In this document: positions 1 through 64,000 of the stretch, piece by piece | Layout of the letters: the number at the start of each line of letters is the position of its first letter | Numbering within the stretch: position 1 is the stretch's first letter | Assembly: GCA_963813705.1 (NCBI GenBank) | Contig: CAWFAH010000010.1 | Location: 921,085 to 985,084, forward strand | Direction: 5' to 3' | Source of the DNA: an uncultured Chloroflexia bacterium | GTDB lineage: Bacteria; Chloroflexota; Limnocylindria; Limnocylindrales; CSP1-4 | Length of the DNA: 64,000 nucleotides | The notes under the pieces: model-generated | The model's database searches: none | Told to the model about the DNA's origin: nothing | What the model saw: the letters and a program-made list of their open reading frames with translations, nothing else | Translations under genes and position numbers: made by a program

Positions 1-334
1 CGAGCTTCTCGAACGTCTGCTTGATCTGCTCCGGGACGTCGTCCCAGGACTTCTCCTCGCGCTCGGACGGCTTGCGGTAGTAGACGATCCGGTCGAAGTC
101 GATGTGGGTCAGGTCGCCGCCCCAGGCCGGCATCGGCCGGGTCAGGAAGTGGTCGTACGCCCGCAGCCGGAACGCGAGCATCCAGTCCGGCTCACCCTTG
201 ATCCGGCTGATCTCCTCGACCGTCTCCCGGGTCAGGCCGCGCTTCGTCTGCTGGAGGTAGACGATGTCGTCCTTGAAGTCGAACTTGGAGCGGTCGTTGT
301 CGACGACGGGCTTGGTGACGGCCATGCGGCGCAT
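1..334 (-). CDS. sufB: Fe-S cluster assembly protein SufB, N-terminal ~111 aa; the gene continues beyond the window start
   Basis: Reverse-strand translation MRRMAVTKPVVDNDRSKFDFKDDIVYLQQTKRGLTRETVEEISRIKGEPDWMLAFRLRAYDHFLTRPMPAWGGDLTHIDFDRIVYYRKPSEREEKSWDDVPEQIKQTFEKL matches the conserved SufB N-terminus (EPxWM, DFDxIxYY motifs). ATG candidates lie at 325 and 334. Confidence 0.85.
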   Translation of the reverse strand, partial: MRRMAVTKPVVDNDRSKFDFKDDIVYLQQTKRGLTRETVEEISRIKGEPDWMLAFRLRAYDHFLTRPMPAWGGDLTHIDFDRIVYYRKPSEREEKSWDDVPEQIKQTFEKL

Positions 335-363
335 GCCTCCGGCGGCGGGTCTGGGGATTCCCT

Positions 364-405
364 AATTCCGACTCATATTATCGGAATTGACGGCGATTCC
401 GTCAA
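364..405. promoter_or_regulatory. Two adjacent palindromes (AATTCCGA-N9-TCGGAATT at 364-388; TTGACGG-N5-CCGTCAA at 387-405) in an AT-richer island 30-70 bp upstream of the sufB start; candidate operator for a suf regulator
   Basis: Perfect 8-bp and 7-bp inverted repeats read directly from the sequence. The local AT-rich stretch is unusual in a 72% GC genome. Position is appropriate for a promoter/operator of minus-strand sufB. Confidence 0.4.
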
Positions 406-464
406 CGCGCCGGTCGCTGCGCACGATGGCCGGAAGGAGGGGGCGGCTCCCCGGCCCGGGTCCA

Positions 465-747
465 CTACGTCCCGCGGTACGCCGAGTACTCCTTGCGACT
501 GGAGAGGAACCCGATCCCCCACGTCCCGAGATCGGCGCACACGGCCGCGATGAGGAACACCCAATTGAGGGGGCTGAGGCCGTTTCGCTGGACGAACCCG
601 TAGATGAAGGTCGTCCACGGGAGGACCAGGAACCCTCCCAGGAGCCAGACCGGGGAACCGAAGACCGACCCCCAGTAGGCCGCGTCGTTGTACCAGCCGA
701 CGAAGAGGAGCAACCGGGGCACGACCGCCCCGAAGATCGCAAGCATG
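465..747 (-). CDS. Small integral membrane protein (~93 aa, 3 predicted TM helices), hypothetical
   Basis: ORF MLAIFGAVVPRLLLFVGWYNDAAYWGSVFGSPVWLLGGFLVLPWTTFIYGF... is hydrophobic with high GC3. GGAAGG RBS lies 6 nt upstream of the ATG at 747. Confidence 0.5.
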
Positions 748-935
748 ACTCCCGCCTTCCTTGGAGGTCGTGTCGCACAAGGTCCGCACGACACGACGTC
801 TGCCCAGCCTACGGCAACGATGGCCGCGCTCCGATAGGACCTTCGGCCCGGACTGCCGCGAGCCCTCGCCCGACAGTTCGGCTGCGCGGCCCGTGCCGCG
901 AGAACCCACCGGGTGGACGCAATCCTGGCGGGCGC

Positions 936-2570
936 TCACGATGCCAGTGGCGCCTCGACCCGGACCGTTTCGCGCTCGTCCTTGTGCTCGTAGACCGTCG
1001 CGAGCGGGTCCTGGTGGCCGAGGAACAGCCACGCGATCGCGCCGCCGGCCATGGCCACGACCGCGCCGAAGACGAGGGCCACCCGGACGCCGGTCGTGTA
1101 GGCCTCGGCGTACGGAGCGATGCGACCCGCGTCCACTCCGTGCGAGAGCGTGGCGAATGCCGGCGTCCCGACGGCGGTCAACAGGTCGCGGAACCCGCCG
1201 AGGGCCGCGTCCGCCTCGGTGGCGGACAGGCCGCTCAGTGTCGCGCTGAACGCGGCGAGCGCGGCCTGCGCCACGATCGCCGTCACGAGGACGATCCCGA
1301 TCCGCGTGCCGACGGCGATCGACGCCTCGTTCAGGGCGGCCGCGGTCGCCGGCAGGCCACGCGGGACGCTGGCGAAGATGATCGCGGTGCGGACGGTCGT
1401 CGCGACGACGAACCCGGCGCCGACGAGAAGGCACGGAACGATGAAGCCGAGGTAGCCCGCGCCCGGTGTCGCGACGAGCGCGAGCACGAGGTCGCCGAGC
1501 CCGACGGCCAGCACCCCGGCCCCGACGAGCGTCCGCGGGGCGAAGCGACCGAGGAGGATCCCGGCGACCGGGCCGGCCAGGACGAGCCCGGCGAAGAGCG
1601 GGCCGAGGGCGACGACCGCCAGGAGCGGTCCGTAGCGCAGGATCAGCTGGAAGAACAGCGGCAGCTCGAGCATCGGGACCGTCTGGGCGAGCGCGAGCAC
1701 GAGCCCGACGAAGACCGCGATCGCCACCGGCCGGCGCCGAACGTTGATCGTCCCGGTGCCACGCCGTCGACGGTCGTGGGCGGCGGCCCCCGCGAGGGCG
1801 GCGCCACCAAGGAGGATCAGGGCCCAGCGAATGGGGTTGTCCCAGCCGCTCCCGAACCAGATGATCCCGGAGGTCAGCATGATGATGCCCAGCCCCCACA
1901 GGGCCGTCGCGACCACGTAGGGTCGCTCGACGACGGTCGGTCGGGCCAGGTCGGGCAGGCGGCCCCGGGCGATCGTCAACGCGATCAAGCTCGCCAGGAT
2001 CGCGGCGGCGAACGCGGGCCAGCGGGTGTCGGGCTGTAGCTGGAGCAACGTGGGCGCCAGGCCCTGCGATGCCCCGTAGGCGCCGTAGGCCAGGCCGATC
2101 GCCGTGGCGCGAGCGACCCCGCGGTAGCTCGTGGCGACCGCCGCGAGCGAGACCGGGATGACGAACGAGGCGGCGGCCGTCCCGGCGAACCGGCTCGCCA
2201 CGAAGATCGAGCCGTCCGGTGCGATCAACGAGATCGCGCTTGCGACGAGCTCGACGAGCAGCCCGCCGAGGACGATGGGACGGGCTCGCCGCGAATCACC
2301 CAGCACGCCACCGACAAGCAGGAGGGCGGCCCCGACGACGGCTGCCACGAGGCTTACCGCCTCGAGCTCCGGCCGTTCGCGGATCGCCGCCTGGACCGAC
2401 GGCAGCGAGGCGCTCCAGACTTTTGGATCCAGGCCGGCAGCGAAGAGGGCCGCCGAGCCGGCCAGCAAGGCGTTGCGCGCCGCAGGCTCCGCAAGGACGT
2501 CGGCAACGAAGGTCGGCAGCGGTGGTGTGCGCACGTGATGGGCTACCCGCACCGTCTGTCGCCGGGGCAA
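936..2570 (-). CDS. MFS transporter (14-TM drug:H+ antiporter-like)
   Basis: 544-aa ORF with ~14 hydrophobic helices and typical MFS loop motifs (GRLPDLARP..., RRRGTG between helices 6/7). Start codon uncertain. Confidence 0.85.
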   Translation of the reverse strand: MPRRQTVRVAHHVRTPPLPTFVADVLAEPAARNALLAGSAALFAAGLDPKVWSASLPSVQAAIRERPELEAVSLVAAVVGAALLLVGGVLGDSRRARPIVLGGLLVELVASAISLIAPDGSIFVASRFAGTAAASFVIPVSLAAVATSYRGVARATAIGLAYGAYGASQGLAPTLLQLQPDTRWPAFAAAILASLIALTIARGRLPDLARPTVVERPYVVATALWGLGIIMLTSGIIWFGSGWDNPIRWALILLGGAALAGAAAHDRRRRGTGTINVRRRPVAIAVFVGLVLALAQTVPMLELPLFFQLILRYGPLLAVVALGPLFAGLVLAGPVAGILLGRFAPRTLVGAGVLAVGLGDLVLALVATPGAGYLGFIVPCLLVGAGFVVATTVRTAIIFASVPRGLPATAAALNEASIAVGTRIGIVLVTAIVAQAALAAFSATLSGLSATEADAALGGFRDLLTAVGTPAFATLSHGVDAGRIAPYAEAYTTGVRVALVFGAVVAMAGGAIAWLFLGHQDPLATVYEHKDERETVRVEAPLAS

Positions 2571-2754
2571 CGGCTCACGATCGCCGTCCGAAGATCGCCC
2601 CGAACACGCCGCGCAGGAGGCCGAGCGCCGCGGCGATGGCGAACACCACGATCAGGCCGATGATCAGGACCGGCCAGAGCGGCCACGGCACGACGACGAA
2701 CAGGACGATGACGAGCAGCCCGACGAGGACGCAGCCGAGCACGCCCGGAGCCGC

Positions 2755-4893
2755 CTAGCTCGCCGCGACGGGCGCTGCCGACTCCGGCGCCGCCGCGACC
2801 GGCGCGGGTGTCGCGGCCGTGCGACCGAGCTCGATCCCGATCGACTCGAGCCAGCGCCGGATGTTGCGGTAGATCGCCGGCGCCCCGAGCGGGATCGGCT
2901 CGTCGAGCTCCCACTCGGTCGGGTGGAGGATGAACGGCTCGGTCTGCGGACCGCCGAGCCCGCCGTGCGATCCGATCAGCTCCTCGAACGCGGCCACCTC
3001 GCCCAGCTCGGGGTCGTACTGGCTGATGAGCAGCAGGTCCGGGGCGTGGGTCATCGCGTCCTCGCGCTTGAGGCTCATGATCGTGTGCGGCCCGAACAGG
3101 GCCGTCGGGTCGTCGCCGTCGACCCGGTCCTGGTCGAGGTAGCGCACGCCCTTCGGGCCGAGCACGACGGCCCCCTGGCTTGCCGTGCGGACCATCAGCA
3201 TCGCCACGCCCGGGTGCGCGGCCAGCGTCGTGACGAGGTTCGGGTGGAGCTCCTCGAGCTCCTCGGCCGTCAGCCGATGATCGTTCCCGGTGAACCAGAC
3301 GAGACCGAGGTTGCCCGACCCGACCACCACGATCGTCGACTCGTCGGCCGGCGGGGGGAGCTCCTCCTGGTCGAGATCGACGACGCCGTCGGTCGTCCGG
3401 CTGGCCAGCGCGGCCCGGGCGACGGTGGGGCCTACCCCGCGGCTCCGGGTGATCTCGGACAGGAACGAGTTGACGAACGTCGATCCCTCGGCCTGGGTCG
3501 TCGTCTGCACGACGGTTGCGCGTCCGCTCATCAGGTCGCGGACCACCTCGCCGAGGCTCTTCCCGTAGCGCTGCTTGAACGTGGCGCCGAGGCTCTGGCC
3601 GTGGTCCGACAGGACGATGAACCGGTACGGGCGGGGAGCATCCTCGGCCGCCTTGGCGAGGACCGCGATCGCCGCGTCGACGCCGTCGAGCGCCTCGAAC
3701 GACTCGACCCGCTCGGGTCCGCAGTGGTGGGCCAGCTCGTCGTAGTCGGTGAAGTCGCAGTAGATGACGTTCGTGCCGCGGTACATCTCGTCGATGACGA
3801 GCGACGTGTTGACGTCGCGCAGGAAGACGTTGCTCGCGGCGCGCATCCCCGCGTACTTCATCCCCCGGTGCATCTGCGGCTGGATGCCGGCCCGCCGGGT
3901 GCGCCGCGCCTGGACGAGCTCCTTGATGAACTCGCCGAGGAACAGGGTGAACGAGCGGAGGTAGCCGGTCGGGCTGAAGAAGAAGCCCATGAACGCCTTG
4001 CTGTCGCCGATCCCCTGCGATTCGTCCTTGATCGCCGCCGTGGTGAGGTAGGAGCGCGTCGCATCGCCGGTCATCAGGTTGCAGATGCTGGCGCCGTTGT
4101 TCGACAGGAGGCCCTCGCCGTTCGACAGGCGCCGGACGATCTCGCCCGCGTCGACCGGGTTGCTCGAGACCATCAGGTGCTGACGATCGCGCTCGTACCA
4201 GCGGAAGGCGGGGATCCCGTCGTTCGTCCCGTGGAGGATGCCGGCCTGGGAGGCCGAGGTCATCGACGGCAGGATCGCCTCCCAGCGCGACAGGGTATGG
4301 CTCTTATCGCGGACCCAGCCGGCCATCGTGTTGACCGAGCCGGCCCGGATCCGACCGGCCAGGATCGGGTAGGCGAGACCGTCGATCTGGAGGATGACGA
4401 CGCCCGGCTTGTCGCTCTTCGGGCCGGCTCGCTGGACGAGCAGGCTCTGGACGAGCAGCCCGTAGAACGACCCGCCGCGGTCGACCCCGAGGATGGAGGT
4501 GAGGATCGTGTTCACGATCGCGTACACGAACGACCCGACGAGCGCGGTCAGGAACGCGTCGACGTGGACGCCGGGCGACCACTGGGCGACCACGAGGAAG
4601 GCGACCACCTGGAGGACGAGGACGAGGACGCCGGTCAGGATGAGCGAACGGGCGGCCACGAACGCCAGCAGGACGGTCCGCACGACCGCGTTGAACAGCG
4701 CCATCAGGATCACGGCGAGGACGGCGGCCCACAGCGAATCGAGGGTGATCCTCGGGAGCAGCCACGCCGTGATGACGAACGAGACCGTCGCGACGAGCAG
4801 GGTGAGGATCAGTCGTCGGACGAGCGCCCACGGGCCGCCGCGCCACTCCCAGAGGACCCGCAGCTGGGTCCGGTACAGATCGAGCAGGCCCAT
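2755..4893 (-). CDS. Membrane-anchored alkaline phosphatase / nucleotide pyrophosphatase-phosphodiesterase (type I phosphodiesterase) family protein with N-terminal holin-like 4-TM domain
   Basis: N-terminal 140 aa forms 4 TM helices. Catalytic domain motifs VVILQIDGLAY, PSMTSASQAGILHG (PTKTFPNH-like) and SDHGQ match the NPP/AlkP superfamily. Confidence 0.85.
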   Translation of the reverse strand: MGLLDLYRTQLRVLWEWRGGPWALVRRLILTLLVATVSFVITAWLLPRITLDSLWAAVLAVILMALFNAVVRTVLLAFVAARSLILTGVLVLVLQVVAFLVVAQWSPGVHVDAFLTALVGSFVYAIVNTILTSILGVDRGGSFYGLLVQSLLVQRAGPKSDKPGVVILQIDGLAYPILAGRIRAGSVNTMAGWVRDKSHTLSRWEAILPSMTSASQAGILHGTNDGIPAFRWYERDRQHLMVSSNPVDAGEIVRRLSNGEGLLSNNGASICNLMTGDATRSYLTTAAIKDESQGIGDSKAFMGFFFSPTGYLRSFTLFLGEFIKELVQARRTRRAGIQPQMHRGMKYAGMRAASNVFLRDVNTSLVIDEMYRGTNVIYCDFTDYDELAHHCGPERVESFEALDGVDAAIAVLAKAAEDAPRPYRFIVLSDHGQSLGATFKQRYGKSLGEVVRDLMSGRATVVQTTTQAEGSTFVNSFLSEITRSRGVGPTVARAALASRTTDGVVDLDQEELPPPADESTIVVVGSGNLGLVWFTGNDHRLTAEELEELHPNLVTTLAAHPGVAMLMVRTASQGAVVLGPKGVRYLDQDRVDGDDPTALFGPHTIMSLKREDAMTHAPDLLLISQYDPELGEVAAFEELIGSHGGLGGPQTEPFILHPTEWELDEPIPLGAPAIYRNIRRWLESIGIELGRTAATPAPVAAAPESAAPVAAS

Positions 4894-5016
4894 CGGTTGG
4901 CTCCCTCGCGGCCGGTACGTCGGTTCGACGAGCCCTGAGCATAGTCGAGCGAATCCCGGCCAACGTCACCCGAATCGGGTGGTTCCGCGGCGCGGGCCAA
5001 CGGGTACGCTTGTCCC

Positions 5017-5445
5017 GTGAAGGCCGTTCGGCGGGTCCCGTTCGGGGTGTGGGTGGTGGCGATCCTCGAGATCGTCCTGACCGGGATCCTGTTCCTCGAC
5101 GCGACCGGGATCCGCCCGTCGAACAGCACCAGCATCCTCGCCCAGCTCGGTGGGACCGGCGGTCCGCTCTCGTGGGCCATCGGCGGCCTCGCCGTGGTCG
5201 GGGTCGTCGCTGCCATCGCGCTCCTCCGGCTGATGCCCATCGGGTTCGTCGCGACGACGCTCCTGGCCGGAACCGGCCTCCTCAACGAGCTCGGCTCACG
5301 GCTCAGCGGCCACACGGACGACCTCCGGCTCGGGATTCTCGTCGTCGTCGTCCTCTACCTCAACCAGCCGGCGGTGCGGGCCGTGTTCGGCCGCGATAAC
5401 CCGGCCGAGCGGGCCCCGACGCCACGCGGAGCGGAGGGCGAATGA
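5017..5445 (+). CDS. Hypothetical integral membrane protein (142 aa, 4 TM)
   Basis: GTG start. Hydrophobic helices. Its stop overlaps the ATG of the next gene (ATGA), implying translational coupling. Confidence 0.55.
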   Translation: MKAVRRVPFGVWVVAILEIVLTGILFLDATGIRPSNSTSILAQLGGTGGPLSWAIGGLAVVGVVAAIALLRLMPIGFVATTLLAGTGLLNELGSRLSGHTDDLRLGILVVVVLYLNQPAVRAVFGRDNPAERAPTPRGAEGE

Positions 5446-7247
5446 CGTCCGACCTCGAGCTCCTGCGCGCCTACGAGCCGGTGATCCAGTACACCGAGGG
5501 GGAGCTGTTCTTCCCGACCGCCGTCGAGCCGTACCTGGCCGAATGCGACCTCCTGGTGGGGACCGCCGCCGGTCACGCCCGGCTGCTCATCCCGCGGGGC
5601 GAGCTCGATGCCGCGACGCTCGCCCGCCAGGTCGCCCCGCCCGGGGAGACGCTGTTCCTGCGGCTGGTCCAGGAGCCGCTCGGTGGCCTGGCGCTCGCCC
5701 AGTGGTCACGACGACCCGACCACCCCGTCTTCCGGGCGCCCGGACGGCTGGCTCGGGTCGGGCTCTTCGCCCGGCTGGTCGACGCCGGATTCAACGCCTC
5801 GCTCCTCCTCCGCGGAACGGTCCCTGGCGGGACGGCCGCGGCGGCGTCGGTCAAGTACGAGGCCGCCCGGGCGCGTGACCCGCGCTACGTCTACCACGGA
5901 CGGGTCGTCCGGCGGGGCGGCTGGATCGTCCTCCACTACCTGTACTTCTACTTCATGAACGACTGGCGATCGACCTTCGCAGGCGCGAACGACCACGAGG
6001 CCGATCTCGAGCAGGCCTTCGTCGTGCTCGAGGACGCGCCGGAGGGTCCGCGCCCGATCTGGTTCGGCTGCGCGGCCCATGACTACTCGGGCGACGAGCT
6101 CCGCCGGCGCTGGGACGACCCGTTCATCACCCTCGTCGGGGACCATCCGGTCATCCACGCCGGGGCCGGCTCGCACGCGGCGTACTTCGAGGCCGGGGAG
6201 TACATCACGACGGTTCCCCTGCCAGCGTTCCGGGGGCTCCGCGGGCTGTTCGACGGTCTCCGTCACGTCTGGCGCGACACGCTCCGCCAGGGCGACCCGG
6301 GTGACCTCGGGGCACGGGTCGAAGCGGCGCTGAGCATCCCGTTCATCGACTACGCGCGCGGCGACGGCCGGGCGATCGGTCCCGGGCAGACGTCCGAATG
6401 GTCGGTCGTCGAGGTCGACGACGACGTCCCGTGGGTCGACGGCTACCGCGGCCTGTGGGGCCTCGACACGCGCGACCGCTTTGCCGGGGAGCGGGCGCCG
6501 GCCGGTCTCAAGTACACCCGGACCGGGTCCGTCCGGCCGTCGTGGAACGACCCGATCGGGTTCCTCGGCCTCGACAAGGTGGCGCCGCCGTTCGCGGTCG
6601 TCGGCGCGATCGACGACCGGCGCGCCGAGCTCGACGACGAGGCCGCAAAGCTCGACGCCGAGATCGCCACGGCGGCCGACGGGATCACCGGCCGCGACCA
6701 GGCCGTCAAGGCGCTGGCGGCCGACGGGGCGCTCGTCAAGGCCCACGAGCGACGGGCCGCCGAGCTGGCGGCCGAGGAGGCCGAGCTCGCGCGGCTCCGC
6801 GCCGGGCGGGTCGAGCTCGACGACGAGCGGGCCGCCCTCGACCATCGTCGCGCCGCCGCCCTCGCCGGCGAGCGGGGTGACCCGCGGGCCCACCTCCACC
6901 ACGACCACCACCCCCAGACGACCGGCGACCAGCATTACGGCCGCCTGGTCGAGTTCTGGTCGGCCGTGAGCGTGGGGCTCGGGATGATCGCCCTCATCGC
7001 CCTGCTCTTCGTCGTCCATCTGCCGATCTGGGCCGGCATCGTGCTCGCCGTCGGCGGCTACCTCGTGCTCGAGGCGGCCTTCCGCCGTCGCCTGGTCGAC
7101 CTGCTCCTCCGGATCACGCTCGTGCTCGCCCTGCTCGGCGCGGTGATCCTCGCCGTGACGTATGCCGTCGTGATCGTGGTGCTCGCGATCGTCGGCGTCG
7201 CGGTCCTCACCCTGATCGACAACATCCGCGAGATCCGCGCGAGCTAA
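5442..7247 (+). CDS. Hypothetical protein, 601 aa: N-terminal ~390-aa globular domain with aromatic motif GWIVLHYLYFYFMNDW (Vps62/DUF946-like), central coiled coil, His-rich linker (HLHHDHHP), C-terminal 3-TM anchor
   Basis: Long GC3-biased ORF. No N-terminal signal peptide. Residues ~395-470 are heptad-like Ala/Glu/Leu/Arg-rich. The last ~100 aa are strongly hydrophobic. Confidence 0.8.
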   Translation: MTSDLELLRAYEPVIQYTEGELFFPTAVEPYLAECDLLVGTAAGHARLLIPRGELDAATLARQVAPPGETLFLRLVQEPLGGLALAQWSRRPDHPVFRAPGRLARVGLFARLVDAGFNASLLLRGTVPGGTAAAASVKYEAARARDPRYVYHGRVVRRGGWIVLHYLYFYFMNDWRSTFAGANDHEADLEQAFVVLEDAPEGPRPIWFGCAAHDYSGDELRRRWDDPFITLVGDHPVIHAGAGSHAAYFEAGEYITTVPLPAFRGLRGLFDGLRHVWRDTLRQGDPGDLGARVEAALSIPFIDYARGDGRAIGPGQTSEWSVVEVDDDVPWVDGYRGLWGLDTRDRFAGERAPAGLKYTRTGSVRPSWNDPIGFLGLDKVAPPFAVVGAIDDRRAELDDEAAKLDAEIATAADGITGRDQAVKALAADGALVKAHERRAAELAAEEAELARLRAGRVELDDERAALDHRRAAALAGERGDPRAHLHHDHHPQTTGDQHYGRLVEFWSAVSVGLGMIALIALLFVVHLPIWAGIVLAVGGYLVLEAAFRRRLVDLLLRITLVLALLGAVILAVTYAVVIVVLAIVGVAVLTLIDNIREIRAS

Positions 7248-7258
7248 GGAGCCCCGTC

Positions 7259-8635
7259 ATGCCGGACATCGAGCAGCCATCCGCCGCACCCGTGGCGCCG
7301 CGGCGACGGCGCCCGAGAGCCAGGGCGATCGCGGCCGTCGTCCTCGGCCTGCTCGCCTGTGTCGCCCTGGTCGCCACCACGACGATCGGCTGGATCCACC
7401 AGGTCGCCCTCAACACCGATCGGTTCGTCGCCCTGACGTCGGCCGTCGTGGAGGACCCGGCGGTCATCGACTCGCTGAGCCACCGGGTGAGCCAGCAGGT
7501 CGTCGTCGCGCTCGACGTCGAGGGCCGGCTGGCGACCGCCCTGCCGGGCAACGCCAAGCTCCTTGCCGGGCCGATCGCCGGTTCGGTCGAGGACCGCCTC
7601 CAGGTCGGGCTCGCCAACCTGATGCAGACCGAGGGCTTCCAGCGGGCGTGGGAGCAGTCGACCCGGTTCGCCCACCAGCAGATCGTGGCCATCCTGCGCG
7701 GTGATTCGACGGTCATCACGATCGACAACGGGGTGGTGACGCTCAACGTGTTCCCGCTCGTCAACGGCGCGCTGGCGACGCTCCAGGCCGAGGGCGTGAT
7801 CCCGGCTTCGGTCACGCTGCCCGAGCTGTCGGCCTCGTCGACCCCCAGCGTGGCGCGGACGGCGCTCCAGTCGGCGCTCGGGATCACCCTCCCGGCGGAC
7901 TTCGGGACGATCGCCCTGGTCCAGGCCGACCGACTCGAGGCCGCCCAGACCGCGGTTCGCGTGTTCGACCTCCTGGTGATCGTGGCGATCGTGGTCACGA
8001 TCCTGCTGTTCGTCGCCGCGGCATACATCGCCCGTGACCGGCGCCGGGCGGTGATCCTCCTCGGGGTCGGGGCAGTGATCGCGCTCCTCGTCGCCCGGGC
8101 CGGCCTGCGCGGGCTCGAGAACGCGATCGTCGACTCGGTGGCCAACGCCGACGGGGCGGTGATCGCCCGCGGCCTGTTCGACACCGTGCTCAACGACCTG
8201 TTCGGGCTGATGGTGATCGTCACGGCGATCGGCGCGGCGGTCGCGATCGTGGCCTGGCTGATCGGACGGCGGGAGCAGATCCGCGAGCTCGCCGGGTCGA
8301 CCGGCTCGGTGGTGCGCCAGAAGACGGCCGCGGGGACCGGCGCCGCCAAGGCGATGGCCGCGTCGGCCTCGGACCGCGCCGGCGGAGCGGCGGCGGGTGG
8401 TGCGGCCGCGGCGGTGCCGGCGACCGTGGTGGCCCGGACCTGGGCCCGTGCGAACCTGCGGCTGCTCCGGCTGTCCGGGATCGCCGTCGCGGCCGCCTGG
8501 CTGGCGATCATCGCCGTCGGCTGGGAGCCGGTCGTCGTGATCGGGGCGCTGCTCGTCCTCTTCGAGGTCGGGCTCGAGCCGCTCCTGGGCGAATCGGCCG
8601 ACGGCACCGAGACAGCCGCCGAGGCCGGCGCCTGA
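7259..8635 (+). CDS. Hypothetical polytopic membrane protein (458 aa): N-terminal TM, ~200-aa extracytoplasmic domain, then multiple TM helices
   Basis: Starts 11 bp after the preceding gene. Hydrophobicity pattern and GC3 bias support it. No family recognised. Confidence 0.75.
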   Translation: MPDIEQPSAAPVAPRRRRPRARAIAAVVLGLLACVALVATTTIGWIHQVALNTDRFVALTSAVVEDPAVIDSLSHRVSQQVVVALDVEGRLATALPGNAKLLAGPIAGSVEDRLQVGLANLMQTEGFQRAWEQSTRFAHQQIVAILRGDSTVITIDNGVVTLNVFPLVNGALATLQAEGVIPASVTLPELSASSTPSVARTALQSALGITLPADFGTIALVQADRLEAAQTAVRVFDLLVIVAIVVTILLFVAAAYIARDRRRAVILLGVGAVIALLVARAGLRGLENAIVDSVANADGAVIARGLFDTVLNDLFGLMVIVTAIGAAVAIVAWLIGRREQIRELAGSTGSVVRQKTAAGTGAAKAMAASASDRAGGAAAGGAAAAVPATVVARTWARANLRLLRLSGIAVAAAWLAIIAVGWEPVVVIGALLVLFEVGLEPLLGESADGTETAAEAGA

Positions 8636-8659
8636 CGGGCCTCCGACCGGCCGGCGTCG

Positions 8660-9295
8660 TCAGCCGAAGCGGGCGCCCTCCGGGTCGAGCACGTAGGTCG
8701 GGGTCGACCGGACCTGGGCCAGGATCCCGGCGATCGCGACGACGACGAAGACGAGGATCCACAGCGTCGACTGCTTGACGATCGCGTCGACCGGGCCCTG
8801 CTCGAGGTCGGACAGCTTGATCGTGCCGAAGATGAGCAGCACCCCGGCGACCGCCGTGGCCGCCCCGATCACCGCCGTGAGCACGATCACCAGGTACTTC
8901 GGGACCGCCAGGAGGACCCCGGCGATCGCCAGGACGATGGCCGCCCCGGCGGCGACGATGAACTCGAGGATGCCGCCGCCGAGTCCGATCGCGTTCATCA
9001 GCGCGGCCCCGAGCGCGGCGCCCACGGCGCCGCACAGGATGATGACGTCGATGATGAAGAAGAAGTAGGCGAGCAGCCCGAAGGCCACGCCCCCGACCAG
9101 GCCGACGACCCAGCCGGTCACCGTGCTCAGGAACCCATCGCCGAACAGGGCCGTCACCGCGGCCGAGCCGACGTAGAAGCCGGCGACGAACCCGAAGATC
9201 GGGAGCAGGATCAGGAAGAACCGGTAGCCGGCGACGACGAGCCCGGCTCCGATGAGCAGGGCGACGAGCCCGACGACGAGCGTCTCCAGGGTCAT
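8660..9295 (-). CDS. Hypothetical integral membrane protein (~211 aa, 6 TM)
   Basis: Start chosen at MTLETLVV, which has a GGGAGG RBS 8 nt upstream. Highly hydrophobic, Gly/Ala-rich helices. Confidence 0.75.
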   Translation of the reverse strand: MTLETLVVGLVALLIGAGLVVAGYRFFLILLPIFGFVAGFYVGSAAVTALFGDGFLSTVTGWVVGLVGGVAFGLLAYFFFIIDVIILCGAVGAALGAALMNAIGLGGGILEFIVAAGAAIVLAIAGVLLAVPKYLVIVLTAVIGAATAVAGVLLIFGTIKLSDLEQGPVDAIVKQSTLWILVFVVVAIAGILAQVRSTPTYVLDPEGARFG

Positions 9296-9396
9296 GACGA
9301 GCAACCTCCCTCAGCGGTCGAGGGGATGCTAGCGCCCGCGACCATGCCGGGACAACCCGCGGAGGCGGGCCGGTCTGCCGGTCGCCGCTGCCCGGT

Positions 9397-12300
9397 TCAG
9401 GCCGGCGTTCCCTCGACCGAGCCCGGGAGCGACTCCGCCGTCCTCGCCTGGACCCGTCGCTTGAGCCCGTCGACGAGCGAGTAGAGCACCGGGATGACGA
9501 GCAGGGTCAGGAACGTCGAGGTGAACAGTCCACCGATGACGACCGTTCCGAGCTCCGCCGCGATGATCGAGCCCTCGTTGAACCCGGCCGCCAGCGGGAT
9601 CAGGGCGAGGATGGTCGCGATCGCGGTCATGAGGATCGGCCGCACACGGGTCTTGCCGCCCTCGATCAGGGCGTCGTGGGTCGAGTACCCGCGCGAGCGG
9701 AGCCGCTCGACCAGGTCGAGCAGCACGATCGCGTTGGTGACCACGATCCCGATCAGCATCAGCATGCCGATCAGCGCGCTCACCCCGATCGGCCGGCCCG
9801 TGACGAACAGCGCGATGAAGGCGCCGATGGTCGCCAGCGGAAGGCTGAACAGGATGATGAACGGGGTGACGAGGCTGTTGAAGAAGAGGACCATCATCAC
9901 GTAGACGAGCAGGATCGCGACGCCCATCGACGCGAACAGCCCGCCGAACGCCTCGCTCTGCTGCTGGGTCACCCCGGCGAGGCGGACGTCGACGCCGGCC
10001 GGGATGGCTCCCGACGCGGTCAGGCTGTCGATCGACTTCTGGACCGCCAGGCTCACGGCCCCGGTGTCCTTGCTCGTGATCTGGGCGGTGATCGAGGCGG
10101 CGGGCGCCTGGTCGATCCGGGTGATGCTTCCCTGGGCCTCGACCTGGTCGACCGAGGCGATGCTGCCGAGGGGGACCTTGCGCGCCGTCCCGACGGGGAG
10201 GGCCTTGAGGTCGTCGAGCGAGGTGGTCGCCGCCGGATCGAGCTGGACGACCACCGCGGCCGTCTCGCCGCCGTCGAGCGACACCGTCGTCGCCGTCGTC
10301 GGCGAGAGCGCGCTGCGCACCTCGGCGGCGATCTGGGCGGCCGTGGAGCCGGCCGCGATCGCCTTGTTCGGGTCGACCGTGACCTGGACCTGCGTGTTCG
10401 CCTTCGCAGCATCGCTCCGCAGGTTGCCGAGGTCGGTCCGCTTGGCGAGCTCGGCGATCACGGCGTCGCTGGCGTGCTGGACCTGGGTCGGGTCGGCGCC
10501 GCTGACGATGACGTTGAGGTTGTTGGAGGTGAACCCGGCCGCTTCGCTGATATGGATCTCGTAGCCGTCCGTGCCGACCGGTGCCAGCGCCTCGTCGAGC
10601 GCCGTGGTCTCGGTGGCGAGGTCGGTCGTCGGGACGAGCCGGACGGTGATCGTCGCGCTGTTTGCCGGCCGGCCGCTGAACGCCGCGAGGAGGGTCGCGA
10701 AGCCCGTGGCTCCTTCGCCCGGGACGGTTGTCTGGACGAGCTCCACCTCGGGCCGGGCACGGAGGATCGCTTCCGCCTTGACCGCCTGGTCGAGGACCGC
10801 CTTGGAGTCGGTCCCCGTCGGCGGCGCCACGGTCACGGCCAGGATCTTCTCCGAGCCGGCGTTGATGAACTGCGTCGGCAGGCTCGGCACGAGGGCAGCG
10901 GAGGCGACGAAGAGGATGCCGGCGACCGCGAGGACGGCCCATTGGGTGCGCCGGTTGCGGAGGGCCGCCGTGATCAAGGGCACGTAGGCGTGGACCCAGA
11001 TCGAGCGCTTCGGCTCGCCGGTCTCGTCGACGCTCACCGAGACTCGCCCGATGAACAGGAAGGCGAGGACCGGGACGACGGTCAGGGCACAGATCAGGGA
11101 GGCCAGCAGGGCGAACGTCACGGTGAGGGCGAAGGGCAGGAAGAACTGGCTCACCAGGCCGCCGACGAAGCCGAGCGGCAGGAAGACGGCAACGGTCGTC
11201 AGCGTGCTGGCCGTGATCGCCCCGGCCACCTCCCGTGGCCCGCGCGTCACCGCCGTCAGCCGGTCCTCGCCGAGCGAACGGTGGCGATAGATGTTCTCGA
11301 GCACCACGATCGCGTCGTCGACCACTCGCCCGACGGCGACGGCCAGGCCGCCCAGGGTCATGATGTTCAGGCTGATCCCGGTCAGCTGCATGACGACGAG
11401 GGCGGTCAGGATCGACAGCGGGATGCTGATCGCCGCAACGAGCGTGGAGCGGAGGCTGCCCAGGAACAGGAAGATCGTCGCCACGGCGAAGATCGCGCCC
11501 AGACCGCCCTCGCGCAGCAGGCCGTCCTGCGACTCCTTGATGAAGGTCGACTGGTCGGACACCGTGGTGACCGTCACCTGCCCCTGGTGGGCGGCGGCGA
11601 CCTCCGCCAGCTTGGCCTGGACGGCATCGGCCACCTCGACCGTGTTCGCCGACGACGTCTTCGTGACCGTCAGGGTGAGCGCCGGCTGGCCGTTCGTCCG
11701 GGCGAAGCCGGTGCTCGCCACACCGGCCTGCTCGACGGTCGCGACGTCGCTCAGCCGAACCGGAGTCGGGACAGTCGGCGCCGCGGATGGCTGGGGAGCG
11801 GACGACGCGCCCGCGCCGGGGCTCCCGCTCGCGGCCGGCGAACCGGTCCCCGTCGACGACGGGACGCGGAACCCGACGACGAGGGCCTCGAGGTCCTGGA
11901 CGGAACGGAATGTGCCGTTCGTCGAGACCGGGATTCGGCTCGCCCCGGCCGAGATCTGGCCGGACGGGACGGTCAGGTTGTTGGCCTGGAGGAGCTGGAC
12001 GACCTGCTGGCTCGAGACGTTGGCGGCGGCAAGCTTCGCCGGGTCGAGGGTGATCACGACCTGCTGCTCCAGACCGCCGGTCAGGTCGGCCTGCGCGACG
12101 CCCTCGACCGACTGGACGGCCGGGACGATCTCGCTCCGGGCGATGTCCGCGGCGGCCGTCAGTCCGTCCTGGCTCGTCGCCGCGATCGAGGCCACGACCA
12201 CCGGCGACGAGTTGATGTTGAACGCCGACACGTCGGGCGTGACGTTCGCCGGCAAGCCGGCCCGGGAGAGGTTCTCCTGGATCGTGGCCACGGCCTCCTT

Positions 12301-12606
12301 GACGTCGGTTCCGAAGCTGAACTGCGCGACGACCAGGGCGATCGAGTCGGCCGACGTCGATTGGAGGCTCTCGAGCCGGGCGACGCCGCCGACCGACCGC
12401 TCGATCGGCTTTGCCACCTGGTCTGCGACGTCCTCGGCACCGACCCCTGGGTAGGTCGCCACGACCGTGACGACGGGAAAGTCGATGTTCGGCAGGAGCT
12501 CCTGCTGGAGACTGCCCCACGCGGAGATCCCGGCCAGGAACAGGCCGAACGCCAGCAGGAGGGTGACGCTGCGCTTGGCGACGGCCAGCTCGGACAGGCG
12601 ACTCAT
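9397..12606 (-). CDS. Efflux RND transporter permease subunit (AcrB/HAE family)
   Basis: 1069 aa with 12-TM topology, large periplasmic loops and conserved N-terminus MSRLSELAVAKRSVTLLLAFGLFLAG...LPNIDFPVVTVVATYPG. Confidence 0.9.
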   Translation of the reverse strand: MSRLSELAVAKRSVTLLLAFGLFLAGISAWGSLQQELLPNIDFPVVTVVATYPGVGAEDVADQVAKPIERSVGGVARLESLQSTSADSIALVVAQFSFGTDVKEAVATIQENLSRAGLPANVTPDVSAFNINSSPVVVASIAATSQDGLTAAADIARSEIVPAVQSVEGVAQADLTGGLEQQVVITLDPAKLAAANVSSQQVVQLLQANNLTVPSGQISAGASRIPVSTNGTFRSVQDLEALVVGFRVPSSTGTGSPAASGSPGAGASSAPQPSAAPTVPTPVRLSDVATVEQAGVASTGFARTNGQPALTLTVTKTSSANTVEVADAVQAKLAEVAAAHQGQVTVTTVSDQSTFIKESQDGLLREGGLGAIFAVATIFLFLGSLRSTLVAAISIPLSILTALVVMQLTGISLNIMTLGGLAVAVGRVVDDAIVVLENIYRHRSLGEDRLTAVTRGPREVAGAITASTLTTVAVFLPLGFVGGLVSQFFLPFALTVTFALLASLICALTVVPVLAFLFIGRVSVSVDETGEPKRSIWVHAYVPLITAALRNRRTQWAVLAVAGILFVASAALVPSLPTQFINAGSEKILAVTVAPPTGTDSKAVLDQAVKAEAILRARPEVELVQTTVPGEGATGFATLLAAFSGRPANSATITVRLVPTTDLATETTALDEALAPVGTDGYEIHISEAAGFTSNNLNVIVSGADPTQVQHASDAVIAELAKRTDLGNLRSDAAKANTQVQVTVDPNKAIAAGSTAAQIAAEVRSALSPTTATTVSLDGGETAAVVVQLDPAATTSLDDLKALPVGTARKVPLGSIASVDQVEAQGSITRIDQAPAASITAQITSKDTGAVSLAVQKSIDSLTASGAIPAGVDVRLAGVTQQQSEAFGGLFASMGVAILLVYVMMVLFFNSLVTPFIILFSLPLATIGAFIALFVTGRPIGVSALIGMLMLIGIVVTNAIVLLDLVERLRSRGYSTHDALIEGGKTRVRPILMTAIATILALIPLAAGFNEGSIIAAELGTVVIGGLFTSTFLTLLVIPVLYSLVDGLKRRVQARTAESLPGSVEGTPA

Positions 12607-13115
12607 GAGGGCTCCTTCGATGTGGCCGCGGTCGGAGCCGTGGCGGACGCGGGGGCGGGGACGGCCATCTCGGTGACGGCTTTGGTCAGGATGCGGATCG
12701 AGCGGTCGACCGTGGCCAGGTCCGCGGTCGCCACGCGGTCGAGCATCGCTCGCATGTGCCCGGCGTTCAGCTCGCGCATCCGATCGAGGCTGGCGGCCCC
12801 GACGTCGGTCATGGTCAGGAGGACCTGGCGGCGGTCGGCAGGGTCGTCGCGGCGGTCGACCAGGCCCGCCTCGACGAGCCGCTCGACGAGGCCGCTGGCC
12901 GTCGACACCGTCACCCCGAGCCGGGCTGCCAGCTCGGACATCCCGAGTGGCGTGGACGCCTGGACGAGGTAGAGGACCTTGGCCTGGGACATCGTCATGC
13001 CGACTTCGGTGAACTCCGGGGCATGGGTTGCGGCCATGCGCTGCATGAACGCGTCGAAGCCAGTCATCACGTTCGCCAGCAGCGTGGCGCGGTCCGGGCT
13101 GTCATTCGGTGTCAT
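12603..13115 (-). CDS. MarR family transcriptional regulator
   Basis: 170 aa with winged-HTH region (MSQAKVLYLVQAS...ELAARLGVTVSTASGLVERLVEAGLVDRRDDPADRRQV). Its stop overlaps the RND start by 4 nt, forming an operon. Confidence 0.9.
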   Translation of the reverse strand: MTPNDSPDRATLLANVMTGFDAFMQRMAATHAPEFTEVGMTMSQAKVLYLVQASTPLGMSELAARLGVTVSTASGLVERLVEAGLVDRRDDPADRRQVLLTMTDVGAASLDRMRELNAGHMRAMLDRVATADLATVDRSIRILTKAVTEMAVPAPASATAPTAATSKEPS

Positions 13116-13214
13116 CTGATCATTCGGCTCTTACGAACGGTTTGGTCCGAGCGAACTCTATCCGGTCACGACGAATCTCGCAGCCGGACCAATTCCTGAC
13201 AGTCCCTGACCATC

Positions 13215-14603
13215 GTGGCGGCTACCATCGGGCCGGTGACCGAGCCGATCTCCATCAGCCTGCGCGTCGCCCGCCGCTTCTTCGCCCTCCGCCACCTGCT
13301 TGCCCCGCCGCGCTCGCTGCCGGCCCGGCCGGAGAGCGTCCTGGCGGTGGTCGATCGGCTCGGGTCGCTCCAGTTCGATCCGCTCGACGTGGCCGGCCGG
13401 AACCACGACCTCGTGCTCCTCGCCCGGATCGCGGGCTACCGCCGCGCGTGGACGGACGCGCTGCTGTACGAGGAGCGACGGCTGTACGAGACCTACAACA
13501 AGGGGCTCAGCCTGGTCCCGACGGCCGAGCTGCCGTGGTTCCGGGTGACCTGGGACCGCCAGCGGGTCGACCACGAGGGCGGCACCTTCGACGAGCACGC
13601 CCCGCTCGTCGAGGAGCTCCTCGGGCGCATCCGGCGCGACGGACCGCTGAGCGCCACGGACGTCGAGACGCGAGCGAGCATCGACTGGTACTGGCGCCCG
13701 ACGAACCAGGTCCGGGCGATCCTCGAGGCGCTCGCCGAAGCGGGCATCCTCGCCCTCCGCCGGCGCGACGGCAACCGGCGCGTCTACGACCTGGCCGAGC
13801 GGCTCTTCCCGGCCGACCTCCTCGCCCGGCGCGAGCCGGTCCGGGACGCGTTCCGCCACAAGCTGCTGTCGCGCTACCGGGCCCACGGCCTGCTCGGCCC
13901 CTCGGGGAGCGCCGAGATCTGGCTGGGAACGATGCCGCGCGTCGAGATCGGGATGGAGGGCGGGCTGCCGCTCAAGAGCGCGGCCCGGAAGGTGCTCCAC
14001 GCCGAGCTCGCCGAGGCCGGGGTCCTCACGCCGGTCGCGATCGACGGGTTCAAGGGGCCACGGTTCCTGCTCACCGCCGAGCTGCCGATCCTCGCCCAGG
14101 CCGAGGAGGAGGTCGTCGCCGAAACGGACCGCCGCAACGGACACGGCGCGGCGGACGGGACCGGCCGGGCTGACTGGGCGGTCGGGCGGCCCGGCGGCCA
14201 CGATCCCGGCGTCGCCTTCCTCGCGCCGCTCGACCCGTACGTCTGGGACCGCGACTTCCTGCGCGCCCTCCACGGCTTCGACTACGTCTGGGAGGTCTAC
14301 GTCCCGGAGCCGAAGCGACGCTGGGGCTACTACGTCCTGCCGATCCTGTACGGGGACCGGCTCGTCGGACGGACCGAGCTGCGAATCGACCGGAAGGCGG
14401 GCGTCCTGCGCGTCCTGGGCCTGTGGTGGGAGACTGGGTTCGACCCGCTGGCGCAGCCCGAGTTCGCGGACGCGTTCACGGCCGCCCTGGTCGCCCACGG
14501 CCGGTTCGGGGGAGTGGCGCGATACGCCTTCCCTCGGACCCACGCCCATCGCCCGTTCGTCGCGGCGATCCGCGAGCGGACCAGCACGGAGGCACGACCA
14601 TGA
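13215..14603 (+). CDS. Winged-helix DNA-binding domain protein, YcaQ/AlkZ-like DNA glycosylase family (DUF1006/HTH_42)
   Basis: 462 aa. Conserved blocks RDGPLSATDVE, WYWRPTNQVRAILEALAEAGILA and YVWDRDFLRALHGFDYVWEVYVPEPKRRWGYYVLPIL are typical of the family. Confidence 0.8.
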   Translation: MAATIGPVTEPISISLRVARRFFALRHLLAPPRSLPARPESVLAVVDRLGSLQFDPLDVAGRNHDLVLLARIAGYRRAWTDALLYEERRLYETYNKGLSLVPTAELPWFRVTWDRQRVDHEGGTFDEHAPLVEELLGRIRRDGPLSATDVETRASIDWYWRPTNQVRAILEALAEAGILALRRRDGNRRVYDLAERLFPADLLARREPVRDAFRHKLLSRYRAHGLLGPSGSAEIWLGTMPRVEIGMEGGLPLKSAARKVLHAELAEAGVLTPVAIDGFKGPRFLLTAELPILAQAEEEVVAETDRRNGHGAADGTGRADWAVGRPGGHDPGVAFLAPLDPYVWDRDFLRALHGFDYVWEVYVPEPKRRWGYYVLPILYGDRLVGRTELRIDRKAGVLRVLGLWWETGFDPLAQPEFADAFTAALVAHGRFGGVARYAFPRTHAHRPFVAAIRERTSTEARP

Positions 14604-15043
14604 CCGCCATCCGCACCGCCGAAGCCGCCTGGGAGGGCGACCTGGCCTCCGGCCGGGGCACCGTCAGCGCGACGTCCAGCGGATCGTTCCGCGACCTTCC
14701 CGTCAGCTGGGCCGCCCGGACCGAGGCGCCCGAGGGCAAGACGAGCCCCGAGGAGCTCCTGGCGGCCGCCCACGCCGCCTGCTTCGAGATGGCGCTGTCG
14801 GGCGCACTGGGACGGGGCGGCACGCCACCCGAGCGGCTGACCGTCACGGCGGCGGTGACGTTCGACAAGACCGACGCCGGCTGGCGGGTCGTGTCGAGCG
14901 CGCTGACGGTCCGCGGCCGGGTGCCGGGGATCGACGCCGCCGGGTTCCGCGCCGCGGCCGAGGCGACCCGCGACGGGTGCCCGATCTCGCAGGCGCTCAA
15001 GGGCAACGTCGCCCTGTCGGTCGAGGCGTCCCTGGAGGGATAG
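14600..15043 (+). CDS. OsmC/Ohr family peroxiredoxin
   Basis: 147 aa MTAIRTAEAAWEGDLASGRGTV...AAAHAACFEMALS...TRDGCPISQALKG with both conserved cysteines. ATG overlaps the upstream stop. Confidence 0.85.
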   Translation: MTAIRTAEAAWEGDLASGRGTVSATSSGSFRDLPVSWAARTEAPEGKTSPEELLAAAHAACFEMALSGALGRGGTPPERLTVTAAVTFDKTDAGWRVVSSALTVRGRVPGIDAAGFRAAAEATRDGCPISQALKGNVALSVEASLEG

Positions 15044-15061
15044 GCCAGCGGCGGGCCGCGG

Positions 15062-16009
15062 TCACCCCCTGGCTGCGAGCGTCAGGATCCGGGCCGGGTT
15101 GTCGACCGTCAGCGTCCGGATCGTCGCCTCGTCGAACCCGGCATCGCGGAGTCGTGGCAGGAACTGCTCGTGGAGATACACGTAGCCGTTCCCGCCGTAG
15201 GCCTTGAGCTGCGCGTTGTGGCAGACGTCCTGGCTGAGCAGGATCCGGTCGGCGTGGCCGCGGGCGACGAGCTCGCCGAGCAGGTCGATCGTGCGCGCCT
15301 CGCCGTGCCGCTCCATGACCGTGAAGCTCATCCCGAGGAAGTCGAACTCGAGGTTGGCGCCGCGCCGGACGATCTCCAGGTAGTGGTCGAGGACCGGGTA
15401 CGAGTCGGCGTGCCCGATCACGACGCGGGCCGGATCCAGGCCCTCCTCCTCGAAGACGCGGAGCTGGTCGAGACCGACGGGCGACAGCACGGCGTGAGTC
15501 GTGATCGCCATGCCGGTTCGCCGCGCGGCCCGGGCGCAGGCCCGGTGGACCCGCTCCTCCTGGGCGCTCAGCCACGGCTTGTCCGTCCCGATCTCGCCGA
15601 TGATCCCGGGCCGGATCCCGGTCCCGGCGACGCCGTACTCGAACTCGCGGACGAGCTCCTCGGCCAGGTCGTCGGCGGTCCGCCGGTCGACGCGCGCTTC
15701 GGCCGGGTAGTAGGCCGTGCGGTACCAGCCGCAGCCCATCACGACGTTCAGGCCGGTCGCCTCGGCGTAGCGGCGCAGGCGCTCCGGGTCGCGCCCGACC
15801 CCGGGCAGGGTCAGGTCGACGAGCGTCCCGCCGCCGGCCGCCCGGAACGCCTGGAGCTCGGGCAGGACGACAGCGTCGTCGACGGTCAGCTCCCAGTAGT
15901 CCCAGCGGTCGGGCACGTGCCACAGCGCGATCCCGGTGTGCTCGTGGGGCAGGACGAACCCGAGCGCGTCGGACGGGACGCGGCCGCTGACGGTCTGGAC
16001 CTCGGGCAT
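15062..16009 (-). CDS. Phosphotriesterase family protein (PHP / aryldialkylphosphatase-like amidohydrolase)
   Basis: 315 aa with HEH metal motif (VLPHEHTGI), GxIGEIG and HADS motifs of PTE-homology proteins. Confidence 0.85.
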   Translation of the reverse strand: MPEVQTVSGRVPSDALGFVLPHEHTGIALWHVPDRWDYWELTVDDAVVLPELQAFRAAGGGTLVDLTLPGVGRDPERLRRYAEATGLNVVMGCGWYRTAYYPAEARVDRRTADDLAEELVREFEYGVAGTGIRPGIIGEIGTDKPWLSAQEERVHRACARAARRTGMAITTHAVLSPVGLDQLRVFEEEGLDPARVVIGHADSYPVLDHYLEIVRRGANLEFDFLGMSFTVMERHGEARTIDLLGELVARGHADRILLSQDVCHNAQLKAYGGNGYVYLHEQFLPRLRDAGFDEATIRTLTVDNPARILTLAARG

Positions 16010-16038
16010 GGTCCGATTATCGGGGCTGCGCGGCCGGC

Positions 16039-16746
16039 CTACGAGGCGATGTCAGCCTCGCCCGGGGTCGCGGGCACGAAGCGGAACGGCTCGCGCGGCG
16101 GCGGCGCGATCCGGGGTCGCTCGGGGAGCACGGCCGCGCCGAGGAGGAGATCGAGGAGGGCGAACGCCCGGCGCTCGGCGTCGGCGCGCCGCCACGACGC
16201 GCCGTCCTCGACGCGCTGGAGCACGAGGCCGTCAAGCAGCGCGCTGTAGCCGAGGGCGACGGCCTCGACATCGAGCCAGGCCGGCAGCTCGCCGCGGGCC
16301 ATCCCGTCGCGCAGGAGGAGCTGGCCGACGGCGCCGATCTTCTCGCGCCGCCGGATCAGGGTCTCCCGGACGGTCGGTGCCTGGCCGGCCTCCGCCCAGG
16401 CCTGGACGAGGTAGGTCGCCTCGCCGGGCTCCTCCGGGTCGCCGGTGTCCACCGAGTCGATGAAGAAGCCGATGGCGATCGCCAGCCGCTCCGCGGTCGA
16501 CCCGCCGCGAGCCAGCCGCGCGCCGAGCTCGTCGAAGCCGCGGTCCATCGACAGCGAGCACGACGCGAGGAACAGCTCGTCCTTGCCCGAGAAGTGGGTG
16601 TAGATCGCGCCGACCGACAGGCCGCTCGCGCGCACCACGTCCTGGATCGTGGCCCGGTGATAGCCGCGCTCGCTGAACACGCCGATGGCGGCGCGGACGA
16701 TCCGGTCACGGACCTGCTGCTCGTGGGCAGCGCTGACCCTGGGCAT
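16039..16746 (-). CDS. TetR/AcrR family transcriptional regulator
   Basis: N-terminal HTH RIVRAAIGVFSERGYHRATIQDVVRASGLSVGAIYTHFSGKDELF. Divergent from the MmpL gene. Confidence 0.9.
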   Translation of the reverse strand: MPRVSAAHEQQVRDRIVRAAIGVFSERGYHRATIQDVVRASGLSVGAIYTHFSGKDELFLASCSLSMDRGFDELGARLARGGSTAERLAIAIGFFIDSVDTGDPEEPGEATYLVQAWAEAGQAPTVRETLIRRREKIGAVGQLLLRDGMARGELPAWLDVEAVALGYSALLDGLVLQRVEDGASWRRADAERRAFALLDLLLGAAVLPERPRIAPPPREPFRFVPATPGEADIAS

Positions 16747-16765
16747 CGCGGCTCCCTTGGAGAAC

Positions 16766-16851
16766 GAACGTTCCCTTGGAGTGTAGTCAGACGTGCACGA
16801 TCAGGTCAAGGCGATCGTCGGTTGACAAGGAGAACCGCGGTTCTTTATGGT
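16766..16851. promoter_or_regulatory. TetR-MmpL divergent promoter/operator region: GAACGTTC palindrome (16766-16773) flanked by CCCTTGGAG direct repeats; TTGACA -35 (16822-27), perfect 12-bp palindrome GAACCGCGGTTC (16832-43) in the spacer, TATGGT -10 (16846-51)
   Basis: Motifs read directly from the sequence. Two related GAAC-N-GTTC palindromes fit a TetR dimer operator overlapping the mmpL promoter. Confidence 0.45.
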
Positions 16852-16909
16852 AGCCGTCCGCCGTGCGGCCGCCCTCGGCGCCGCGTCCCGGACCTGGAAG
16901 GACCATCCG

Positions 16910-19246
16910 ATGTTCACTCGCTGGGGAGCCTTCGTCTACCGCTTCCGCCGGCCGGTCGTGGTCATGGCCGTCGCCGTCGCCGTCGTCCTCGGGGCGTTCG
17001 GGCTGCAGGCGTCGAGCCACCTCAGCTCGGGCGGCTGGCTCGACACGTCGTCGGAGTCGGCCCGGGTGGACGACACGCTCGCCCGCGAGTTCGGCGTCGG
17101 GCGGAGCAGCCTGATCGTCCTCTTCCGCTCGACGGCGTCGAGCGACGCGACGTCCCCGGCCTACCAGGCGGCGATCGCGCAGACGGTCGCCCCGCTCCGC
17201 AGCGACCCGAACGTTGCCGGCGTCGTCGGGTACGCCGAGACGCACGACACGCGGTTCATCAGCACGGACCGCAGCGCGGCCTACGTCGTCGTCCAGCTCA
17301 ACGCCACCGACGAGGGCTCGGTCGGGCTGGTCGACCAGCTCCGGGCGAAGATCCAGCCGCCGGCGGGCTACACCACCCAGCTCACCGGCTACGCCCCACT
17401 GACGAAGGATTCGGCGGCCCAGTCCGAGACCGACCTGCAGCGTGCCGAGACCGTCTCGCTGCCATTTGCCGCGCTCATCCTCCTGTTCGTCTTCGCCACG
17501 GTCGCGGCGGCGTTCATGCCGCTCCTGATCGCCGGGCTGGCGATCCCGACGACGCTCGGCCTGATCTACTTCGTGAGCCAGCAGGTCCAGATGAGCATCT
17601 ACGTGCTGAACATCGCGACGATGCTCGGGCTCGCCCTGTCGATCGACTACTCGCTGTTCGTCGTGAGCCGGTTCCGCGAGGAGCTCGCTCGCGGGCGGAC
17701 GGTCGAGGAGGCGGTCGAGAAGGCGGTCGCCACGAGCGGCAAGGCGGTCACGTTCTCCGGCTTCGCCGTCGTGATCGGCCTGTCGGGGCTGCTCCTCTTC
17801 CGCGCCTCGGCGATCGCCTCGATCGGGATCGCCGGCGGCCTCGTCGTCGCCAGCACCCTGTTCTTCGCGTTGACCTTCCTGCCGGCGATGCTCGGCATGC
17901 TCGGGCCGCGGGTCAACGCGCTGAGCCTGCGCGGCCTGCTCGGCCGGCGGATCGGGCCGCCGCGCAGCCAGCTCGACGGCTGGTGGGGTCGCGTCGCCCG
18001 CCAGGTCATGCGCCACCCGGTGCTCGTCCTCATCCCGACGCTGGCCTTCCTGTTCGTCCTCGGCTCGCCGTTCTTCCGCCTCCTGCAGGGCGTGCCGGAC
18101 GCGTCCGCCTACCCGGCCGGTCTCGAGAGCCGCGACGCCTACGTCGCGATCCAGACCGAGTTCCCGAAGGGCGAGACGAGCCCGATCGTGGCCCTCGTCA
18201 CGGTCCCCGGCGATCCGACGACGCCCGACAACGCGCTGGTCCTGGCCCGCTATGCGGCGGCGCTCGGGGCCGTCCCCGGGATCGACCACGTCGAGGGGGC
18301 GTACGTGCTCACCGACCCGGCGACCGGCCGGGCGATGACCGCGGAGCAGGTCGCGGCGCTGTACGCCCTGCCGGCGGCGCAGCGGCCGCCGCAGGTCGCG
18401 GCCGCGCTCGAGGCGCTCCAGAAGGCGTACGTCCGCGGCTCGACGGTCCGCTTCGACGCGATCAGCCCGCTCGACGCCGCCACCCCGACCGCGACCTCGA
18501 TGACGAAGGACATCCGCGCCGTCAGCGCCGGCGGCGGGGCGACCGTCGCGATCGGCGGCCAGGCGGCGGCCGGCTACGACTTCCTGCAGTCGCAGGCCGA
18601 GCGGATGCCCTACGCGATCGGGCTCACCCTGGTCGCCAGCGCGTTCGTCCTGTTCCTCCTGTTCGGGTCGATCGCGATCCCGATCAAGGCGGTGGTCATG
18701 ACCCTGCTGTCGATCAGCGCGAGCTTCGGGGCGCTCGTCTGGATCTTCCAGGAGGGCCACTTCAGCGACGCCCTCAACTTCACGCCGCTCGGCTACACGA
18801 TCGCCGGCAACCCGATCATCATGTTCAGCGTGATCTTCGGGCTGTCGATGGACTACGAGGTGCTCCTCCTGTCGCGCATCCAGGAGGCGTACCGGCGGAC
18901 GGGCGACAACACCGCCTCCGTCGCCGAAGGGCTCACCCGGACCGCCGGCGTCATCACCGGGGCGGCCCTGATCATGGTCTCGGTGTTCGCGGCGTTCGCC
19001 CTGGCCGACATCATCACGATCAAGAGCATCGGGGTCGGGATGGCCATCGCCGTCCTCCTCGACGCGACGGTCATCCGGGTCCTGCTCGTGCCGGCTACGA
19101 TGCGCCTGCTCGGCGACTGGAACTGGTGGGCCCCGGGTCCGCTCAAGCGGTTCGCCGACCGGCTCGGCTTCGACCACGTGGAGGACGAGCCCGGTGAGCC
19201 GCCGGCGCCGGGATCCCGGCCGACCCTCGAGGGCGTGACCGGATGA
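16910..19246 (+). CDS. MMPL family RND transporter
   Basis: ~778 aa. Start chosen at MFTRWGAFVYRFRRPVV with a GGAAGGA RBS. Two 6-TM bundles with large extracytoplasmic domains. MMPL/SSD signatures present (SIDYSLFVVSRFREEL, GLSMDYEVLLLSRIQE). Confidence 0.9.
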   Translation: MFTRWGAFVYRFRRPVVVMAVAVAVVLGAFGLQASSHLSSGGWLDTSSESARVDDTLAREFGVGRSSLIVLFRSTASSDATSPAYQAAIAQTVAPLRSDPNVAGVVGYAETHDTRFISTDRSAAYVVVQLNATDEGSVGLVDQLRAKIQPPAGYTTQLTGYAPLTKDSAAQSETDLQRAETVSLPFAALILLFVFATVAAAFMPLLIAGLAIPTTLGLIYFVSQQVQMSIYVLNIATMLGLALSIDYSLFVVSRFREELARGRTVEEAVEKAVATSGKAVTFSGFAVVIGLSGLLLFRASAIASIGIAGGLVVASTLFFALTFLPAMLGMLGPRVNALSLRGLLGRRIGPPRSQLDGWWGRVARQVMRHPVLVLIPTLAFLFVLGSPFFRLLQGVPDASAYPAGLESRDAYVAIQTEFPKGETSPIVALVTVPGDPTTPDNALVLARYAAALGAVPGIDHVEGAYVLTDPATGRAMTAEQVAALYALPAAQRPPQVAAALEALQKAYVRGSTVRFDAISPLDAATPTATSMTKDIRAVSAGGGATVAIGGQAAAGYDFLQSQAERMPYAIGLTLVASAFVLFLLFGSIAIPIKAVVMTLLSISASFGALVWIFQEGHFSDALNFTPLGYTIAGNPIIMFSVIFGLSMDYEVLLLSRIQEAYRRTGDNTASVAEGLTRTAGVITGAALIMVSVFAAFALADIITIKSIGVGMAIAVLLDATVIRVLLVPATMRLLGDWNWWAPGPLKRFADRLGFDHVEDEPGEPPAPGSRPTLEGVTG

Positions 19247-19845
19247 CCGGCGGGCCACCGCCGGGCGAGCCGCCGCCGGTCCTCCACGGCGAGGTCCAGG
19301 AGACCGGCCCGTCGTTCGACCGGGACTCGTTCCGGTTCGACTCGCGGACCTGGACCTGGGGCGACGAGGACGTCCGCCGGGGCCTGCCCTGGATCGGCGT
19401 GTTCCTCGTCGTGTTCGGCGGGATCCTGCTCCTCGGCACGGCCTACCCGGACGCCCACATCCTCGGCTCGGCGCTGACCACGGCCCTCGGGGTCGCGCTC
19501 CTCGCGTCGTGGGCGACCGGGCGCGGCTGGGGGCTCTACCCGGGCCTGCTGATCACGGCCTACAGCCTGCCCGGGCTGCTCGTCGACCTCGGCGCGCTCC
19601 CGGCCGGCGGCGGCTACGGCACGTTCCTGTTCGGCGTCGGGCTGCTCGGCGTCGCGGTCGTCCGCTGGGTCGGCCGCCACACCTGGGGCTGGCAGCTGGT
19701 CGTCGGCGCGATCCTCGCCCTCGCCGGCGGCTCGGAGATCGCCGGCCGGCTGTTTCCCGGTGCGCCGACGCTCGGTGACCTGCTCGGGCCGCTGGTCCTG
19801 ATCCTGCTCGGGCTGGTCATCCTCACCCGGGCGGTCCGCCGCTAG
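19243..19845 (+). CDS. Hypothetical membrane protein (200 aa) translationally coupled to MmpL
   Basis: ATGA overlap with the MmpL stop. 5-6 hydrophobic helices. GC3 bias. Confidence 0.65.
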   Translation: MTGGPPPGEPPPVLHGEVQETGPSFDRDSFRFDSRTWTWGDEDVRRGLPWIGVFLVVFGGILLLGTAYPDAHILGSALTTALGVALLASWATGRGWGLYPGLLITAYSLPGLLVDLGALPAGGGYGTFLFGVGLLGVAVVRWVGRHTWGWQLVVGAILALAGGSEIAGRLFPGAPTLGDLLGPLVLILLGLVILTRAVRR

Positions 19846-21181
19846 CGTCGGCGCGCCCCGCCAGCGCGGCGTCGAGCGCGCCGGCCAGCCCGCGGGCGAT
19901 CCGCTCGAGCTCGTCGTCCGTGACGACGAACGGCGGTCCGAGGAGGATCGAGTCGCCGTCGACGCCGTTGGCGAGCCCGGTCCCGCTGTACAGCAGCAGC
20001 CCGTCGGCCCGGGCGGCCCGGACGACCCGCTCGGTGAGCCGGTCGGCCCGCGGGAAGGGCTCGCGGGTCGACCGGTCGGCGACGAGCTCGAGCCCGATGA
20101 GCAGCCCGCGGCCGCGGATCTCGCCGACGTTGGGATGCTCGGCCAGCCGCTCGTCGAGCAGGTCGCGGAGCCGGGCGCCCCGTTCCGCCGCGGCCTCGAC
20201 GAGCGACTCGGCCTCCAGGATCCGGAGCACCTCGCGGGCGACGGCCGCGCCGACCGCGTGGTGGCTGTACGTGAAGCCGTGGACGAACCCGGCCCCGGGC
20301 GCCGTCACGGCGTCGTACACGGCGGCCGAGGCGGCGACGAACCCGAACGGCCAGTAGCCCGAAGTCGCGCCCTTGGCCGCCACGAGGATGTCTGGCCGGA
20401 CGCCCCAGTGGTCGAGCCCGAACCAGCGCCCGGTGCGCCCGAACCCGGTCATCACCTCGTCGGCGATGAGCAGGACGCCGTGCTGGCGGCAGACCTCGGC
20501 GATCGCCGGCCAGTAGTCGTCGGGCGGGACCGCGGCGGCGAGCGTGGCGCCCACGATCGGCTCGCCGACGAACGCCGCCACCGTCCCGGGCCCCGCGGCG
20601 TCGATCGCCCGCTCGAGCTCCACGGCGAGCTCGGTCGCGTCCCCCAGCGCGTTCGCCCCGGGCTGACCGGCTCGGTACGGGTAGGCGGCGCTCAGGTGGC
20701 GGAACCGGCCCAGCCAGCCCTCGTACGGCCGGCGGAGCGGCTTGCGTCCCGACAGGTCGAGCGCCCCGATCGTGTTGCCGTGGTAGCTCCCCCACCGGCT
20801 GAACACGACGAGCCGATCGGGCTCCCCGCGCGCGAGGTGGTAGGCGCGGGCAAGCTTGAGCGCCGTCTCGATCGCCTCGGAGCCGCCGGACACCGGGTAG
20901 ATCGCCGGGTCGTCGAGCGGCAGGTGCGGGCCGAGCTCGGCCGCGTAGGCCTCGAGCGGCTCGCTCGTGAAGGCGCTGCCGTGGGCGTAGGCGAGCCGGC
21001 CGGCCTGCTCGGCCATGGCCTCGGCGACCGAGCGACGGCCGTGACCCACGTTGACGACGATCGCCCCGCCCGCCGCGTCCAGGTAGGCGCGACCGGCGGC
21101 GTCCCAGATCGTCGACCCCTCGGCACGGACGGCGACCGGGGGATCCGGATCGAGCGAGCGGTGGAAGACGTGGCCGGTCAC
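19823..21181 (-). CDS. Aspartate aminotransferase family (class III, omega-aminotransferase-like) PLP-dependent enzyme
   Basis: 452 aa with class III motifs (LIADEVMTGFGRTGRWFGLDHWGVRPDILVAAKG) including the PLP lysine. Confidence 0.9.
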   Translation of the reverse strand: MTGHVFHRSLDPDPPVAVRAEGSTIWDAAGRAYLDAAGGAIVVNVGHGRRSVAEAMAEQAGRLAYAHGSAFTSEPLEAYAAELGPHLPLDDPAIYPVSGGSEAIETALKLARAYHLARGEPDRLVVFSRWGSYHGNTIGALDLSGRKPLRRPYEGWLGRFRHLSAAYPYRAGQPGANALGDATELAVELERAIDAAGPGTVAAFVGEPIVGATLAAAVPPDDYWPAIAEVCRQHGVLLIADEVMTGFGRTGRWFGLDHWGVRPDILVAAKGATSGYWPFGFVAASAAVYDAVTAPGAGFVHGFTYSHHAVGAAVAREVLRILEAESLVEAAAERGARLRDLLDERLAEHPNVGEIRGRGLLIGLELVADRSTREPFPRADRLTERVVRAARADGLLLYSGTGLANGVDGDSILLGPPFVVTDDELERIARGLAGALDAALAGRADASGGPPG

Positions 21182-21286
21182 GCGCCGAGTCTAGCGGCCC
21201 GCGCGCGGCCAGAACCCCTGCCGGAGCCGGCCGGGAATCGGCGCGGCCGCCGGGTGAACCGGCGGCCAGGAGATCGCGCCGGCGAA

Positions 21287-22445
21287 CTAGACGCGACCCT
21301 TTGGAACGGTGTGCCAGTAGGTCTTGTTGAAGACGATCTTGCCGAGGTGCCACAGCCGGTTCGGCTTCGGTGGCTTCGGCGGGTGGTCGTAGTCGAACTG
21401 CAGCAAGGTGCCCTTGCCGTCGCCGATCTCGAAGAAGCACATCACCTTGCCCTGGTAGTCGACGTGCTTGCCGGCCGGCTCGCGACCCTCGACCGCCGCC
21501 GCGATCCGCTCGGCGACGACGGGCGCCTCGAAGTGGGCCGTCGACCCGGCCTTCGAGAGCGGCAGGTCGGTTGCATCGCCGAGGGCGAAGATGTCCTCGT
21601 GACCGCCGACCTGGAGCGTGTTCCGGTCGGTCGGCAGCCAGCCGCCGGGCGCCGGGGCGAGACCCGAGTCGATGAGGTACTGCTGGCCCTTGTGCGGCGG
21701 GACGAGGATGAGCAGGTCGTAGGGCAGCTCCTCGCCCTCCAGGCTGAGGACGACCTTCCGCTCCGGGTCGATCGCCTCGACGTTGAAGAACGTGTGGAGC
21801 TCGATCCCCTTCTGCTCCAGGATCGGGGTGGCCATCTCGCTGACCGATTCGATCGTGAACGCGCGCCCGATCGGCGAGCAGAAGTGGAGCTCGCTCTTCG
21901 AGCGCAGGCCGCGCTCGCGGAGCTCGGCCTCGATGAGGAAGGCGACCTCGAGCGGCGCGGGCGGGCACTTGTACGGCATTCCGGCGATGCCGATGACGAT
22001 CCGTCCGCCCGTGAACGCGTCGAGGGCGGTCGCGCAGCCTGGCGGCGGCCGCCGCGGTGTAGAAGTGCTGCGCCTCGGTGTCGAAGTGCTCGATCGACTC
22101 GGGCACGATCCGCGACCCCGTGGCGAGGACGAGCTGGTCGTAGAGCAGCTGCAGGCCGTCGGTCAGCGTGACGATCCGCGACGTCGGGTCGACCGTGGCG
22201 ATCTCGCCCACGATGAGCTGGACGCGCCGGTCGAGCAGCGAGCGCTCGGGTCGCTTGAGGTTCGCGGCGCGCTCGCCGCCCATGGCGATGTACATGAACC
22301 CGGGCTGGTAGACGTGGCTGCCGGTCTGGTCGACGACGGTCAGCTCGACCTCTCCGCGATCGATCCGCTCGCGGAGCTTCTTGACCAGGAGGTTGGCGGT
22401 CAGCGTGCCACCAACCCCGCCGCCGAGGATCAGGATCCGGTCCAT
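21287..22445 (-). pseudogene. sqr: Sulfide:quinone oxidoreductase / NAD(P)/FAD-dependent oxidoreductase (SQR-like), interrupted by a single-base frameshift near 22024-22028
   Basis: N-terminal part MDRILILGGGVGGTLTANLL...HFYTAAAAARLRD is in one frame. C-terminal part ALDAFTGGRIVIGIAGMPYKCPPAPLE...TYWHTVPKGRV is in the -1 frame. An extra G/C in a GGG/CCC run (+ strand cgagGGcggtc) explains the shift. Confidence 0.8.
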
Positions 22446-22449
22446 CGAG

Positions 22450-22713
22450 CTACCGCACCTTCTCGACGATGATCGCGTCGTACCCGTCACGGGTCTCGAC
22501 GGAGATCAGCCGGTGGCCGGCCTTCTCGATCCACTTGGGGATGTCGATCCGGCTGCCCTTGTCGGACGAGCGCACCTCGAGCACGTCGCCGACCTGGCCT
22601 TCGCGGATCGCCCGGATGAGCTCCATCAGCGGGCCCGGGCAGAAGCTGCCCCGGGCGTCGATGGTCCGGGTGATCGTGGGGATCTCGAGCGTGTCGGTCA
22701 TCGCGGGTTCCAT
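22450..22713 (-). CDS. tusA: Sulfurtransferase TusA family protein
   Basis: 87 aa with CPxP motif (DARGSFCPGPLMEL). Lies 4 nt upstream of the SQR start. Confidence 0.8.
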   Translation of the reverse strand: MEPAMTDTLEIPTITRTIDARGSFCPGPLMELIRAIREGQVGDVLEVRSSDKGSRIDIPKWIEKAGHRLISVETRDGYDAIIVEKVR

Positions 22714-22754
22714 GCCTTTCGGTCTGGGTCGGACGCGCAGGCCCGACGGTTCGT

Positions 22755-23312
22755 TCAGATGAACAGCGGAGCCGAGCCCTCGGTCATCAGGCCGATGACC
22801 GTGGCCGCGCCGACCGGCTCGGCCATGCCGTCGATCATGTCCTCGGGCTTGAGCCCGAACATGTCCATGGTCATCTGGCAGGGGATGAACTCGACGCCCA
22901 TGAGCTGGGCGGCCTCGAGCAGCTCCTTCGGGCTGGCGACGTGGTACTGCTTCGCCAGGCGGCCCATCATCCAGGGGCCCATCCCGAGGAAGTTCATCTT
23001 CGACAGCTTGCGATGGCTCATGCCGGGTCGCTGCATGGCCGACAGCATCTTCTGCATCCAGTTGTCGCCGGTGATCCGGCGCTCGTCCTTGACGAAGGCC
23101 TGGAGGCCCCAGAACGTCACGAAGACGCGGGTCTTGACGCCCATCGCCGCCGACGTGGAGGCGAGGATCGTCATCGCCCAGACCTTCTCGAGATCACCGC
23201 TGTAGTCGATGATCAGGACGTCGCGCAGCTTGGACTCCGGTTCCTGGACGACCTGCGGGACCGGCTCGGGGATCGGCGTCTCGCGAACGGGCGCCTCCGC
23301 GATCATGGTCAT
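22755..23312 (-). CDS. DsrE/DsrF/DsrH-like family protein (DsrE2-type)
   Basis: 185 aa. Conserved DsrE-like blocks (VWAMTILASTSAAMGVKTRVFVTFWGLQAF...GVEFIPCQMTMDMFG) including the cysteine. Confidence 0.8.
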   Translation of the reverse strand: MTMIAEAPVRETPIPEPVPQVVQEPESKLRDVLIIDYSGDLEKVWAMTILASTSAAMGVKTRVFVTFWGLQAFVKDERRITGDNWMQKMLSAMQRPGMSHRKLSKMNFLGMGPWMMGRLAKQYHVASPKELLEAAQLMGVEFIPCQMTMDMFGLKPEDMIDGMAEPVGAATVIGLMTEGSAPLFI

Positions 23313-23328
23313 GGTGCGTTCCTTTCGC

Positions 23329-23577
23329 TCAGCGGACGCGGATGACGAAGCGGTAGACCGCCCCGTCGGAAGTGGACTCGAGGAGCTCGTTGGCGGTCGT
23401 CTTCGACCAGGCGGCGAAGTCCTTGATCGAACCCGGGTCGGTCGCCAGAACCTCGAGGGCCTGGCCGGAGGCCATGGTCTTCACGGCCTGGGCCGTCTTG
23501 ACGATCGGCAGCGGGCAGGACAGCCCGCGCGCGTCGACGGTCTGGGCGATCTCGACGATCGGTGTCATGGTCGGCAA
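23329..23577 (-). CDS. tusA: Sulfurtransferase TusA family protein (second copy)
   Basis: 82 aa, DARGLSCPLPIVKT CPxP motif. Confidence 0.85.
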   Translation of the reverse strand: MPTMTPIVEIAQTVDARGLSCPLPIVKTAQAVKTMASGQALEVLATDPGSIKDFAAWSKTTANELLESTSDGAVYRFVIRVR

Positions 23578-23608
23578 CTCCCTTCGGTGGTGACCGCGGC
23601 TCCGGCGG

Positions 23609-24022
23609 TCAAATGAACACGACCTGGCCCTCGCCGGCGTTCAGGTAGAAGGCCGTCACGCCTTCGACCCCGTCGACGAGCGGATCGAGATCCGTCTGCT
23701 CGAGCCCGAGCAGGTCCATGGACAGCGAGCACGCCTCGATGTCGATCGAGCCGAGCTCCTTGGCCATCCGCAGCGTGTCGGCCCAGCTGGCCTGGCCGGC
23801 CGTCCGGAGCGCGTCGACCTGACGGCGACCCTCGTCGCCGGCCTCGGGGGCGAGCCCGTGGTCGCGGCCGATGCGGTCCGCCCGGAAGGCGTCGAGCGCC
23901 CAGTACTGGAGGAAGACGTTGACCGGCTTGCCGAGCGCGGCGGCGCCGGCGGCAAGGACGGAGGCGGCCTGGAGCCGATCGTCGGTGCCGGAGAAGAGGA
24001 CCAGGTTCAGGGGCTCGTCCAT
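23609..24022 (-). CDS. DsrE/DsrF-like family protein (DsrE3-type)
   Basis: 137 aa, LNLVLFSGTDDRLQAASVLAAGAAALGKPVNVFLQYWAL...IEACSLSMDLLGL. DsrE fold motifs with the active-site Cys. Confidence 0.75.
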   Translation of the reverse strand: MDEPLNLVLFSGTDDRLQAASVLAAGAAALGKPVNVFLQYWALDAFRADRIGRDHGLAPEAGDEGRRQVDALRTAGQASWADTLRMAKELGSIDIEACSLSMDLLGLEQTDLDPLVDGVEGVTAFYLNAGEGQVVFI

Positions 24023-24035
24023 GGTTCAGGTGACC

Positions 24036-24449
24036 TCAGCTGACGATTGAGATGGCAGGGTGCTTGCGGACACGGGCCGGTTGGCCGGAACCCGATCGTC
24101 GGGCGCCCGCCGCGGGGCCTGAGGACGGCGTTGCCGGCGCGTCGTCGGGCAGCCCGGCGAGCCGGCGGATGCGCCGCTCGAGGACGCCGCGCATGATCGA
24201 GCAGGCGACCATGACGTCGGGGTCGGCCAGGCGGTAGCGGACCTCACGTCCGTCGCGCTCCGCCTCGACCACGCCCGCGCTGCGGAGCAGCGCCAGGTGC
24301 TGGGAGGCGTTGGGCTGGGTCATCCCGAGCTCGTCGGCCAGCCGGCCGACCTCGCACGGCCCGTCGGCCAGCCGGTGCAGGATCTCGAGCCGGCGCGGGC
24401 TGGCGAGCGTCTTGAGCACTTCGGCCTGGAGCGAGTTGATGTCGTCCAT
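24036..24449 (-). CDS. ArsR/SmtB family transcriptional regulator; candidate persulfide-responsive SqrR/BigR-like repressor
   Basis: HTH LKTLASPRRLEILHRLADGPCEVGRLADELGMTQPNASQHLALLRSAGVV with two Cys (GPCEV, VACSIM) placed like the SqrR/BigR sensing cysteines. First gene of the sulfur cluster. Confidence 0.9.
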   Translation of the reverse strand: MDDINSLQAEVLKTLASPRRLEILHRLADGPCEVGRLADELGMTQPNASQHLALLRSAGVVEAERDGREVRYRLADPDVMVACSIMRGVLERRIRRLAGLPDDAPATPSSGPAAGARRSGSGQPARVRKHPAISIVS

Positions 24450-24606
24450 GGCCCGAGCATCGACCTATGCGCAGATGCTGATGAGTGCCGCCCGGCCCGG
24501 GCCGGGGGGCCGCCGGTCATCCGTGCGGCAGGCCGGTCGGCCGGCGCGGTTCGGCCGTGGCCACGGCCTCGTTCGTGGCCGTCGGCCACTCTCCGTCACC
24601 ACCTAG

Positions 24607-24663
24607 CGGTCCGCGTGGTGCGTGCCGGGACCCGGCCGGGGTCCGGTCTCGGTCCGCGTGGTG
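24607..24663. repeat. Direct repeat CGGTCCGCGTGGTGC (x2, 42 bp apart), each followed by a CCGGCCGGGTCCGG-like segment, in the arsR upstream region
   Basis: Seen directly. Located between the hemerythrin gene and the arsR-like start. Confidence 0.3.
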
Positions 24664-24877
24664 CCCGGCCGGGTCCGGGTCCCTCGTATCATCAGCGAGC
24701 AATGGGGGCGCTGCATGATGTCGATCGGGGCCGCTCGAACGCGGCGGGCCGATCTCCGACTACCCGCGCTGCTAGGTGGCGATTGGTCGACCGCGCCGGC
24801 ATGCGCCGACGACGCGAGCAGCGGCAGACTCCGATCGAACGCGGCCGGACCCCGACCGGTCTCACTCGGCCGAGAGG

Positions 24878-25357
24878 TCAGACGGTGGCTGCCGTCGAAT
24901 GGCTCTCGGTGGCGTCCAGCAGCGGGACGAGGAACCGTTCCTCGCGCTCCACGTGACAGTGGATGAGCGCGTGGAGGGCGTACAGCCGGGCGCGGATCTC
25001 GCCGAGATGGCGGTGCGTCGGCTCGCGCCGGAGGAGCTCCCAGTCGATCTCGAGCCGATCGATCAGCTCGCGGATCTGGCGGTGGTCGAAGCGCATCGAG
25101 CGGGTCACCCAGGGCGTCCCGGCGATCCGGTCGAGCTCGGGATAGAGCCACGAGTCCTCCCAGTCGCAATGCGGCAGGAACGACTTGTGGAGCCAGTCGA
25201 GGACGCTGCGCAGGGAGGCCGAGAGGTCCGGCGCGGCCAGGCTGCCGGCCAATCCGGCGACATCGTCGATCCGGCCGATGCCGGGCAGCATCTCACGGTG
25301 CTCGCTCTCGACGAAGCGGCGCTCGACCTCGGCGCCGTGGCGCAGATCCATGGACAT
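24878..25357 (-). CDS. Hemerythrin domain-containing protein
   Basis: 159 aa with H...HxxxE...H...HxxxxE spacing (HREMLPG, HKSFLPHCDWED, FDHRQIRE, HALIHCHVEREE). Confidence 0.8.
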   Translation of the reverse strand: MSMDLRHGAEVERRFVESEHREMLPGIGRIDDVAGLAGSLAAPDLSASLRSVLDWLHKSFLPHCDWEDSWLYPELDRIAGTPWVTRSMRFDHRQIRELIDRLEIDWELLRREPTHRHLGEIRARLYALHALIHCHVEREERFLVPLLDATESHSTAATV

Positions 25358-25540
25358 CGTCGCCTCCCGGGCCGTCTAACGTCGACCCTGCTCGCCGGTC
25401 CGGAACGGCCGATCGAGTGACCTCATGGTCGGCCCGGTGAACGCGACCAGATAGGGCGATGAGTCACGACGGCCGGGTCGGTCCGGCCCGTTCCGGCGTG
25501 CCGCACGCCCCCCGGACATGCGGCCCGCAGCGTGATCGGG

Positions 25541-26452
25541 TCAGCGCGCGGTGGCGCTCTTCGGGACCCAGCCGGACCGGCCACCGAACGTCAGCACCTG
25601 GAGCCAGGTGCGGCCGTGCACCGGGTGCCGGGCGAGGACGACGAACCGGTCCCCGGCATGGATCCGGCCGACGGCCGATGCCGCCGAGCCCGGCGCTGCC
25701 CGGAGCACGACGGTGCGGGTCGCGTGCCGGACCGTGTGGAGGTGGCGGGCGAGATCGAGCTCCCAGGCCGGCCGGACGATCCCGGCGAGGTGGGTGTGGA
25801 GGTAGGCCGTGAACGGGGTGAACATCGCGTGGACCCGGTGGACGCGGACGCCCTGGATCAGGGCGCTGATCGCGCGACCCCCGCCGATGTAGACCCCGAC
25901 ATGGCTGCCGTTGCCCCAGATCACGAGGTCGCCGACCTGCGGGGCGTGGCGCGAGGCGAGGCCCCGCCGGCGATAGGCCAGGTAGATGGCGCGCGCGCTC
26001 GTGCTGCTGACCTTGCTGCCCAGCCCGGCCTCGTGGAACACCCGCCACATGAGCCCGCTGCAGTCGAACGCCCCGGGTCCGGTGCTGTCGTACCGGTAGG
26101 GGGCCCGGAGATGGCTCCGCGCGAAGGCGATCACGACCGCCGCGGCCGGCACCTTGGCCGGCGCCGCCGGCTTCGCCGCGGCGGCGGCGACCGGCGGAGA
26201 CACCGAAGCGATCGTTGACGGGACGAGCTCGCGGGTGCTGTCGAGCAACGACGGCGTGAGCGCGTCCGGGCTCGGCGACGGCTCACCGGTCGCGGCCGCG
26301 ACGGTCTCGGGGAGGACCGCCGATGCGACAGTGGCGTCGGTCGCGGTGCTCGAGCCCGGAGCGGCGGCTCCGGCGAGGACCGCCTGGCCGGGCAGGGCGG
26401 TGAGGAGGATGACGGCGATCAGGGTCGTGGCAGCGAGCGCCCGGAGGCGCAT
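25541..26452 (-). CDS. C40 family peptidase (NlpC/P60) with signal peptide and C-terminal SH3b-like domain
   Basis: Start taken at MRLRALAATTLIAVILL. The catalytic Cys motif is YRYDSTGPGAFDCSGLMWRVF. Downstream His lies in HVGVYIGG. C-terminal RTWLQVLTFGGRSGWVP is SH3b-like. Confidence 0.8.
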   Translation of the reverse strand: MRLRALAATTLIAVILLTALPGQAVLAGAAAPGSSTATDATVASAVLPETVAAATGEPSPSPDALTPSLLDSTRELVPSTIASVSPPVAAAAAKPAAPAKVPAAAVVIAFARSHLRAPYRYDSTGPGAFDCSGLMWRVFHEAGLGSKVSSTSARAIYLAYRRRGLASRHAPQVGDLVIWGNGSHVGVYIGGGRAISALIQGVRVHRVHAMFTPFTAYLHTHLAGIVRPAWELDLARHLHTVRHATRTVVLRAAPGSAASAVGRIHAGDRFVVLARHPVHGRTWLQVLTFGGRSGWVPKSATAR

Positions 26453-26784
26453 GGGGATCCGGCTCAATGTGCTCCTTTCCACCAGGACATCGCGGGTGGC
26501 GCGATGGCGATGGGCTGGGCCGCACGAAGGCAGGGGCACCCCGGTTCTGGCCGCAGGGCGGCGGCAGATGGGAACGGGCGCCAGCGGGGCTGGCGTCGGG
26601 ACGACGACACACGGTCGGCCGTTCGGGCGGCGTTCTTCGGTTGTCGTGTCCCGTTCGGAGGGTCGCGTTCCGGCGGAGGATACCCGGGATCGGGGTTCTG
26701 TGCACCCGGCGCGACGATCCAGTGGTGCATCCGGGCCACGACATCGGAGCCCACGGGCCGGAACCGGACGCCGCGGCGCGGTGT

Positions 26785-27399
26785 ATGAAGGCTGCAGGCG
26801 AACCGTGGGAGGGCCGTCCGACGGAGGAGTCCGAGCTCATCGAACGCGCGCAGCGAGGCGACGCGATGGCCTACGAAGACCTGGTCCGGCGCCATCAGGA
26901 CGCGGCGCTGCGGACGGCCGGCCTCGTCCTGGCCGGCGCGGCCGAGACGGAGGACGCCGTCCAGGACGCCTTCGTCAAGGCCTACACGTCGCTCAGCCGG
27001 TTCCGAGCCGGATCGCCGTTCCGGCCGTGGATCCTCCGGATCGTCGCCAACGAGGCGCGCAACCGGCGGCGATCTGCGGGACGGCGGACCGGGCTCGCGC
27101 TGCGACTCGCTGAGGATCGCCCCTCGGACGGCGCGGCTCCGTCGCCCGAGGCGGCGGTCCTCGCCACGGAGCGACGAACGGCGCTCCTCGGGGCGATCGC
27201 CGGGCTGAGCGTCGACGATCGGCTCGTCCTCGGGTATCGCTACTTCCTCGAGCTCGGCGAGGCCGAGATGGCCGAGGCGCTCGGGGTTCCGCGGGGAACC
27301 GTGAAGTCACGCCTGTCCCGGGCGCTCGAGCGGCTGCGTCGCGAGATCGGCCCGACGTCGGTGCTCGCCCCGCGGCCCGGGACGGAGGACGAGCGATGA
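26785..27399 (+). CDS. RNA polymerase sigma-70 family ECF sigma factor
   Basis: Region 2 ELIERAQRGDAMAYEDLVRRHQDAALRTA...FRPWILRIVANEARNRRR and region 4 EAEMAEALGVPRGTVKSRLSRALERLR. Start codon uncertain (ATG 26785 proposed). Confidence 0.8.
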   Translation: MKAAGEPWEGRPTEESELIERAQRGDAMAYEDLVRRHQDAALRTAGLVLAGAAETEDAVQDAFVKAYTSLSRFRAGSPFRPWILRIVANEARNRRRSAGRRTGLALRLAEDRPSDGAAPSPEAAVLATERRTALLGAIAGLSVDDRLVLGYRYFLELGEAEMAEALGVPRGTVKSRLSRALERLRREIGPTSVLAPRPGTEDER

Positions 27400-28346
27400 C
27401 CGCGCGCTGGGATCCCGGGCTGGACGGTGAGCTCGAGGCCGCCCTGCTCGACCTGGCCCGTGCGATCGCCCCGGTCCCGGCTCCGCGGCTGGCCGAGACC
27501 GTGCGGCGCCGGATCGAAGGCCGGCCGGCGCCGGGGGCGGCCGGGCTGCCCCTCGGCGCCCGGCTCGCCGCATGGGCGGAGCCCCTCGTGGGCCGCCGGC
27601 GACCGCTGCGCCGCGGACTCGTCCTCGCGCTGGTCGCCCTGCTCGTCATCGCCGGGGTCGCAGCCGCGATCGGGTTCGGGCTGCCCGGGCTGCGCATCGT
27701 CATCCTCGGACCCGGACCGTCGGGGACACCGGCGGCGACCATCGCGCCGACCATCGCGGCGACCATCGCGCCGACACCGGCGACGACGCCCGCTCGGTCG
27801 CCCGGGTCGCCCCCGCCGAGCCCGTCGCCCACGGCGCCGCCGCTCGACTCGCTCGGTCTCGGCCAACGGGTGGATCCGGGCGGCCTTGACGCCGCCGCCG
27901 GCCGGCGCGTCCTGCTCCCGTCCCCGGCCGAGCTCGGCGCTCCACTCGCGGCGTTCGTCCGCGGCACGCCGCCCGACGCGATCGTGACCGTCGCCTACGG
28001 TCCGGCGCCGGCGATCCCGGCCGGCTCGCTCGCGCCCGTCGACGCTGGCGGGCCGGTTGCGATCCTCGTGACCGAGCTGCCCGGGACCACCGACGGCGCC
28101 TATCTCCAGAAGATGCTCCCGGCCGGGACGACGATCGACCAGGTCGGGGTCGGCGGGCACGCCGGGTTCTGGATCGCCGGCCGGCCGCACGAGCTGCTGT
28201 ACGTCGCCCCGAACGGCGACGTGCTCGACGAGCCCGCGCGCCTCGCCGGGAACGTGCTGGCCTGGAACGACGGCGCCGTGACGTTCCGGATCGAGGGCGC
28301 GCCCGATCTCGCGACCGCCCAGCGGATCGCCGCGACGCTGCGCTGA
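27396..28346 (+). CDS. Putative anti-sigma factor (single-pass membrane protein with Pro/Thr-rich linker and extracytoplasmic domain)
   Basis: ATGA overlap with the sigma gene. One TM (LVLALVALLVIAGVAAAIGF). PT-rich linker. Typical sigE-rseA-like arrangement. Confidence 0.7.
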   Translation: MTARWDPGLDGELEAALLDLARAIAPVPAPRLAETVRRRIEGRPAPGAAGLPLGARLAAWAEPLVGRRRPLRRGLVLALVALLVIAGVAAAIGFGLPGLRIVILGPGPSGTPAATIAPTIAATIAPTPATTPARSPGSPPPSPSPTAPPLDSLGLGQRVDPGGLDAAAGRRVLLPSPAELGAPLAAFVRGTPPDAIVTVAYGPAPAIPAGSLAPVDAGGPVAILVTELPGTTDGAYLQKMLPAGTTIDQVGVGGHAGFWIAGRPHELLYVAPNGDVLDEPARLAGNVLAWNDGAVTFRIEGAPDLATAQRIAATLR

Positions 28347-28438
28347 CCCGGGGAACCGGCCGACGGGCGCCGGTGTAGATGGGGCAGCGGACGCCGACCG
28401 GCGCCCGACCGGCGATCCCGGCGACGAGGACCACGACG

Positions 28439-29806
28439 ATGCGATCGAACCATCCGACGATCTGCCGCCCACTCGGGGCGGCCGCCCTGCTGCTTGCCCT
28501 CGCCGGCGCATGCACGAGCACGAGCACCGCGTCCGGGAGACCAACGACCGGCGCATCAACGCCGGGTGCGGCCGCCACGCCGCCCGCGACCGCCGCCGCA
28601 CCGGCCGCCACGGCCTCGGCCGGCGCGGAGGCCTCGACCGACGCCTGGCTCGCCGTCGGCCGGAAGGGCGCCCGCGACCTCGAGGTGATCCTCGCCAGCA
28701 GCGGCGACCGCATGTTCGACGCGCTGCCGGCCGGCGTGCCGACCCAGCGTGACTGGGGCCGGCTGGTCGTGGCCCGGCCCGACGGGACGAAGACGCGGGT
28801 CGAGAGCCTCGCCGTCCAGCCCGGCTTCGGCGGCCCGTCGACGACCCTCGACGGCGCCTGGCGGCTGCCGACGATCGGGCCGGACCCGGTCCCGGTCGGC
28901 GTGTCGGCCAACGGGCGGACGATCGTGCTCGTCGAGGCCGACCGGGCCGCCGGCGCGGGGACGAGCCGGTTCGCGATCCTCGACCAGGGCGTCGAGGGAC
29001 CCGCCCGGGTGATCGCGCTCAAGGGCCGGTTCGACTACGACGCGCTGTCGCCGGACGGACGGACGCTGTACCTGGTCGAGCACCTCGATGCCGCCGCCGG
29101 CGGTACCTACCAGGTCCGTGCGCTGGACGTCGCCAGCGGCGCCCTGAAGGACGGGGTCGTCGTCGACAAGCGCAACATCGACGAGCAGATGGCCGGCTAT
29201 CCGCTGGCCCAGGTGCGACGCGACGATGGCTCGGTGTTCACCCTCTACCGTGGCCTCGAGCACCCGTTCATCCACGCGCTCAACACGACGGACGGCTGGG
29301 CGCTGTGCATCGACCTGCCGGCGACCGGGGCGATCTCCGAGGTCGCGGCCGGTGACTGGGGCCTCGCCCAAAGTGCCGATGGAGGCTCGCTCTACGCGGC
29401 CGATGCCACCCTGGGCCTGGTCCTCGAGGTCGATCCGGTCGACTACGCGGTCCGGCGCTCGACGAGCGTCAAGCCGCTCGCCGGGAGCGGGATCGTCCTG
29501 ACCAAGTTCGGCCACGAGGAGAGCGGCCCGACCGGTCGCCGCGTCGTCGTCGCCCCCGATGGCAAGACGCTCTACGCGGCCGGGATGGGCGGGATCCTGG
29601 CGATCGACACGGCAACGCTGAAGGTCCGCGCGACCCTCGTTGAGGGCACGGCCGTCAACGGCCTGGCCGTGACGACCGACGGCGGCACGCTCTACGCACT
29701 GCTCATGGACGGCCACATCGTCAAGCTGGACGCGGCATCCGGCCGGCGCCTGGCCACCGTCCCCGGCGACGGCTACGACCGGCTCGTGGCCGTGGTCCCG
29801 TGGTGA
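28439..29806 (+). CDS. Lipoprotein with beta-propeller (YVTN/LVIVD-like) repeats
   Basis: Lipobox LLLALAGAC. Repeated DGRTLYLV / GGSLYAAD / DGKTLYAAG / DGGTLYAL propeller-blade motifs. Confidence 0.75.
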   Translation: MRSNHPTICRPLGAAALLLALAGACTSTSTASGRPTTGASTPGAAATPPATAAAPAATASAGAEASTDAWLAVGRKGARDLEVILASSGDRMFDALPAGVPTQRDWGRLVVARPDGTKTRVESLAVQPGFGGPSTTLDGAWRLPTIGPDPVPVGVSANGRTIVLVEADRAAGAGTSRFAILDQGVEGPARVIALKGRFDYDALSPDGRTLYLVEHLDAAAGGTYQVRALDVASGALKDGVVVDKRNIDEQMAGYPLAQVRRDDGSVFTLYRGLEHPFIHALNTTDGWALCIDLPATGAISEVAAGDWGLAQSADGGSLYAADATLGLVLEVDPVDYAVRRSTSVKPLAGSGIVLTKFGHEESGPTGRRVVVAPDGKTLYAAGMGGILAIDTATLKVRATLVEGTAVNGLAVTTDGGTLYALLMDGHIVKLDAASGRRLATVPGDGYDRLVAVVPW

Positions 29807-29848
29807 CCGGGCAGGCAGAACGGCCGCCGGCCGCCGCCGAGCAGGCCG

Positions 29849-31051
29849 CTAGGGGAGCCGGCGCAGCGCCGGGACGCCGGACAGGGCAGCCGCGGTCAGG
29901 GCGAGCAGCCCGCCGCTGATTGCGACCGAGATCGGCGCCCCGAAGGCGACCGCCGCGGCGCCCAGCCCGAGGTGGCCGAGCGGCCCGAACCCGATGGCGA
30001 AGTACCAGACGCCCATCGCCGATCCGCGCTCGTGGTCGTCGACGCTGCGCTGGATCAGCGACTGGCCGAGCGTGTCGAGGGCGGCGGCCGCGGCGCCGAC
30101 CGCGAGCAGGATGACGAGCGACAGCGCGAATGAGGCGCTGAGGGCGAACGCCACGAGCGCGACGCCCAGCCCGAACGCGGTCGACAGGAACAGCCGACCG
30201 CCGCGGCCGCGCAGGCCGAGCCGGGCGAGCAGGAGCAGCCCGGCGATGGCCCCCGCGTTGCGCGCGGCCGCGAGCGCGCCGAGCCCGGTCGCGTCGGTGT
30301 GGAGCACGTCCCGGGCGAACGACGGGAAGACGGTCAGGCTGGAGAAGCCGAACACCTCGCCGACGACGACGACGAGCGCAATCAGGGCGACCAGCCGGTT
30401 GCGGGCGATGAGGGTCATCGACCGGCGGAGGTCGTGGATCTCGGCCGGGCCCTCGCGCGCCCGGCGGGCGCGCAGGCCCGCGAAGAACAGGATCGCGGCG
30501 GCCACGGCTCCCAGTGCGGCCGCCATGAGGAAGGCGCTGCCCGCGCCCAACCGGTCGATCGCGACGCCACCGGCGATGGAGCCGACGAACGCGAGCAAGT
30601 AGAAGCCGAGGTTGGCGAGCGCGATCGCATTCGTCGCGCCCTCGCGACCGGCCAGGTCGAACGCATAGGACTGGCTGGCGGTGCCACGAATCGTGTCGAG
30701 GATGCCGAGGACCAGGCTCAGGACGAGCAGGCCGGCCAGGTCGAGCCGCCCGCCGCCGGCCAGGGTCGCCGCGCCGAGCATCGGGACCACCGCGATGAGG
30801 TAGACCGTGGTGAGCACGGTTCGCCGGTCGAACCGGTCGACGAGCCCGCCGAGCGGGATCCCGAGGATGAGCGACGGAGCGAACCGGGCCGCGAACGTCG
30901 CCCCGACCGCGAGCGCCGAGTTCGAGACCTCGAGCGCGAGCCAGCCGATCGCCACGAGGCCCGCCGACACCGCCACGGCGTTCGTGGCCCCGCTCAGCCA
31001 GAGCGCCGGATAGCCCTGGACGCGGAACGCGGCCAGCGTCGGCCCGGCCAC
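29849..31051 (-). CDS. MFS transporter (12 TM)
   Basis: 400 aa. The motif-A-like GIPLGGLVDRFDRR lies between TM2 and TM3. Hydrophobicity pattern fits. Confidence 0.85.
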   Translation of the reverse strand: MAGPTLAAFRVQGYPALWLSGATNAVAVSAGLVAIGWLALEVSNSALAVGATFAARFAPSLILGIPLGGLVDRFDRRTVLTTVYLIAVVPMLGAATLAGGGRLDLAGLLVLSLVLGILDTIRGTASQSYAFDLAGREGATNAIALANLGFYLLAFVGSIAGGVAIDRLGAGSAFLMAAALGAVAAAILFFAGLRARRAREGPAEIHDLRRSMTLIARNRLVALIALVVVVGEVFGFSSLTVFPSFARDVLHTDATGLGALAAARNAGAIAGLLLLARLGLRGRGGRLFLSTAFGLGVALVAFALSASFALSLVILLAVGAAAAALDTLGQSLIQRSVDDHERGSAMGVWYFAIGFGPLGHLGLGAAAVAFGAPISVAISGGLLALTAAALSGVPALRRLP

Positions 31052-31104
31052 GAGCGCCGCCCGGGACCGAGCCCGCAGGCCACCCGGGACCTCCGGCGGG
31101 ACGC

Positions 31105-31842
31105 TCAGTCCGCCTCCCCGACCTCGTAGGTCTGGAGCCGCCGGACCGCGATCAGCAGCGCGAGCGCGGCGACCGCGACTGCGAGGATGACCGCCGAGCT
31201 GCCGGGCAGCAGGTCACCGGCCGCCGCCCGCTGGCCGCCGGCGATCGCGTCGGCGATGCCGAGCGCGTACTGGCGGATGCTGAACGTTCGCGTCCCTTCG
31301 AACAGCCCGGCCAGGATCCCCTCCCAGACGAGGACGTAGATCAGCCCGATCGCGAGCGCCCGCGAGGTCACCAGGCTGAGGGCCAGGAAGACGACCACGT
31401 ACAGGATGGCGGCGACCGACGCGCCGACGGCGTAGCCGACCGCGGCCGCCGGCCCGGTTCCGGTCAGCCCGTGGATGATCGCAGTCGCCAGGAGCGCCGA
31501 CGGCGCCGCGATGGCCACCGCGAGCCCGGCCGCCACGATCACCTTGGCGACCACGATCTGCCAGCGCGGGATGGGCTTGGCGAGCAGGTAGATGGCGGTC
31601 CCGTCGTCGAGCTCCGAGCCGAGCGCCGACGTCCCGAACACCAGGGCGACGAGCGGCACGATCGTCGAGATGACGAGCCGATCGACGACCGCCGCGGTCG
31701 TCCCGTCGAGGTTCGTGACCCGCCCGGACGCGCGGACGAGGAGGGCGACGAGAACCGGCAACAGCCCGAGCAGGCCGACGAGGATCACCCGGCGGCGGCC
31801 GGCGAGCGAGCGCACGGTCAGCCCGGCGATGACCCGGATCAC
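31105..31842 (-). CDS. ABC-2 type transporter permease
   Basis: GTG start overlapping the upstream ATPase stop (GTGA). 6 TM. Typical ABC-2 exporter permease profile. Confidence 0.8.
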   Translation of the reverse strand: MIRVIAGLTVRSLAGRRRVILVGLLGLLPVLVALLVRASGRVTNLDGTTAAVVDRLVISTIVPLVALVFGTSALGSELDDGTAIYLLAKPIPRWQIVVAKVIVAAGLAVAIAAPSALLATAIIHGLTGTGPAAAVGYAVGASVAAILYVVVFLALSLVTSRALAIGLIYVLVWEGILAGLFEGTRTFSIRQYALGIADAIAGGQRAAAGDLLPGSSAVILAVAVAALALLIAVRRLQTYEVGEAD

Positions 31843-32831
31843 CGCCGCACCAGGTAGCCGAAGACGCTCTCGAGGTCCTCGTCGGTCGGGCGGACCTCGC
31901 GGAGCGTCAGCCCGGCGTCGCGGGCGATGACCGCCAGGGCCCGGGTGAACGCCGCGTAGTCCGAGGTCCGGACCGCGAGCCGGCCGTCGGTCAGCTCGAC
32001 CCCGTACACGGCGGGATGCCCGACGAGGCCCGCCGCCAGCCGGCGGTCGTCCGACGAGTGGATCGTGAACGTGTGCGGCCGATCGGTCATCAGGCGGCGG
32101 ATCTCGCGGAAGTCCCCGGACGCGGCCAGCCGTCCGGCGACGATCACGAGCACGTTCTGGGCGAGCCGCTCGACCTCCTCGAGGATGTGCGAGCTGAACA
32201 GAATGGTCCGTCCCTCGCTCGCCATCCGCCGGAGGAGCTCCATCATGTGCAGCCGCTGGCGCGGGTCCATCCCGTTGAACGGCTCGTCGAGGAGCAGGAC
32301 CGGCGGCTCGTGGACGAGGGCACCGGCGATCTTCGCCCGCTGGCGCATCCCCTTCGAGTACGTCCCGATCGGGCGGTCGGCGGCGTCGGTCAGCTCGACC
32401 GTGGCGATCGCCCGGGCCGCCGCTCCGTCCGGGTCGGGCATCGCCTGCAGCCGGGCGTTGAGCCGGGCGAACTCGCGGCCGGTCAGGAACGGGTAGACCG
32501 CCTCGCGCTCGGGCACGAGACCGATCCGCCGGTAGACGTCCGGGTCCCGCCAGGCCGGCTGCCCGTCGATCACCACCCGCCCGGCCGACGGCCGGAGGAG
32601 GCCCGAGATCATGTGGAGCAGGGTCGACTTCCCCGCCCCGTTCGGTCCGAGCAGCCCGGTGACCCCGGGGCGCAGGGTGAACGAGATGTCGTTGACGGCG
32701 ACGACGTTGCCGTACCAGCGCGACACGTCCTGGAGCTCGACGGTCGCCGTCGGGTCGAGCGGGCGGGGCGGACGCAGGACGGCGCCCGAACCGGCGGCCG
32801 GTCCCCACAGCGGAGCGCGCTCGTCGGTCAC
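31839..32831 (-). CDS. ABC transporter ATP-binding protein
   Basis: Walker A GPNGAGKST. Signature YSKGMRQRAKIA. Walker B LLLDEPFNGMD. Start (GTG at 32831) uncertain. Confidence 0.85.
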   Translation of the reverse strand: MTDERAPLWGPAAGSGAVLRPPRPLDPTATVELQDVSRWYGNVVAVNDISFTLRPGVTGLLGPNGAGKSTLLHMISGLLRPSAGRVVIDGQPAWRDPDVYRRIGLVPEREAVYPFLTGREFARLNARLQAMPDPDGAAARAIATVELTDAADRPIGTYSKGMRQRAKIAGALVHEPPVLLLDEPFNGMDPRQRLHMMELLRRMASEGRTILFSSHILEEVERLAQNVLVIVAGRLAASGDFREIRRLMTDRPHTFTIHSSDDRRLAAGLVGHPAVYGVELTDGRLAVRTSDYAAFTRALAVIARDAGLTLREVRPTDEDLESVFGYLVRR

Positions 32832-33715
32832 GCCTGGATCCGCAGATAGCGCCAGACGAGGGCCAGGCTCGCCCCGATCCCGAGCGCGACCGCCCCGAGC
32901 GTCAGCGCCTCGACCGGCACCCCGGAGTTGGCCGTCGCCTGGCCGTTCGGCGCGACGCCGAAGAACCACGCGTTCGTCCCGTCGAGGAGCGACCCGACGT
33001 CGAGCAGGATGATCCACTGGGCGGCGCCGCCGACATCGAGGCCGATCACGATCGCGGCCACGATCCCCGGGATGATGAACACGCCGAAGATCGCCGCGGT
33101 GGCGTACGCCCGGCGCGGGGTGATCGAGGCGATGAGCAGCGCCAGCGACGCCGTCACGACGGCGATCACGAGGGACGAGCCGAGGATGGCCGGCAGCGCC
33201 CCGACCTCCTTCCCGAGCGCCGCGCCGATGTCCGGGTCGAGGAGGATCGCCCCCACGCCCAGGACCGCCTGCGGCACCAGGACGATCGTCAGGACGCCGA
33301 TGCTCAGAGCCGTCAGCTTGGCGGCCACGTAGTCGGTCCGCCGGAGCGCTCGCGAGAAGTACAGGGTCAGGACGCGGTAGCGCTGATCACGACCGAGCAG
33401 CTCGGGCGCCTGGGCGGCCACGAACAGGACCGGGAAGGCGGCGATGAGGCTGAACATGCCGTCATGGCCCGGGATCACCGGCAGCTCGCCGACGCCACTC
33501 CGTGACGCCAGGGCACGGACCCCGACGAGGACGAGGGCGATGAGCGCGGGCAGACCGACGCAGATCAGCGGCAGGACCTTCGCCCGGCCGCTCCGGCCGA
33601 TCCCGAAGACGCTCCGCGTCGAGTAGCGCGCCAGCGCCCCGACCGCGTGGCGACGGCCGAGGCGCGGGCCGTCGTAGCCGCGGTAGCCGAGGTCGTAGAT
33701 GCTGCCGGTCGTCAT
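32828..33715 (-). CDS. ABC-2 type transporter permease
   Basis: 295 aa, 6 TM. ATGA overlap with the upstream ATPase. Confidence 0.8.
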   Translation of the reverse strand: MTTGSIYDLGYRGYDGPRLGRRHAVGALARYSTRSVFGIGRSGRAKVLPLICVGLPALIALVLVGVRALASRSGVGELPVIPGHDGMFSLIAAFPVLFVAAQAPELLGRDQRYRVLTLYFSRALRRTDYVAAKLTALSIGVLTIVLVPQAVLGVGAILLDPDIGAALGKEVGALPAILGSSLVIAVVTASLALLIASITPRRAYATAAIFGVFIIPGIVAAIVIGLDVGGAAQWIILLDVGSLLDGTNAWFFGVAPNGQATANSGVPVEALTLGAVALGIGASLALVWRYLRIQA

Positions 33716-34761
33716 CGGCCGGCCTGTCCGCCACCGGCGTCGGCCGCAGGTCCGCCTGGAGCCGGCCCATCGGCAACCATCGCCGGCCGGGCCGCGTCCC
33801 CACGGTCGGGCGGCTCGGTCGGGCCGCCGTCGCGGAACAGGTCCTCGAGGCTGTGGCGGCGGCGCTCGATCCGGACGAGCGGGAGCCCGAGCTCGGCGAC
33901 GGCGTCGCGGATCAGGTCATACGGCTCGCGGTCGTCGAGCGCGATCTGGACCAGCCGGCCGTCCGCCGCCGTGGCGAGCACGCGCAGGCCGCGGTCGCCG
34001 AGCCGGGCGGCGAGGGCGTCGCGGCCCTCCTCCACCTCGACCGTCAGCACCCCCGTCTCGGTCGTGAACTCGGCGAGCGGCGCGGCGCGCAGGAGCCGGC
34101 CGGCATCGATCGCGACGAGGAAGTCGCACACCTCCTCGATCTCCCCGAGCAGGTGGCTGGCGAGGATGATCGCGATCCCGAACTCGTGACCGGTCCGCTC
34201 GATGAGCCGGAGCATCTCGTCGCGGCCGGCGGGATCGAGCCCGTTGGTCGGCTCGTCGAGGAGGAGCAGGCGGGGATCGTGGACGAGCGCCTGGGCGAGC
34301 TGGACGCGCTGGCGCATCCCCGTCGAGTAGCCGCCGATCGGGCGGTAGCGCTCCTCGTACAGCCCGACGTGGCGGAGCACGTCGGAGGTCCGCTCCCGCG
34401 CGGCCGCGCCGGGCAGCCCAGAGAGCTGGGCGAGATGGGCCACCAGCTCCGTCGCGCTGATATCGGGAGGCAGCGCGTTGTGCTCGGGCATGTAGCCGAC
34501 GTACTGGCGCAGCGCGGTGCCGTCGGCGACCGGATCCATGCCCAGCACGGCGATCCGGCCGCTCGTCGGCGGCAGCAGCCCGAGCAGGATCTTGATCAGG
34601 GTCGACTTGCCCGCCCCGTTGGCCCCGACGAGGCCGATGATGCCGGGCCGGATCTCGAGGCTCAGGTCGTCGAGCGCGGTGACCGTGGCGAATCGCTTGG
34701 TCAGCGCTTCGACGTGGACGATGGGCGCGCCGTCGTCGGGCAGGTTTCGCTGGGCCGTCAC
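33712..34761 (-). CDS. ABC transporter ATP-binding protein
   Basis: Walker A GANGAGKST. Signature YSTGMRQRVQLA. Walker B LLLDEPTNGLD. H-loop present. Confidence 0.9.
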   Translation of the reverse strand: MTAQRNLPDDGAPIVHVEALTKRFATVTALDDLSLEIRPGIIGLVGANGAGKSTLIKILLGLLPPTSGRIAVLGMDPVADGTALRQYVGYMPEHNALPPDISATELVAHLAQLSGLPGAAARERTSDVLRHVGLYEERYRPIGGYSTGMRQRVQLAQALVHDPRLLLLDEPTNGLDPAGRDEMLRLIERTGHEFGIAIILASHLLGEIEEVCDFLVAIDAGRLLRAAPLAEFTTETGVLTVEVEEGRDALAARLGDRGLRVLATAADGRLVQIALDDREPYDLIRDAVAELGLPLVRIERRRHSLEDLFRDGGPTEPPDRGDAARPAMVADGPAPGGPAADAGGGQAGR

Positions 34762-35068
34762 CGGGTCATGGTAGCCGCCGAACGAGGCCGTCTGGCCGCG
34801 CTCGCGCCGGCCCGGATGCCGCGATCAGCGCGCGACAGGGCCCGGTCGGTGGATCAGGGGGTGATGCGGCCGCGCTCGGTGGTCGTGTGCGAGTTGGTCG
34901 CGGCCGCTCAAGCGAAGAGGATGGGCGCCGGGCGTCCCCTCCGGCGCCCATCACAGCGAGAGGATGCGACGGCTCGCCGCGTCAGGCGAGGGCCGAATGG
35001 CCCGGTCGCAGACCCAACGTTCGGCCTGTTCCGCGCCGCGAGGATCCGGCCTGGCTGGACTCTCCGGC

Positions 35069-36340
35069 CTACAGCTCGTGGAGCCGGCGGGCGGCGGCGG
35101 TCAGCTCGTCGCGGAAGTCCGGGTGGGAGATCGCGATCAGTCGCTTGGCCCGCTCGCGGAGGCTCTGGCCGTAGAGCTCGGCGACGCCCCACTCGGTCAC
35201 CACGGTCCGGACGTGGGCGCGCGTCGTGACCACTCCCGCCCCCTCCTGGAGGGCCGAGACGATCCGCGAGGTGGACCCGCCGGCCGCCGTCGACGGCAGG
35301 GCGATGATCGCCCGACCCTCGGGCGCCAGGGCCGCGCCTCGGATGAAGTCCATCTGCCCGCCGACTCCGCTGTACATCCGGTGGCCGATCGAGTCGGCGC
35401 AGACCTGGCCGGTCAAGTCGACCTCGATCGCCGAGTTGACCGCGGCCATCCGGCTGAAGCTCCGGATCACGGCCGTGTCGTTCGTGAAGTCGGTCGGCCG
35501 CATCTCGACCATCGGGTTGTCGGCGACGAACGCGTAGAGGCGAGGCGTGCCCATCATGAACGTGGCCACGATCTTGCCCCGGTTGCGCTCCTTCGCCCGT
35601 CCGGTCACCACGCCGGCCTCGACAAGGTCCACCACGACGTCGGTCATCATCTCGGTGTGGACGCCCAGGTCGCGCTTGCCGAGGAGGGCGCGACCGACCG
35701 CGGCCGGGATCGCCCCGATGCCCATCTGGATCGTCGCCTGATCGGGGACGAGGTCGGCCACGTACTCGCCGATCCGCTGCTCGACCTCGCCGATTGGGAG
35801 GCCGTGATAGACGTAGGGCGGGACGTCGACGTCGACGGCCAGGTCGATCTGGTCGACGTGGACGAAGCTCTCGCCGAGCGTCCGCGGCATCGCCCGGTTG
35901 AGCTGGGCGATGACGGTCGTGGCGGAGCGGATGGCCGCCTGCATCGCCTCGACCGAGGTGCCCAGCGAGCAGTAGCCGTGGGCGTCCGGTGGCGACACGT
36001 TGATCACGACGGCGTCGAGCGGGAGCAACCCGCTCGCGAGCAGGTGGGGTACGTCGGACAGGAAGATCGGGATGTAGTCGGCCCGGCCTTCGGCCACCGC
36101 CGCGCGGGCGTTCGGGCCGATGAACAGCGCCCGGTGCCGGAAGTGACCGGCCATCTCGGGCGCGAGGTGGGGTCCAGGCCCCTCGCAGTGGAGATGGACG
36201 ATCCGGACGTTCTCCAGCTCGGGGGCCCGCGCGACGAGCGCGTCGAGCAGCACCGACGGGGTGGCCGCCGCGCACTGGAGGTAGATCTGCTGGCCGCTCT
36301 GAATCCCCGCGACGGCCTCGGCGGGATCGACGATACGCAT
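35069..36340 (-). CDS. Acetyl-CoA hydrolase/transferase family protein (4-hydroxybutyrate / succinyl-CoA:acetate CoA-transferase-like)
   Basis: 423 aa from MRIVDPAEAVAGIQSGQQIY. Conserved GIGAIPAAV and ALPSTAAGG...SRIV blocks match the family. Confidence 0.85.
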   Translation of the reverse strand: MRIVDPAEAVAGIQSGQQIYLQCAAATPSVLLDALVARAPELENVRIVHLHCEGPGPHLAPEMAGHFRHRALFIGPNARAAVAEGRADYIPIFLSDVPHLLASGLLPLDAVVINVSPPDAHGYCSLGTSVEAMQAAIRSATTVIAQLNRAMPRTLGESFVHVDQIDLAVDVDVPPYVYHGLPIGEVEQRIGEYVADLVPDQATIQMGIGAIPAAVGRALLGKRDLGVHTEMMTDVVVDLVEAGVVTGRAKERNRGKIVATFMMGTPRLYAFVADNPMVEMRPTDFTNDTAVIRSFSRMAAVNSAIEVDLTGQVCADSIGHRMYSGVGGQMDFIRGAALAPEGRAIIALPSTAAGGSTSRIVSALQEGAGVVTTRAHVRTVVTEWGVAELYGQSLRERAKRLIAISHPDFRDELTAAARRLHEL

Positions 36341-36493
36341 CCGGGCGAGTGTAGGGCCGCGGCGGGGCCGCTCGCGGGGCCTGACGGACCGATCGCGCGG
36401 GCTGGTCGGCCCCGTCGACCCGGGACGCCGGCCCACCCGCTCCCCGGGCCGGCCGGTCCATCCGGCGCACGGTTCGCGGCTCAGGGACCGGGC

Positions 36494-37180
36494 TCAGCCC
36501 TCCCCGGAAATCCGGTGCTTGGCGACGAACGCGGCCGCCTGGGCCCGGCGCTCGAGGTTGAGCTTCGAGAGGATCGAGCTCACGTAGTTCTTGACGGTCT
36601 TGTCCGACAGGAAGACGTCGGCCGCGATCTCCTTGTTCGTCTTGCCCTCGGCGACGAGCATCAGGATCTTGCGCTCCTGCTGGGTGAGCGCCGCCAGCTC
36701 GTCGTTGAACGTCCCGGTGGCGATCCGCCGGACCCGCTCGAGGACCTTCTCGGTGACCGCCGGGTCGAGCAGCGACTCGCCGCGTCCCACGGCCTCCAGC
36801 GCCGCAACGAGGTCACGCGCCCGGATCTGCTTGAGCAGGTAGCCGCTGGCACCGGCGATGATCGCCGACAGGACCGCTTCCTCGTCGGGGTAGCTGGTCA
36901 GGATGACCACCCGCGTCGCCGGGAGCTCGGCCCGGATCTCGCGGCAGGCCTCGATCCCCGAGCCGTCGGGCAGCCGGACGTCCATGATCACGATGTCGGG
37001 CTCGAACTTGCGGGTCATCTCGAGCGACTCGGCCACGGTCCCGGCTTCGGCGACGACCTGGAACGCCTCACGCCGATCGAGGACCGAGGACAGGCCCTGG
37101 CGGACGACCTCGTGGTCGTCGACGATCACGAGGCGGAGCGGTCGCGCCGGGGTGACATCGCGGGGAGTGGTCTCGGCCAC
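36494..37180 (-). CDS. NarL/LuxR family response regulator (DevR/DosR-like)
   Basis: GTG start with a GAGGAG RBS. Receiver LRLVIVDDHEVVRQGL...DIVIMDVRLPDGSG. C-terminal LuxR HTH LTQQERKILMLVAEGKTNKEIAADVFLSDKTVKNYVSSILSKL. Confidence 0.9.
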   Translation of the reverse strand: MAETTPRDVTPARPLRLVIVDDHEVVRQGLSSVLDRREAFQVVAEAGTVAESLEMTRKFEPDIVIMDVRLPDGSGIEACREIRAELPATRVVILTSYPDEEAVLSAIIAGASGYLLKQIRARDLVAALEAVGRGESLLDPAVTEKVLERVRRIATGTFNDELAALTQQERKILMLVAEGKTNKEIAADVFLSDKTVKNYVSSILSKLNLERRAQAAAFVAKHRISGEG

Positions 37181-37194
37181 GGGCGGCTCCTCGA

Positions 37195-38409
37195 TCAGCC
37201 CGGGACCCGGGACCCGGGACGCGGGACATGAACGATGATACGCGTGCCCACCTGCGGCTCGCTCACGACCTCCAGGCGGCCACCGGTGGCCGTCGCCCGC
37301 GAGCCCACGTTGACGAGCCCACGATGCTCGTCCGAGCGCCCTGCCTCGGGGTCGAAGCCCGCCCCGTTGTCGGCGATCTCCAGGACGATCTCGTCCGCGT
37401 TGTCGGGCGGCACCGCCAGCGAGACGTGGACCCGGCTCGCGCCGGAGTGGCGGGCGACGTTGCTCAACGCCTCCTGGGCGATCTGGAGGAGCTGGATCGT
37501 GACCTCGGCGGGCAGCTCGGCGTTGAGCGACTCGTCGGCGGTCAGCTCGAGATCGATCACCGTGTTCAGCCGGAACTCGTCGGCGACCGCGGCCAGACCG
37601 CCGACCAGCCCCACCTCGGCGAGCCGTTCGGGTCGCAGCCCGAAGATGAAGTTGCGGATGTCGCGGATCGCGAGATGGATCCCGTCGATGCCGCGCTCGA
37701 TCCGGGCCCGGGCCTCCGGCGGGTCGGTGTCCATGAACTCCGGGACGTCCTCGAGCGACAGGCTGACGCCGTACAGGCTCTGGATGATCCCATCGTGGAG
37801 GTCCTGGCCGATCCGCTCGCGCTCCTCGACCACCGCCAGCCGCTGGATCTGGTCGTGGAGCCGGGCGTTCTCGATCGCGATGCCGGCGTGGCGGGCGAAG
37901 ATCTCGACGACCGCCTGGTCGGCCGCGCTGAACTCGGCGGCGCCGCGCTTGTTCGTGAGGTAGAGGTCGCCGAGGACGCGCCCGCGAACGTTGATCGGGA
38001 CCCCGAGGAACGAAACCATCGGCGGATGGTTGGGCGGGAACCCGTAGCTCCGCGGGTGACGGGCGATCTCCGGGATCCGGACCGCGACGCTCTCGTGGAT
38101 CAGCAGGCCCAGCAGCCCGTGGCCGCGCGGCAGCGGGCCGATCCGCTCGCGCGCCTCGCGCGACAGGCCGCTGGTCACGAACCGCTCGAGGACGCCGCGC
38201 GAATCGGCGATTCCGAGCGCCGCGTACTCCGCATCGACGAGCTCGCGAACCCGGTCCACGATGAGCTGGAGGACGCGCTCGAACGACAGGATGCCGGCGA
38301 TCCCGCGCGTGGCCACGTCGAGGGCGTCGGCGAGGTCGAGGAGCTCCTCGCGCGAGAGCCCGAGGGAGCGCAGCGGGTTGGCCGACGCGAGCTGATCCGG
38401 GTCTGGCAT
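37195..38409 (-). CDS. GAF domain-containing sensor histidine kinase (HisKA_3 + HATPase_c; DevS/DosS-like)
   Basis: N-terminal GAF domain. H-box ERERIGQDLHDGIIQSL. N/G boxes LQIAQEALSNVARHSGA...IADNGAGF. Sits directly upstream of the NarL-type RR. Confidence 0.9.
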   Translation of the reverse strand: MPDPDQLASANPLRSLGLSREELLDLADALDVATRGIAGILSFERVLQLIVDRVRELVDAEYAALGIADSRGVLERFVTSGLSREARERIGPLPRGHGLLGLLIHESVAVRIPEIARHPRSYGFPPNHPPMVSFLGVPINVRGRVLGDLYLTNKRGAAEFSAADQAVVEIFARHAGIAIENARLHDQIQRLAVVEERERIGQDLHDGIIQSLYGVSLSLEDVPEFMDTDPPEARARIERGIDGIHLAIRDIRNFIFGLRPERLAEVGLVGGLAAVADEFRLNTVIDLELTADESLNAELPAEVTIQLLQIAQEALSNVARHSGASRVHVSLAVPPDNADEIVLEIADNGAGFDPEAGRSDEHRGLVNVGSRATATGGRLEVVSEPQVGTRIIVHVPRPGSRVPG

Positions 38410-38515
38410 CGCCAGAGCCTAGCAGCCCGAACAGCCCGGTTCTGCCGTCCGGCCCGGGAGGGATGGGCCGGACGTCACTTCTGCCTGACGGCGCCGGCGG
38501 CGACACTGACCGACC

Positions 38516-39931
38516 ATGGGCAGCACGACCGTCCCCCAGCTCCCGCGCACCCTCGAACCCGCACCGACGGCCGCGTCCGAGCCCGCCTCGAGCGCGCTCG
38601 GCCCGGCGGACCAGCCAACCGATGGACCGATCCCGTCGGCCCTGTCGCGGCGCGGCTTCCTGCGCGGCGCGGCGATCGCCGGCGGCGGGCTGGTCGCTGC
38701 GACGCTCGCCGCCTGTGCGCCGGGCGGCGCGCCGAGCTGGACCTACGGCCCCGGCTCGAGCGCGGCCGCGGGCGCGGCGAGCCCCAGCTCCGCGGCGAGC
38801 CACCACGAGTCGCCCAGCGCGGCCGCGACCGCCGCGGCCTCGGCCGCCGCTTCGCCCTCCTCGTCGGCGACGAGCGGAGAGCCGATCCCGGCGGGCTGGA
38901 CCCAGCACGACCTCGATGCGCGGACGGTCATCCGGCGCTACGTCGGGGATCTCGCCCCGGCCTTCAAGGACATCTACGGCCCGGCCGTGTTCGCCAAGCT
39001 CGCCGAGATCCTCGGCGTCGCCGATGGCTACCCCGAGCTCCAGAAGAAGCCGGCCTTCGTCCAGGTCCCGAACCTCGTCCTGACCGACGCCCTCCAGCCG
39101 CTCATGCCGACGGTCGAGAACGGGGTCAAGGTGTTCAACCTGACGATCGACGAGATCAGCCAGCAGATCGACGAGATGAAGCCGCCGGTCGCAGCGCTCG
39201 GCTACAACAAGCAGTGGCCGGGCCCGACGATCCGGGTCAACCAGGGCGACAGGGTCAGGGCCGTCTTCACGAACAACCTCAAGGAGACGACGAGCGTCCA
39301 CTTCCACGGGGTCGAGCTCGACGACTTCTTCCAGGACGGCATCCCGTTCGTCACCCAGCTGCCGATCACTCCGGGCGAGACGTACACGTACGAGTTCACC
39401 GCCCGGACCGCCGGATCGCAGATGTACCACTCGCACCACAACGCGACCGACCAGGTCGGGCGCGGCCTGCTTGGGGCGTTCATCGTCGAGCCGAAGGACA
39501 ACCCGGTCACGTACGACCGGGAGTACGTCTGGATCTCGAACGACTCGCTCGGCGGGTTCACGATCAACGGCCACGGCTTCCCGGCGACGGTGCCGGTCCT
39601 CGCCGCGGTCGGCGAGACGGTCCTCGTCCGGTTCATGAACGAGGGGATCATGATGCACCCCTGGCACAGCCACGGGTACGCCATGAAGGTCATCGCCCGC
39701 GACGGCCATCCGCTCGGGTCGGCGGCGTTCTCCGCTGACACGCTCGGCGTGAACCCCGGCGAACGGTGGGACGCGACGCTCACCGTGGACCGGCCGGGGA
39801 TCTGGGCGTTCCACTGCCACATCCTCCCCCACGTCGAGGGCGCCAGCGGGATGTTCGGGATGGTCAACACCCTGATCGTCGTTCCCGAGAAGGCCCACGT
39901 CGACGCCATCGTCAAGGCCCTGGTCAGCTAG
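38516..39931 (+). CDS. Multicopper oxidase family protein with Tat signal peptide
   Basis: Tat motif SRRGFLRGAAIAGG. Four copper-site motifs (HFHG, HSHH, HPWHSHG, HCHILPH). Confidence 0.9.
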   Translation: MGSTTVPQLPRTLEPAPTAASEPASSALGPADQPTDGPIPSALSRRGFLRGAAIAGGGLVAATLAACAPGGAPSWTYGPGSSAAAGAASPSSAASHHESPSAAATAAASAAASPSSSATSGEPIPAGWTQHDLDARTVIRRYVGDLAPAFKDIYGPAVFAKLAEILGVADGYPELQKKPAFVQVPNLVLTDALQPLMPTVENGVKVFNLTIDEISQQIDEMKPPVAALGYNKQWPGPTIRVNQGDRVRAVFTNNLKETTSVHFHGVELDDFFQDGIPFVTQLPITPGETYTYEFTARTAGSQMYHSHHNATDQVGRGLLGAFIVEPKDNPVTYDREYVWISNDSLGGFTINGHGFPATVPVLAAVGETVLVRFMNEGIMMHPWHSHGYAMKVIARDGHPLGSAAFSADTLGVNPGERWDATLTVDRPGIWAFHCHILPHVEGASGMFGMVNTLIVVPEKAHVDAIVKALVS

Positions 39932-39982
39932 CGACCGAAGATGACGAACATGACGCCGCCGGGGGGAAACGCGGACGGGACG

Positions 39983-40429
39983 ATGGCCCGGTTCGGGAAG
40001 ATCCTCCTGGCCACCGACCTGACCTCGGCGTCGAGCTCGGCGACGGAGGAGGCCGTCGAGCTCGCGGTCCGGCTCGACGCGCGCCTCCTCGTGATGTCCG
40101 TCCTCGAGACCGGCAAGGGTGGCATGCCCCGGCGCGGCGTCCGGCCGGAGGTTCGCGATGCCCGCTCGCGGGAGATCCAGGCCGTCGTCGGCCAGGCACG
40201 CGCGGCGGGCGCCGATGCCAGCTTCCTCGTATGGGAAGGCGAGGCCGGAGAGGCAATCACCTCCGCGGCCGAGGCCGAGCAGGTCGACCTCATCGTCGTC
40301 GGCTCGCACGGACGGAGCACGGTCGGCCGCTTCCTGCTGGGCAGCGTGTCCGATCATGTCGTCCACCACGCCACGTGCCCGGTCCTCGTCGTCCGGGCCC
40401 CCGAGGACCTTCCGACCCCGATGGGCTGA
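39983..40429 (+). CDS. Universal stress protein (UspA family)
   Basis: [23 protein letters not shown]...[37 protein letters not shown] with the ATP-binding G-2X-G-9X-G(S/T) motif. An alternative ATG at 39941 is possible. Confidence 0.85.
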
Positions 40430-40439
40430 GGCGCGACCA

Positions 40440-40530
40440 CGGGCTGTTGCGCCGGCCCGGGTTGTGGCACCGGCGCGGGCCGTGGCATCGGCGCGGGTTG
40501 TGGCACCGGCGCGGGCGAGGCGTTCCGCGG
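40440..40530. repeat. GC-rich ~20-bp tandem repeats (GTGGCACCGGCGCGGG x3, imperfect) between convergent genes; possible bidirectional terminator
   Basis: Seen directly. Contains GCGCCGG/CCGGCGC inverted elements capable of alternative hairpins. Confidence 0.4.
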
Positions 40531-40531
40531 G

Positions 40532-41335
40532 CTACCTCGTGTACGTACCGTCCGGGTCGAGCTCGACCCGGATGAGCCGGAGCTCCTCGGCGGTCGGCTC
40601 GGGGGTCGTGGTCAGTTCGGGCGCCACTTTCGGCTCCCAGCCGATCGTGTCCCGGACGGCGTCGACCGTCGCGCCGGGATGGAGGGCGTCGAGCCGCATC
40701 TCGCCGGTCTCATCGAAGTGATAGACGGCCAGGTCGGTCACCACCACGCTCGGTCCGCTCCCGAGCCAGCCCTGTTCGCGTCGGATCGACGCGGCGCCGG
40801 CCGCGCCACCGAGGTTGCCGGGGCTCGTCCGGAAGTCGATCCGCTCGACGAACGAGCGCTTCGACTGGCGCATGATTACGAACACCCGGCGCGCGTTGAT
40901 GGCGATCTCGCAGGCACCGCCCGAACCGGGCAGCCGCGTCAAAGGATGGGCGTAGTCGTCGCCGATGACCGTAGTGTTGATGTTGCCGAACCGGTCGATC
41001 TGTGCGGCGCCCAGGAAGCCGACGTCGATCAGCCCGCCCTGGAGGTAGTAGCTGAACAGCTCGAACATGCTCGTGACCGCGATCGCCCCGCTGACGATCG
41101 TCGGGTCGCCGATGCTGAGCGGCAGGCGCGCCGGCTGCGCCCCGAACACGCCCGCCTCGTAGACGAGCTCGAGATCGGGGGCGACCGTGCGCTTGGCGAG
41201 GTTGACCGCGATGTTGGGCAGCCCGACCCCGACGAAGCAGACCCGCTGGCCGGCGAGCTCGCGGGCGGCCGCCACGATCATCATCTCGGACCTCGAGAAG
41301 GGCGCGCCGGTTCCCGCGTTCCGTTCAGTCATGCC
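40532..41335 (-). CDS. CoA-transferase subunit B (3-oxoacid / glutaconate CoA-transferase beta subunit family)
   Basis: ~267 aa from MTERNAGTGAPFSRSEMMIVAAARELAG. Conserved block in sequence: GAAQIDRFGNINTTVIGDY. Confidence 0.85.
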   Translation of the reverse strand, partial: GMTERNAGTGAPFSRSEMMIVAAARELAGQRVCFVGVGLPNIAVNLAKRTVAPDLELVYEAGVFGAQPARLPLSIGDPTIVSGAIAVTSMFELFSYYLQGGLIDVGFLGAAQIDRFGNINTTVIGDDYAHPLTRLPGSGGACEIAINARRVFVIMRQSKRSFVERIDFRTSPGNLGGAAGAASIRREQGWLGSGPSVVVTDLAVYHFDETGEMRLDALHPGATVDAVRDTIGWEPKVAPELTTTPEPTAEELRLIRVELDPDGTYTR

Positions 41336-41735
41336 GCACCGGTTCGCCGGTTGTCCTGACCCGCGGGCGCGTGCGTTGCCGGAGCATGTTGCTCGTGATG
41401 CCTGTCGCCGCATCGGCGGGCCGGGCCGGCGGGACTCGGGCCGGGCGCGCCTCGGCGGTCATGCCGGCGTCGCCAGGCCGGACGCCGCGGGCCGTGGCGC
41501 CTCTGGACCGCCGAACCTGGGACGTTCGAATGGGCGGTTCAGAGGTGACCGACCGCCGGATCGTTCGCCCGGTGTTCCATCCGGCGGCCGGCACCCCGAT
41601 CTGCCCCGCACCTGAACACCAGGCGTTCGAACCGCGACCCGGCCAGGGGTCCAACCGCCCGTCGGAACACCCGGCGTTCGGCGGAGGCCCCAACGGGAGC
41701 CGCGGGCCCACGGGCCCAGCGGTAACGCTCAGGCT

Positions 41736-41864
41736 GATGCGGCGACTCGCATCACCGACGAGGTGCCCGGACGGCGCGATGCGGCGACTCGCATCACCGA
41801 CGAGGTGCCCGGACGGCGCGATGCGGCGGAAGCTCGCATCACCGACAGAGGTGCCCGGACGGCG
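41736..41864. repeat. Tandem repeat, 42-bp unit x3 (third copy 45 bp), GATGCGGCGACTCGCATCACCGACGAGGTGCCCGGACGGCGC; each unit begins with a hairpin GATGCG-N6-CGCATC; MIRU/VNTR-like intergenic repeat
   Basis: Units at 41736-41777, 41778-41819 and 41820-41864. Copies 1 and 2 are identical. Copy 3 carries small insertions. Unit lengths are multiples of 3. Confidence 0.7.
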
Positions 41865-41936
41865 CGGAAGGCGGGCTCCACGCGGGAGGCCGGCGGGCGT
41901 TCGCGGGGGCCAGGGCCGGCGAGCCGGCCGCCGGGC

Positions 41937-42836
41937 TCATCGGTACTGCCCGTAATCGACCGAGCCGGACGGCGCCGAGCCGCTCGGCTGGAGCGCCGCG
42001 ACGCGCTCGGAACCGAGCTTCGCGACGTAGTCGGCACGCCCGTCGAGGCCATAGACCCAGTCGCCCAGCCAGGCCTGGATCGCCGCCTCGTCGCGGCTGA
42101 TCGGATCCCAGTCGAGGTAGAACCGGTTGTCGCGGTCGTAGGCGCCCTGGACGTACGACGGGTGCGCGCCCCACGGCTCGACGACGACGGCGTCGACGAT
42201 CAGCCCGGGGATGATCGTCCGGTTCGGGTCGGCCCGGACGACCGCCTCGTCGACCAGCTCCTCGACGACGACGATGACCCGCTCGGCGGCGAACGCGGCC
42301 TCCTTCTGGCAGCCGAGGAGGCCCCAGACCTGGGTGTTGCCGGCGGCGTCGGCGCGCTGGGCGTGGATCACCGTGACGTCGGGGCGGAGCGGCGGGACGG
42401 CGTAGACGACCCCGTCGCCGTACGGCGAGGCGATCTCGCGGATCAGCGGGTTCGCCTTCGGCAGGTCGGTCTCGAAGTAGCTCCGGAGCGGGTAGAACGG
42501 CAGGTTCGCCGCCCCGGCCGTGTACCGCCCGACCATCCCGAAGTGGCTGTACTCCTCGATCTCGAGGGGTGCCGGGTCGGCGTCCTCGATCCGCCGCCGG
42601 ATCGCGTTCAGCCCACCGACTCCCGGGTTGCCGAGCCAGCTGAAGATGAGCTTCCGGGCCACGCCGCCGGCGACCATCTGGTCGTAGATCAGGTCCGGCG
42701 TCAGGCGGGCGAGGGTGAGGTCGCGCTTCCGCTGGCGGATGATCTCGTGCCCGGCGGCGAACGAGATGAGATGGGTGAAGCCCTCGATCGCCACGGTGTC
42801 GCCATTCCGGACGAGCTCGGCGACGGCGTCGCGCAT
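41937..42836 (-). CDS. CoA-transferase subunit A (glutaconate/3-oxoacid CoA-transferase alpha subunit family)
   Basis: MRDAVAELVRNGDTVAIEGFTHLISFAAGHEIIR...; the start may be further upstream (VSSSKVAT). Confidence 0.8.
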   Translation of the reverse strand: MRDAVAELVRNGDTVAIEGFTHLISFAAGHEIIRQRKRDLTLARLTPDLIYDQMVAGGVARKLIFSWLGNPGVGGLNAIRRRIEDADPAPLEIEEYSHFGMVGRYTAGAANLPFYPLRSYFETDLPKANPLIREIASPYGDGVVYAVPPLRPDVTVIHAQRADAAGNTQVWGLLGCQKEAAFAAERVIVVVEELVDEAVVRADPNRTIIPGLIVDAVVVEPWGAHPSYVQGAYDRDNRFYLDWDPISRDEAAIQAWLGDWVYGLDGRADYVAKLGSERVAALQPSGSAPSGSVDYGQYR

Positions 42837-43003
42837 CGTCGCGACCTTGGAGCTGCTCACGGTCCGATTATCGCGGGCCTGCCGCCCAGCCGTCGCTCCC
42901 CCGGCGACACGGTTTCGTACGATGTCGGACGGGAGTGCGGTCGGACGGGAGTGTCGCGGCGACGCGGGAGATCGCCGCGCGGAGGGAACGGGAGGGTCGC
43001 CGG

Positions 43004-44222
43004 GTGGCCTCGGTTCAACGCGCCCAGGCGGGCTGGGCATCGCTCGCCCGGGGGCTCTTCCTCGTGGCGATGGCCCTGTTCGTGATCACCGTCGCGATCG
43101 GCATCGTCAACGGGCTGGACCTCTACACGTTCGACCACAACCAGCTGCTGACCCACGTCCACTCGGGGACGCTCGGCTGGATCACGCTCAGCCTCGTCGC
43201 CGGTACGTTCTGGCTCGTTCGCGACGGTGACCGCCGGCTCGCGGCGACGCTGGCGATCCTGATCCCGATCTACGTGGCTGCGTTCTACTCGGGCAGCCTG
43301 CCCGCCCGCGCCATCACCGGCACGGCGCTCCTCGTGGCGATCCTGTGGCTCGTCGGGTGGGTCTGGCTCGCCGTCCGCCGCGAACCGACGATCCCGCTCC
43401 TCGCGGTGACCCTTGGGCTCACCTCCTTCGCCTACGGCGCGATCATCGGCGTCCTGATCCAGATCCAGCTCGCGAGCGGGACGAACCTGTTCCCCGGCGG
43501 GGCGGACGCGATCGGCGCGCACGCGGGAACGATGGTCTTCAGCTACCTCATCCTCGTGGCGATGGGGCTGCTCGAGTGGCGCGTCGTCGGCCTGCGCCGG
43601 CGCTCGCGGACCGGGCTCGTCCAGATCGCCGCCCTGTTCGGCGGCGGGCTCCTGCTCGCGCTGAGCCTGCTCTTCCTCGACGCCGCCGCGGTCCAGGCGG
43701 TCGGCGGCATCTACCTCCTGGTCGAGGTCGTGGCCGTCGCCCTGTTCACCGGCCGGGTCGTCCGGCACGCCGTGCGGATCGACTGGCGTGCGGCCAGCCC
43801 GGAGCGCCATCTCGCCGCATCGGCCGCGTTCGTCCTGGTGGCCACGGCGATCTTCCTGTACGTCGTCTTCCTGTTCATCTCGACGGGCGACCAGTCGAAG
43901 ATCCCGGCCGGCGTCCTGATCGCCAGCGACCACGCCGCGTTCATCGGCGTGATCACCAACCTGATCTTCGGGCTGGCGCTGCGGCTCGGCACCGACCGGC
44001 GCGACCGCTGGCCGTGGGCCGACCAGGTCGTGTTCTGGGCGATGAACGGCGGGCTGCTCGTCTTCCTCGCTGGGACTGATCGCGGTGTCGCCGGAGCTCA
44101 AGCGAGTCGGCAGCCCGATCATGGGCATCGCCATCCTCCTCGGCCTGGCGACGATCGCCGTGCGCCTCTGGTCGTCGGACCTGCGCGAGGCCGACACGGT
44201 GGACGAGATCGCGGTCTCCTGA
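43004..44222 (+). pseudogene. Hypothetical polytopic membrane protein (~10 TM) with single-base frameshift near 44072-44075
   Basis: GTG start with a GGGAGGG RBS. Frame 1 gives TM helices up to ...LLVFLAG. A coherent C-terminus (LIAVSPELKRVGSPIMGIAILLGLATIAVRLWSSDLREADTVDEIAVS*) continues in frame +1 to the stop at 44220-22. An extra G in a GGG run explains the shift. Confidence 0.55.
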
Positions 44223-44253
44223 CGGCGTTCCGCCGCCACCGGCAGGCCAGCCG

Positions 44254-45615
44254 TCAGCCGCCGACCTCGCCATCGTGCATTGCGCCGGCTTGGGCGGCCT
44301 CGCGACCCAGCGCCGCGCCGCGCTGAGCCACGTCGGCAACGGCCTCGCCGAAGATCCGCAGGGCGGTCGCCATCTCGGCGGCGCTGACCGTCAGGGCGGG
44401 CGACATCCGGACGCTCTTCCGGCCGCACTCCAGCACGAGGAGCCCGCGCACGAAGCAGGCCCACTGGACCTCCTCGGCGTGCTCGGGCGTGTCGAGCTCG
44501 ATCCCGATCATCAGCCCGCGACCGCGGACGTCGACGATCAGGCCAGGGTGCCGTACGGCCAGCCGGCGGAGCCCCGCGAACGCCTCCTCGCCACGGGCGG
44601 CCGCGTTCTCCACGAGGCCGCCCTCGAGGAGCTCGATCGTGGCCAGGGCGGCCGCGCAGGCGACCGGGTTGCCGCCGTACGTCGAGCCGTGGGCACCGGG
44701 GCCCCAGGCCTCGAGGATCGACGACCGGGCGACGAGCGCGCCGAGGGTCATGCCGCTCGCGATCCCCTTCGCCGCGAGCAGGATGTCGGGCTGCACGCCC
44801 CAGTGCTCGACGGCCCACATCTTCCCGGTCCGCCCGGCGCCCGACTGGATCTCGTCGGCGACGAGGAGAATCCCGTGCTGGTCGCAGATCGCGCGCAGCC
44901 CCTCGAGGAAGCCGTCCTCGGGGACGATGTAGCCGCCCTCGCCCTGGATCGGCTCGACGACGATCGCCGCCACCTCGTCCGCCGGCGCGAGCTTGTCGAA
45001 CAGGACCTCGTCGAACCAGCGCAGGTCCTCGACCCGCCCGAACGGGGCGTGGAAGACGCCCGGCAGGAGCGGCCCGAAGCCGGCGTGGTACTTCGCCTTC
45101 GAGGCAGTCAGGCTGACCGAGCCGTAGCTCCGGCCGTGGAAGGCGCCAAGGAAGGCCACCACGTAGGGGCGGTGCGTCGCGTAGCGGGCGAGCTTGATCG
45201 CCGTCTCGACGACCTCGGTGCCGGAGTTGCCGAGGTAGACGCGCACCGGGCCGTCCATCGGGGCCAGCCCCGCGATCCGCTCGCACGTCTCGGCGTAGAT
45301 CGGGAGGTAGAAGTCCGAGGCGCTGAAGTGGATCAGCTCGGCCGCCTGCTCCTTGATCGCCGCGACGACCTGGGGATGGCTGTGCCCGGTCGAGTTGACC
45401 GCGATCCCCGCCGCGAAGTCGAGGAACAGGTTGCCGTCGATGTCCTCGACCGTCAGGCCCTCGCCGCGAACCGGCACGATCGGGTAGGCGCGGGGCAGGC
45501 TGGGCGAGGTCCAGGTCTCGTCGTAGGCGACGTGGGCGCGGGCTTTCGGGCCGGGAATCTCGGTGACGAGGTCGGGAACCGGCCGCGCCTGAGCGAGCCG
45601 CGATGCCTGGGCCAA
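44254..45615 (-). CDS. gabT: 4-aminobutyrate aminotransferase-like class III PLP enzyme (GabT family)
   Basis: 453 aa. N-terminal GPKARAHVAYDETWTSPS. LVADEIQSGAGRTGKMWAVEHWGVQPDILLAAKG with PLP Lys. STYGGNPVACAAA. Confidence 0.9.
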   Translation of the reverse strand: MAQASRLAQARPVPDLVTEIPGPKARAHVAYDETWTSPSLPRAYPIVPVRGEGLTVEDIDGNLFLDFAAGIAVNSTGHSHPQVVAAIKEQAAELIHFSASDFYLPIYAETCERIAGLAPMDGPVRVYLGNSGTEVVETAIKLARYATHRPYVVAFLGAFHGRSYGSVSLTASKAKYHAGFGPLLPGVFHAPFGRVEDLRWFDEVLFDKLAPADEVAAIVVEPIQGEGGYIVPEDGFLEGLRAICDQHGILLVADEIQSGAGRTGKMWAVEHWGVQPDILLAAKGIASGMTLGALVARSSILEAWGPGAHGSTYGGNPVACAAALATIELLEGGLVENAAARGEEAFAGLRRLAVRHPGLIVDVRGRGLMIGIELDTPEHAEEVQWACFVRGLLVLECGRKSVRMSPALTVSAAEMATALRIFGEAVADVAQRGAALGREAAQAGAMHDGEVGG

Positions 45616-45692
45616 GGGACACCTCGACGCATAGGGTTTATGCAGACTGGATACTCGAGCCAGTCTATCAGACGGCCCGCTAGGATTCGGCC

Positions 45693-46589
45693 GTGAGGCC
45701 GCCGATCCGCTTCGGGCTGTTCATGAGCCAGGCCGGCCGGACCTGGGACGAGGTCCTCGACGGCTTCCGGCTCGCCGAGGACCTCGGCTTCGACCATGGC
45801 TGGCTCGTCGACCACCTCGTGGACACGGACCACGGGCCGGGCGTCCCGGTCCTCGAGGCGTGGACGCTGCTCGCGGCGCTCGCTGCACGGACGAGCCGGA
45901 TCCGGCTGGGCGTCCTCGTCACGAGCAACACCTTCCGCCACCCGGCCCTCCTGCTCAAGGAGGCCGTCACGGTCGACCACGTCAGCGGTGGCCGGCTCAC
46001 CCTCGGCCTCGGGTCGGGCTGGAACGTGGACGAGCACCGGCGCTACGGGATCGACCTCCCGGAGCCGAAGGAGCGGGTGGACCGCCTCGCCGAGGCGGTC
46101 GAGCTCATCGACCGCCTGCAGCGCGAGGAGCGGACGACGTTCGCCGGCCGCTTCTACCACGTCGACGACGCGCCGCTCGACCCGCGGCCGCTGCAGCAAC
46201 CCCGGATCCCGCTGCTCATCGCCGCCCACCGGCCGCGCATGCTCCGCCTCGCGGCGCGCTACGCCGACCAGTGGGACACGTTCCCGACGATCCCCGGGGC
46301 GTCGACCGACGGCGTCGCCCTGTCGATCGCCGAGCAGTCCGCACTTCTCGACGCCGCCTGCCGCGAGCTCGGCCGCAACCCCGACACGATCCGTCGCTCG
46401 ACCTGGGCCGAGTGGGCCGACGTGCTGGTCACCACCGGAGCGTTCGAGGCGTTCGTGGAGTCGCACCGCCGGCTGGGCTTTACCGACTTCACCGTGGTGC
46501 TGCCGCCGCCGGGCCGGCGCAACGTCCTCGAGGCGGTCGCGCGCGACGTGATTCCCCGGCTGCGCGTGGAGGACGTGGCCGCGCGCTGA
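45693..46589 (+). CDS. LLM class F420-dependent oxidoreductase (luciferase-like monooxygenase family)
   Basis: IRFGLFMSQAG...LGFDHGWLVDHL...RIRLGVLVTSNTFRHPALLLKEAVTVDHVSGGRLTLGLGSGW, classic LLM blocks. GTG start. Confidence 0.85.
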   Translation: MRPPIRFGLFMSQAGRTWDEVLDGFRLAEDLGFDHGWLVDHLVDTDHGPGVPVLEAWTLLAALAARTSRIRLGVLVTSNTFRHPALLLKEAVTVDHVSGGRLTLGLGSGWNVDEHRRYGIDLPEPKERVDRLAEAVELIDRLQREERTTFAGRFYHVDDAPLDPRPLQQPRIPLLIAAHRPRMLRLAARYADQWDTFPTIPGASTDGVALSIAEQSALLDAACRELGRNPDTIRRSTWAEWADVLVTTGAFEAFVESHRRLGFTDFTVVLPPPGRRNVLEAVARDVIPRLRVEDVAAR

Positions 46590-46731
46590 CATCGGGGCGC
46601 GGAGTCGCGGCGGTGCGGTCGCACGGTACCGACGGCTCGTCGGATGGCCCGAAGGTCGTAGGCGGGAATGGTCCACCCGCTGGCCCGTACGACCTATCGC
46701 CATGCGTTTGGATGGGGACTAGGCTCGTCCG

Positions 46732-47247
46732 GTGACCTCCGCAGCATCCCCCAAGCGTCGGATCGCGATCGGGTCGACGTTCACCCTCTACGCGGTGCTG
46801 GGCGTGACACCCGACGCCGACCCAGAGACGATCCGCAACGCCTACCGCGAGCTCGCCCGTCGCTACCACCCGGACGCCGGCGGCGACGCCCGCTACATGG
46901 CCGCGATCAACAAGGCCTGGGGCGAGCTGCGCGACCCGGAGCGGCGCGCGGCGTACGACCGCAAGATGCGGCTCGACCGCCCGGTGACGGTGTCGCCCGC
47001 CCCGCGACCCGAGGCCGCCAGCGCGGCGAGCACCGCCACACCCGCCGACGTCGCACCGCCGCCGGCCCCGGCGGCGCCGCGGGCGACGTCGAGCTCGGGG
47101 ACCATCCTCGACTTCGGACGCTACGAGGGCTGGACGATCGGGCAGCTCGCCAGCCGGGACCCGGAGTACCTGCTGTGGCTCGAGCGGACGCCGATCGGCC
47201 GCCCGCTGCGGGCCGAGATCGAGGCCGCGCTCACCGCTCGACGCTGA
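46732..47247 (+). CDS. J domain-containing protein (DnaJ-like co-chaperone domain protein)
   Basis: J-domain with HPD tripeptide (TLYAVLGVTPDADPETIRNAYRELARRYHPDAGGD). Pro/Ala-rich linker and C-terminal domain. Confidence 0.75.
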   Translation: MTSAASPKRRIAIGSTFTLYAVLGVTPDADPETIRNAYRELARRYHPDAGGDARYMAAINKAWGELRDPERRAAYDRKMRLDRPVTVSPAPRPEAASAASTATPADVAPPPAPAAPRATSSSGTILDFGRYEGWTIGQLASRDPEYLLWLERTPIGRPLRAEIEAALTARR

Positions 47248-47276
47248 CGGCGGGCTCGTCCGGGCCGCGTCGCGCG

Positions 47277-48856
47277 CTAGTCGACGATCGTCTGGCTCTG
47301 CTCGCGCATGAACTGCTGGACGTAGTAGAAGCCCGCCGCCGGCCTTGCCCGTCGCGGTGCTGCCCTTCCAGCCGCCGAACGGCTGGATGCCCGGCCAGGC
47401 GCCGGTCGTCGCGCCCGCGCGCCGGTTGACGTAGACCACGCCGGCCTCGATCTCGTCGAGGAACTTGTCGACCTCGTCCTTGTCCTCGGAGTAGAACCCG
47501 GCCGTGAGCCCGAGGTTCGTGTCGTTCGACAGCGCGAGCGCCTCGTCGATCGAGTCGACCGGGGCGACGGCAGTGAACGGGATGAACAGCTCGTCGCGGA
47601 ACAGCCGGTGGTCCTTCGGCAGGTCGAGCGCCACCGTCGGAGCGACGAAGAAGCCGGCGTCGAGCCCGTTCTCGGTCACCCGCTCGCCGCCGATCGCGAG
47701 TCGGCCGGCCGAGCGCGCCTCGGCGACGGCCTGCTCGTACCGCGCGACGGCCCTGGCGTTGATCACCGGGCCCAGCCAGTTGCGCCGGTCGGTCGGATCG
47801 CCGATCGTGATCGCCTCGGTCTTCTCGACCAGCCGGCGGACGAGCTCGTCGTGGACCGGCCGCTCGACGTAGACCCGGCTGTTCGCCGAGCACTTCTCGC
47901 CCGAGAACCCGAACGCCGAGCGCATGATCCCCTCGGCCGCCTCGTCGAGGTCGGCATGGCGCGACACGATCGCCGGGTTCTTGCCGCCCATCTCGACGAT
48001 CACCGGCTTCGGGTAGGTCCTGGCGAAGCTCTTGTAGAGCCCGAAGCCGACCTCGAACGAGCCGGTGAAGATGACGCCGTCGACGCCGGGGTTCGTCTGG
48101 ATCTCGTCGCCGACCGTCTCGCCCGCGCCCATGACCATGTTGAACACGCCCGTCGGGGACGCCCGCGTCGCGCATCGCCCGCAGGAGGCAGGCGCCCGAC
48201 AGCGGCGCGTCGGACGACGGCTTGTAGACGACCGTGTTGCCGGCCACGAGAGCCCCGCCGGCCGGCCCGCCCGACAGCGCGAACGGGAAGTTGAACGGGC
48301 TGATCACGCCCCACACCCCGTACGGCTTGAGGACCGATCGGGTGTGGACGGTCGCGTCGCCGAGGTTGCCCATCGGATCGTCGAAGCCGTGGTTGCGCTC
48401 CATCATGTCGCACGACCAGCGGATCAGGTCGGCGGTCTCCTCGACGTCGCCGAGCGCCTCGAGCCGGTTCTTGCCGACCTCCATGGACAGCAGGGCGCTG
48501 AACTCCATCTGGCGTTCGCTGATGACGTCGGCGACCCGGCGCAGGATCTCGACGCGCTCCTGCCACGGCCGGCGCCCCCAGGCCGGGAACGCCGCCCGGG
48601 CCGCGGCGATGGCGTCCTGGACGTCCTTGCGCGATCCCTTCGCGAACGTCCCCATGACCGAGCCGTCGATCGGGGAGCGCTTCTCGAAGGTGCCGTCGCC
48701 GTCGCGCTCGGCGCCGCCGACGAAGTTGCGATAGGACCCGCCGAGCATCGTCCGCGCCTTGGCGAGCCCCGCCTCGTACTGGGCGTGAAGCTCCTCGTTG
48801 TCGTTGCGCAGCGTGGCGTAGGTGATCTTCAGGCGGGGCTTCGCCTCGGTCGACAT
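47277..48856 (-). pseudogene. Aldehyde dehydrogenase family protein, L-glutamate gamma-semialdehyde (1-pyrroline-5-carboxylate) dehydrogenase-like (RocA/PruA type), carrying two single-base frameshifts (near 48149-48151 and 47332-47334)
   Basis: Three frames concatenate to a full ALDH: MSTEAKPRLKITYATL...KPSSDAPLSGACLLRAMRDAGVPDG | VFNMVMGAGETVGDEI...VEMGGKNPAIV...FGFSGEKCSANSR...GIQPFGGWKGSTATGKAGGG | FYYVQQFMREQSQTIVD*. Catalytic Cys and Glu are present. Both shifts are an extra G/C in GGG/CCC runs. Confidence 0.8.
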
Positions 48857-48931
48857 CGTGGTGCTCCTGGTTTCGTGATCCGCGGGCCGAGCGTGGTCCA
48901 GTGACCTTCCAGTGTAGCCGGAGCGACCGGC

Positions 48932-49807
48932 TCAGCCGAGCGCGGCGACCACCGCCCGAAGGTCCGCGGCGATGGCGTCGGGCCGCCCGCCGCGGGCCGC
49001 AGCCGCGGCAGCGACGTCGCCGAGTCCGTGCTTCCCGGTCAGCACCAGGACGGTCCGAATCCCGAGCCGCCGGGCGGCCTGGATGTCGGACCGAAGGTCG
49101 TCGCCGACCATCACCACGTCGTGCCGGACGAGCCGTCGTCCGCCCCCCGCGCGGACGGCCGCGTCCAGCTCGGCCGTCGCCTCGCGGAAGAACGCGGCGG
49201 AGGGCTTGCCGAGGATCCGGGCCGGCTGCTCGGTCGCGAACTCGAGGCCGGTCACGAGGGCGCCCGAGTCGAGGGTCGGGCCGGCCGGCGTCAGCCACCA
49301 CGGGTTGCGGTGCATCCCGATCAGCTCGGCGCCGCTGCGGACGAGCCGGAACGCGCGGTTGAGGTTGTCGAACGTGAACGCCTCCGGCGCGTCGCCGATG
49401 ACCACCGCCGCGGCGCGCGCGCCCGGCGCGTCGGCCTCCTCGGCGGTCAGCAGGCGCTGGCCGGCGAACTCGGTCAGCGCGTCGGTCGAGGCCATCACGA
49501 ACAGCCGCTCCCCGGGGTGGCGCTGGCGGGTGTAGGCCGCGCTGGCCGACAGCGCGCTCAGGATCCGGTCCGCCGCGATCGGGGCGCCGAGACGGTCGCC
49601 CCAGCGCGACAGGCTGGACCGGCTGACGAGCGAGGTGTTCGTGACGATGCGGTACGGGACGGCCCGGGCGTCGAGGGCGGCGAGGGCGGCACCCGCGCCG
49701 TCGATGAGCGCGCCCTTCAGGACGATCACGCCGTCGAGATCGAGCAGCAGCGCGCGGACGCCGGCGAGGGCGACCCGCAGCTCGGCCGGCGTGCTCGGGG
49801 AGGTCAT
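48932..49807 (-). CDS. HAD-IIA family hydrolase (NagD-like sugar phosphatase family)
   Basis: 291 aa from MTSPSTPAEL. Motif I LLLDLDGVI. Motif II IVTNTS. C-terminal VGDDLRSDI. Only 33 bp separate it from divergent fabI. Confidence 0.8.
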   Translation of the reverse strand: MTSPSTPAELRVALAGVRALLLDLDGVIVLKGALIDGAGAALAALDARAVPYRIVTNTSLVSRSSLSRWGDRLGAPIAADRILSALSASAAYTRQRHPGERLFVMASTDALTEFAGQRLLTAEEADAPGARAAAVVIGDAPEAFTFDNLNRAFRLVRSGAELIGMHRNPWWLTPAGPTLDSGALVTGLEFATEQPARILGKPSAAFFREATAELDAAVRAGGGRRLVRHDVVMVGDDLRSDIQAARRLGIRTVLVLTGKHGLGDVAAAAAARGGRPDAIAADLRAVVAALG

Positions 49808-49840
49808 CGCCACAGCGTACCCGTCTGCTACCCTCGGCCG

Positions 49841-50620
49841 ATGGGACTGCTCGACGGCAAGCGGGCGCTCATCTTCGGCGTCGCGAACGACCACTCGATC
49901 GCCTGGGGCATCGCGAAGGCGCTCCACGAGCAGGGCGCGACCGTCGGGTTCAGCTCGGTCGAGAGCCTGATCGAGAAGCGTGTCCGGCCGCTCGCGACGT
50001 CGATCGGGTCGACCTTCGTGGAGCCGTGCGACGTCCAGTCCGACGAGCAGATCCGGGGCGTCCTCGCGAAGTGGGGCGGGGCCTACGGCCGGCTCGACAT
50101 CCTCGTCCATGCCCTGGCCTTCGCCCGGCGCGAGGACCTCGAGGGTGCCTTCGTCGACACGTCCCGCGACGGCTTCGCGCTGGCGCTCGACGTCAGCGCC
50201 TACTCGCTCGTCGCGCTCGTCCGCGAGGCGCGCCCGTTCATGGATCCGGGTGCGAGCGTGATCACGCTGACCTACTACGGCGCCGAGAAGGTCGTCGACA
50301 ACTACAACGTGATGGGCGTCGCCAAGGCCGCCCTCGAGGCATCCGTCCGCTACCTCGCGGCCGACCTGGGGCCCGACGGCGTGCGGGTCAACGCCATCAG
50401 CGCCGGACCGGTCCGCACGCTGGCGGCCGCCGGGATCGCCGGGTTCAAGAAGATGTACGGGTCGTTCGCGGAGGTCGCTCCGCTCCGGACGAACATCACC
50501 CCCGAGGACGTCGGCCGGACGGCCGTCTACCTCGCCGGCGACCTGTCGAGCGCCGTGACCGGCGAGGTCATCTACGTCGACGGCGGGTTCAACATCCTGG
50601 GCGTCCCGACGGCCGACTGA
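49841..50620 (+). CDS. fabI: Enoyl-[acyl-carrier-protein] reductase FabI (NADH-dependent, InhA-like SDR)
   Basis: MGLLDGKRALIFGVANDHSIAWGIAKALHEQGA... with catalytic Y/K (YNVMGVAKAALEASVRYLA) and C-terminal GEVIYVDGGFNI. Confidence 0.9.
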   Translation: MGLLDGKRALIFGVANDHSIAWGIAKALHEQGATVGFSSVESLIEKRVRPLATSIGSTFVEPCDVQSDEQIRGVLAKWGGAYGRLDILVHALAFARREDLEGAFVDTSRDGFALALDVSAYSLVALVREARPFMDPGASVITLTYYGAEKVVDNYNVMGVAKAALEASVRYLAADLGPDGVRVNAISAGPVRTLAAAGIAGFKKMYGSFAEVAPLRTNITPEDVGRTAVYLAGDLSSAVTGEVIYVDGGFNILGVPTAD

Positions 50621-50703
50621 GCCGGCCACAGCCGGACGCCGCGGCGTCGCGCGTGGCATCCCGGTCCGCCGAACGGTGAGCCGTTCCGGGTATCGTCCAG
50701 GGC

Positions 50704-51228
50704 ATGGCCCTGCGAGTCGTCCTCGGTCACGGCGCGTCCGGCACGGCCGCGAGCATGGCGCCCTTCGTCGAGGGGCTGCGTGCCCGCGGGATCGACGCGG
50801 TCGCGGTCGACCTGCCGCGGCGCAAGGCGGAGGATGTCGTCCCACGCTGGCTCGAGCTGGCGCCGCCGGGACCCGGGATCGTCGCCGGCGGCCACTCGTT
50901 CGGCGGGCGCGTGGCCAGCCTCGCCGCTGCGGCGGCCGGCGAGACGGGCGGCTACCGCGGGCTCGTGTGCTACTCCTACCCGCTCCATCGGCCCGGCGCG
51001 CCCGAGCTGGGGCCGCGAGTCGCGCACTGGCCCTCGATCGCCTGCCCGGTCCTGCTGCTGTCGGGCGAATCCGACCCGTTCGCGCGGATCGACCTCCTGC
51101 GGGCGGCGGTCCCGCTGCTCCGTCACGGCGAGCTCGTCACGTACCCCCGGCTCGGTCACGGCCTGAAGCCGGTCCTCGACGACGCCCTGGACCGGACGGC
51201 AGCGTTCATCCGCGCCCTGCCCGCATGA
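50704..51228 (+). CDS. Alpha/beta hydrolase fold protein (dienelactone hydrolase-like, 174 aa)
   Basis: Nucleophile elbow GGHSFGG. C-terminal His in RLGHG. Its stop overlaps the next gene. Confidence 0.75.
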   Translation: MALRVVLGHGASGTAASMAPFVEGLRARGIDAVAVDLPRRKAEDVVPRWLELAPPGPGIVAGGHSFGGRVASLAAAAAGETGGYRGLVCYSYPLHRPGAPELGPRVAHWPSIACPVLLLSGESDPFARIDLLRAAVPLLRHGELVTYPRLGHGLKPVLDDALDRTAAFIRALPA

Positions 51229-52271
51229 GCGCGCGGGTCGGCATCGGTCTGGTCGGCGCCGGGCGGATGGGCTCGGTGCACGCCCGGCTCATCGCCGGCG
51301 GCATTGCCGGGGCGCGGCTCGCAGGGATCGCCGATGTCGATCGCGCGGCGGCGCGGCGGCTGGCGGCCGAGGTCGGCGACCCGCCCGCCTACGGCTCGCT
51401 CGATGAGCTCCTCGTGGCTCCCGGGATCGACGCCGTGCTGATCGCCATCTCCTCGCACCGCCACCTCGACGCGATCCGCGCTGCCGCGGCGGCCGGCAAG
51501 GACATCCTGTGCGAGAAGCCGATCGCGCTGACGATCGAGGACACCGATGCGGCCATCGCGGCGACGGACGCGGCCGGCATCCGGCTGCAGGTCGGGTTCA
51601 TGCGCCGCTGGGACCCCGACTACGCCCGGGCGAAGGAACGCCTGGCCTCGGGCCGCTACGGACGACCGACGCTGTTCACCTCGCTCCAGTTCGACCCGGC
51701 GCCGCCGCCGCTCGCGTTCGCCGATCCAGCCGTCAGCGGCGGGATCATGGTCGACATGGGGATCCACGAGTTCGACCTGGCCCGCTGGCTGATGGCGGAC
51801 GAGGTCGCCGAGGTCCACGCCTACGGCAGCGCGATCGCCAGCCCAGCGTTCGGGGCGATCGGCGATGCCGACACCGTGGCGGTCGCGCTGCGCTTCGCCG
51901 GCGGCGCGCTCGGCAGCGTGCTGCTCGCCCGGTCCACGACCTACGGGGAGGACGTCCGGACGGAGGTCCTCGCCACGAACGGCTCGGTCTGGATCGGCGG
52001 CATCCCGACGACGCCGGGCGCTTCGAGCGGTGGCCTCCCGCGCGCTGCGGGCGGGCCGTGGACCGGCGCGCTCGCGACCGATACCCTCGACCCGTCGATC
52101 CCGCGGTTCGAGCGTGGCTACGCCGATCAGACCCGCGGCTTCGTCGAGGCGATCGTCGCCGACCGTCCCGTCGCGGTGCCGGCGTGGGAGAGCCGAGCCG
52201 CGCTCCGGATCGCCGTGGCAGCCGATCGCTCGATGCACGAGGGTCGCCCGGTAGCGGTCGCCGTCGGGTGA
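51225..52271 (+). CDS. Gfo/Idh/MocA family oxidoreductase
   Basis: N-terminal Rossmann VGIGLVGAGRMGSVHA and EKP motif ILCEKPIALT. ATGA overlap with the upstream gene. Confidence 0.85.
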   Translation: MSARVGIGLVGAGRMGSVHARLIAGGIAGARLAGIADVDRAAARRLAAEVGDPPAYGSLDELLVAPGIDAVLIAISSHRHLDAIRAAAAAGKDILCEKPIALTIEDTDAAIAATDAAGIRLQVGFMRRWDPDYARAKERLASGRYGRPTLFTSLQFDPAPPPLAFADPAVSGGIMVDMGIHEFDLARWLMADEVAEVHAYGSAIASPAFGAIGDADTVAVALRFAGGALGSVLLARSTTYGEDVRTEVLATNGSVWIGGIPTTPGASSGGLPRAAGGPWTGALATDTLDPSIPRFERGYADQTRGFVEAIVADRPVAVPAWESRAALRIAVAADRSMHEGRPVAVAVG

Positions 52272-52345
52272 CCGGGCTGCAGCGCGGGCTTGTCCCGCTC
52301 GGCGCGGGTGCCTATCGTGCCGTCATAGGAAGGAAGGATCCCGCC

Positions 52346-53440
52346 ATGGACGTCGCGACCGACACGCCGCTCGCCCGGATGACCCGGACCACGCCGACCG
52401 AGTACTGGAACAATTCGCCCGCCGTGGCCGAGCTCGAGTACGCGATCGCGAACGGGGCGGTCGGGGCGACCTCGAACCCGACGATCGTCGGCGAGGTCCT
52501 GCGCAAGGAGCTCGACGCCTGGCGGCCGCGGATCCGTGAGCTGAGCGAGGAGCGCCCGACCGCGACCGACGTCGAGGTCACCTGGGCGGTCGCCGAGGCG
52601 ATGGCCGTCCGCGGCGCCGCCCTGCTCGAGCCGATCTTCGTCCGCGAGCGCGGGCGCAAGGGCCGCCTGTCGATCCAGACGAACCCGACCTTCCATCGGG
52701 ACGCCGAACGGATGCTCGACCAGGGTCGCCGGTTCGCCGGCCTGGCGCCGAACATCCAGGTCAAGTTCCCGGCGACGAGCGCCGGGCTCGAGGCGATCGA
52801 GGCGGCCACCTTCGACGGCATCTCGATCAACGCGACGGTGTCGTTCACCCTGCCGCAGGCCCTCGCGGTCGGCGCCGCCGTCGAGCGCGGCCTGGCCCGC
52901 CGCGAGGCCGCCGGCCTGGACGTGGCCGCGATGAGCCCGGTCTGCACCCTGATGATCGGCCGGCTCGACGACTGGGTGAAGGCGGTCTGCGAGCGCGACG
53001 ACATCGTGGTCGACCCGGCCGCCCCGAACTGGGCGGGGATCGCCGTGTTCAAGCGCGCGGCCGGGATCTACGCCGAGCGGGGCTACCGGACCCGACTCCT
53101 GGCGGCGGCCTACCGCCATCGCCTCCACTGGACCGAGCTTGTCGGCGGCGATGTCACCCTGACGATGCCTCACCAGTGGCAGGTCCGGTTCAACGCGTCC
53201 GGGATCGACGCGCCCGCCCGCTTCGCCGAGCCCGTCCCCGCCGAGATGCTCGACGACCTCCTGGCCCGCGTTCCCGACTTCGGGCGCGCCTATGAGCCGG
53301 ACGGCCTGAGCGTGGCCGAGTTCGACACGTACGGGGCGACGGTGCGGACGCTGCGGGCCTTCATCTCGAGCTACTGGGACCTCGTCCGCGCCGTCGACGA
53401 GCTGCTGCTGCCGAACCCGGACGTGCGCTCGGCGCGGTGA
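52346..53440 (+). CDS. Transaldolase family protein
   Basis: GGAAGGAAGG RBS. Motif GATSNPTIV. Schiff-base Lys in IQVKFPATSAGLEAIEA. Confidence 0.85.
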   Translation: MDVATDTPLARMTRTTPTEYWNNSPAVAELEYAIANGAVGATSNPTIVGEVLRKELDAWRPRIRELSEERPTATDVEVTWAVAEAMAVRGAALLEPIFVRERGRKGRLSIQTNPTFHRDAERMLDQGRRFAGLAPNIQVKFPATSAGLEAIEAATFDGISINATVSFTLPQALAVGAAVERGLARREAAGLDVAAMSPVCTLMIGRLDDWVKAVCERDDIVVDPAAPNWAGIAVFKRAAGIYAERGYRTRLLAAAYRHRLHWTELVGGDVTLTMPHQWQVRFNASGIDAPARFAEPVPAEMLDDLLARVPDFGRAYEPDGLSVAEFDTYGATVRTLRAFISSYWDLVRAVDELLLPNPDVRSAR

Positions 53441-54054
53441 ACCGGATCCGGCTCACCCCGACGGAGCGGCGATTCCTCGAGTCGACCCGACGCATCGTGC
53501 TCGTGACCGTCGACGTGCACGGCCGGCCGCGTGCCGTGCCGATCTGCTTCACCGTCGCCGACGAGCCGGACGGGACCGTGGTCTGGAGCCCGATCGACGA
53601 GAAGCCGAAGCAGTCCGGCGATCCGCGCGACCTCGCCCGGGTGCGCGACGTCGCCGAGCGACCCGAGGTCGGCCTCCTGGCCGACCGCTGGGACGAGGAC
53701 TGGGGCCGGCTCGCCTGGCTCCGCCTCCGGGGCGCCGCGGCGCTGGTCGAACCCGACGGCGCCCCGAGCGACCGCCGCCCGTTGTGGCCCGGACCGCGCG
53801 CGATCGCCGGGCTCCGGGCGCGCTATCCGCAGTACGCCGATCACGACCTCGAGTCGCGGCCGCTCATCCGGATCGAGCTGTCCGAGTCGCTCGCCTGGGG
53901 CGATCTCGGCGCGCGGAGGCGGACCCGCGGCCGGCGGCTGACGGCCCGGCGTCGACCGCCGCCCGCGACCCGGCGCCGAGTCGAGCGGCCTGCCGGCGGC
54001 GTCCAAATGGCACTGGCCGGCTCGGGCTCGGCCAGGACGACACTCCCGGGATAG
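53437..54054 (+). CDS. PPOX class F420-dependent / pyridoxamine 5'-phosphate oxidase family protein
   Basis: GTG start overlapping the transaldolase stop. RRIVLVTVDVHGRPRAVPICF...WGRLAWLRLRGAAALVEPDG is split-barrel PPOX-like. The Arg-rich C-terminal ~60 aa are of uncertain reality. Confidence 0.7.
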   Translation: MNRIRLTPTERRFLESTRRIVLVTVDVHGRPRAVPICFTVADEPDGTVVWSPIDEKPKQSGDPRDLARVRDVAERPEVGLLADRWDEDWGRLAWLRLRGAAALVEPDGAPSDRRPLWPGPRAIAGLRARYPQYADHDLESRPLIRIELSESLAWGDLGARRRTRGRRLTARRRPPPATRRRVERPAGGVQMALAGSGSARTTLPG

Positions 54055-54066
54055 GGAGGTACGACC

Positions 54067-54276
54067 GTGCGCAGGCGATCAACCAACCCCGAGCTCGGTG
54101 CGCTCCTGATCGGGGCCATCCTGCTGCTCGTCGGCGGCTACTACCTGCTGACCAGCACCCTCGGGCTCGCCCTGCCCGAGCTCAACTGGGACGCAATCTG
54201 GCCGCTGTTCGTCATCGCCCTCGGGATCGGGATCCTGTGGCGGGCGGTGGACACGCACGCCGCCGATCGTTCCTGA
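54067..54276 (+). CDS. Small membrane protein (69 aa, 2 TM), hypothetical
   Basis: Short hydrophobic ORF 13 bp after the previous stop. GC3 bias. Weak support. Confidence 0.45.
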   Translation: MRRRSTNPELGALLIGAILLLVGGYYLLTSTLGLALPELNWDAIWPLFVIALGIGILWRAVDTHAADRS

Positions 54277-54427
54277 CCCGCTCGGCACGGTCCTGGCGCG
54301 GTCCTCGCGGGACCGGCACGGACCGGCCAGTCGCGCAACGCGGCAACGACGACACCGCCCGGGGCCGTTTGGGCCGCCGGGCGGTGGGGTGTTGGGCTGC
54401 GAGTGTCGGTCGAGACCGACCGGTCGG

Positions 54428-54713
54428 TCAGACCGGACCGCGTCCGACCCGGCGCGAGCCGGTCAGGAAGCCGGCGATGACGACGACGATGATCGCGCCC
54501 ACGACCGAGATGACGATCGTGCTGAGATCGAGCGGACCCTGGATCGGGTCCTTCACGTTCAGGAGCACGCCGGCGAGGAAGCCGCCGAGCAAGCGCGCCG
54601 ACGACACCGAGCACGATATGGCCAATGATCCCGAGCCCCTCGTCGCCCTTGACGAGGAACCCGGCGAGATAGCCGGCGATCGCGCCAAGCACGATCCAGG
54701 CGATCAGGTTCAT
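54428..54713 (-). pseudogene. GlsB/YeaQ/YmgE family (transglycosylase-associated) stress-response membrane protein with single-base frameshift near 54590-54594
   Basis: GGAGG RBS then MNLIAWIVLGAIAGYLAGFLVKGDEGLGIIGHIVLGVVGAL in one frame. The continuation LGGFLAGVLLNVKDPIQGPLDLSTIVISVVGAIIVVVIAGFLTGSRR is in another frame. Together they form a canonical ~90-aa family member. Confidence 0.6.
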
Positions 54714-55007
54714 GTGTTGACCTCCGTCGTTGTCGGGCCGGGGTAGCCGCAGGGTCGCGACCGGCCAGGGCCGTAGCGGCACCTTGGCGGGCGGCTCGTT
54801 TCGGCGACGGCGTTCGGAGACCGGCGGCCATTGCGGTTCGATAACGACCGCGGCTCCCGAACGGCCGCGCGAACCCGGCGCGGCGCTCCGCTCATGCCGA
54901 TGCAATGCCCGACCCCGGGCCTGTGATGGGGACCGGTCCCCCGAGGTGCCACCGTCAGATGCCCCCGAGCCGGAGTGCCGGAGGCCACCGACGGAGGTTC
55001 AACTCCG

Positions 55008-55400
55008 ATGAACGAAGAGCGAACCCTGGTCCAGCGGACCGACGTGGAGAGCGGGCTCCCGGCACGGCGGACGGTCGTCGATGAGACCATCCGCCGATCG
55101 CCGAGCGGCGCGGAGGTCGCACGCCGGATCGTCGTCTTCGCGTTCGGCATCGTGCAGCTGCTGATCGTCCTGCGGATCGTCCTGCTGCTCGTCGGTGCCG
55201 ATCGCGCCAACGCGCTCGTGCGCGCGATCTACGACGTCAGCGGCGTCCTCGTCGCCCCGTTCGAGGGCATCCTCCGGACCAACGCAATGTCGGCCGGTGG
55301 CGCGGTCCTCGACGTGTCGGCGCTGGTCGCCCTCGTCGGCTGGACGATCCTCGAGCTCGTGATCGTCGCCGCGATCGGGATCGCCCGGCGCGAGCCCTGA
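55008..55400 (+). CDS. YggT family membrane protein (Ycf19/YlmG-like)
   Basis: GGAGG RBS 10 nt upstream of the ATG. Two YggT-like half repeats (FGIVQLLIVLRIVLLLV...AIYDVSGVLVAPFEGIL; LDVSALVALVGWTILELVI). Confidence 0.65.
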   Translation: MNEERTLVQRTDVESGLPARRTVVDETIRRSPSGAEVARRIVVFAFGIVQLLIVLRIVLLLVGADRANALVRAIYDVSGVLVAPFEGILRTNAMSAGGAVLDVSALVALVGWTILELVIVAAIGIARREP

Positions 55401-55540
55401 ACCGTCGGCGAACGAGCGCGGCAGCGGCTCCGATATGGCGCTGTAATGCGGCGCCGGACTCGGCGCGCTCGCGCGTCAGGCCCGGTCACGCCATCGTCAG
55501 CGTCGCGAGCAGACCGCCTCCCTCGATCCGGTCCGCTCCT

Positions 55541-55616
55541 GGGCCCGCCCCTCCCTCGGGGGCGGGCCCGCCCAGAACGACCGCCCGATCTCCTCCCTCC
55601 TCAGATCGGGCGGTCG
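55541..55616. terminator. Two consecutive GC-rich stem-loops (GGGCCCGCCCC-N6-GGGGCGGGCCC at 55541-55567; CGACCGCCCGATC-N13-GATCGGGCGGTCG at 55578-55616) with CT-rich (CCUCC-containing) loops; candidate factor-independent terminators or a structured leader/sRNA
   Basis: Perfect 11-bp and 13-bp inverted repeats read directly. No U-tract. Located between yggT and the small stress-protein gene. Confidence 0.4.
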
Positions 55617-55834
55617 TCGGTGTCCGGGCAACCTGCCACCAGTCCCCGGATTGGCTGCCGTCGTCAGGTCGCTGGGCCGGCGTCGGGTGCCCGGGGCGGA
55701 CGGGCCGACCCACCTTGCGAGGGGGCTGCAAGCGACCGCCCGGCGGCCCGAGCGGCCGGCGCAACTCGGGCCACGCGACCGTTGCGGAAGACGGCCGGGG
55801 TTCCCGGTCGACCCAGCCCAGGAGGTTCGCAACC

Positions 55835-56059
55835 ATGGACCAGGCCAAGAAGACGTACCGCGACGTGGAGACGGACGCGAAGGAGACCCTGCGCGACGTG
55901 GACGGCCACGACCTCAAGGACGACCTCGGCAACGCTGGCGACAAGGTCCGCCGGGATCTCGGCAATGCCGGTGACGACCTCCGCGGAGGCATCGACCAGA
56001 CGGGCCGGGAGATGGACCGCGAGGAGGAGCCCGCGACCACTCGTCCGATCGACCGCTGA
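55835..56059 (+). CDS. Small hydrophilic repeat protein (74 aa), CsbD/stress-protein-like
   Basis: AGGAGG RBS. Sequence MDQAKKTYRDVETDAKETLRDVDGHDLKDDLGNAGDKVRRDLGNAGDDLRGGIDQTGREMDREEEP has the internal repeat DLGNAGD(K/D)(V/L)R. Confidence 0.6.
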   Translation: MDQAKKTYRDVETDAKETLRDVDGHDLKDDLGNAGDKVRRDLGNAGDDLRGGIDQTGREMDREEEPATTRPIDR

Positions 56060-56267
56060 GCCTGCGGGCGGCCCGGCCGAGCCCGCGCCGGGCCGCCCGT
56101 TCTCCACGGCGCCTGCAATGCCGCTGCAACGGATCCGCGGCGGAGCCGCGCGTGCGAGTGACGACCGGGCTGCCATGCTGCCGCGGGGCCGGCCCACGTC
56201 CCTGGGCCGGCCTACCTCCAGGCTCGCAGGTCCCCGATCGCGGTACAGTCCGCTGGAGAGGAGCCGC

Positions 56268-57011
56268 ATGAAGAACCAGCCCCTCGTGCTCGTCGCGGAC
56301 GACGAGCCGCGGATCACGAAGCTCGTCGCGGTCACCCTGACCGACGAGGGGTTCCGGGTCGTGACCGCCGACGGCGGCGAGGAGGCCCTCCGGAAGGCCG
56401 AAGAGATCCGGCCGGACATCGTGCTGCTCGACATCGTGATGCCGGACCTCGACGGCATCGAGGTCATGCGCCAGCTGCGCGAATGGCGGCCCGTCCCGGT
56501 GATCCTCCTGACGGCGAAGGGCTCGACGGCGGACAAGGCGAAAGGGCTCGACCTCGGCGCCGACGACTACATCGCCAAGCCGTTCCATCCCGACGAGCTT
56601 GCGGCCCGGGTCCGGGCCGTCCTCCGCCGGGCCGCCGGCGTCACGCCGGGCGGCGGGATCGTCCGGATCGGTAACGTCGAGATCGACCTCGAGCGCCGGT
56701 TCATGACCCGCGACGGTGAGCTCGTCCAGCTCAGCCGGACGGAGTGGCTGCTGCTCCAGCACCTGGCCGCGAACGCGGGCAAGGTCGTCCTCCACAGCGA
56801 GCTGCTCACGAAGGTCTGGGGGCCCGAGTACCGGGACGACCTCCAGTACCTCCGCGTCTGGGTGAGCCGGGTCCGGCGCAAGCTCGGCGCGGCCCCCGGT
56901 GAGCCCGGTCCGATCACGACCTTCCAGGGCATCGGCTACGTGCTCAACGTCGACGAGGCCCCACCGCTCGAGCTCGTCCAGCCGGCGACTGCGGCCGGTC
57001 ATGCTGGCTGA
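56268..57011 (+). CDS. OmpR/PhoB family response regulator (KdpE-like)
   Basis: GGAGAGGAG RBS. Receiver LVLVADDEPRITKLV...DIVLLDIVMPDLDGIEV...LLTAKG. Winged-helix output domain (LVQLSRTEWLLLQHL...LRVWVSRVRRKL). Confidence 0.9.
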   Translation: MKNQPLVLVADDEPRITKLVAVTLTDEGFRVVTADGGEEALRKAEEIRPDIVLLDIVMPDLDGIEVMRQLREWRPVPVILLTAKGSTADKAKGLDLGADDYIAKPFHPDELAARVRAVLRRAAGVTPGGGIVRIGNVEIDLERRFMTRDGELVQLSRTEWLLLQHLAANAGKVVLHSELLTKVWGPEYRDDLQYLRVWVSRVRRKLGAAPGEPGPITTFQGIGYVLNVDEAPPLELVQPATAAGHAG

Positions 57012-57543
57012 GTCGCTGCCCAACACCGGGACCGGGTCGGGGATCCTCGTCGCGCTCGAGGTCCTCATCAACGACGACCCGATCGATCCCCGCCCGCTCG
57101 ACGAGGCGCTCCCCGCCCTCGAGCGACTGGGCTGGGTCGGGCGGCCGGTGATCCTGGCCGGGCGGACCCTCCTCGGCCGGCGCCTGCCGGATGGGCCGGC
57201 GGACCGGACGGCCTGGGTCCGGACCGTCCTCGGGCGGCACGAGCTCGACGTCGCCGGCTTCGACGAGCCGGCCTCGGACCGGCCGGGCGACGACGCCGAT
57301 CGGCTCGCCGTCGAGGCCTGGTCGGACCTGCGCCGGACGTGGCGCGCCGACTGGCTGCTGACCGCGCGCCCGACGAGCGTGGGCCCGGCCCGCCGCGCGG
57401 GCCTGTCGGTCGCCCGGATCGGGCCGCGAGGCCGGGCGATCACGGAATCGGTCGAGCGGCCCGACCACGAGGCGCGCGACCTGCTCGACGCGGTCGGGCA
57501 CCTGCTCGTCGGTGATGCCTTCGCGGTCGACCACCCGGGCTGA
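57001..57543 (+). CDS. Hypothetical protein (180 aa), possibly a degenerate HAD-like (GmhB-type) domain, translationally coupled to the OmpR-family regulator; in-frame TGA at 57541 is followed by ~89 further coding-like codons
   Basis: ATG overlaps the RR stop. Weak similarity of GILVALEVLINDDP...VILAGRT...WLLTARP to HAD-IIIA phosphatases without the DxD nucleophile. Downstream same-frame sequence (57544-57810) has strong GC3 bias. Confidence 0.55.
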   Translation: MLAESLPNTGTGSGILVALEVLINDDPIDPRPLDEALPALERLGWVGRPVILAGRTLLGRRLPDGPADRTAWVRTVLGRHELDVAGFDEPASDRPGDDADRLAVEAWSDLRRTWRADWLLTARPTSVGPARRAGLSVARIGPRGRAITESVERPDHEARDLLDAVGHLLVGDAFAVDHPG

Positions 57544-58002
57544 CGCACCGGAGCGGACGACGTCTACGCGGCGCGCCGGGACGAGCAGGGCTCCGAGATC
57601 GTCGTGATCGTCACGGCCTGGCGCGACTGGGCCTCGCTGACCGCCGCGCTCGGCGACGATCCGGCCAGGCCGTACCTGCTGACGCTCGAGTCCGGGCTCG
57701 TGGACGAGGTGACGGTCGAGCACTTCGAGGGGCTCGATCTGCCGGGTCGCTCGGCCGGCGGCAACCGAACGTCCGAGGCAGCAGCACCGGCTGCGTCCCC
57801 CGTGGGGTGACCCACAGGATGATCACCGCGTCATAGGCCGCGGCGTCGGCGGCGAGCTCCAGGATCTCGTGGGCGTCCATCCGTCGATCGTGGACCGCTC
57901 GCCGTCTCGCGGGCATCGCCCGATGGGACCATGACCTTGCGGCCATGTCGTCGGCGCGGCGCCGGTCGGCGGTCCGACCGGCGACAGGTGGCGGTCCCGG
58001 CC

Positions 58003-59187
58003 TCAGACGCGGACGGGCTCCCCGACGCGGGCCCGCCGCGGCACGGCCTCCGCCGCGGCGGCCCGGGTGAACACGCTGCGATAGGCGGCCCCGACCGTGG
58101 GCCAGGTCATCGTCCGCCCGAGGGCGTAGGCGCGCCGTGACAGCGTCGCCCGACGCTCGGGGTCGGTGAGCAGGTCGGCCAGCGCGTCGCCGAGGGGACC
58201 GGGCGAACCCGGCGGGACGAGCACGCCGCGACCCGGGCTGAGCAGCTCGCGCGCGTACGCGTACGGCGTGGACACGATCGCGAGCCCGGCCCCGAGCGCG
58301 TACGACAGCGTGCCCGACACGATCTGGTCGAGGTTGGGGTATGGGGTGACGAAGACATCGCTCGCCTGGAGCCAGCGGCCGAGCTCGACGGGGCTGACGA
58401 AGCGGTCCACGAACCGGACCGCCTCGCCGAGCCGGAGCGCCTCGACCCGGGACTGCAGTGTCTCCCGGTAGCGCTCCCCCTCTCGTCGGAGCAGGTCGGG
58501 GTGCGTGGCCCCGAGGATGACGTACAACGCGTCGGGGACGACCCGCCGGACGGCCGCCATCGCCTCGATGGCCGTTTCGTAGCCCTTGCCTGGCCCCACC
58601 AGCCCGAAGCTCAGGATCGTCGGCCGGTCCGGCAGCCCGAGCTCGGTCTTGCGCTGGGCCGGGTCGACCTTGGGCAGGTCGGGCACGCCGTGCGGGATCA
58701 CCTGGATCCGGACGGGCTCGAGCCCGTAGCGGTCGACGAGCAGGGTCGCCGCGCCCTCGGACATCACCACGTTGGCGGCGGCGCGCCGGCCAATCTCGTG
58801 GATCGCGTGCCGCTGCGTCTCCGATGGTCGGCTGAGGACGGTGTGGAAGGTCGCCACGAGCGGCGTCCGGAGTCGCTCGACGAGCTCCAGTACGTGCCCG
58901 CCGTCCGGCCCGCCGTAGATGCCGTACTCGTGCTGGAGCGACAGGACGTCGGCCCCCCAGCCGTCGATCGCGACGGCCGCGCTGCGGTAGTCGGCGACGT
59001 CGTGGTCGCGGATCGTCGCCCGGACCTCCGGCGGCTCGAGCTGCGACGCGTCCAGCCCGTCGTCCTGCCGGCCGAGCGCAAAGACCGCGCCGCCGGCGCC
59101 GACGGCCGCCCGAAGGTTGCGCGTGAACGTGGCGATCCCGCAGCGGCGCGGCGGGTAGGTGGAGAGGTAGGCGATCCTGGGGTCCAC
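58003..59187 (-). CDS. Glycosyltransferase family 4 protein
   Basis: 394 aa. N-terminal STYPPRRCGIATFTRNL. C-terminal GT-B motifs (ILSFGLVGPGKGYETAIEA...DVFVTPYPNLDQIVSGTLSYALGAGLAIVST) including the EX7E-like region. Confidence 0.85.
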   Translation of the reverse strand: MDPRIAYLSTYPPRRCGIATFTRNLRAAVGAGGAVFALGRQDDGLDASQLEPPEVRATIRDHDVADYRSAAVAIDGWGADVLSLQHEYGIYGGPDGGHVLELVERLRTPLVATFHTVLSRPSETQRHAIHEIGRRAAANVVMSEGAATLLVDRYGLEPVRIQVIPHGVPDLPKVDPAQRKTELGLPDRPTILSFGLVGPGKGYETAIEAMAAVRRVVPDALYVILGATHPDLLRREGERYRETLQSRVEALRLGEAVRFVDRFVSPVELGRWLQASDVFVTPYPNLDQIVSGTLSYALGAGLAIVSTPYAYARELLSPGRGVLVPPGSPGPLGDALADLLTDPERRATLSRRAYALGRTMTWPTVGAAYRSVFTRAAAAEAVPRRARVGEPVRV

Positions 59188-59387
59188 GCGAGCTCCTGAC
59201 GGGCTGGGATCGGCCCGGCCGGGACGCCTGCGTACACCCCGCCGGCCGATCGACCTCTACGTTCGCCGCGGGCGCGTTGCCCAGGGGTCGCAGAGCGTGG
59301 GAGGAGGCTTGCGGAAGCGTGACGCCGGGCGTCCGACATGAGGTTGAAACCTTGACGCGATCGCGGTCCCGTGCGTTCATTCGACGG

Positions 59388-62300
59388 ATGACCCCCGTGA
59401 CCACGCCGCGGCGCGACGGGGCCACCGAGCTCGACCACCCTCGCCGAGGCCTCGGCTGGCTCCAGCGAGACGAAGGCTGGGCGCCGGGCGAAGGCGCGGG
59501 CCGCCTGGCCGCGGCGATCCTGATCGCGCTCGTCGCCGTCGGCTTCAAGGTGGCCGTCGTGCGCGGGCTGGGTGGCGAGCTCGGCTACCTGTCGTACGTG
59601 GGCGCGGTCGTCCTCGGCGCCTGGGTTGCCGGCCTGCGCGGCGGCCTGATCACCACCGCCATCTGCGCCCTGGCCGAGATCCTGCTGTTCAGCGGATCGG
59701 TGGCCGATGCCAGCGGCTCCGAGCAGGCGCTTCTCCACGTCGCGCTGTTCCTGTTCGACGGCGCCCTGGTCAGCGTGATCACCTCGGGGCTGCGCCGGGC
59801 GACCTACCGGGAGCGGACGGCGCGCGCCGAGCGCGAGGTGCACTTCCAGGCCGAGCTCGCCGCGCGCGAAGCCGCCGAGCGGGACCAGGCCGCCCTGCTC
59901 CGGCTCCAGACGGTCACCGCCAGCCTCGCGGGAGCGGCGACACCGTTGGAGGTGGCGGACGCGATCCTCGATCGCGGCCTCACCGCGCTCGGGGCCGACG
60001 CGGGTGGCGTGAGCCAGTTGAGCGCCGACGGCACGGCGCTCGAGCTGATCGCGGCGCGCGGCTACCCGCCGGCCGAGGCGCAGCCCGGCCGCCTCTTCGA
60101 GCTGGACGGTTCGACTCACCTGGCCGATGCCGTCCGGACGGGCCGGCCGATCCTGCTGGGCAGCGCGGCCGAATGGACCGCCCGCTACCCGGCCAGCCCG
60201 CCCCATCCACTGGCCGGATCGACCGACGGCGGCGCGATCGCCGCCCTGCCCCTGATCTCCGGCGGGCAGCTCATCGGCGGGGCGGTGTTCCGCTTCGCCG
60301 CGGCCCATGACTTCGACGACGGCACGGGCGAGCTCGCGGTGCGGCTGGCCGAGCAGGGAGCCCTCGCCCTCGACCGGGCGATCGCGTACGACCGCGAGCT
60401 GCGGGCGCGCGCCGCGCTCGAACGCGGCCAGGACCGGCTCGCCTTCCTGGCCGAGGCGAGCGACCGGATCGGCGCCCGGCTGGACATCGCCGCCGGCCTC
60501 GACGAGGTCGCCCGGCTGGCCGTGCCGGCCGTGGCCGACTGGTGCGCGATCGAGCTGCTCGACCTCGACCGTCCGCTGCTTGCCGTCGCAGCCGGCGACG
60601 AGCGCCGCCGGGCCGCGATCGCGGATCTCGCCTCGATCGCTCCGCGCAGCCTCGGACCATGGCTGGCCAGCGACGCGGTCGAGGCCGGGGCGGCGATCGT
60701 GACGATCGAGGCGAGCTGGTCCGAGCGGCTCACCGATCCGCGAGCCGTCGCCCTGCTCGCGGAGCTCGAGACGAAGACCTGCCTCGTCGCGCCGATCCTC
60801 GGACCCGCCGACGCACCGGTCGGCTCGATCGTCCTGGGCGCGGCCCGGCCGGATCGCTTCGAGGCCGACGACCTGGCGCTCGTGCGCGATCTCTCCGGGC
60901 GCATCGGCTCGGCAGCCGGGCACGCCCGGCTGTTCGGCGCCGTGGACCGGTTCAAGGCGACCGTCGATGTCAGCGCCGACGCGGTGTTCATGTTCGACCC
61001 GCAGACCCTCCGCCTGACGTACGTGAACCGTGGCGCGTCCGAGCTGGTCGGCCAGCCGCCCGACGCGCTCATCGGCTCGAGCGTGCTCCGGCTCCAGCCG
61101 TCCGCCGTCGCCGACCGGTTTCTCGAGCGGATCCGCCACCTGCGCGACGAGGCCGACGCCTCGACGACGTTCACCGGGACCGTCGCCCGCGGCGACGGCG
61201 GCGAGGTCCCGATCGAGGCGTTCATGCAGGAGGTCACCCTGCCGGACGGCGGGACGACCGCGATCCTCACGGCGCGCAACGTCAGCGAGCGGATCGACGT
61301 CCAGGCACGGCTGACCAGGATCGCCGGCGACGAACGCCGCCAGGCCGCCGAGCTCCGGGCCGTCATCCAGGCCATGGGTGAGGGCATCCTCGTCGTCGAT
61401 CATCGGGGCGGCATCTCGCTCGCCAACGATGCCGCGACCGACATCCTCGGCGAGCTGCCGAAGACCCTCGTCGAGCTCGCCTCGCGGCTCGGCGACGACG
61501 CGATCGATCCCCCGACGACCGAGCGCTCCGAGGTCGAGGCCGACGGCGAGCCCCGCACGGTCGCCCTGGCCGACGGACGCTGGCTCGAGGTCTCGACGTA
61601 CGCCGCGGACCTCGGCGGCGGGCTGATCGACGCGGCCGGACCGTCGCGGATCGTCGTTCTTCGCGACGTGACCCGCGCCCGCGACGCCGAGGCCGCGCGG
61701 GAGGCCTTCCTTGGCGTCCTGTCGCACGAGCTGCGGACCCCGGTGACGACGATCTTCGGCTATGCCAAGGTCCTCCAGCGATCGGCCCGGCGCGAGGACC
61801 GCGACGAGATGCTCGGTGACATCGAGGTCGAGGCCGACCGGCTGTACCGGATCGTCGAGGACCTCCTCGCGCTCAGCCGGGTGGAGGGCGGCGGGCTCGC
61901 GATCGAGGGCGAGCCGTTGCTGATCCAGCATCTCGCCGGGCCGGTGATCGACTCCGAGGCCCAGCGCTGGAACCGGATCCAGTTCGAGACCGACCTCCCG
62001 CCCGGCCTGCCGGCCGTGTTCGGCGAGCGGACATACGTGGAGCAGGTCCTCCGGAACATGGTCTCGAACGCCGGCAAGTACAGCCCGCCCGACTCGGTCG
62101 TCACGATCTCGGCCTCGACGACGCCCAGCGAGGTCCTGATCCGGGTCCTCGATCGCGGGGCCGGGATCCAGGCGGACGAGGCCGAGCGGCTGTTCGAGCT
62201 CTACTACCGCTCGCCGGCGACGGCCCGCAGCGCCGCCGGCGCCGGGATCGGGCTGTACGTCGGTCGCGGCCTGATCACGGCGATGGGTGGACGGATCTGG

Positions 62301-62405
62301 GCGCGCCCGCGGTCGGGCGGTGGCTCGGAGTTCGGGTTCAGCCTGCCGCGTTGTGACGAGGACCCCGTCCCGACCGCGCCGGAGGGCGCCGTTGCCGGCG
62401 TTTGA
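59388..62405 (+). CDS. Multidomain sensor histidine kinase: DUF4118 (KdpD-type membrane domain) - GAF - GAF - PAS - PAS - HisKA - HATPase_c
   Basis: ~1005 aa from MTPVTTPRRD. Four N-terminal TM helices resemble the KdpD C-terminal membrane module. H-box GVLSHELRTPVTTIFGY. N/G boxes VLRNMVSNAGKYS...DRGAGI...GAGIGLYV. Confidence 0.9.
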   Translation: MTPVTTPRRDGATELDHPRRGLGWLQRDEGWAPGEGAGRLAAAILIALVAVGFKVAVVRGLGGELGYLSYVGAVVLGAWVAGLRGGLITTAICALAEILLFSGSVADASGSEQALLHVALFLFDGALVSVITSGLRRATYRERTARAEREVHFQAELAAREAAERDQAALLRLQTVTASLAGAATPLEVADAILDRGLTALGADAGGVSQLSADGTALELIAARGYPPAEAQPGRLFELDGSTHLADAVRTGRPILLGSAAEWTARYPASPPHPLAGSTDGGAIAALPLISGGQLIGGAVFRFAAAHDFDDGTGELAVRLAEQGALALDRAIAYDRELRARAALERGQDRLAFLAEASDRIGARLDIAAGLDEVARLAVPAVADWCAIELLDLDRPLLAVAAGDERRRAAIADLASIAPRSLGPWLASDAVEAGAAIVTIEASWSERLTDPRAVALLAELETKTCLVAPILGPADAPVGSIVLGAARPDRFEADDLALVRDLSGRIGSAAGHARLFGAVDRFKATVDVSADAVFMFDPQTLRLTYVNRGASELVGQPPDALIGSSVLRLQPSAVADRFLERIRHLRDEADASTTFTGTVARGDGGEVPIEAFMQEVTLPDGGTTAILTARNVSERIDVQARLTRIAGDERRQAAELRAVIQAMGEGILVVDHRGGISLANDAATDILGELPKTLVELASRLGDDAIDPPTTERSEVEADGEPRTVALADGRWLEVSTYAADLGGGLIDAAGPSRIVVLRDVTRARDAEAAREAFLGVLSHELRTPVTTIFGYAKVLQRSARREDRDEMLGDIEVEADRLYRIVEDLLALSRVEGGGLAIEGEPLLIQHLAGPVIDSEAQRWNRIQFETDLPPGLPAVFGERTYVEQVLRNMVSNAGKYSPPDSVVTISASTTPSEVLIRVLDRGAGIQADEAERLFELYYRSPATARSAAGAGIGLYVGRGLITAMGGRIWARPRSGGGSEFGFSLPRCDEDPVPTAPEGAVAGV

Positions 62406-62480
62406 TCGCCACCCGTCGCCGTCGGCTAGAGTGGGCTGCGCGTCAGACCCCGGCTGAGGGATCCGTCCAGGAGGCGATGG

Positions 62481-63344
62481 TTGCGGGTTTCCCCGCGCGA
62501 GCTCAAGGCAGTCCGCGCGAACGGGATCGTCACCCGCTACGCCGCGCTGGGCCAGGCGGTCTTCATCATCGCCGACCTGCCCGATGGCGGAAGCGCCGGG
62601 ACCTCGATCGAAGCGCCCTGCGAGCTCGAGCACTGGGGTCTCGTCCTGCACGGCTCCCTGGTCCTCGAGTCGACTGGGCGGCACGCCTTCGCGGCGGGCA
62701 CCGCCTTCTACGTCCGACCCGGTTCCCCGGCTCACCACTTCACGACCCGCAGCCGAACCGTCGTCGCCGGGTTTGCGCCGCTGACCGAGCCGCTCGACGA
62801 CACGCCGAAGGCCCTGCGGGCACGCGGGATCGAGGTGATCCGGCGAGCCCCGACGCCGGTCGCCCCGCCGGAGACGGTCCGGGTCAAGGGCAGCCCGACC
62901 CGACGGACCTCGGTCGGCCAGATCGAGACCGAGTCCGGGGTGATGGGCGCCTGGCTGTTCACGCGAACGACGTTCGGCCCGCTCAGCGGCTACACCGACG
63001 GCTGGTGCGACCTGCCCCACTGGGGGCTCGTCCTCGGCGGCGACCTCGTCCTGCGCTGGGAGGACGGCGCGCTCGAGCTCCTCGGACCCGGTGACGTGTT
63101 CCACGCGCCGGCGGGCGCGCCGGGTCATCGGTTCGAGGTGGCCGACGTGGCCACGATGATCGACTACACGCCGATCTCGGCGATCGACGACGAGCAGCGT
63201 CGCCGGGCAGCGCGGACCGTCGTCGCCCGGGCCGCCGGGCAGCGTCCGCGCACGCCGCGGGCGCCCGAGCCGGGCGAACCGGCGCGCTCTCGCGCGCGGC
63301 GCCGATCCGCACCGGACGACGCGCTGGGGGCGGGCACGGTCTGA
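62481..63344 (+). CDS. Cupin domain-containing protein (bicupin-like)
   Basis: Two repeats of the HWGLVL(H/G)G..VL motif (EHWGLVLHGSLVLE; PHWGLVLGGDLVLR) with G.AFYV/GDVFHAPAG cupin strands. Start uncertain. Confidence 0.7.
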   Translation: MRVSPRELKAVRANGIVTRYAALGQAVFIIADLPDGGSAGTSIEAPCELEHWGLVLHGSLVLESTGRHAFAAGTAFYVRPGSPAHHFTTRSRTVVAGFAPLTEPLDDTPKALRARGIEVIRRAPTPVAPPETVRVKGSPTRRTSVGQIETESGVMGAWLFTRTTFGPLSGYTDGWCDLPHWGLVLGGDLVLRWEDGALELLGPGDVFHAPAGAPGHRFEVADVATMIDYTPISAIDDEQRRRAARTVVARAAGQRPRTPRAPEPGEPARSRARRRSAPDDALGAGTV

Positions 63345-63469
63345 CCCGCGGGCCGGCACCCCCGGCCCCGCCCGCAAGTTTCCTGCAACCCGGCATCCGC
63401 GACCGCGCGGACCGCTGCAACCGCCCGGCATCGATGCTCGGTGGGACCACGTGTCGCCACGGAGGCCGC

Positions 63470-63940
63470 ATGGACGCCCTCAGCCTGCTGCGCCGCGATC
63501 ACCGCGAGCTCAAGAAGGTGCTCGCCGAGCTGGAACCGACGACGGACCGCGCGGTGCGGACCCGGACGCGGCTGTTCGCGCAGCTCGAGCGGGAGCTGAT
63601 CGCCCACGAGACGATCGAACAGGAGCTGTTCTATCCAGCGCTGCAAGCCCGGCCATCGGCGGCCGCCACGGCCCGGACCCACGAGCGGCATGACGTGGTC
63701 GACGAGCTCGTCGAGCCAGTGCGGCGAATCCCCGTGTCCGATCCGACGTGGAGCGCCCAAGCCCGTCGCATGAAGGACGGACTCGAAAGCCACTTCCTCG
63801 AAGAGGAGAGCGAGCTCTTCGAGCTTGCCCGCCGGACGTTCAGCTCCGCCGAGCTCCAGGAGCTCGGGCTCCGGATGGCCGACCGTCGGGCGGCGGTCGT
63901 CCGCGAGCTGTCGGACGGCCCAACGCCGCCGAACCCCTGA
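63470..63940 (+). CDS. Hemerythrin domain-containing protein
   Basis: GGAGG RBS. LLRRDHRELKKVLAEL...HETIEQELFYPAL...HERHDVVDEL...HFLEEESELFELA metal-ligand pattern. Confidence 0.8.
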   Translation: MDALSLLRRDHRELKKVLAELEPTTDRAVRTRTRLFAQLERELIAHETIEQELFYPALQARPSAAATARTHERHDVVDELVEPVRRIPVSDPTWSAQARRMKDGLESHFLEEESELFELARRTFSSAELQELGLRMADRRAAVVRELSDGPTPPNP

Positions 63941-63960
63941 ACCCACGACGAAGGAGAGAC

Positions 63961-64000
63961 GATGACCAGTGACAACGGTCCGCGGGCGACGCTGATCGCC
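63961..64000 (+). CDS. 5' end of an unidentified gene (MTSDNGPRATLIA...), truncated by the window end
   Basis: AAGGAGAG RBS 6 nt upstream of the ATG at 63961. Only 13 codons are visible. Confidence 0.4.

Follow-up and report, generated by a model that had tools for sequence, protein, structure and literature searches.

Gene content of the locus

The locus comprises three contiguous genes on the forward (+) strand of a 64,000-nucleotide stretch of DNA (the window), which derives from a soil Chloroflexota bacterium (Ca. Limnocylindrales) and not, as the initial annotation supposed, from an actinobacterium. Gene 1 (5017..5445, GTG start) encodes a small membrane protein of 142 aa with approximately four transmembrane (TM) helices (three to four by hydropathy), gene 2 (5442..7247, ATG start) a 601-aa protein whose NLP-like head leads into a helical hairpin and, at the C-terminus, a four-helix membrane anchor, and gene 3 (7259..8635, ATG start) a 458-aa all-helical membrane protein. 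The GC3 values of 0.92-0.95 across the three frames (0.92 for gene 1) in a genome of 71% GC are typical of real genes, and the three reading frames originally delineated are all upheld. The same holds for their spacing: the stop codon of gene 1 overlaps the start codon of gene 2 in a 4-nt ATGA sequence (5442-5445), and an 11-nt gap separates gene 2 from gene 3, whose Shine-Dalgarno sequence, AAGGAG (7246-7251), shares bases with the stop codon of gene 2 and is spaced 7 nt from the ATG. The scan for promoters and terminators at the locus, which is uninformative in this GC-rich lineage, returned no sites.

Searches of the three proteins against Pfam and NCBIfam yielded no family matches, and scans with PADLOC and PHROG returned nothing significant for any of them. 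The description of all three as membrane-associated proteins without an assignable enzyme or transporter family still applies, and the choice of gene 2 as the center of interest in this locus is supported by the results described below.

Family size and domain architecture of gene 2

Relatives of gene 2 number more than 5,000 at the 90% cluster level, all of them labeled 'hypothetical' and devoid of a Pfam domain, and at 50% clustering 1,193 clusters match gene 2 with E≤1e-3. In all 42 genome loci recovered, gene 2 occupies a syntenic chromosomal position (55-94% identity), and its conservation across these loci is comparable to that of the neighboring housekeeping-type genes.

In the AlphaFold2 (AF2) model of the gene 2 translation (pLDDT 78.9, pTM 0.74), an enlarged NLP/NPP1-fold head domain that is predicted to be cytoplasmic (residues 1-382; 5442..6587) precedes an antiparallel helical hairpin that is rich in Ala, Glu and Arg and poorly conserved in sequence (residues 383-474; 6588..6863). 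The composition of the latter segment had been recognized in the initial annotation, where it was described as a coiled coil of ~75 aa, but the model shows a hairpin of ~92 residues, not a coiled coil. In the membrane-proximal linker that follows, the previously noted HLHHDHHP sequence (residues 484-491; 6891..6914) is indeed present but does not qualify as a conserved His-rich metal site: H484 (conserved in 285 of 295 relatives) and P491 alone are conserved, and His is found at positions 487, 489 and 490 in 191, 166 and 107 of the 295 relatives, respectively. The protein ends in the membrane anchor (residues 494-600; 6921..7241), which was delineated by AF2 and hydropathy and consists of four hydrophobic helices (494-525, 529-547, 551-573 and 575-600) instead of the three TM helices counted before. 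The loop after the second anchor helix carries a conserved RR(R) motif (Arg at position 548 in 255 of 283 relatives and at position 549 in 218 of 283).

The head of gene 2 resembles Nep1-like proteins

The two top-ranking Foldseek matches of gene 2 are both Nep1-like proteins (NLPs; Pfam NPP1, PF05630; such as NLPPya (3GNZ), MpNEP2 (3ST1) and PcNLP485 (9WSC)), and the gene 2 head has the β-sandwich fold that defines these proteins. Profile-profile comparison hints in the same direction at moderate probability: hhalign gave a probability of 53% (E=1.3e-4) against 4 NPP1 proteins and of 72.9% (E=3.1e-5) against 12 bacterial NPP1 proteins, all drawn from plasmid records, and the two alignments cover 84-87 columns including the conserved motif discussed below. 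Among 39 relatives searched against Pfam, 12 produced sub-threshold NPP1 matches (E≤10) in which residues ~153-219 correspond to profile positions 52-114; none of the 39 reached the NPP1 gathering score of 21 bits (14.6-18.2 bits for the best relatives), and the gene 2 protein of the window itself has no match to the model at E≤10. In searches of PDB sequences, a profile of the motif region retrieved no NLP chains, and full-length family profiles returned coiled-coil noise only. Taken at this level of similarity, gene 2 appears to be distantly related to the secreted NLP plant-cell toxins, a relationship absent from existing annotation.

The differences from the NLPs are substantial. The gene 2 family falls below the NPP1 gathering threshold, unlike the NLPs, and its head spans ~380 aa compared to ~210 aa in the NLPs, with ~200 residues, many of them invariant, outside the NLP core. 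The signal peptide of the secreted NLPs was not found in gene 2, the N-terminus of which, MTSDLELLRAYEPVIQY, is not hydrophobic, and the invariant pair of disulfide-forming cysteines is missing among the gene 2 relatives. In contrast to the NLPs, the head precedes a hairpin and a four-helix anchor, comes with a 4-TM protein either as a separate partner or as a fusion, and is predicted to be intracellular rather than secreted; furthermore, the hosts of the gene 2 family are free-living soil and sediment bacteria, as opposed to the plant-associated microbes that carry NLPs. The architecture of gene 2 appears to be a new variant within the NLP superfamily.

The initial annotation had likened the head to the Vps62 family on the strength of an aromatic motif. 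The yeast founder of Vps62 is also membrane-associated. The resemblance of the motif is understandable given that Vps62/DUF946 proteins reportedly bear a similar motif, HVGDWEH, which resembles the NLP heptapeptide (PMC13159263). Part of the Pfam Vps62 family corresponds to a β-tripod domain (PMC7613979, PMC8624791). Vps62 is not, however, the best fit: the Pfam model (PF06101) does not match gene 2 at E≤10 and is not one of the 25 families hit most frequently by the 39 gene 2 relatives.

A predicted cation pocket in the head

The aromatic motif itself, GWIVLHYLYFYFMNDW (gene 2 residues 160-175), is confirmed and turned out to be a good lead; it belongs to a strand-loop-strand element bearing a predicted cation-binding motif. 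In the hhalign alignment, the complete element (residues 160-191; 5919..6014), which continues from this aromatic stretch, itself containing D174, through RSTFAGAND to H185-EA-D188-L-E190-Q, is the counterpart of the nlp24/GHRHDWE region of the NLPs (AIMYSWYMPKD93...GH101RHD104WE106). The pocket residues D93, H101, D104, E106, H128 and H159 of NLPPya, the numbering of which was checked against PDB 3gnz, are aligned with D174, H185, D188, E190, H213 and H235 of gene 2, respectively. Over 373 relatives, these six positions are 88-99% conserved (D174 in 310 of 354, H185 and D188 each in 350 of 352, and E190 in 347 of 353), with Trp (227) or Leu (116) at position 189. Judging from these alignments, the residues of the NLP cation and head-group pocket are retained in the gene 2 family in the form of a variant motif, NDH185EAD188(L/W)E190, which differs from the GHRHDWE of the NLPs also in that the loop from the first Asp to the His is 3 residues longer. 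The AF2 model has pLDDT below 50 in loops 175-187 and 340-352, both of which are rich in invariant residues.

In the NLP toxins, a divalent cation occupies the pocket, which recognizes a membrane sphingolipid (GIPC) by its sugar-phosphate head group; this cation-dependent binding and the lysis of eudicot cells characterize the NLPs. R111, R176, R222, R365 and other invariant Arg residues of gene 2 are compatible with a phosphate-bearing ligand. The likeliest function of the head would be cation-dependent binding of a phospho- or glycolipid head group at the inner face of the membrane. The head could also be read as a membrane-associated metallo-enzyme, a hydrolase or transferase in which the NLP-derived Asp/His/Glu site would be catalytic and not merely binding, with a phosphorylated substrate such as a lipid-linked precursor, a nucleotide or polyphosphate. 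The unusually large number of invariant polar residues outside the NLP pocket, as is common in active sites (R111, R176, S177, N183, D184, E186, R221-R222-R223-W-D-D226, S244-H245, D303-Y-x-R306, D345, E350, R360 and R365), favors such an enzyme, as do the nearly doubled size of the head relative to the NLPs and a gene for a membrane-anchored type I phosphodiesterase that adjoins gene 2 in 10 loci, in both orientations. However, neither fold nor profile searches matched any enzyme family, we know of no enzymatic activity for any NLP, and the phosphodiesterase neighbor is confined to part of Limnocylindria; on balance, a catalytic role for the head seems unlikely, although it should be kept in mind.

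Genes 1 and 2 form a conserved membrane module

In neighborhood clustering of ~103 loci, the gene 1 cluster was the sole one to accompany gene 2 consistently. According to the HMM of the gene 1 family, the consensus of which ends in ...RLRRWAW...YLNQREVRAAF, gene 1 immediately precedes gene 2, in the same orientation, in 80 of the 95 informative loci, that is, those with room upstream of gene 2, and is fused to it in-frame in another 2, so that the two are adjacent or fused in 82 of the 95; a detectable gene 1 is absent from the remaining 13. The breadth of the pair was judged from the GC range of the metagenome contigs, and the linkage spans loci with GC from 0.43 to 0.74 (43-74%). Pfam scans of the N-terminally extended gene 2 relatives detected no added domains other than the gene 1-like 4-TM segment. 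In the more distant loci, the neighbors are heterogeneous (for example VWA_CoxE, GCV_T, HTS, M23 and DUF218) and include no further conserved partner; no ligand, consistent functional neighbor or lipid pathway hinting at a substrate was found. Genes 1 and 2 are a real, widespread and uncharacterized two-gene membrane module.

In the in-frame fusions (L102, L126 and P0139), the head is flanked by a membrane anchor on either side. Basic residues flank the N-terminus and the TM2-TM3 loop of gene 1 and form the RRR loop after TM helix 2 of gene 2. By charge rules, together with the fusions and the lack of a signal peptide, the head is predicted to be cytoplasmic and tethered to the membrane.

Gene 3 is a lineage-restricted neighbor

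The product of gene 3 consists of an N-terminal TM helix, a helical outer domain of ~190 aa, about three TM helices, a disordered Ala/Gly-rich stretch and two further TM helices. Fold searches gave generic helical-membrane matches only, none of them convincing. Among these, the similarity to the lipoprotein intramolecular transacylase Lit (7B0O; DUF1461, 2FB5) is an unconfirmed lead: the score is within the generic helical-membrane range, HMMs give no match, and gene 3 has twice the length of Lit.

In the initial annotation, genes 1-3 were regarded as a three-component membrane system with a Vps62-like protein, carrying a possible His-rich metal site, at its center. Several observations agree with a system of this kind: in the present genome and those closest to it (L001, L003-L009 and L041), the trio is contiguous on one strand, with the 4-nt overlap, the 11-nt gap and the Shine-Dalgarno site; gene 3 homologs lie beside gene 2, albeit inverted, in six further genomes (L015, L018-L020, L033 and L040); and a DWE-type motif is shared by Vps62 proteins (PMC13159263). 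The wider comparison argues against it. The gene 3 cluster is found beside gene 2 in 16 of the ~103 loci, and both genes share a strand in only 9 of these 16, all in the closest clade; in the six genomes just named, gene 3 is on the opposite strand. Most loci lack gene 3, among them several (L002, L010, L011, L017 and L039) whose gene 2 shows 80% identity. The gene 3 family is also small (70 relatives versus more than 5,000 for gene 2), and neither the Vps62 HMM match nor conservation of the His run was found. In the synteny comparison, designated in advance as grounds for rejecting a conserved three-gene operon, linkage is maintained between genes 1 and 2 only. The three-component system is therefore improbable, and gene 3 is a clade-specific neighbor that lies outside the conserved module.

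Proposed function of the module

The explanation that we favor, with a probability of roughly 0.45, is that the products of genes 1 and 2 make up a conserved module of two inner-membrane proteins with a divergent, enlarged NLP-fold head; in this genome, gene 3 is predicted to be co-transcribed with them. The head would not be secreted but would reside on the membrane's cytoplasmic side, anchored at its C-terminal end by the helical hairpin and the four-helix anchor and associated at its N-terminal end with the 4-TM gene 1 protein, to which it is covalently joined in some species. With the acidic His/Asp/Glu pocket of the NLP toxins apparently retained, the head could mediate Mg2+/Ca2+-dependent recognition, and possibly turnover, of an inner-leaflet lipid whose head group is phosphorylated or glycosylated. 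Of this picture, the fold, the conserved pocket residues, the linkage of the two genes and their fusions are observed, and the cytoplasmic location, cation binding, the ligand and any downstream effect are inferred. The hairpin might serve for self-association or for partner binding.

A latent membrane-damaging effector (a toxin, an abortive-infection or a stress-lysis protein), in which NLP cytolysis would be turned on the cell's own membrane and gene 1 would act as a regulator or immunity factor, could be envisaged given that NLPs are cytolysins (PMC8078777), that two genes with a small membrane partner are reminiscent of toxin/immunity pairs and that a neighboring gene encodes a holin-type 4-TM domain (PF04020), but is very improbable considering the syntenic position and housekeeping-like conservation of gene 2 in the 42 genome loci, the lack of matches in PADLOC, PHROG and viral searches and of mobile-element or defense-island neighbors, and the covalent gene 1-gene 2 fusions, which suggest that gene 1 acts as a structural partner more than as an antidote.

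Implications for the NLP superfamily and its hosts

To our knowledge, all previously known examples of the NLP fold are cytolysins that plant-associated microbes secrete, and research on NLPs has dealt almost solely with their part in plant disease, as secreted toxins of pathogens that cause necrosis and elicit immunity. The two-protein module described here raises the tentative and, in our view, rather doubtful possibility of an ancient housekeeping branch of NLPs inside bacteria, in which a doubly anchored cytoplasmic head would employ the NLP cation pocket to read or remodel an inner-leaflet glyco- or phospholipid together with a 4-TM partner. If this is the case, the secreted NLP toxins would have arisen later, through export of a bacterial module for lipid recognition, and genes 1 and 2 would constitute a new system of membrane homeostasis in Chloroflexota and other soil bacteria. 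The family can be defined as a new one for Pfam and InterPro, and the two-gene module, with its 4-TM partner, NLP-like head, hairpin and anchor, is simple enough for biochemistry. This large unannotated family provides a handle on the origin and the other roles of the NLP fold and points to a lipid-head-group ligand in the poorly known soil Chloroflexota.

Gene organization and source of the sequence

ORF calling and translation reproduced exactly the three forward-strand genes of the initial annotation: gene 1 (5017-5445, GTG start, 142 aa), gene 2 (5442-7247, ATG start, 601 aa) and gene 3 (7259-8635, ATG start, 458 aa). As described there, the stop codon of gene 1 and the start codon of gene 2 share the ATGA at 5442-5445, and 11 nt separate gene 2 from gene 3, the ATG of which is preceded by an AAGGAG site 7 nt upstream. 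Third-position GC content is 0.92-0.95 in each of the three frames, as is characteristic of real genes when the DNA is 71% GC. None of the three products matches any Pfam, NCBIfam, PADLOC or PHROG model. The source, which had been taken for an actinobacterium, belongs to the Limnocylindria (Chloroflexota), and the relatives are named Candidatus Limnocylindrales and ‘uncultured Chloroflexia’ soil MAGs. Close relatives on 4-kb contigs (proteins P0003 and P0005 and locus L035; 76-83% identity) are labelled ‘Patescibacteria group’ or ‘Candidatus Dormiibacterota’; because of this identity to Limnocylindria genes, the labels are probably binning errors.

The gene 2 family and its NLP-like head

At the 90% level, the gene 2 family counts more than 5,126 clusters, every one of them labelled ‘hypothetical’ and none with a Pfam domain; at the 50% level, there are 1,193 clusters with E<=1e-3 and 260 with E<=1e-30, mostly of proteins ~600 aa long. 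In an alignment of 39 relatives, the head (residues 1-380) is very strongly conserved, the following hairpin is variable and the C-terminal anchor is moderately conserved. The structural model gives a ~92-residue antiparallel helical hairpin (383-474) in place of the supposed coiled coil, followed by four hydrophobic helices rather than three transmembrane (TM) helices. The segment HLHHDHHP (484-491) is present, but its His-richness is not conserved, only H484 and P491 being kept.

Scanned singly, 12 of the 39 relatives give weak matches to NPP1 (PF05630), the Pfam family of the Nep1-like protein (NLP) toxins, always between gene 2 residues ~153-219 and profile positions 52-114. Independently of this, the two top-ranking Foldseek hits of gene 2, both with weak E-values, are the NLPs 9wsc (probability 0.92) and HaNLP3 (6qbe; probability 0.72). 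When profiles were compared by hhalign with bacterial NPP1 proteins taken from plasmid records, 84-87 columns aligned, at a probability of 53% for a set of 4 sequences and of 72.9% (E 3.1e-5) for a set of 12. From these matches and the residue correspondence described below, we assign the head to the NLP superfamily as a distant member that retains a predicted cation and ligand pocket; the fold and homology assignment appears highly probable. Gene 2 was not accepted as a member of NPP1 itself, the best scores among its relatives being 17-18 bits against the family threshold of 21 bits. The aromatic motif noted at the outset (GWIVLHYLYFYFMNDW) is found at residues 160-175. Its proposed Vps62 affinity was a near miss: the Vps62 model does not match gene 2, but the HVGDWEH motif reported in Vps62 proteins resembles the GHRHDWE motif (PMC13159263).

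The predicted pocket

Residue pairs were read from the profile alignment, with NLP residues given in the numbering of NLPPya as checked in PDB 3gnz (residues 83-112, AIMYSWYMPKD93SPSTGIGH101RHD104W105E106NVVVWL), and conservation was counted among 373 relatives with column-specific denominators. D93 corresponds to gene 2 D174 (conserved in 310/354), H101 to H185 (350/352), D104 to D188 (350/352), E106 to E190 (347/353), H128 to H213 (337/348; context CAAHD) and H159 to H235 (325/347; context GDHPV). The NLPPya counterparts figure among the residues given as critical to the cytotoxicity of NLPs (PMC7031652), and D93 and D104 of NLPs coordinate Mg2+ in a cavity implicated in the binding of GIPC, a plant sphingolipid (PMC8078777). 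W105 corresponds to L189, a position occupied by W in 227 relatives and by L in 116. At 5976-6014 (residues 179-191), the clade of the window has NDHEADLE and two thirds of the family NDHEADWE, a clade-specific change in the predicted pocket.

NLPs, which are ~210-250 aa long, are secreted, carry a signal peptide and have conserved cysteines. In contrast, gene 2 has no hydrophobic N-terminus, its family shows no invariant cysteine pair, and its head is ~170 residues larger. The extra segments RRRWDDP (221-227), AGAGSHA (240-246), DYARGDG (303-309) and LDTxDRFxGERAPAG (341-355) are rich in invariant residues. The head model is of low confidence only at loops 175-187 and 340-352, which are among the regions richest in invariants. 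The many additional invariant Arg, Asp, His and Ser residues would also suit a metallo-enzyme acting on a phosphate-bearing substrate, as would the gene for a membrane-anchored type I phosphodiesterase that is occasionally adjacent in both orientations; we regard this alternative as rather unlikely.

Genes 1 and 2 as the conserved unit

We sampled 42 genome and 80 metagenome loci encoding gene 2 relatives (43-94% identity, the best genome locus having 94%; contig GC 0.43-0.74). Among the 95 loci with upstream room, an HMM built iteratively from this sample placed a same-strand gene 1 directly before gene 2 in 80 and an in-frame fusion of the two in 2 more; in 13, it detected no gene 1. De novo clustering of all ORFs in the loci identified gene 1 as the sole gene travelling with gene 2 (86 vs 103 loci). 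The neighbors in distant loci are heterogeneous. Natural in-frame fusions (L102:2245-4563, L126:4290-6590 and P0139 of the representative library), 766-772 aa long, place the 4-TM gene 1-like segment ~25-30 residues ahead of the head. Two tandem gene 1 copies precede gene 2 (at ~6001) in L019, L022, L028 and L036. In two mid-GC metagenome contigs (L112:349-2774 and L120:483-1862), and nowhere else among the loci, gene 1 is immediately preceded in the same orientation by a gene for a VWA_CoxE protein (PF05762), and in L112 a 347-aa ORF precedes the latter.

Gene 3 is patchy, occurring in 16 of ~103 loci. In 9 of the 16, all from the closest clade (L001, L003-L009, L041), it is downstream of gene 2 in the same orientation; in L015, L018-L020, L033 and L040, it lies on the opposite strand, adjoining a TM7S3/TM198-like gene; it is absent from the others, including L002, L010, L011, L017 and L039, in which gene 2 is ~80% identical. 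Its family has 70 relatives found (one database match is 100%) vs more than 5,000 for gene 2. Given the linkage of gene 1, the patchiness of gene 3 and the heterogeneity of distant neighbors, the conserved unit consists of genes 1 and 2. Conserved synteny of all three genes, the lack of which the initial annotation had named as grounds for refutation, was not found, and a three-gene system now seems improbable. The Shine-Dalgarno site and the 11-nt gap make it probable that gene 3 shares a transcript with genes 1 and 2 in this genome. Since the adjacency persists where gene 3 is inverted, gene 3 may instead be tied to the TM7S3/TM198-like gene (PF13886; 214-aa membrane protein; 8660-9304, reverse strand), which is convergent with it. 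The product of gene 3 is modelled as all-helical (pLDDT 78). An N-terminal TM helix leads into an outer helical domain of ~190 residues; ~3 TM helices, one long helix and a disordered stretch rich in Ala and Gly follow before the last two TM helices. A likeness to Lit, for which there is no HMM support, is a lead only.

Divergent from gene 1 lies a 712-aa fusion gene (2755-4893, reverse strand) combining PF04020 (Phage_holin_4_2/DUF360, 4-TM) with PF01663 (type I phosphodiesterase/nucleotide pyrophosphatase). Its homologs adjoin the gene 1-gene 2 pair in ~10 Limnocylindria loci, either divergently (the window, L001-L004, L041) or directly upstream on the same strand (L022, L024, L028, L037). 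The reverse-strand genes for an AcrB-type RND transporter (9397-12606, 1069 aa; PF00873, E 1e-205) and a preceding MarR-family regulator (12603-13115), the 3′ end of which overlaps the transporter start by 4 nt, look like an ordinary efflux operon that is syntenic in many relatives.

Topology and possible function

Gene 1 has basic residues at its N-terminus and a family consensus RLRR between TM2 and TM3; in gene 2, a conserved RR(R) follows the second hydrophobic helix. By the positive-inside rule, these residues would place the head ends and the RRR loop of gene 2 in the cytoplasm, and the fusions, which tie the head N-terminus to the last helix of the 4-TM domain, likewise point to a cytoplasmic head. 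In the explanation that we favor tentatively (probability roughly 0.45), the cytoplasmic, membrane-apposed NLP-like head would bind, through a divalent cation, and possibly process a lipid head group that is phosphorylated or glycosylated, acting as a complex with the 4-TM product of gene 1; the ligand is the less certain part, compared with the fold and homology. A self-directed membrane-damaging effector or defence system is the least probable alternative, given the stable chromosomal synteny of gene 2, the covalent gene 1-gene 2 fusions and the absence of defence, phage and mobile signals.

The claim that gene 2 has no described relative does not stand. Its fold and pocket belong to a known type, and what is new is the architecture, predicted location, 4-TM partner and host range. 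Neither this family nor an intracellular membrane-anchored NLP-like protein is described in Pfam (2025), NCBIfam (2026), PADLOC, PHROGs, PDB or the searched literature. The finding itself is solid and fairly widespread, and the mechanism is one that we infer. That the NLP toxin fold has a branch inside cells would, if true, surprise specialists.

Follow-up and report, generated by a model that had tools for sequence, protein, structure and literature searches.

A probable sulfide-oxidising, sulfane-sulfur relay operon of soil Limnocylindria headed by an ArsR-family regulator without the SqrR/BigR cysteine pair

The gene cluster at positions 21287-24449 of the stretch of DNA analysed here (64,000 nucleotides, called the window) raises the question of what a regulator, four carrier-type proteins and a sulfide:quinone oxidoreductase (SQR) do together, and to which signal the regulator responds. 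The initial annotation had read the cluster as a sulfur-trafficking module for sulfide detoxification or persulfide signalling, under a putative persulfide-sensing repressor. The general part of this reading, sulfide oxidation with trafficking of sulfane sulfur, is upheld, and the sensing part has to be revised. Reading of the open reading frames confirmed six co-directional genes on the minus strand with intergenic gaps of 4-53 nt, organised like an operon, and profile matches bore out the assignment of their products to ArsR, two TusA, two DsrE-family proteins and SQR (Table 1).

Table 1. Positions of the operon genes and neighbouring features in the window
Feature	Position	Strand	Evidence
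ArsR gene	24036-24449	-	PF01022 E=2.9e-14; NF033788 91.9 bits (cut-off 55)
DsrE-like, 137 aa	23609-24022	-	PF13686 55.1 bits (cut-off 25)
TusA-1	23329-23568 (ORF list start TTG 23577)	-	PF01206 81.4 bits (cut-off 28.6); CPLP
DsrE2-family, 185 aa	22755-23312	-	PF13686 138.5 bits, full length (cut-off 25)
TusA-2	22450-22701 (ORF list start 22713)	-	PF01206 73.8 bits (cut-off 28.6); CPGP
SQR 5' part	22033-22445	-	FAD-binding GGGVGG; residues 1-~138
Extra base in SQR	22032	-	GCGCGA vs GCGGA; frame shift
SQR 3' part	21287-22031	-	Cys160 (KCPPAP), Cys336 (VMCFFE), Phe337, conserved C-terminal amphipathic segment
Candidate ArsR operator	24467-24482	.	degenerate 7-2-7 palindrome, 2 mismatches
Hemerythrin-like (HHE) protein, 159 aa	24878-25357	-	PF01814 E=1.9e-15

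The gene arrangement is far beyond chance: among 80 loci from related species, 57 have all six genes in the same order. A further 14-16 of the 80 loci carry the five-gene core without arsR. The catalytic and carrier cysteines of the SQR, TusA and DsrE proteins are all invariant (56-68 orthologues per protein). All close relatives are MAGs of Chloroflexota / Ca. Limnocylindria. The sequence belongs to a soil MAG of Candidatus Limnocylindria (Chloroflexota) and not to the high-GC Gram-positive bacterium that had been assumed. The cluster had also been thought unusual. It is the norm in its class, commonly present in Limnocylindria (Chloroflexota) from soil, and has published parallels in Methylacidiphilum (PMC10205796) and in Bacillus and Staphylococcus (PMC9918477).

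The start codon of SQR lies 4 nt past the stop codon of TusA-2, and the gene is kept in 73 of the 80 loci. Its product carries the FAD-binding motif ILILGGGVGG at the N-terminus (PF07992, E=7e-17) and aligns with human SQOR over residues 4-357, in a flavoprotein fold with two dinucleotide-binding domains. The only strong curated match was to NF049943 ('type III SQR, selenoprotein subtype'; E=3.8e-102, 342 bits, residues 3-383; the model cut-off of 525 is set for the Sec subtype). Scores against solved enzymes of types I, II and V were much lower (61-120 bits). Both redox cysteines, Cys160 and Cys336, are invariant (67/67) and align with the KCAGAP motif and the C-terminal Cys of human SQOR. 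Their numbering agrees with that of the canonical type III cysteines, Cys159/Cys339 (PMC13047784). Directly after Cys336, in the invariant segment GKVMCFFE, stands Phe337, which matches the quinone-site residue Phe337 of the Caldivirga type III SQR (PMC9666304). By sequence, the protein may be called type III-like, with an NF049943 score below the cut-off of the Sec subtype.

In the window, SQR is not a single open reading frame. A single surplus base, at 22032, splits it over two frames (22445-22033 and 22031-21287), which the initial annotation had missed. The base is missing from a 99% identical short-read Logan contig (L001) and from a 93% identical MAG (L012), and SQR reads through in both of these and in nearly all other loci. 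If the frameshift were real, SQR would be a pseudogene in this strain, and the operon would be decaying or repurposed without sulfide oxidation. The window sequence as given, with its extra base and two reading frames, speaks for such a loss, but besides the two intact relatives the state of the gene argues against it: both halves keep a GC3 of ~0.96 and full-length similarity, with no further lesion. Of the 46 long-read MFD loci, 9 have a gene split by a single base, with the splits scattered over different genes; the remaining 34 loci have none (Fisher p=0.0086). Such a pattern is expected for consensus errors. A true loss of SQR is thus unlikely. With split genes confined to long-read MFD MAGs, we infer that the extra base is a consensus or sequencing error.

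Both small carriers belong to the TusA family. TusA-1 comprises 79 aa from an ATG behind the GAAGGGAG ribosome-binding site (also called as 79 aa on contig L002), and the Cys of its CPLP active-site motif is conserved in 57/57 sequences. TusA-2 comprises 83 aa from the second ATG (also called as 83 aa on L001), with the Cys of CPGP in 56/56. Against the E. coli TusA equivalog NF001423 they reached 51.4 and 37.5 bits, respectively, under the cut-off of 78. On these scores, both are TusA-family carriers and not orthologues of E. coli TusA.

The two DsrE-like proteins of the initial annotation were likewise confirmed by PF13686, though not with both of the labels given. The 137-aa protein had been called DsrE3. 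DsrE3A is defined by a Cys-X7-Cys motif in which the first Cys serves as active site (PMC4175335). In the 137-aa protein, the active-site Cys98 in ACSLSMD (62/62) is the only cysteine, and Gly is found eight positions on. The protein matched PDB 2QS7 (5.2e-18), with Cys98 aligned to ACSTTME, and gave no match at E<=1 to 3MC3; 2QS7 is a DsrE2B and 3MC3 a DsrE3A (PMC11094781). Genes for lipoamide dehydrogenase, LbpA or sHdr proteins were found neither in the window nor in the regions flanking the operon at the 80 loci. Lacking Cys-X7-Cys, this linkage and a closer likeness to 3MC3 than to 2QS7, the protein was rejected as a DsrE3. The 185-aa DsrE2-family protein also has a single cysteine, Cys145 in the active-site motif PCQMTMD (68/68). 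It matched 2QS7 (8.2e-16), 3PNX (8e-14) and 3MC3 (4.6e-6), shares the highly conserved insert RPGxSHRKLSKMNFLGMGPWMMG with 3PNX, and returned 5580 homologues in a homologue search. With the DsrE2 equivalog NF047629 the two DsrE proteins scored 68.9 and 25.6 bits, under the cut-off of 210. Judged from these profiles and alignments, both are members of the PF13686 family rather than equivalogs of the Dsr/Hdr-linked DsrE2, and both are DsrE2B-like, neither of them a DsrE3. The only DsrE2B that has been tested biochemically, that of Metallosphaera, was unreactive with the sulfur compounds tried and showed no interaction with TusA (PMC4175335). Proteins of the DsrE4 group (prototype Mcup_1724) are encoded beside SQR in Metallosphaera (PMC4175335); the adjacency to SQR is common to both, the gene order is opposite here, and the likeness is one of genomic context alone.

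It seems probable that the six genes form an autoregulated operon that oxidises sulfide and keeps the sulfane sulfur formed in this way on protein carriers. The membrane-associated type III-like SQR, with FAD and the Cys160/Cys336 pair, would oxidise H2S and deliver the electrons to the quinone pool. Zero-valent sulfur on the SQR cysteines might then be passed on as persulfide to the conserved cysteines of the two TusA and two DsrE2-type carriers, and these would keep it protein-bound on the way to sinks encoded elsewhere, for oxidation or biosynthesis. Genes for a persulfide dioxygenase, a rhodanese, TauE or a sulfite-oxidising enzyme were found neither in the operon nor in the 64-kb window, and none of them recurs in the flanking regions across the 80 loci. 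An SQR without such a dioxygenase or rhodanese as companion would also suit an operon in which the carriers are the point and SQR is one supplier, the relay feeding an unlinked cytoplasmic oxidation (e.g. Hdr-like) or cofactor/tRNA thiolation. The module would then serve to traffic or assimilate sulfur, not to detoxify. TusA/DsrE relays are indeed best documented as feeding rDsr/sHdr and Moco/tRNA thiolation (PMC11094781, PMC4175335), and a paralogous operon, ArsR-DsrE2-DsrE-TusA, forms an unbroken run with FlpD/HdrA-like genes both in one of these MAGs (L040) and on a metagenome contig of unassigned origin (L083). However, Hdr, Dsr, Moco and thiolation genes are not linked to the operon studied here, SQR is its most tightly linked partner by spacing and retention, and the nearest operon in the literature responds to H2S by induction, with detoxification and energy as its assigned roles (PMC10205796). 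We regard a carrier-centred role as improbable and retain sulfide oxidation with carrier-bound sulfur as the working interpretation.

The regulator is a winged-helix protein of the ArsR/SmtB family with 137 aa, encoded by the first gene. Its AF2 model has the order α1-α2-α3-α4-β1-β2-α5, and the protein ends in a disordered tail that shows no conservation. The initial annotation had seen two cysteines positioned like those of SqrR/BigR, a claim that it made dependent on an alignment with these regulators. When the protein is aligned to BigR, SqrR and HlyU as deposited in the PDB, the pair is absent, and the claim of an SqrR-type pair falls. The sensing α2 cysteine (SqrR C41, BigR C42, HlyU C38) corresponds to His25, which is invariant in 47/47 orthologues and 121/121 close homologues; Cys was found there in only two broad representatives. 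The sensing α5 cysteine (SqrR C107, BigR C108, HlyU C101) corresponds to Glu91 (Glu/Gln in the family), a position that is never Cys in the sets examined. As for the two cysteines of the protein itself, Cys32 in the α2-α3 loop is clade-specific, with only 13 of 47 syntenic orthologues carrying it. Cys83, in α5 and 8 residues before position 91, is found in 47/47 syntenic orthologues, in 121/121 close homologues and in 98 of ~116 representatives down to ~40% identity. The score against the BigR equivalog NF040642 was 59.8 bits compared to a cut-off of 155, with the alignment ending at profile position 78 of 95. With the pair replaced and this model missed, a persulfide sensor of the SqrR/BigR type was rejected. 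Metal-site residues were also not found in the protein: the α5 motif D-x-H...H-x-x-H is absent, and CXC is reduced to a single non-conserved Cys.

The start codon of arsR is preceded, at a distance of 17 nt, by a degenerate copy (2 mismatches) of the palindrome ATGCGCA-N2-TGCGCAT. It is the sole match in the window, where 2.45 are expected by chance, so that alone it is not significant. In at least 22 species loci the motif occupies the same position upstream of arsR, and these 12-kb loci contain no other copy of it. In loci without arsR the palindrome is absent and the flanking GGCACT...GATGCT elements are kept. Its co-occurrence with arsR makes it a candidate operator of the regulator. The ArsR repressor would bind this palindrome, which would overlap its own promoter, until sulfane sulfur or another thiol oxidant modifies Cys83 and so releases the protein, Cys83 probably lying near its symmetry mate at the dimer interface. 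We infer this inducer and this role of Cys83 from conservation and gene context, as ArsR heads the DsrE-TusA-DsrE-TusA-SQR operon in 57/80 loci and is thus co-localised with sulfide-oxidation genes. To our knowledge, sensing by a single Cys has no precedent in the ArsR family. The characterised persulfide sensors of this family all use a dithiol pair (PMC10054925).

It is conceivable that the regulator is no sulfane-sulfur sensor and that it responds to another signal (oxygen/redox, peroxide or metal) or, like Rv0081, to no inducer, Cys83 being structural. The missing SqrR/BigR pair would fit such a regulator, as would the best PDB match, Rv0081 (6JMI; 2.9e-15, residues 4-103), whose ArsR cluster is largely uncharacterised and tied to hypoxia (PMC10054925). 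In addition, remoter members with the α5 Cys adjoin genes for thioredoxin/glutaredoxin-like proteins, hemerythrin and a hemerythrin-fused P-type ATPase, not sulfur carriers. On the other hand, the strict conservation of Cys83 and the lack of metal-site residues argue against it, and ArsR paralogues with 52-54% identity stand first in other DsrE/TusA operons; all four members sampled at this distance (the L040 paralogue, P0258, P0262 and P0271) head DsrE-type operons. A signal unrelated to sulfane sulfur is therefore possible, though we consider it rather doubtful. The subfamily of ArsR proteins with a single α5 Cys, repeatedly linked to DsrE/TusA genes, is a lead worth following. Several observations count against the sulfide-oxidation reading as a whole: ArsR lacks the dithiol pair and its nearest solved relative is linked to hypoxia and not to sulfur, the Metallosphaera DsrE2B was unreactive, the reading frame of SQR is broken in the window, and persulfide dioxygenase, rhodanese, TauE and sulfite-oxidising genes are missing from the operon and the window and do not recur in the flanks.

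Upstream of the operon, on the same strand, lies the hemerythrin gene that had been described as flanking the cluster. The gene is present, and its membership in the operon is not borne out, with a homologue in only 23 of 80 loci (in two of them at least 2 kb away) and in three different arrangements. Hemerythrin may be associated with the operon; a second hemerythrin gene elsewhere in the window weakens this association.

The closest solved relative of the regulator, M. tuberculosis Rv0081 (6JMI), lacks the metal site as well and has Leu where the ArsR family described here has the invariant Cys83. Within the hypoxia regulon, Rv0081 controls an operon of the formate hydrogenlyase type. SqrR, BigR, HlyU, sHdrR and SoxR (SSN cluster 4, PMC10054925) share the ArsR winged-helix fold, adjoin sulfide-oxidation and sulfurtransferase genes and, as here, likely regulate their own expression through a dyad operator. 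They differ in the α2 and α5 Cys pair, in place of which His25 and Glu/Gln91 are found here, only the other α5 cysteine, Cys83, being conserved.

Two paralogous DsrE proteins beside TusA, each with a single active-site Cys, are also known from DsrE3A-DsrE2B-TusA of Metallosphaera cuprina (PMC4175335) and from the DsrE3/TusA cascades of sHdr systems (PMC11094781). Those clusters are linked to Hdr-like/LbpA genes, whereas the operon here is linked to SQR. Their DsrE3A is a thiosulfonate carrier with Cys-X7-Cys, a motif that neither DsrE protein here possesses, both being nearest to 2QS7.

In Firmicutes, the clusters cstR-tauE-cstA-cstB-sqr of S. aureus and yrkD-yrkE-yrkF-yrkH-yrkI-yrkJ...sqr-pdo of B. 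licheniformis have been shown to protect against sulfide and sulfane sulfur (PMC9918477). There, too, a thiol-based repressor heads DsrE and TusA carriers and SQR, thiol sensing being a proposal for the repressor here. However, their repressor (CstR/YrkD) is of the CsoR family instead of ArsR, their SQR is of type II instead of type III-like, and they include a rhodanese, a persulfide dioxygenase and the TauE exporter, all absent here. The type III SQR-TusA-DsrE2 operon of Methylacidiphilum fumariolicum SolV (MFUM_v2_0219-0221) is up in sulfide-adapted cells and has been assigned to H2S oxidation and detoxification (PMC10205796). As described, it unites the same three families in one operon with a type III SQR. 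It differs in having one TusA and one DsrE2 instead of two of each, SQR as first instead of last gene, no reported ArsR regulator where arsR comes first here, and a verrucomicrobial methanotroph instead of a member of the Chloroflexota as host. Our data indicate a largely ordinary sulfide-oxidation and sulfane-sulfur relay operon that resembles these known sulfide-detoxification operons.

Pfam and NCBIfam scans found all six genes of the cluster proposed in the initial annotation on the minus strand at 21287-24449, closely spaced with intergenic gaps of 4-53 nt; a frameshift in the SQR (sulfide:quinone oxidoreductase) gene had gone unnoticed. Relatives were sought with the 185-aa DsrE protein in one genome per GTDB species. 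This search gave 447 loci, the closest with 98% identity at the protein level, and the best 80 were used. Almost all of these 80 are labelled Candidatus Limnocylindrales/Limnocylindria, Chloroflexota or 'uncultured Chloroflexia'. The G+C content of the window is about 72%, and its background had been taken as high-GC Gram-positive. Because the relatives carry Limnocylindria and Chloroflexota labels, the background is a soil Chloroflexota lineage instead, and an actinobacterial host is ruled out. Besides the host, three further particulars had to be revised, namely the naming of one protein as DsrE3, the SqrR-like pair of cysteines and the supposed rarity. The interpretation as a sulfide/sulfur-trafficking module holds in outline.

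Features of the operon, its neighbours and a paralogous operon (window positions unless a related locus, L, is named)
Feature	Position	Strand	Annotation	Invariant cysteine (orthologues)
ArsR/SmtB regulator, 137 aa	24036-24449	minus	Pfam/NCBIfam scans	
DsrE-family protein, 137 aa	23609-24022	minus	PF13686	Cys98 (62/62)
TusA-family protein (TusA-1), motif CPLP	23329-23577, start probably ATG at 23568	minus	Pfam/NCBIfam scans	Cys21 (57/57)
DsrE-family protein, 185 aa	22755-23312	minus	PF13686, full length	Cys145 (68/68)
Second TusA (TusA-2), motif CPGP	22450-22713, start probably 22701	minus	Pfam/NCBIfam scans	Cys25 (56/56)
Flavoprotein (SQR)	22445-22033 + 22031-21287	minus	top curated match NF049943 'type III sulfide quinone reductase', E=3.8e-102, residues 3-383	Cys160 + Cys336 (67/67)
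Hemerythrin gene	24878-25357	minus	428 nt upstream of operon	
Second hemerythrin (HHE) gene	63434-63940	plus	PF01814, E=2.8e-16; 39 kb away in window	
Paralogous operon: ArsR (54% identity to the window protein), DsrE2-like, DsrE (PF02635), TusA, FlpD/MvhD, HdrA-like flavo-FeS protein	L040:10071-12073; L083:210-4441			
HypC/HypD/HypF/HypE-like genes	L078:2167-2496; L079:1952-3133; L063:1-2103; L039:3478-4767		judged from sequence	

Synteny was assessed by tblastn of the window proteins against the best 80 loci. The full six-gene order is kept in 57 of them, and 16 carry the five-gene core without arsR, two of these being contigs cut at the 5' end. The remaining loci are truncated contigs or variants. 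The cluster, previously described as unusual, is thus the rule within its own lineage and not unusual in principle. In the orthologue alignments every expected active-site cysteine is invariant. A second cysteine occupies column 58 of the TusA-1 alignment in 37 of 57 orthologues; the window protein has Ser58. The DsrE paralogues share only 25% identity and the TusA paralogues 35%, so the doubling dates far back and each copy is separately constrained, and a recent tandem duplication of the DsrE-TusA pair is excluded. Clustering of the flanking genes of the 80 loci revealed nothing recurrent except hemerythrin, a class III aminotransferase and some hyp genes. In several species, the sulfur operon is preceded at a distance of a few kb by presumed hydrogenase maturation genes (HypC, HypD, HypF, HypE).

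Compared with solved structures, the flavoprotein aligns best with human SQOR (E=1.8e-33). Cys160, in the motif KCPPAP, stands opposite KCAGAP of the human enzyme, and Cys336 is found opposite its C-terminal catalytic cysteine. The directly following Phe337 is also invariant and matches Phe337 of the Caldivirga type III SQR, a quinone-site residue in that enzyme (PMC9666304). The SQR likely belongs to the type III subtype, an assignment that relies on the NCBIfam match, which scores below the model's own cut-off, set for a selenocysteine subtype.

In the window the SQR gene is read in two frames, with residues 1 to ~138 in the first and the remainder in the second. A 99%-identical short-read metagenome contig (L001; SRR28023504) has CTGCG-GACC instead of the window's CTGCGCGACC, and its protein is uninterrupted. 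The extra base, at 22032, is also missing from a related, 93%-identical MAG (L012). Of the 80 loci, 46 come from the long-read MFD series and 34 from other assemblies. A single gene split into two frames was seen in 9 of the former (L003, L014, L016, L022, L037, L054, L062, L077 and L081) and in none of the latter (Fisher p=0.0086), and the splits fall on different genes in different MAGs. Since both relatives lack the base and the splits are confined to MFD loci, we regard the extra base with good confidence as a consensus error and not as the mark of a pseudogene. Frameshifts in MFD assemblies should be treated as suspect before pseudogenes are called. In the non-conserved C-terminal tail of arsR, a 1-nt length difference to L012 was observed at 24089. 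Here, the window version is probably correct, because the ArsR length of 137 aa recurs in independent database entries with 96-98% identity.

The initial annotation had called one of the DsrE proteins DsrE3. For both, the best match in the PDB is 2QS7 (5.2e-18 for the 137-aa and 8.2e-16 for the 185-aa protein), which is DsrE2B of Saccharolobus solfataricus, whereas 3MC3 represents DsrE3A (PMC11094781; PMC4175335). In the PDB sequence comparison the 137-aa protein showed no match at all to 3MC3, and the Cys-X7-Cys motif that defines DsrE3A is absent from both proteins. The DsrE3 label was therefore dropped. Both proteins score under the NCBIfam DsrE2 equivalog cut-off, and the 185-aa protein has a conserved insert, LSKMNFLGMG..., in common with PDB 3PNX. 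The most fitting description for both is DsrE2B-like members of PF13686.

Known persulfide sensors of the ArsR family use a cysteine pair in α2 and α5, which forms an intraprotomer polysulfide bridge (PMC10054925), and the window regulator had been credited with such a SqrR/BigR-like pair. Alignment of the regulator and its orthologues with the PDB sequences of BigR, SqrR and HlyU places the α2 cysteine on His25 and the α5 cysteine on Glu91, so that the pair is absent. The NCBIfam BigR model gives a score of 59.8 against a cut-off of 155, and the best solved relative is Rv0081 of M. tuberculosis. All 47 syntenic orthologues have His25 and Cys83, but only 13 of them have Cys32. In the 120 closest database homologues (≥79% identity), Cys32 is found in 118, so it is a fixed feature of the sub-clade to which the window protein belongs. 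Of the best 150 representatives (50% clustering, to ~40% identity), ~116 cover the column of Cys83 and 98 of these have the cysteine; Cys32 is seen in 13, and cysteine is virtually never found at the SqrR-type positions. Sensing of the SqrR/BigR type is ruled out by the alignment and by this conservation. In an AF2 model, His25 belongs to α2 and Cys32 to the loop between α2 and α3, while α5 (residues 77-98) has Cys83 in its second turn. Sensing of arsenic or metals was also rejected, as the protein lacks a CXC motif, an α5 D/H site and the α4 cysteines of CmtR.

Immediately upstream of arsR in the orthologous loci lies a conserved block with the palindrome ATGCGCA-N2-TGCGCAT at its core. Near-exact copies (≤1 substitution at two set positions) were found in at least 22 loci, solely at this position. 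The window copy (24467-24482) has two mismatches; it is the sole match in the 64 kb and is not significant on its own. In loci that lack arsR, the flanking GGCACT...GATGCT elements are kept and the palindrome is gone. Such co-occurrence is the pattern expected of a repressor and its candidate operator. Consensus scans for a sigma-70 promoter or an intrinsic terminator around the operon found none, a result that is uninformative at such a GC content. An interpretation of the conserved GGCAC element as sigma-54-like was discarded, as visual inspection of the upstream sequences showed a spacing off by one.

Relatives of the regulator with 52-54% identity head other sulfur-carrier operons. In L040, the SQR operon is followed after 2 kb by an ArsR-DsrE2-like-DsrE-TusA-FlpD cluster. 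The homologue P0258 heads the same cluster, which there runs on into an HdrA-like gene, and the homologues P0271 and P0262 are followed by a DsrE2-like and a DsrE gene, respectively. More distant members with the α5 cysteine adjoin thioredoxin and glutaredoxin-like genes, a hemerythrin-like gene or, in another case, a CPxC membrane protein beside a hemerythrin-fused P-type ATPase. As these relatives adjoin sulfur-carrier, thiol- or redox-related genes, the α5-Cys regulators may form a class of thiol-based sensors distinct from SqrR/BigR. We propose only tentatively that they are a large uncharacterised ArsR subfamily, with a single invariant α5 cysteine (Cys83) and His at the position of the SqrR/BigR α2 cysteine, that senses sulfane sulfur in a way unlike any known ArsR persulfide sensor. 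One possible route is a Cys83-Sn-Cys83' bridge that links the two protomers at the α5/α5' dimer interface. Alternatively, the regulator might be trans-persulfidated directly by the TusA/DsrE carriers under its control. If true, reactive-sulfur sensing would have been invented a second time, independently, on the ArsR scaffold, and the DsrE/TusA operons under the control of the subfamily would be of at least two kinds, SQR-linked and Hdr-like-linked. The regulator is the more general lead, as it is unable to use an α2/α5 dithiol yet heads sulfur-carrier operons.

The hemerythrin gene reported to flank the cluster is indeed present on the same strand. A homologue occurs in 23 of the 80 loci, in two of them at least 2 kb from the operon. 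It lies either downstream of SQR or upstream, in the latter case on the same strand or in divergent orientation. The second hemerythrin gene in the window indicates that the family is common in this genome. A link to the operon is unproven; the co-occurrence could reflect a functional connection (O2/redox sensing, or sulfur oxidation) or simply an abundant family. Elsewhere in the window, genes for a GAF-domain histidine kinase, a multicopper oxidase and a universal stress protein are adjacent at 37195-40429, unrelated to the operon. A 712-aa protein (2755-4893, minus strand) is an unusual fusion of an N-terminal 4-TMS phage-holin-like domain (PF04020) and a type I phosphodiesterase (PF01663). 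In an ABC-transporter region, the minus-strand ORFs 31839-33017 and 32828-33715 overlap by ~190 nt, and 46590-49027 and 51229-53436 each span more than 2 kb without a gene passing the GC3 filter. These overlapping ORFs and gene-poor stretches could be further frameshifts or atypical genes.

From the directly observed gene content and order, conserved catalytic residues and co-occurrence of repressor and palindrome, we moderately favour an operon for sulfide oxidation and sulfane-sulfur relay with ArsR autoregulation. SQR would oxidise sulfide and reduce quinone, and the resulting sulfane sulfur would pass to the cysteines of TusA and DsrE2. The carriers would then bring it to sinks encoded elsewhere, and ArsR would hold its own operon repressed until Cys83 is modified. 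We are most confident of the function of SQR and less so of the carrier hand-off and of sensing by Cys83. No rhodanese, persulfide dioxygenase (PDO), TauE or sulfite-oxidising genes were found in the 64-kb window, and none recur in the flanks of the 80 loci. Limnocylindria (Ellin6529) are abundant, uncultured Chloroflexota of soil and freshwater, whose sulfur metabolism has, to our knowledge, barely been described; a literature search for this cluster in Limnocylindria or Ellin6529 found no description. A class-wide, strictly conserved operon of SQR and carriers suggests that sulfide oxidation or detoxification is routine in Limnocylindria. Type III is, as far as we know, the least studied SQR type, and the operon, with a type III-like SQR, four dedicated carriers and no dioxygenase or rhodanese, offers a clean system for finding the acceptor of bacterial SQR sulfane sulfur.

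The nearest described system is MFUM_v2_0219-0221 of Methylacidiphilum fumariolicum, an H2S-induced operon of a type III SQR, TusA and DsrE2 (PMC10205796). In Metallosphaera, Liu et al. defined the DsrE4 group by its position beside SQR (PMC4175335). DsrE/TusA-type carriers and SQR under a persulfide-sensing repressor are also found in the cst operon of S. aureus and the yrkD cluster of B. licheniformis (PMC9918477). Compared to known systems, the window operon differs in that it carries two non-redundant carrier pairs, lacks PDO, rhodanese and TauE, has a type III-like SQR and is headed by an ArsR-family repressor without the known dithiol.

Follow-up and report, generated by a model that had tools for sequence, protein, structure and literature searches.

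Pseudogenes of reductive evolution, as in Mycobacterium leprae and recent host-restricted pathogens, carry 1-nt indels in conserved genes, and a single gene may be hit more than once. Miscalls in flow-based sequencing (454 and Ion Torrent) concern the length of homopolymers. Flow chemistry does not typically insert a base between unlike neighbors. Single-base indels, both insertions and deletions, also split conserved open reading frames (ORFs) in the Nanopore-only MFD metagenome-assembled genomes (MAGs). These MAGs were produced by Flye assembly and one round of Medaka, and their authors acknowledge Nanopore-associated errors at low coverage (PMC12313526). Reduced coding density, a proxy for Nanopore error, was tied mainly to lower coverage, low GC content, and homopolymers longer than 6 nt (PMC12313526).

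The stretch of DNA that we analyzed, referred to here as the window, is 64 kb long and comes from a MAG of a soil Limnocylindrales bacterium (Chloroflexota). Its GC content is 72%, and its G/C runs do not exceed 6. The preliminary description reported five single-base frame breaks in four genes, and these breaks are real, being visible in three-frame translations of the window. The affected genes encode a sulfide:quinone oxidoreductase (SQR), a membrane protein, an aldehyde dehydrogenase (ALDH) of the P5C dehydrogenase type (two breaks), and a GlsB/YeaQ-family protein. Deleting one base per site gave a full-length protein that matched its homologs end to end. Every one of the breaks is absent from close relatives, and for this reason we judge, from sequence comparison, that the broken frames are very probably consensus errors in a metagenome assembled from long reads, rather than genes in decay. 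Like the MFD MAGs, the window has conserved ORFs split by single-base insertions and deletions. MFD MAGs of the same order have the same defect in the same genes (4 frameshifts in 9 common genes in L001 and 1 in L004), at a density that depends on coverage. The window departs from the MFD error correlates of low GC and homopolymers longer than 6 nt, because it is GC rich and most of its putative errors do not concern homopolymer length.

Even the closest comparators differ in strain from the window, at 99.9%, 99.3%, about 96 to 97%, and 92% identity. No 100%-identical locus was found in the scanned genome contigs, and exact look-ups of proteins encoded in the window gave no match. The runs SRR26545969, SRR28023504, and SRR28023553 contain strains with 99.3 to 99.9% identity to the window. 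Two of the comparators, L081 and L082 (ENA ERZ25039520 and ERZ25039551), have Flye-style contig names. L081 is an independent assembly with about 92% nucleotide identity over the common region; in the ALDH gene, the identity is 97% at the nucleotide level and 99% at the amino acid level. The Logan runs and the JGI contig were assumed to be short-read.

The type III SQR gene (21287 to 22445, minus strand, with its ATG at 22445) is read in two frames. Positions 2 to 116 and 183 to 278 of the Pyr_redox_2 profile fall in different frames, and in the corrected protein, residues 3 to 383 align as one stretch to NF049943 (type III SQR). The extra base is a G at 22032 on the plus strand (GGTC[G]CGC; CTGCG[C]GACC on the coding strand), between C and C. 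It lies outside a CCC/GGG run 9 nt away and is not a homopolymer extension. SQR is the only site that was compared with DNA more than 99% identical to the window. This DNA is a Logan contig (L083, SRR28023504) with 99.3% identity over window positions 21903 to 23529 (1,627 aligned bases), and its sole gap in the alignment is at 22032. Five substitutions relative to this contig lie within 130 nt of the SQR break (22050 to 22158), and all are synonymous.

The membrane-protein gene (42935 to 44222, plus strand) encodes a multi-pass protein of about 380 to 417 aa with an uncertain start codon, and no Pfam or NCBIfam family matched it. Its last 50 or so codons are in another frame, with the switch near 44068 to 44075. 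Most parsimoniously, the extra base in this interval is C44068 (CCT[C]GCT), and the alternatives are the GGG run at 44072 to 44074 or A44075. Removal of C44068 gives FLLGLI, as in L004. The insertion is found in the window alone; it is absent from 12 relatives and from L001, L003, L004, and L055. In L003, L004, and L055, the orthologs are single ORFs that span residues 1-375/381. In the Nanopore MAG L001, this gene is also broken, at most 3 codons from the break in the window (about 44068 to 44076). Such a near-common breakpoint could mark a systematic basecalling hotspot that depends on sequence or on base modification.

The ALDH gene, of the L-glutamate gamma-semialdehyde/P5C dehydrogenase type (47277 to 48856, minus strand), is spread over three frames. 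ALDH profile positions 7 to 195 occupy one frame, positions 181 to 447 another, and the last 17 residues the third. The corrected protein has 525 aa, with 525-aa homologs at 92 to 93% identity and 100% coverage, and its residues 20 to 520 align in a single stretch to the L-glutamate gamma-semialdehyde dehydrogenase model (NF002852/TIGR01237). At site 1 (48149 to 48151, at about codon 235), CC has become CCC on the plus strand. The same change at site 2 (47332 to 47334; GG to GGG on the coding strand) puts the last 17 codons out of frame.

We found that both ALDH insertions are absent from L081 and from 14 relatives. All 20 of the 20 metagenome contigs that matched a 44-mer flanking site 2 lacked the insertion, and the gene was intact in every metagenome contig that spanned it whole. 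At all 80 species-representative loci (MAGs), the ALDH match was in a single frame. An exact 57- to 58-nt pattern across site 1 was absent from the JGI metagenomes searched, whether or not it included the extra base. Another Logan contig (L085, SRR26545969), 99.9% identical to the window over 45421 to 47319 and gapless, ends 13 nt before site 2. L081 has its own +1 insertion (GG to GGG) at a third site in this gene, which makes three private breaks in one gene in two assemblies. The sequence around the ALDH sites hardly varies among relatives.

The GlsB/YeaQ/YmgE (Transgly_assoc) gene (54428 to 54713, minus strand) is split after codon 41, and the frame of the first 41 residues differs from that of the rest. 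The corrected protein of 94 aa has many 94-aa matches, with up to 98% identity and 100% coverage. Alignment to relatives placed the extra base at G54593 on the plus strand (CAA[G]CGC; GCGCG[C]TTG on the coding strand), between A and C, and we rejected an extra T or a homopolymer extension at this site. The insertion is private to the window in comparison with L081, L082, and L087.

The count of five is too low, for about four further indels had been missed in a gene encoding a PNPOx-like protein (53437 to 54054, plus strand). Three- and four-way alignments revealed a deletion of one base near 53762 and an insertion of one base at 53798, and the 12 codons between them are read out of frame. When this pair is undone, the protein reads ERPPPVVARTAAIAGL, as in L082. 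Single-base deletions at 53913 and 53934 cause the loss of the stop, and the ORF is 37 codons too long; restoring both tail bases brings the protein to exactly 168 aa, its length in L081 and L087. The four indels fall within 180 nt, with no excess of substitutions. A few more window-private indels lie outside genes, for example, an insertion at 55490 and a deletion at 54404. By comparison with relatives, the part of the window from 55.5 to 64 kb is error-free, and the indel rate is uneven rather than uniformly high.

Several other frame switches that a coding-potential scan picked up were not frameshifts; they proved to be separate genes that adjoin or overlap, or antisense shadow ORFs of the kind found in a high-GC genome. 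Those at 22704 and 22758 correspond to separate TusA and DsrE genes, that at 31848 to ABC ATPase and ABC-2 permease genes, and that at 49809 to a HAD-gene shadow ORF lying opposite an SDR gene. The switches at 2519/2590, 361/465, and 14591 are due to small separate genes.

An in-frame TGA at 57541 to 57543 (plus strand) had been listed alongside the frame breaks. This codon is not an anomaly or a nonsense mutation; it terminates a 180-aa gene (about 56999 to 57543) in the ordinary way and is unrelated to the errors. The TGA and its flanks are identical in the two related assemblies L081 and L082, and in L081 the gene call also has 180 aa. The sequence that follows (57544 to 57810, plus strand) is a 5'-truncated remnant of the next gene (120 aa in L081), whose start was lost through a 138-nt deletion between 57557 and 57558. 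In L081, which does not have the deletion, the gene starts separately inside the 138-nt segment that is missing from the window. Because the deletion is common to the window and L082, we regard it as a real event and not an error. The remnant is in frame with the upstream TGA by chance.

The first reading of the five breaks held that four of them were an extra G or C in a run of three or more and took this bias as a hallmark of sequencing error. The two ALDH sites do fit that description. At the SQR and GlsB sites, and probably in the membrane-protein gene, the extra base sits between unlike neighbors. The homopolymer argument therefore fails: of the five insertions, no fewer than two, and probably three, do not extend a homopolymer. 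Moreover, a random insertion creates a G/C run of at least 3 in 20% of cases, so two or more such events among five are expected with a probability of 0.26. The observed share, two or possibly three of the five reported sites versus 0.20 per insertion by chance, is at the chance level for 72% GC, and a bias toward homopolymers is not statistically supported. The window has 39 G/C runs of at least 3 per kb, and thus a run is nearly always close to any break. Since 60% of all window positions are no more than 9 nt from such a run, placing an error at the nearest G/C run is unreliable at 72% GC. Nor is the 33-kb span of the five sites out of the ordinary, as the chance that five points placed at random in 64 kb span no more than 33 kb is about 0.2 (order-statistics formula).

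Other signatures were also considered. It is true of the five reported sites that all are insertions; as a platform signature, we rejected this feature, as 53913, 53934, and 54404 are deletions. A link to GATC, as a possible sign of methylation-dependent basecalling error, was likewise rejected. With 12 GATC motifs per kb, the sites are at unremarkable distances from the nearest one. The window contains no Rfam or tRNA matches, and hence there is no RNA explanation for the breaks.

Selection on the affected genes is not relaxed. In the comparison of the window with L081, dN/dS was 0.046 for the corrected ALDH, 0.065 for its codons 235 to 508 after the first break, and 0.040 for GlsB. Neighboring genes gave values of 0.05 to 0.34, excluding a response regulator with no nonsynonymous change. 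ALDH and GlsB are thus among the most constrained genes locally. We also compared the frameshift load among assemblies. The Nanopore-only MFD MAG L001 has 4 frameshifts in the 9 common genes found there. Among the other Nanopore-only MAGs, L004 has 1 and L055 has 0. L002 and L003, which we judged to be short-read by their contig names, have 0 frameshifts in close orthologs. Within 6 kb, L082 shows dozens of 1-nt indels that are private to it. In this small sample of assemblies, the number of frameshifts goes with the assembly technology rather than with phylogeny.

The private indels, the purifying selection, and a load that tracks technology all support the original view, in which the indels are uncorrected products of sequencing or assembly and the genes are not pseudogenes. 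We suggest that the consensus of this MAG was called from noisy reads whose coverage was modest or locally poor, and that errors arose in this way. Between 22 and 55 kb, it would retain at least nine uncorrected single-base indels (six insertions and three deletions) spread over five genes, in addition to the few intergenic ones. The four indels within 180 nt of one gene would fit a locally weak consensus. In this scenario, there is no biological frameshift, and the SQR, membrane-protein, ALDH, PNPOx-like, and GlsB genes are most likely intact in the organism. The source had been given as either long-read or flow-based sequencing, and the evidence points to noisy long reads. Insertions outside homopolymers occur here together with deletions and short extensions of G/C runs, a mixture that long-read consensus error would explain better than flow-based chemistry and that resembles Nanopore-only Flye plus Medaka assemblies of the same clade. 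The two ALDH indels do resemble 454 or Ion Torrent miscalls, in that each extends a two-base G/C run by one. Unlike such miscalls, at least five window-private insertions (22032, 53798, 54593, 55490, and probably 44068) lie between two unlike neighbors, and homopolymers account for no more of the indels than chance would give. The insertion of a base between unlike neighbors therefore makes the flow-based platforms less likely.

The same indels are physically present in the sequence, and they could instead mark genuine recent pseudogenes if a strain-private, mutator-like burst, for example, in a lineage deficient in mismatch repair or following a bottleneck, had hit all five genes. Every comparator is at least 0.1% different from the window, which makes a strain-private mutation possible at any single site, and the 138-nt deletion is one real decay event nearby. 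As in reductive evolution, 1-nt indels occur in conserved genes and one gene is hit repeatedly. However, the hit genes are strongly constrained (dN/dS, 0.04 to 0.05), including ALDH past its first break, and they carry no nonsense or large-scale lesions. ALDH is broken twice here and elsewhere in L081, yet 80 relatives have it intact. Four indels in 180 nt without a substitution excess are also unlike neutral decay. Decay would also predict shared lesions or an elevated dN/dS, whereas all the lesions are private to the window and missing from the closest strains, including a 99.3%-identical contig that lacks the SQR indel. In this clade, comparable frameshifts are seen only in Nanopore-only assemblies, and the defect tracks technology rather than phylogeny. 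We therefore consider recent gene decay very unlikely.

A mixture of co-occurring strains, whose reads collapsed into a chimeric consensus with indels where the strains differ, is an improbable source too; the breaks would then still be artifacts, but of population heterogeneity instead of raw read error. At least three close lineages are present in public data, at 99.9%, 99.3%, and about 96 to 97% identity. The synonymous strain differences bunch beside the SQR indel (22050 to 22158), and the indel-dense region from 53.76 to 55.5 kb is also rich in real length variation among relatives. At the ALDH sites, by contrast, the near invariance among relatives makes confusion of the consensus unlikely. 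The coding signal continues past each break, as it would under programmed recoding, that is, +1 or -1 ribosomal frameshifting, transcriptional slippage, or read-through or selenocysteine insertion at the TGA at 57541. However, no ortholog conserves a break, and relatives encode each protein in a single frame. Direct reading of the break sites found no common slippery motif. The TGA is a genuine stop that is conserved, and L081 has a separate start for the downstream gene. Recoding is thus extremely unlikely, and consensus error remains the explanation that we favor.

As an artifact, the set of breaks is of low biological interest, and its use is mainly as an annotation warning. Frame-preserving or C-terminal indels, such as those in the PNPOx-like gene, evade a search for broken ORFs, and therefore counts of frameshifted ORFs underestimate the true error rate. 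An annotation pipeline would call at least five genes in 64 kb pseudogenes or fragments, among them enzymes of sulfide oxidation and proline/glutamate catabolism. Metabolic reconstruction of this uncultured Chloroflexota lineage, or claims of reductive evolution in it, would be misled.

Because ORF lists were noisy at the 72% GC found throughout the window, we built a codon-usage coding map. It revealed changes of frame on the same strand at about 22035, 44067, 47335, 48155, and 54600, in the SQR gene (21287 to 22445, minus strand), a membrane protein gene (42935 to 44222, plus strand), the ALDH gene (47277 to 48856, minus strand; two switches), and the GlsB-like gene (54428 to 54713, minus strand). 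In Pfam searches, Pyr_redox_2 profile positions 2 to 116 and 183 to 278 of SQR lay in separate frames, as did profile positions 7 to 195 and 181 to 447 of ALDH, and the main GlsB ORF held only positions 6 to 49 of Transgly_assoc. The junctions were directly visible in three-frame translations. Removing one base from SQR gave a single-stretch alignment (residues 3 to 383) to the type III SQR model, and removing one base per site from ALDH gave one (20 to 520) to the L-glutamate gamma-semialdehyde dehydrogenase model. Corrected ALDH (525 aa) and GlsB (94 aa) had many equal-length homologues at 92 to 98% identity and 100% coverage; the best homologues of the corrected proteins were from Candidatus Limnocylindrales (Chloroflexota) soil MAGs. 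The split domains, visible junctions, and full-length matches after correction therefore show that the five single-base breaks claimed in the preliminary description are truly in the sequence. In a tblastn census with the ORFs of 80 related loci, no further robust junctions emerged at 36 to 60 kb. Frame switches at TusA/DsrE, ABC ATPase/permease, and HAD/SDR were rejected as frameshifts, being adjacent genes or antisense shadows.

The SQR gene belongs to a minus-strand sulfur-handling cluster (21287 to 24464) that continues with TusA, a DsrE-like gene (DrsE_2), a second TusA, and two small genes. Its best NCBIfam model was the "selenoprotein subtype" of type III SQR, with a score under the cutoff and no in-frame TGA in the gene. 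No tRNA or Rfam matches were found in the window.

Close relatives were retrieved by exact-protein look-ups. They were the Logan contigs L083 (SRR28023504; window 21903 to 23529, 99.3% identity), L084 (SRR28023553; 22637 to 23602, 99.5%), and L085 (SRR26545969; 45421 to 47319, 99.9%, no gaps); the ENA contigs L082 (ERZ25039551, contig_45065; 51755 to 64000, about 96 to 97%, with many indels of its own) and L081 (ERZ25039520, contig_139232; 45.4 to 64 kb, about 92%); and the JGI contig L087 (3300015373; 53181 to 56578, 83%). We assumed that the Logan and JGI contigs are of short-read origin. Comparison with DNA more than 99% identical covered the SQR site only; L085 ends 13 nt before the ALDH site at 47332 to 47334.

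Every indel was private to the window. Between 51.7 and 64 kb, where two or three outgroups exist, the window-private small indels were at 53798 (+1), 53913 (−1), 53934 (−1), 54020 (+2), 54404 (−1), 54593 (+1), and 55490 (+1), with none from 55.5 to 64 kb. The PNPOx-like gene (53437 to 54054, plus strand) carries about four indels in 180 nt, near 53762, 53798, 53913, and 53934. The compensated pair near 53762/53798 garbles 12 codons, and undoing it restored the conserved ...ERPPPVVARTAAIAGL... motif as in L082. The two tail deletions displace the stop, extending the 168-codon ORF to 205 codons; with both bases put back, the product was exactly 168 aa, the same as in L081 and L087. Such indels are invisible to a broken-ORF search. 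Thus some nine indels, six of them insertions and the other three deletions, disturb the reading frame across five genes of the window, and the original count of five was too low.

The extra bases were also said to favor G/C homopolymers. The sole gap between the window and L083 in SQR is at 22032, a G between two Cs (GGTC[G]CGC), 9 nt off the G/C run that had been blamed. In GlsB, the private base is a G at 54593 (CAA[G]CGC), which ruled out an extra T. The membrane gene insertion is most parsimoniously a C at 44068: removing it brought back the FLLGLI motif and left only synonymous differences from the related MAG locus L004. It could instead be a base of the GGG run. Only the ALDH sites, 47332 to 47334 and 48149 to 48151, are clean CC-to-CCC extensions. 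In the window, G/C runs at least 3 nt long number 39 per kb, and for 60% of positions the nearest is no more than 9 nt away. Because a random insertion creates such a run in 20% of cases, two run extensions among five insertions are unremarkable (P = 0.26), and the reported bias reflects base composition. In the membrane gene of L001 (MFD02242.bin.2.293), we observed a +1 (CT[T]GATC, 19454 to 19458) within three codons of the window break (44068 to 44076), besides a second frameshift. Breaks this close together would arise by chance with a probability of roughly 3%, and the near-coincidence may mark a systematic basecalling hotspot. We found no shared motif, and GATC occurs too often to inform.

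The TGA at 57541, which had been listed alongside the frameshifts, is an ordinary stop. It and its flanks are the same in L081 and L082, its L081 counterpart ends a 180-aa gene, and the next L081 gene (120 aa) starts separately, within a 138-nt segment absent from the window and L082. This deletion (junction 57557/57558) took away the start of a small gene (57544 to 57810) together with its first ~40 codons, and the coding signal after the TGA is the stump of that gene. Because the window shares the deletion with an independent assembly, L082, and not with L081, it is a real truncation rather than an error: a genuine small decay event, unrelated to the frameshifts.

Other differences involve larger segments. 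L081 has about 1.1 kb (11840 to 12941), with a 372-aa gene of unknown function beside a glycosyltransferase, where the window has only ~27 nt (57971 to 57999); here the two close relatives truly differ in gene content. An 853-nt segment (45711 to 46563), most of a luciferase-like monooxygenase gene (45693 to 46589), is absent from L081 (at ~315) and was found gap-free in L085 at 99.9% identity. A 42-nt tandem repeat (three copies, 95% matches; 41736 to 41866) lies in a ~650-nt stretch (41.3 to 41.9 kb) lacking coding signal. Each unit has a short inverted repeat (GATGCG...CGCATC), with no Rfam match.

Are the frameshifts biological? Real, very recent pseudogenisation is very unlikely. A strain-private mutation is conceivable at any single site. 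Between the window and L081, dN/dS was 0.046 for corrected ALDH (0.065 downstream of the first break) and 0.040 for GlsB, the lowest in the neighborhood apart from a response regulator with no nonsynonymous change, and all five substitutions next to the SQR break were synonymous. Such a pattern would not be expected of genes left inactive for the time that second and third indels need. ALDH was unbroken in 80 of 80 species-representative relatives and in every metagenome contig spanning it. L081, an ENA contig assembled independently from a close relative (98 to 99.5% aa identity in ALDH), has its own +1 (GG to GGG) at 1969, corresponding to window ~48218, 69 nt from the ALDH site at 48149 to 48151. 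ALDH thus has two breaks in the window and one in L081, which lies elsewhere but arose in the same GG-to-GGG manner.

Frameshift load follows assembly method. L001, a Nanopore-only Microflora Danica (MFD) MAG, showed four frameshifts across those nine of the shared genes that it was found to carry and L004 had one, while L002 and L003, short-read assemblies judging by contig names, had none. MFD MAGs were assembled with Flye and polished with one Medaka round; the authors themselves concede that Nanopore-associated errors occur (PMC12313526). L082, which is of the same species as the window, has dozens of private 1- to 2-nt indels in 6 kb (58000 to 64000); they break up genes that include one for a 1005-aa histidine kinase. 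The contig resembles a long-read consensus of very low coverage. The insertion of bases between unlike neighbors favors long-read consensus error over flow-based chemistry. Strain-mixture consensus artefacts are about as unlikely as pseudogenisation, and programmed recoding is highly improbable. The comparisons support the original reading of the frameshifts as probable uncorrected sequencing or assembly error rather than a biological feature, on evidence other than that first offered. In a high-GC genome, the nearest G/C run is a poor guide to the position of an error, and pseudogenes should not be called from this assembly.
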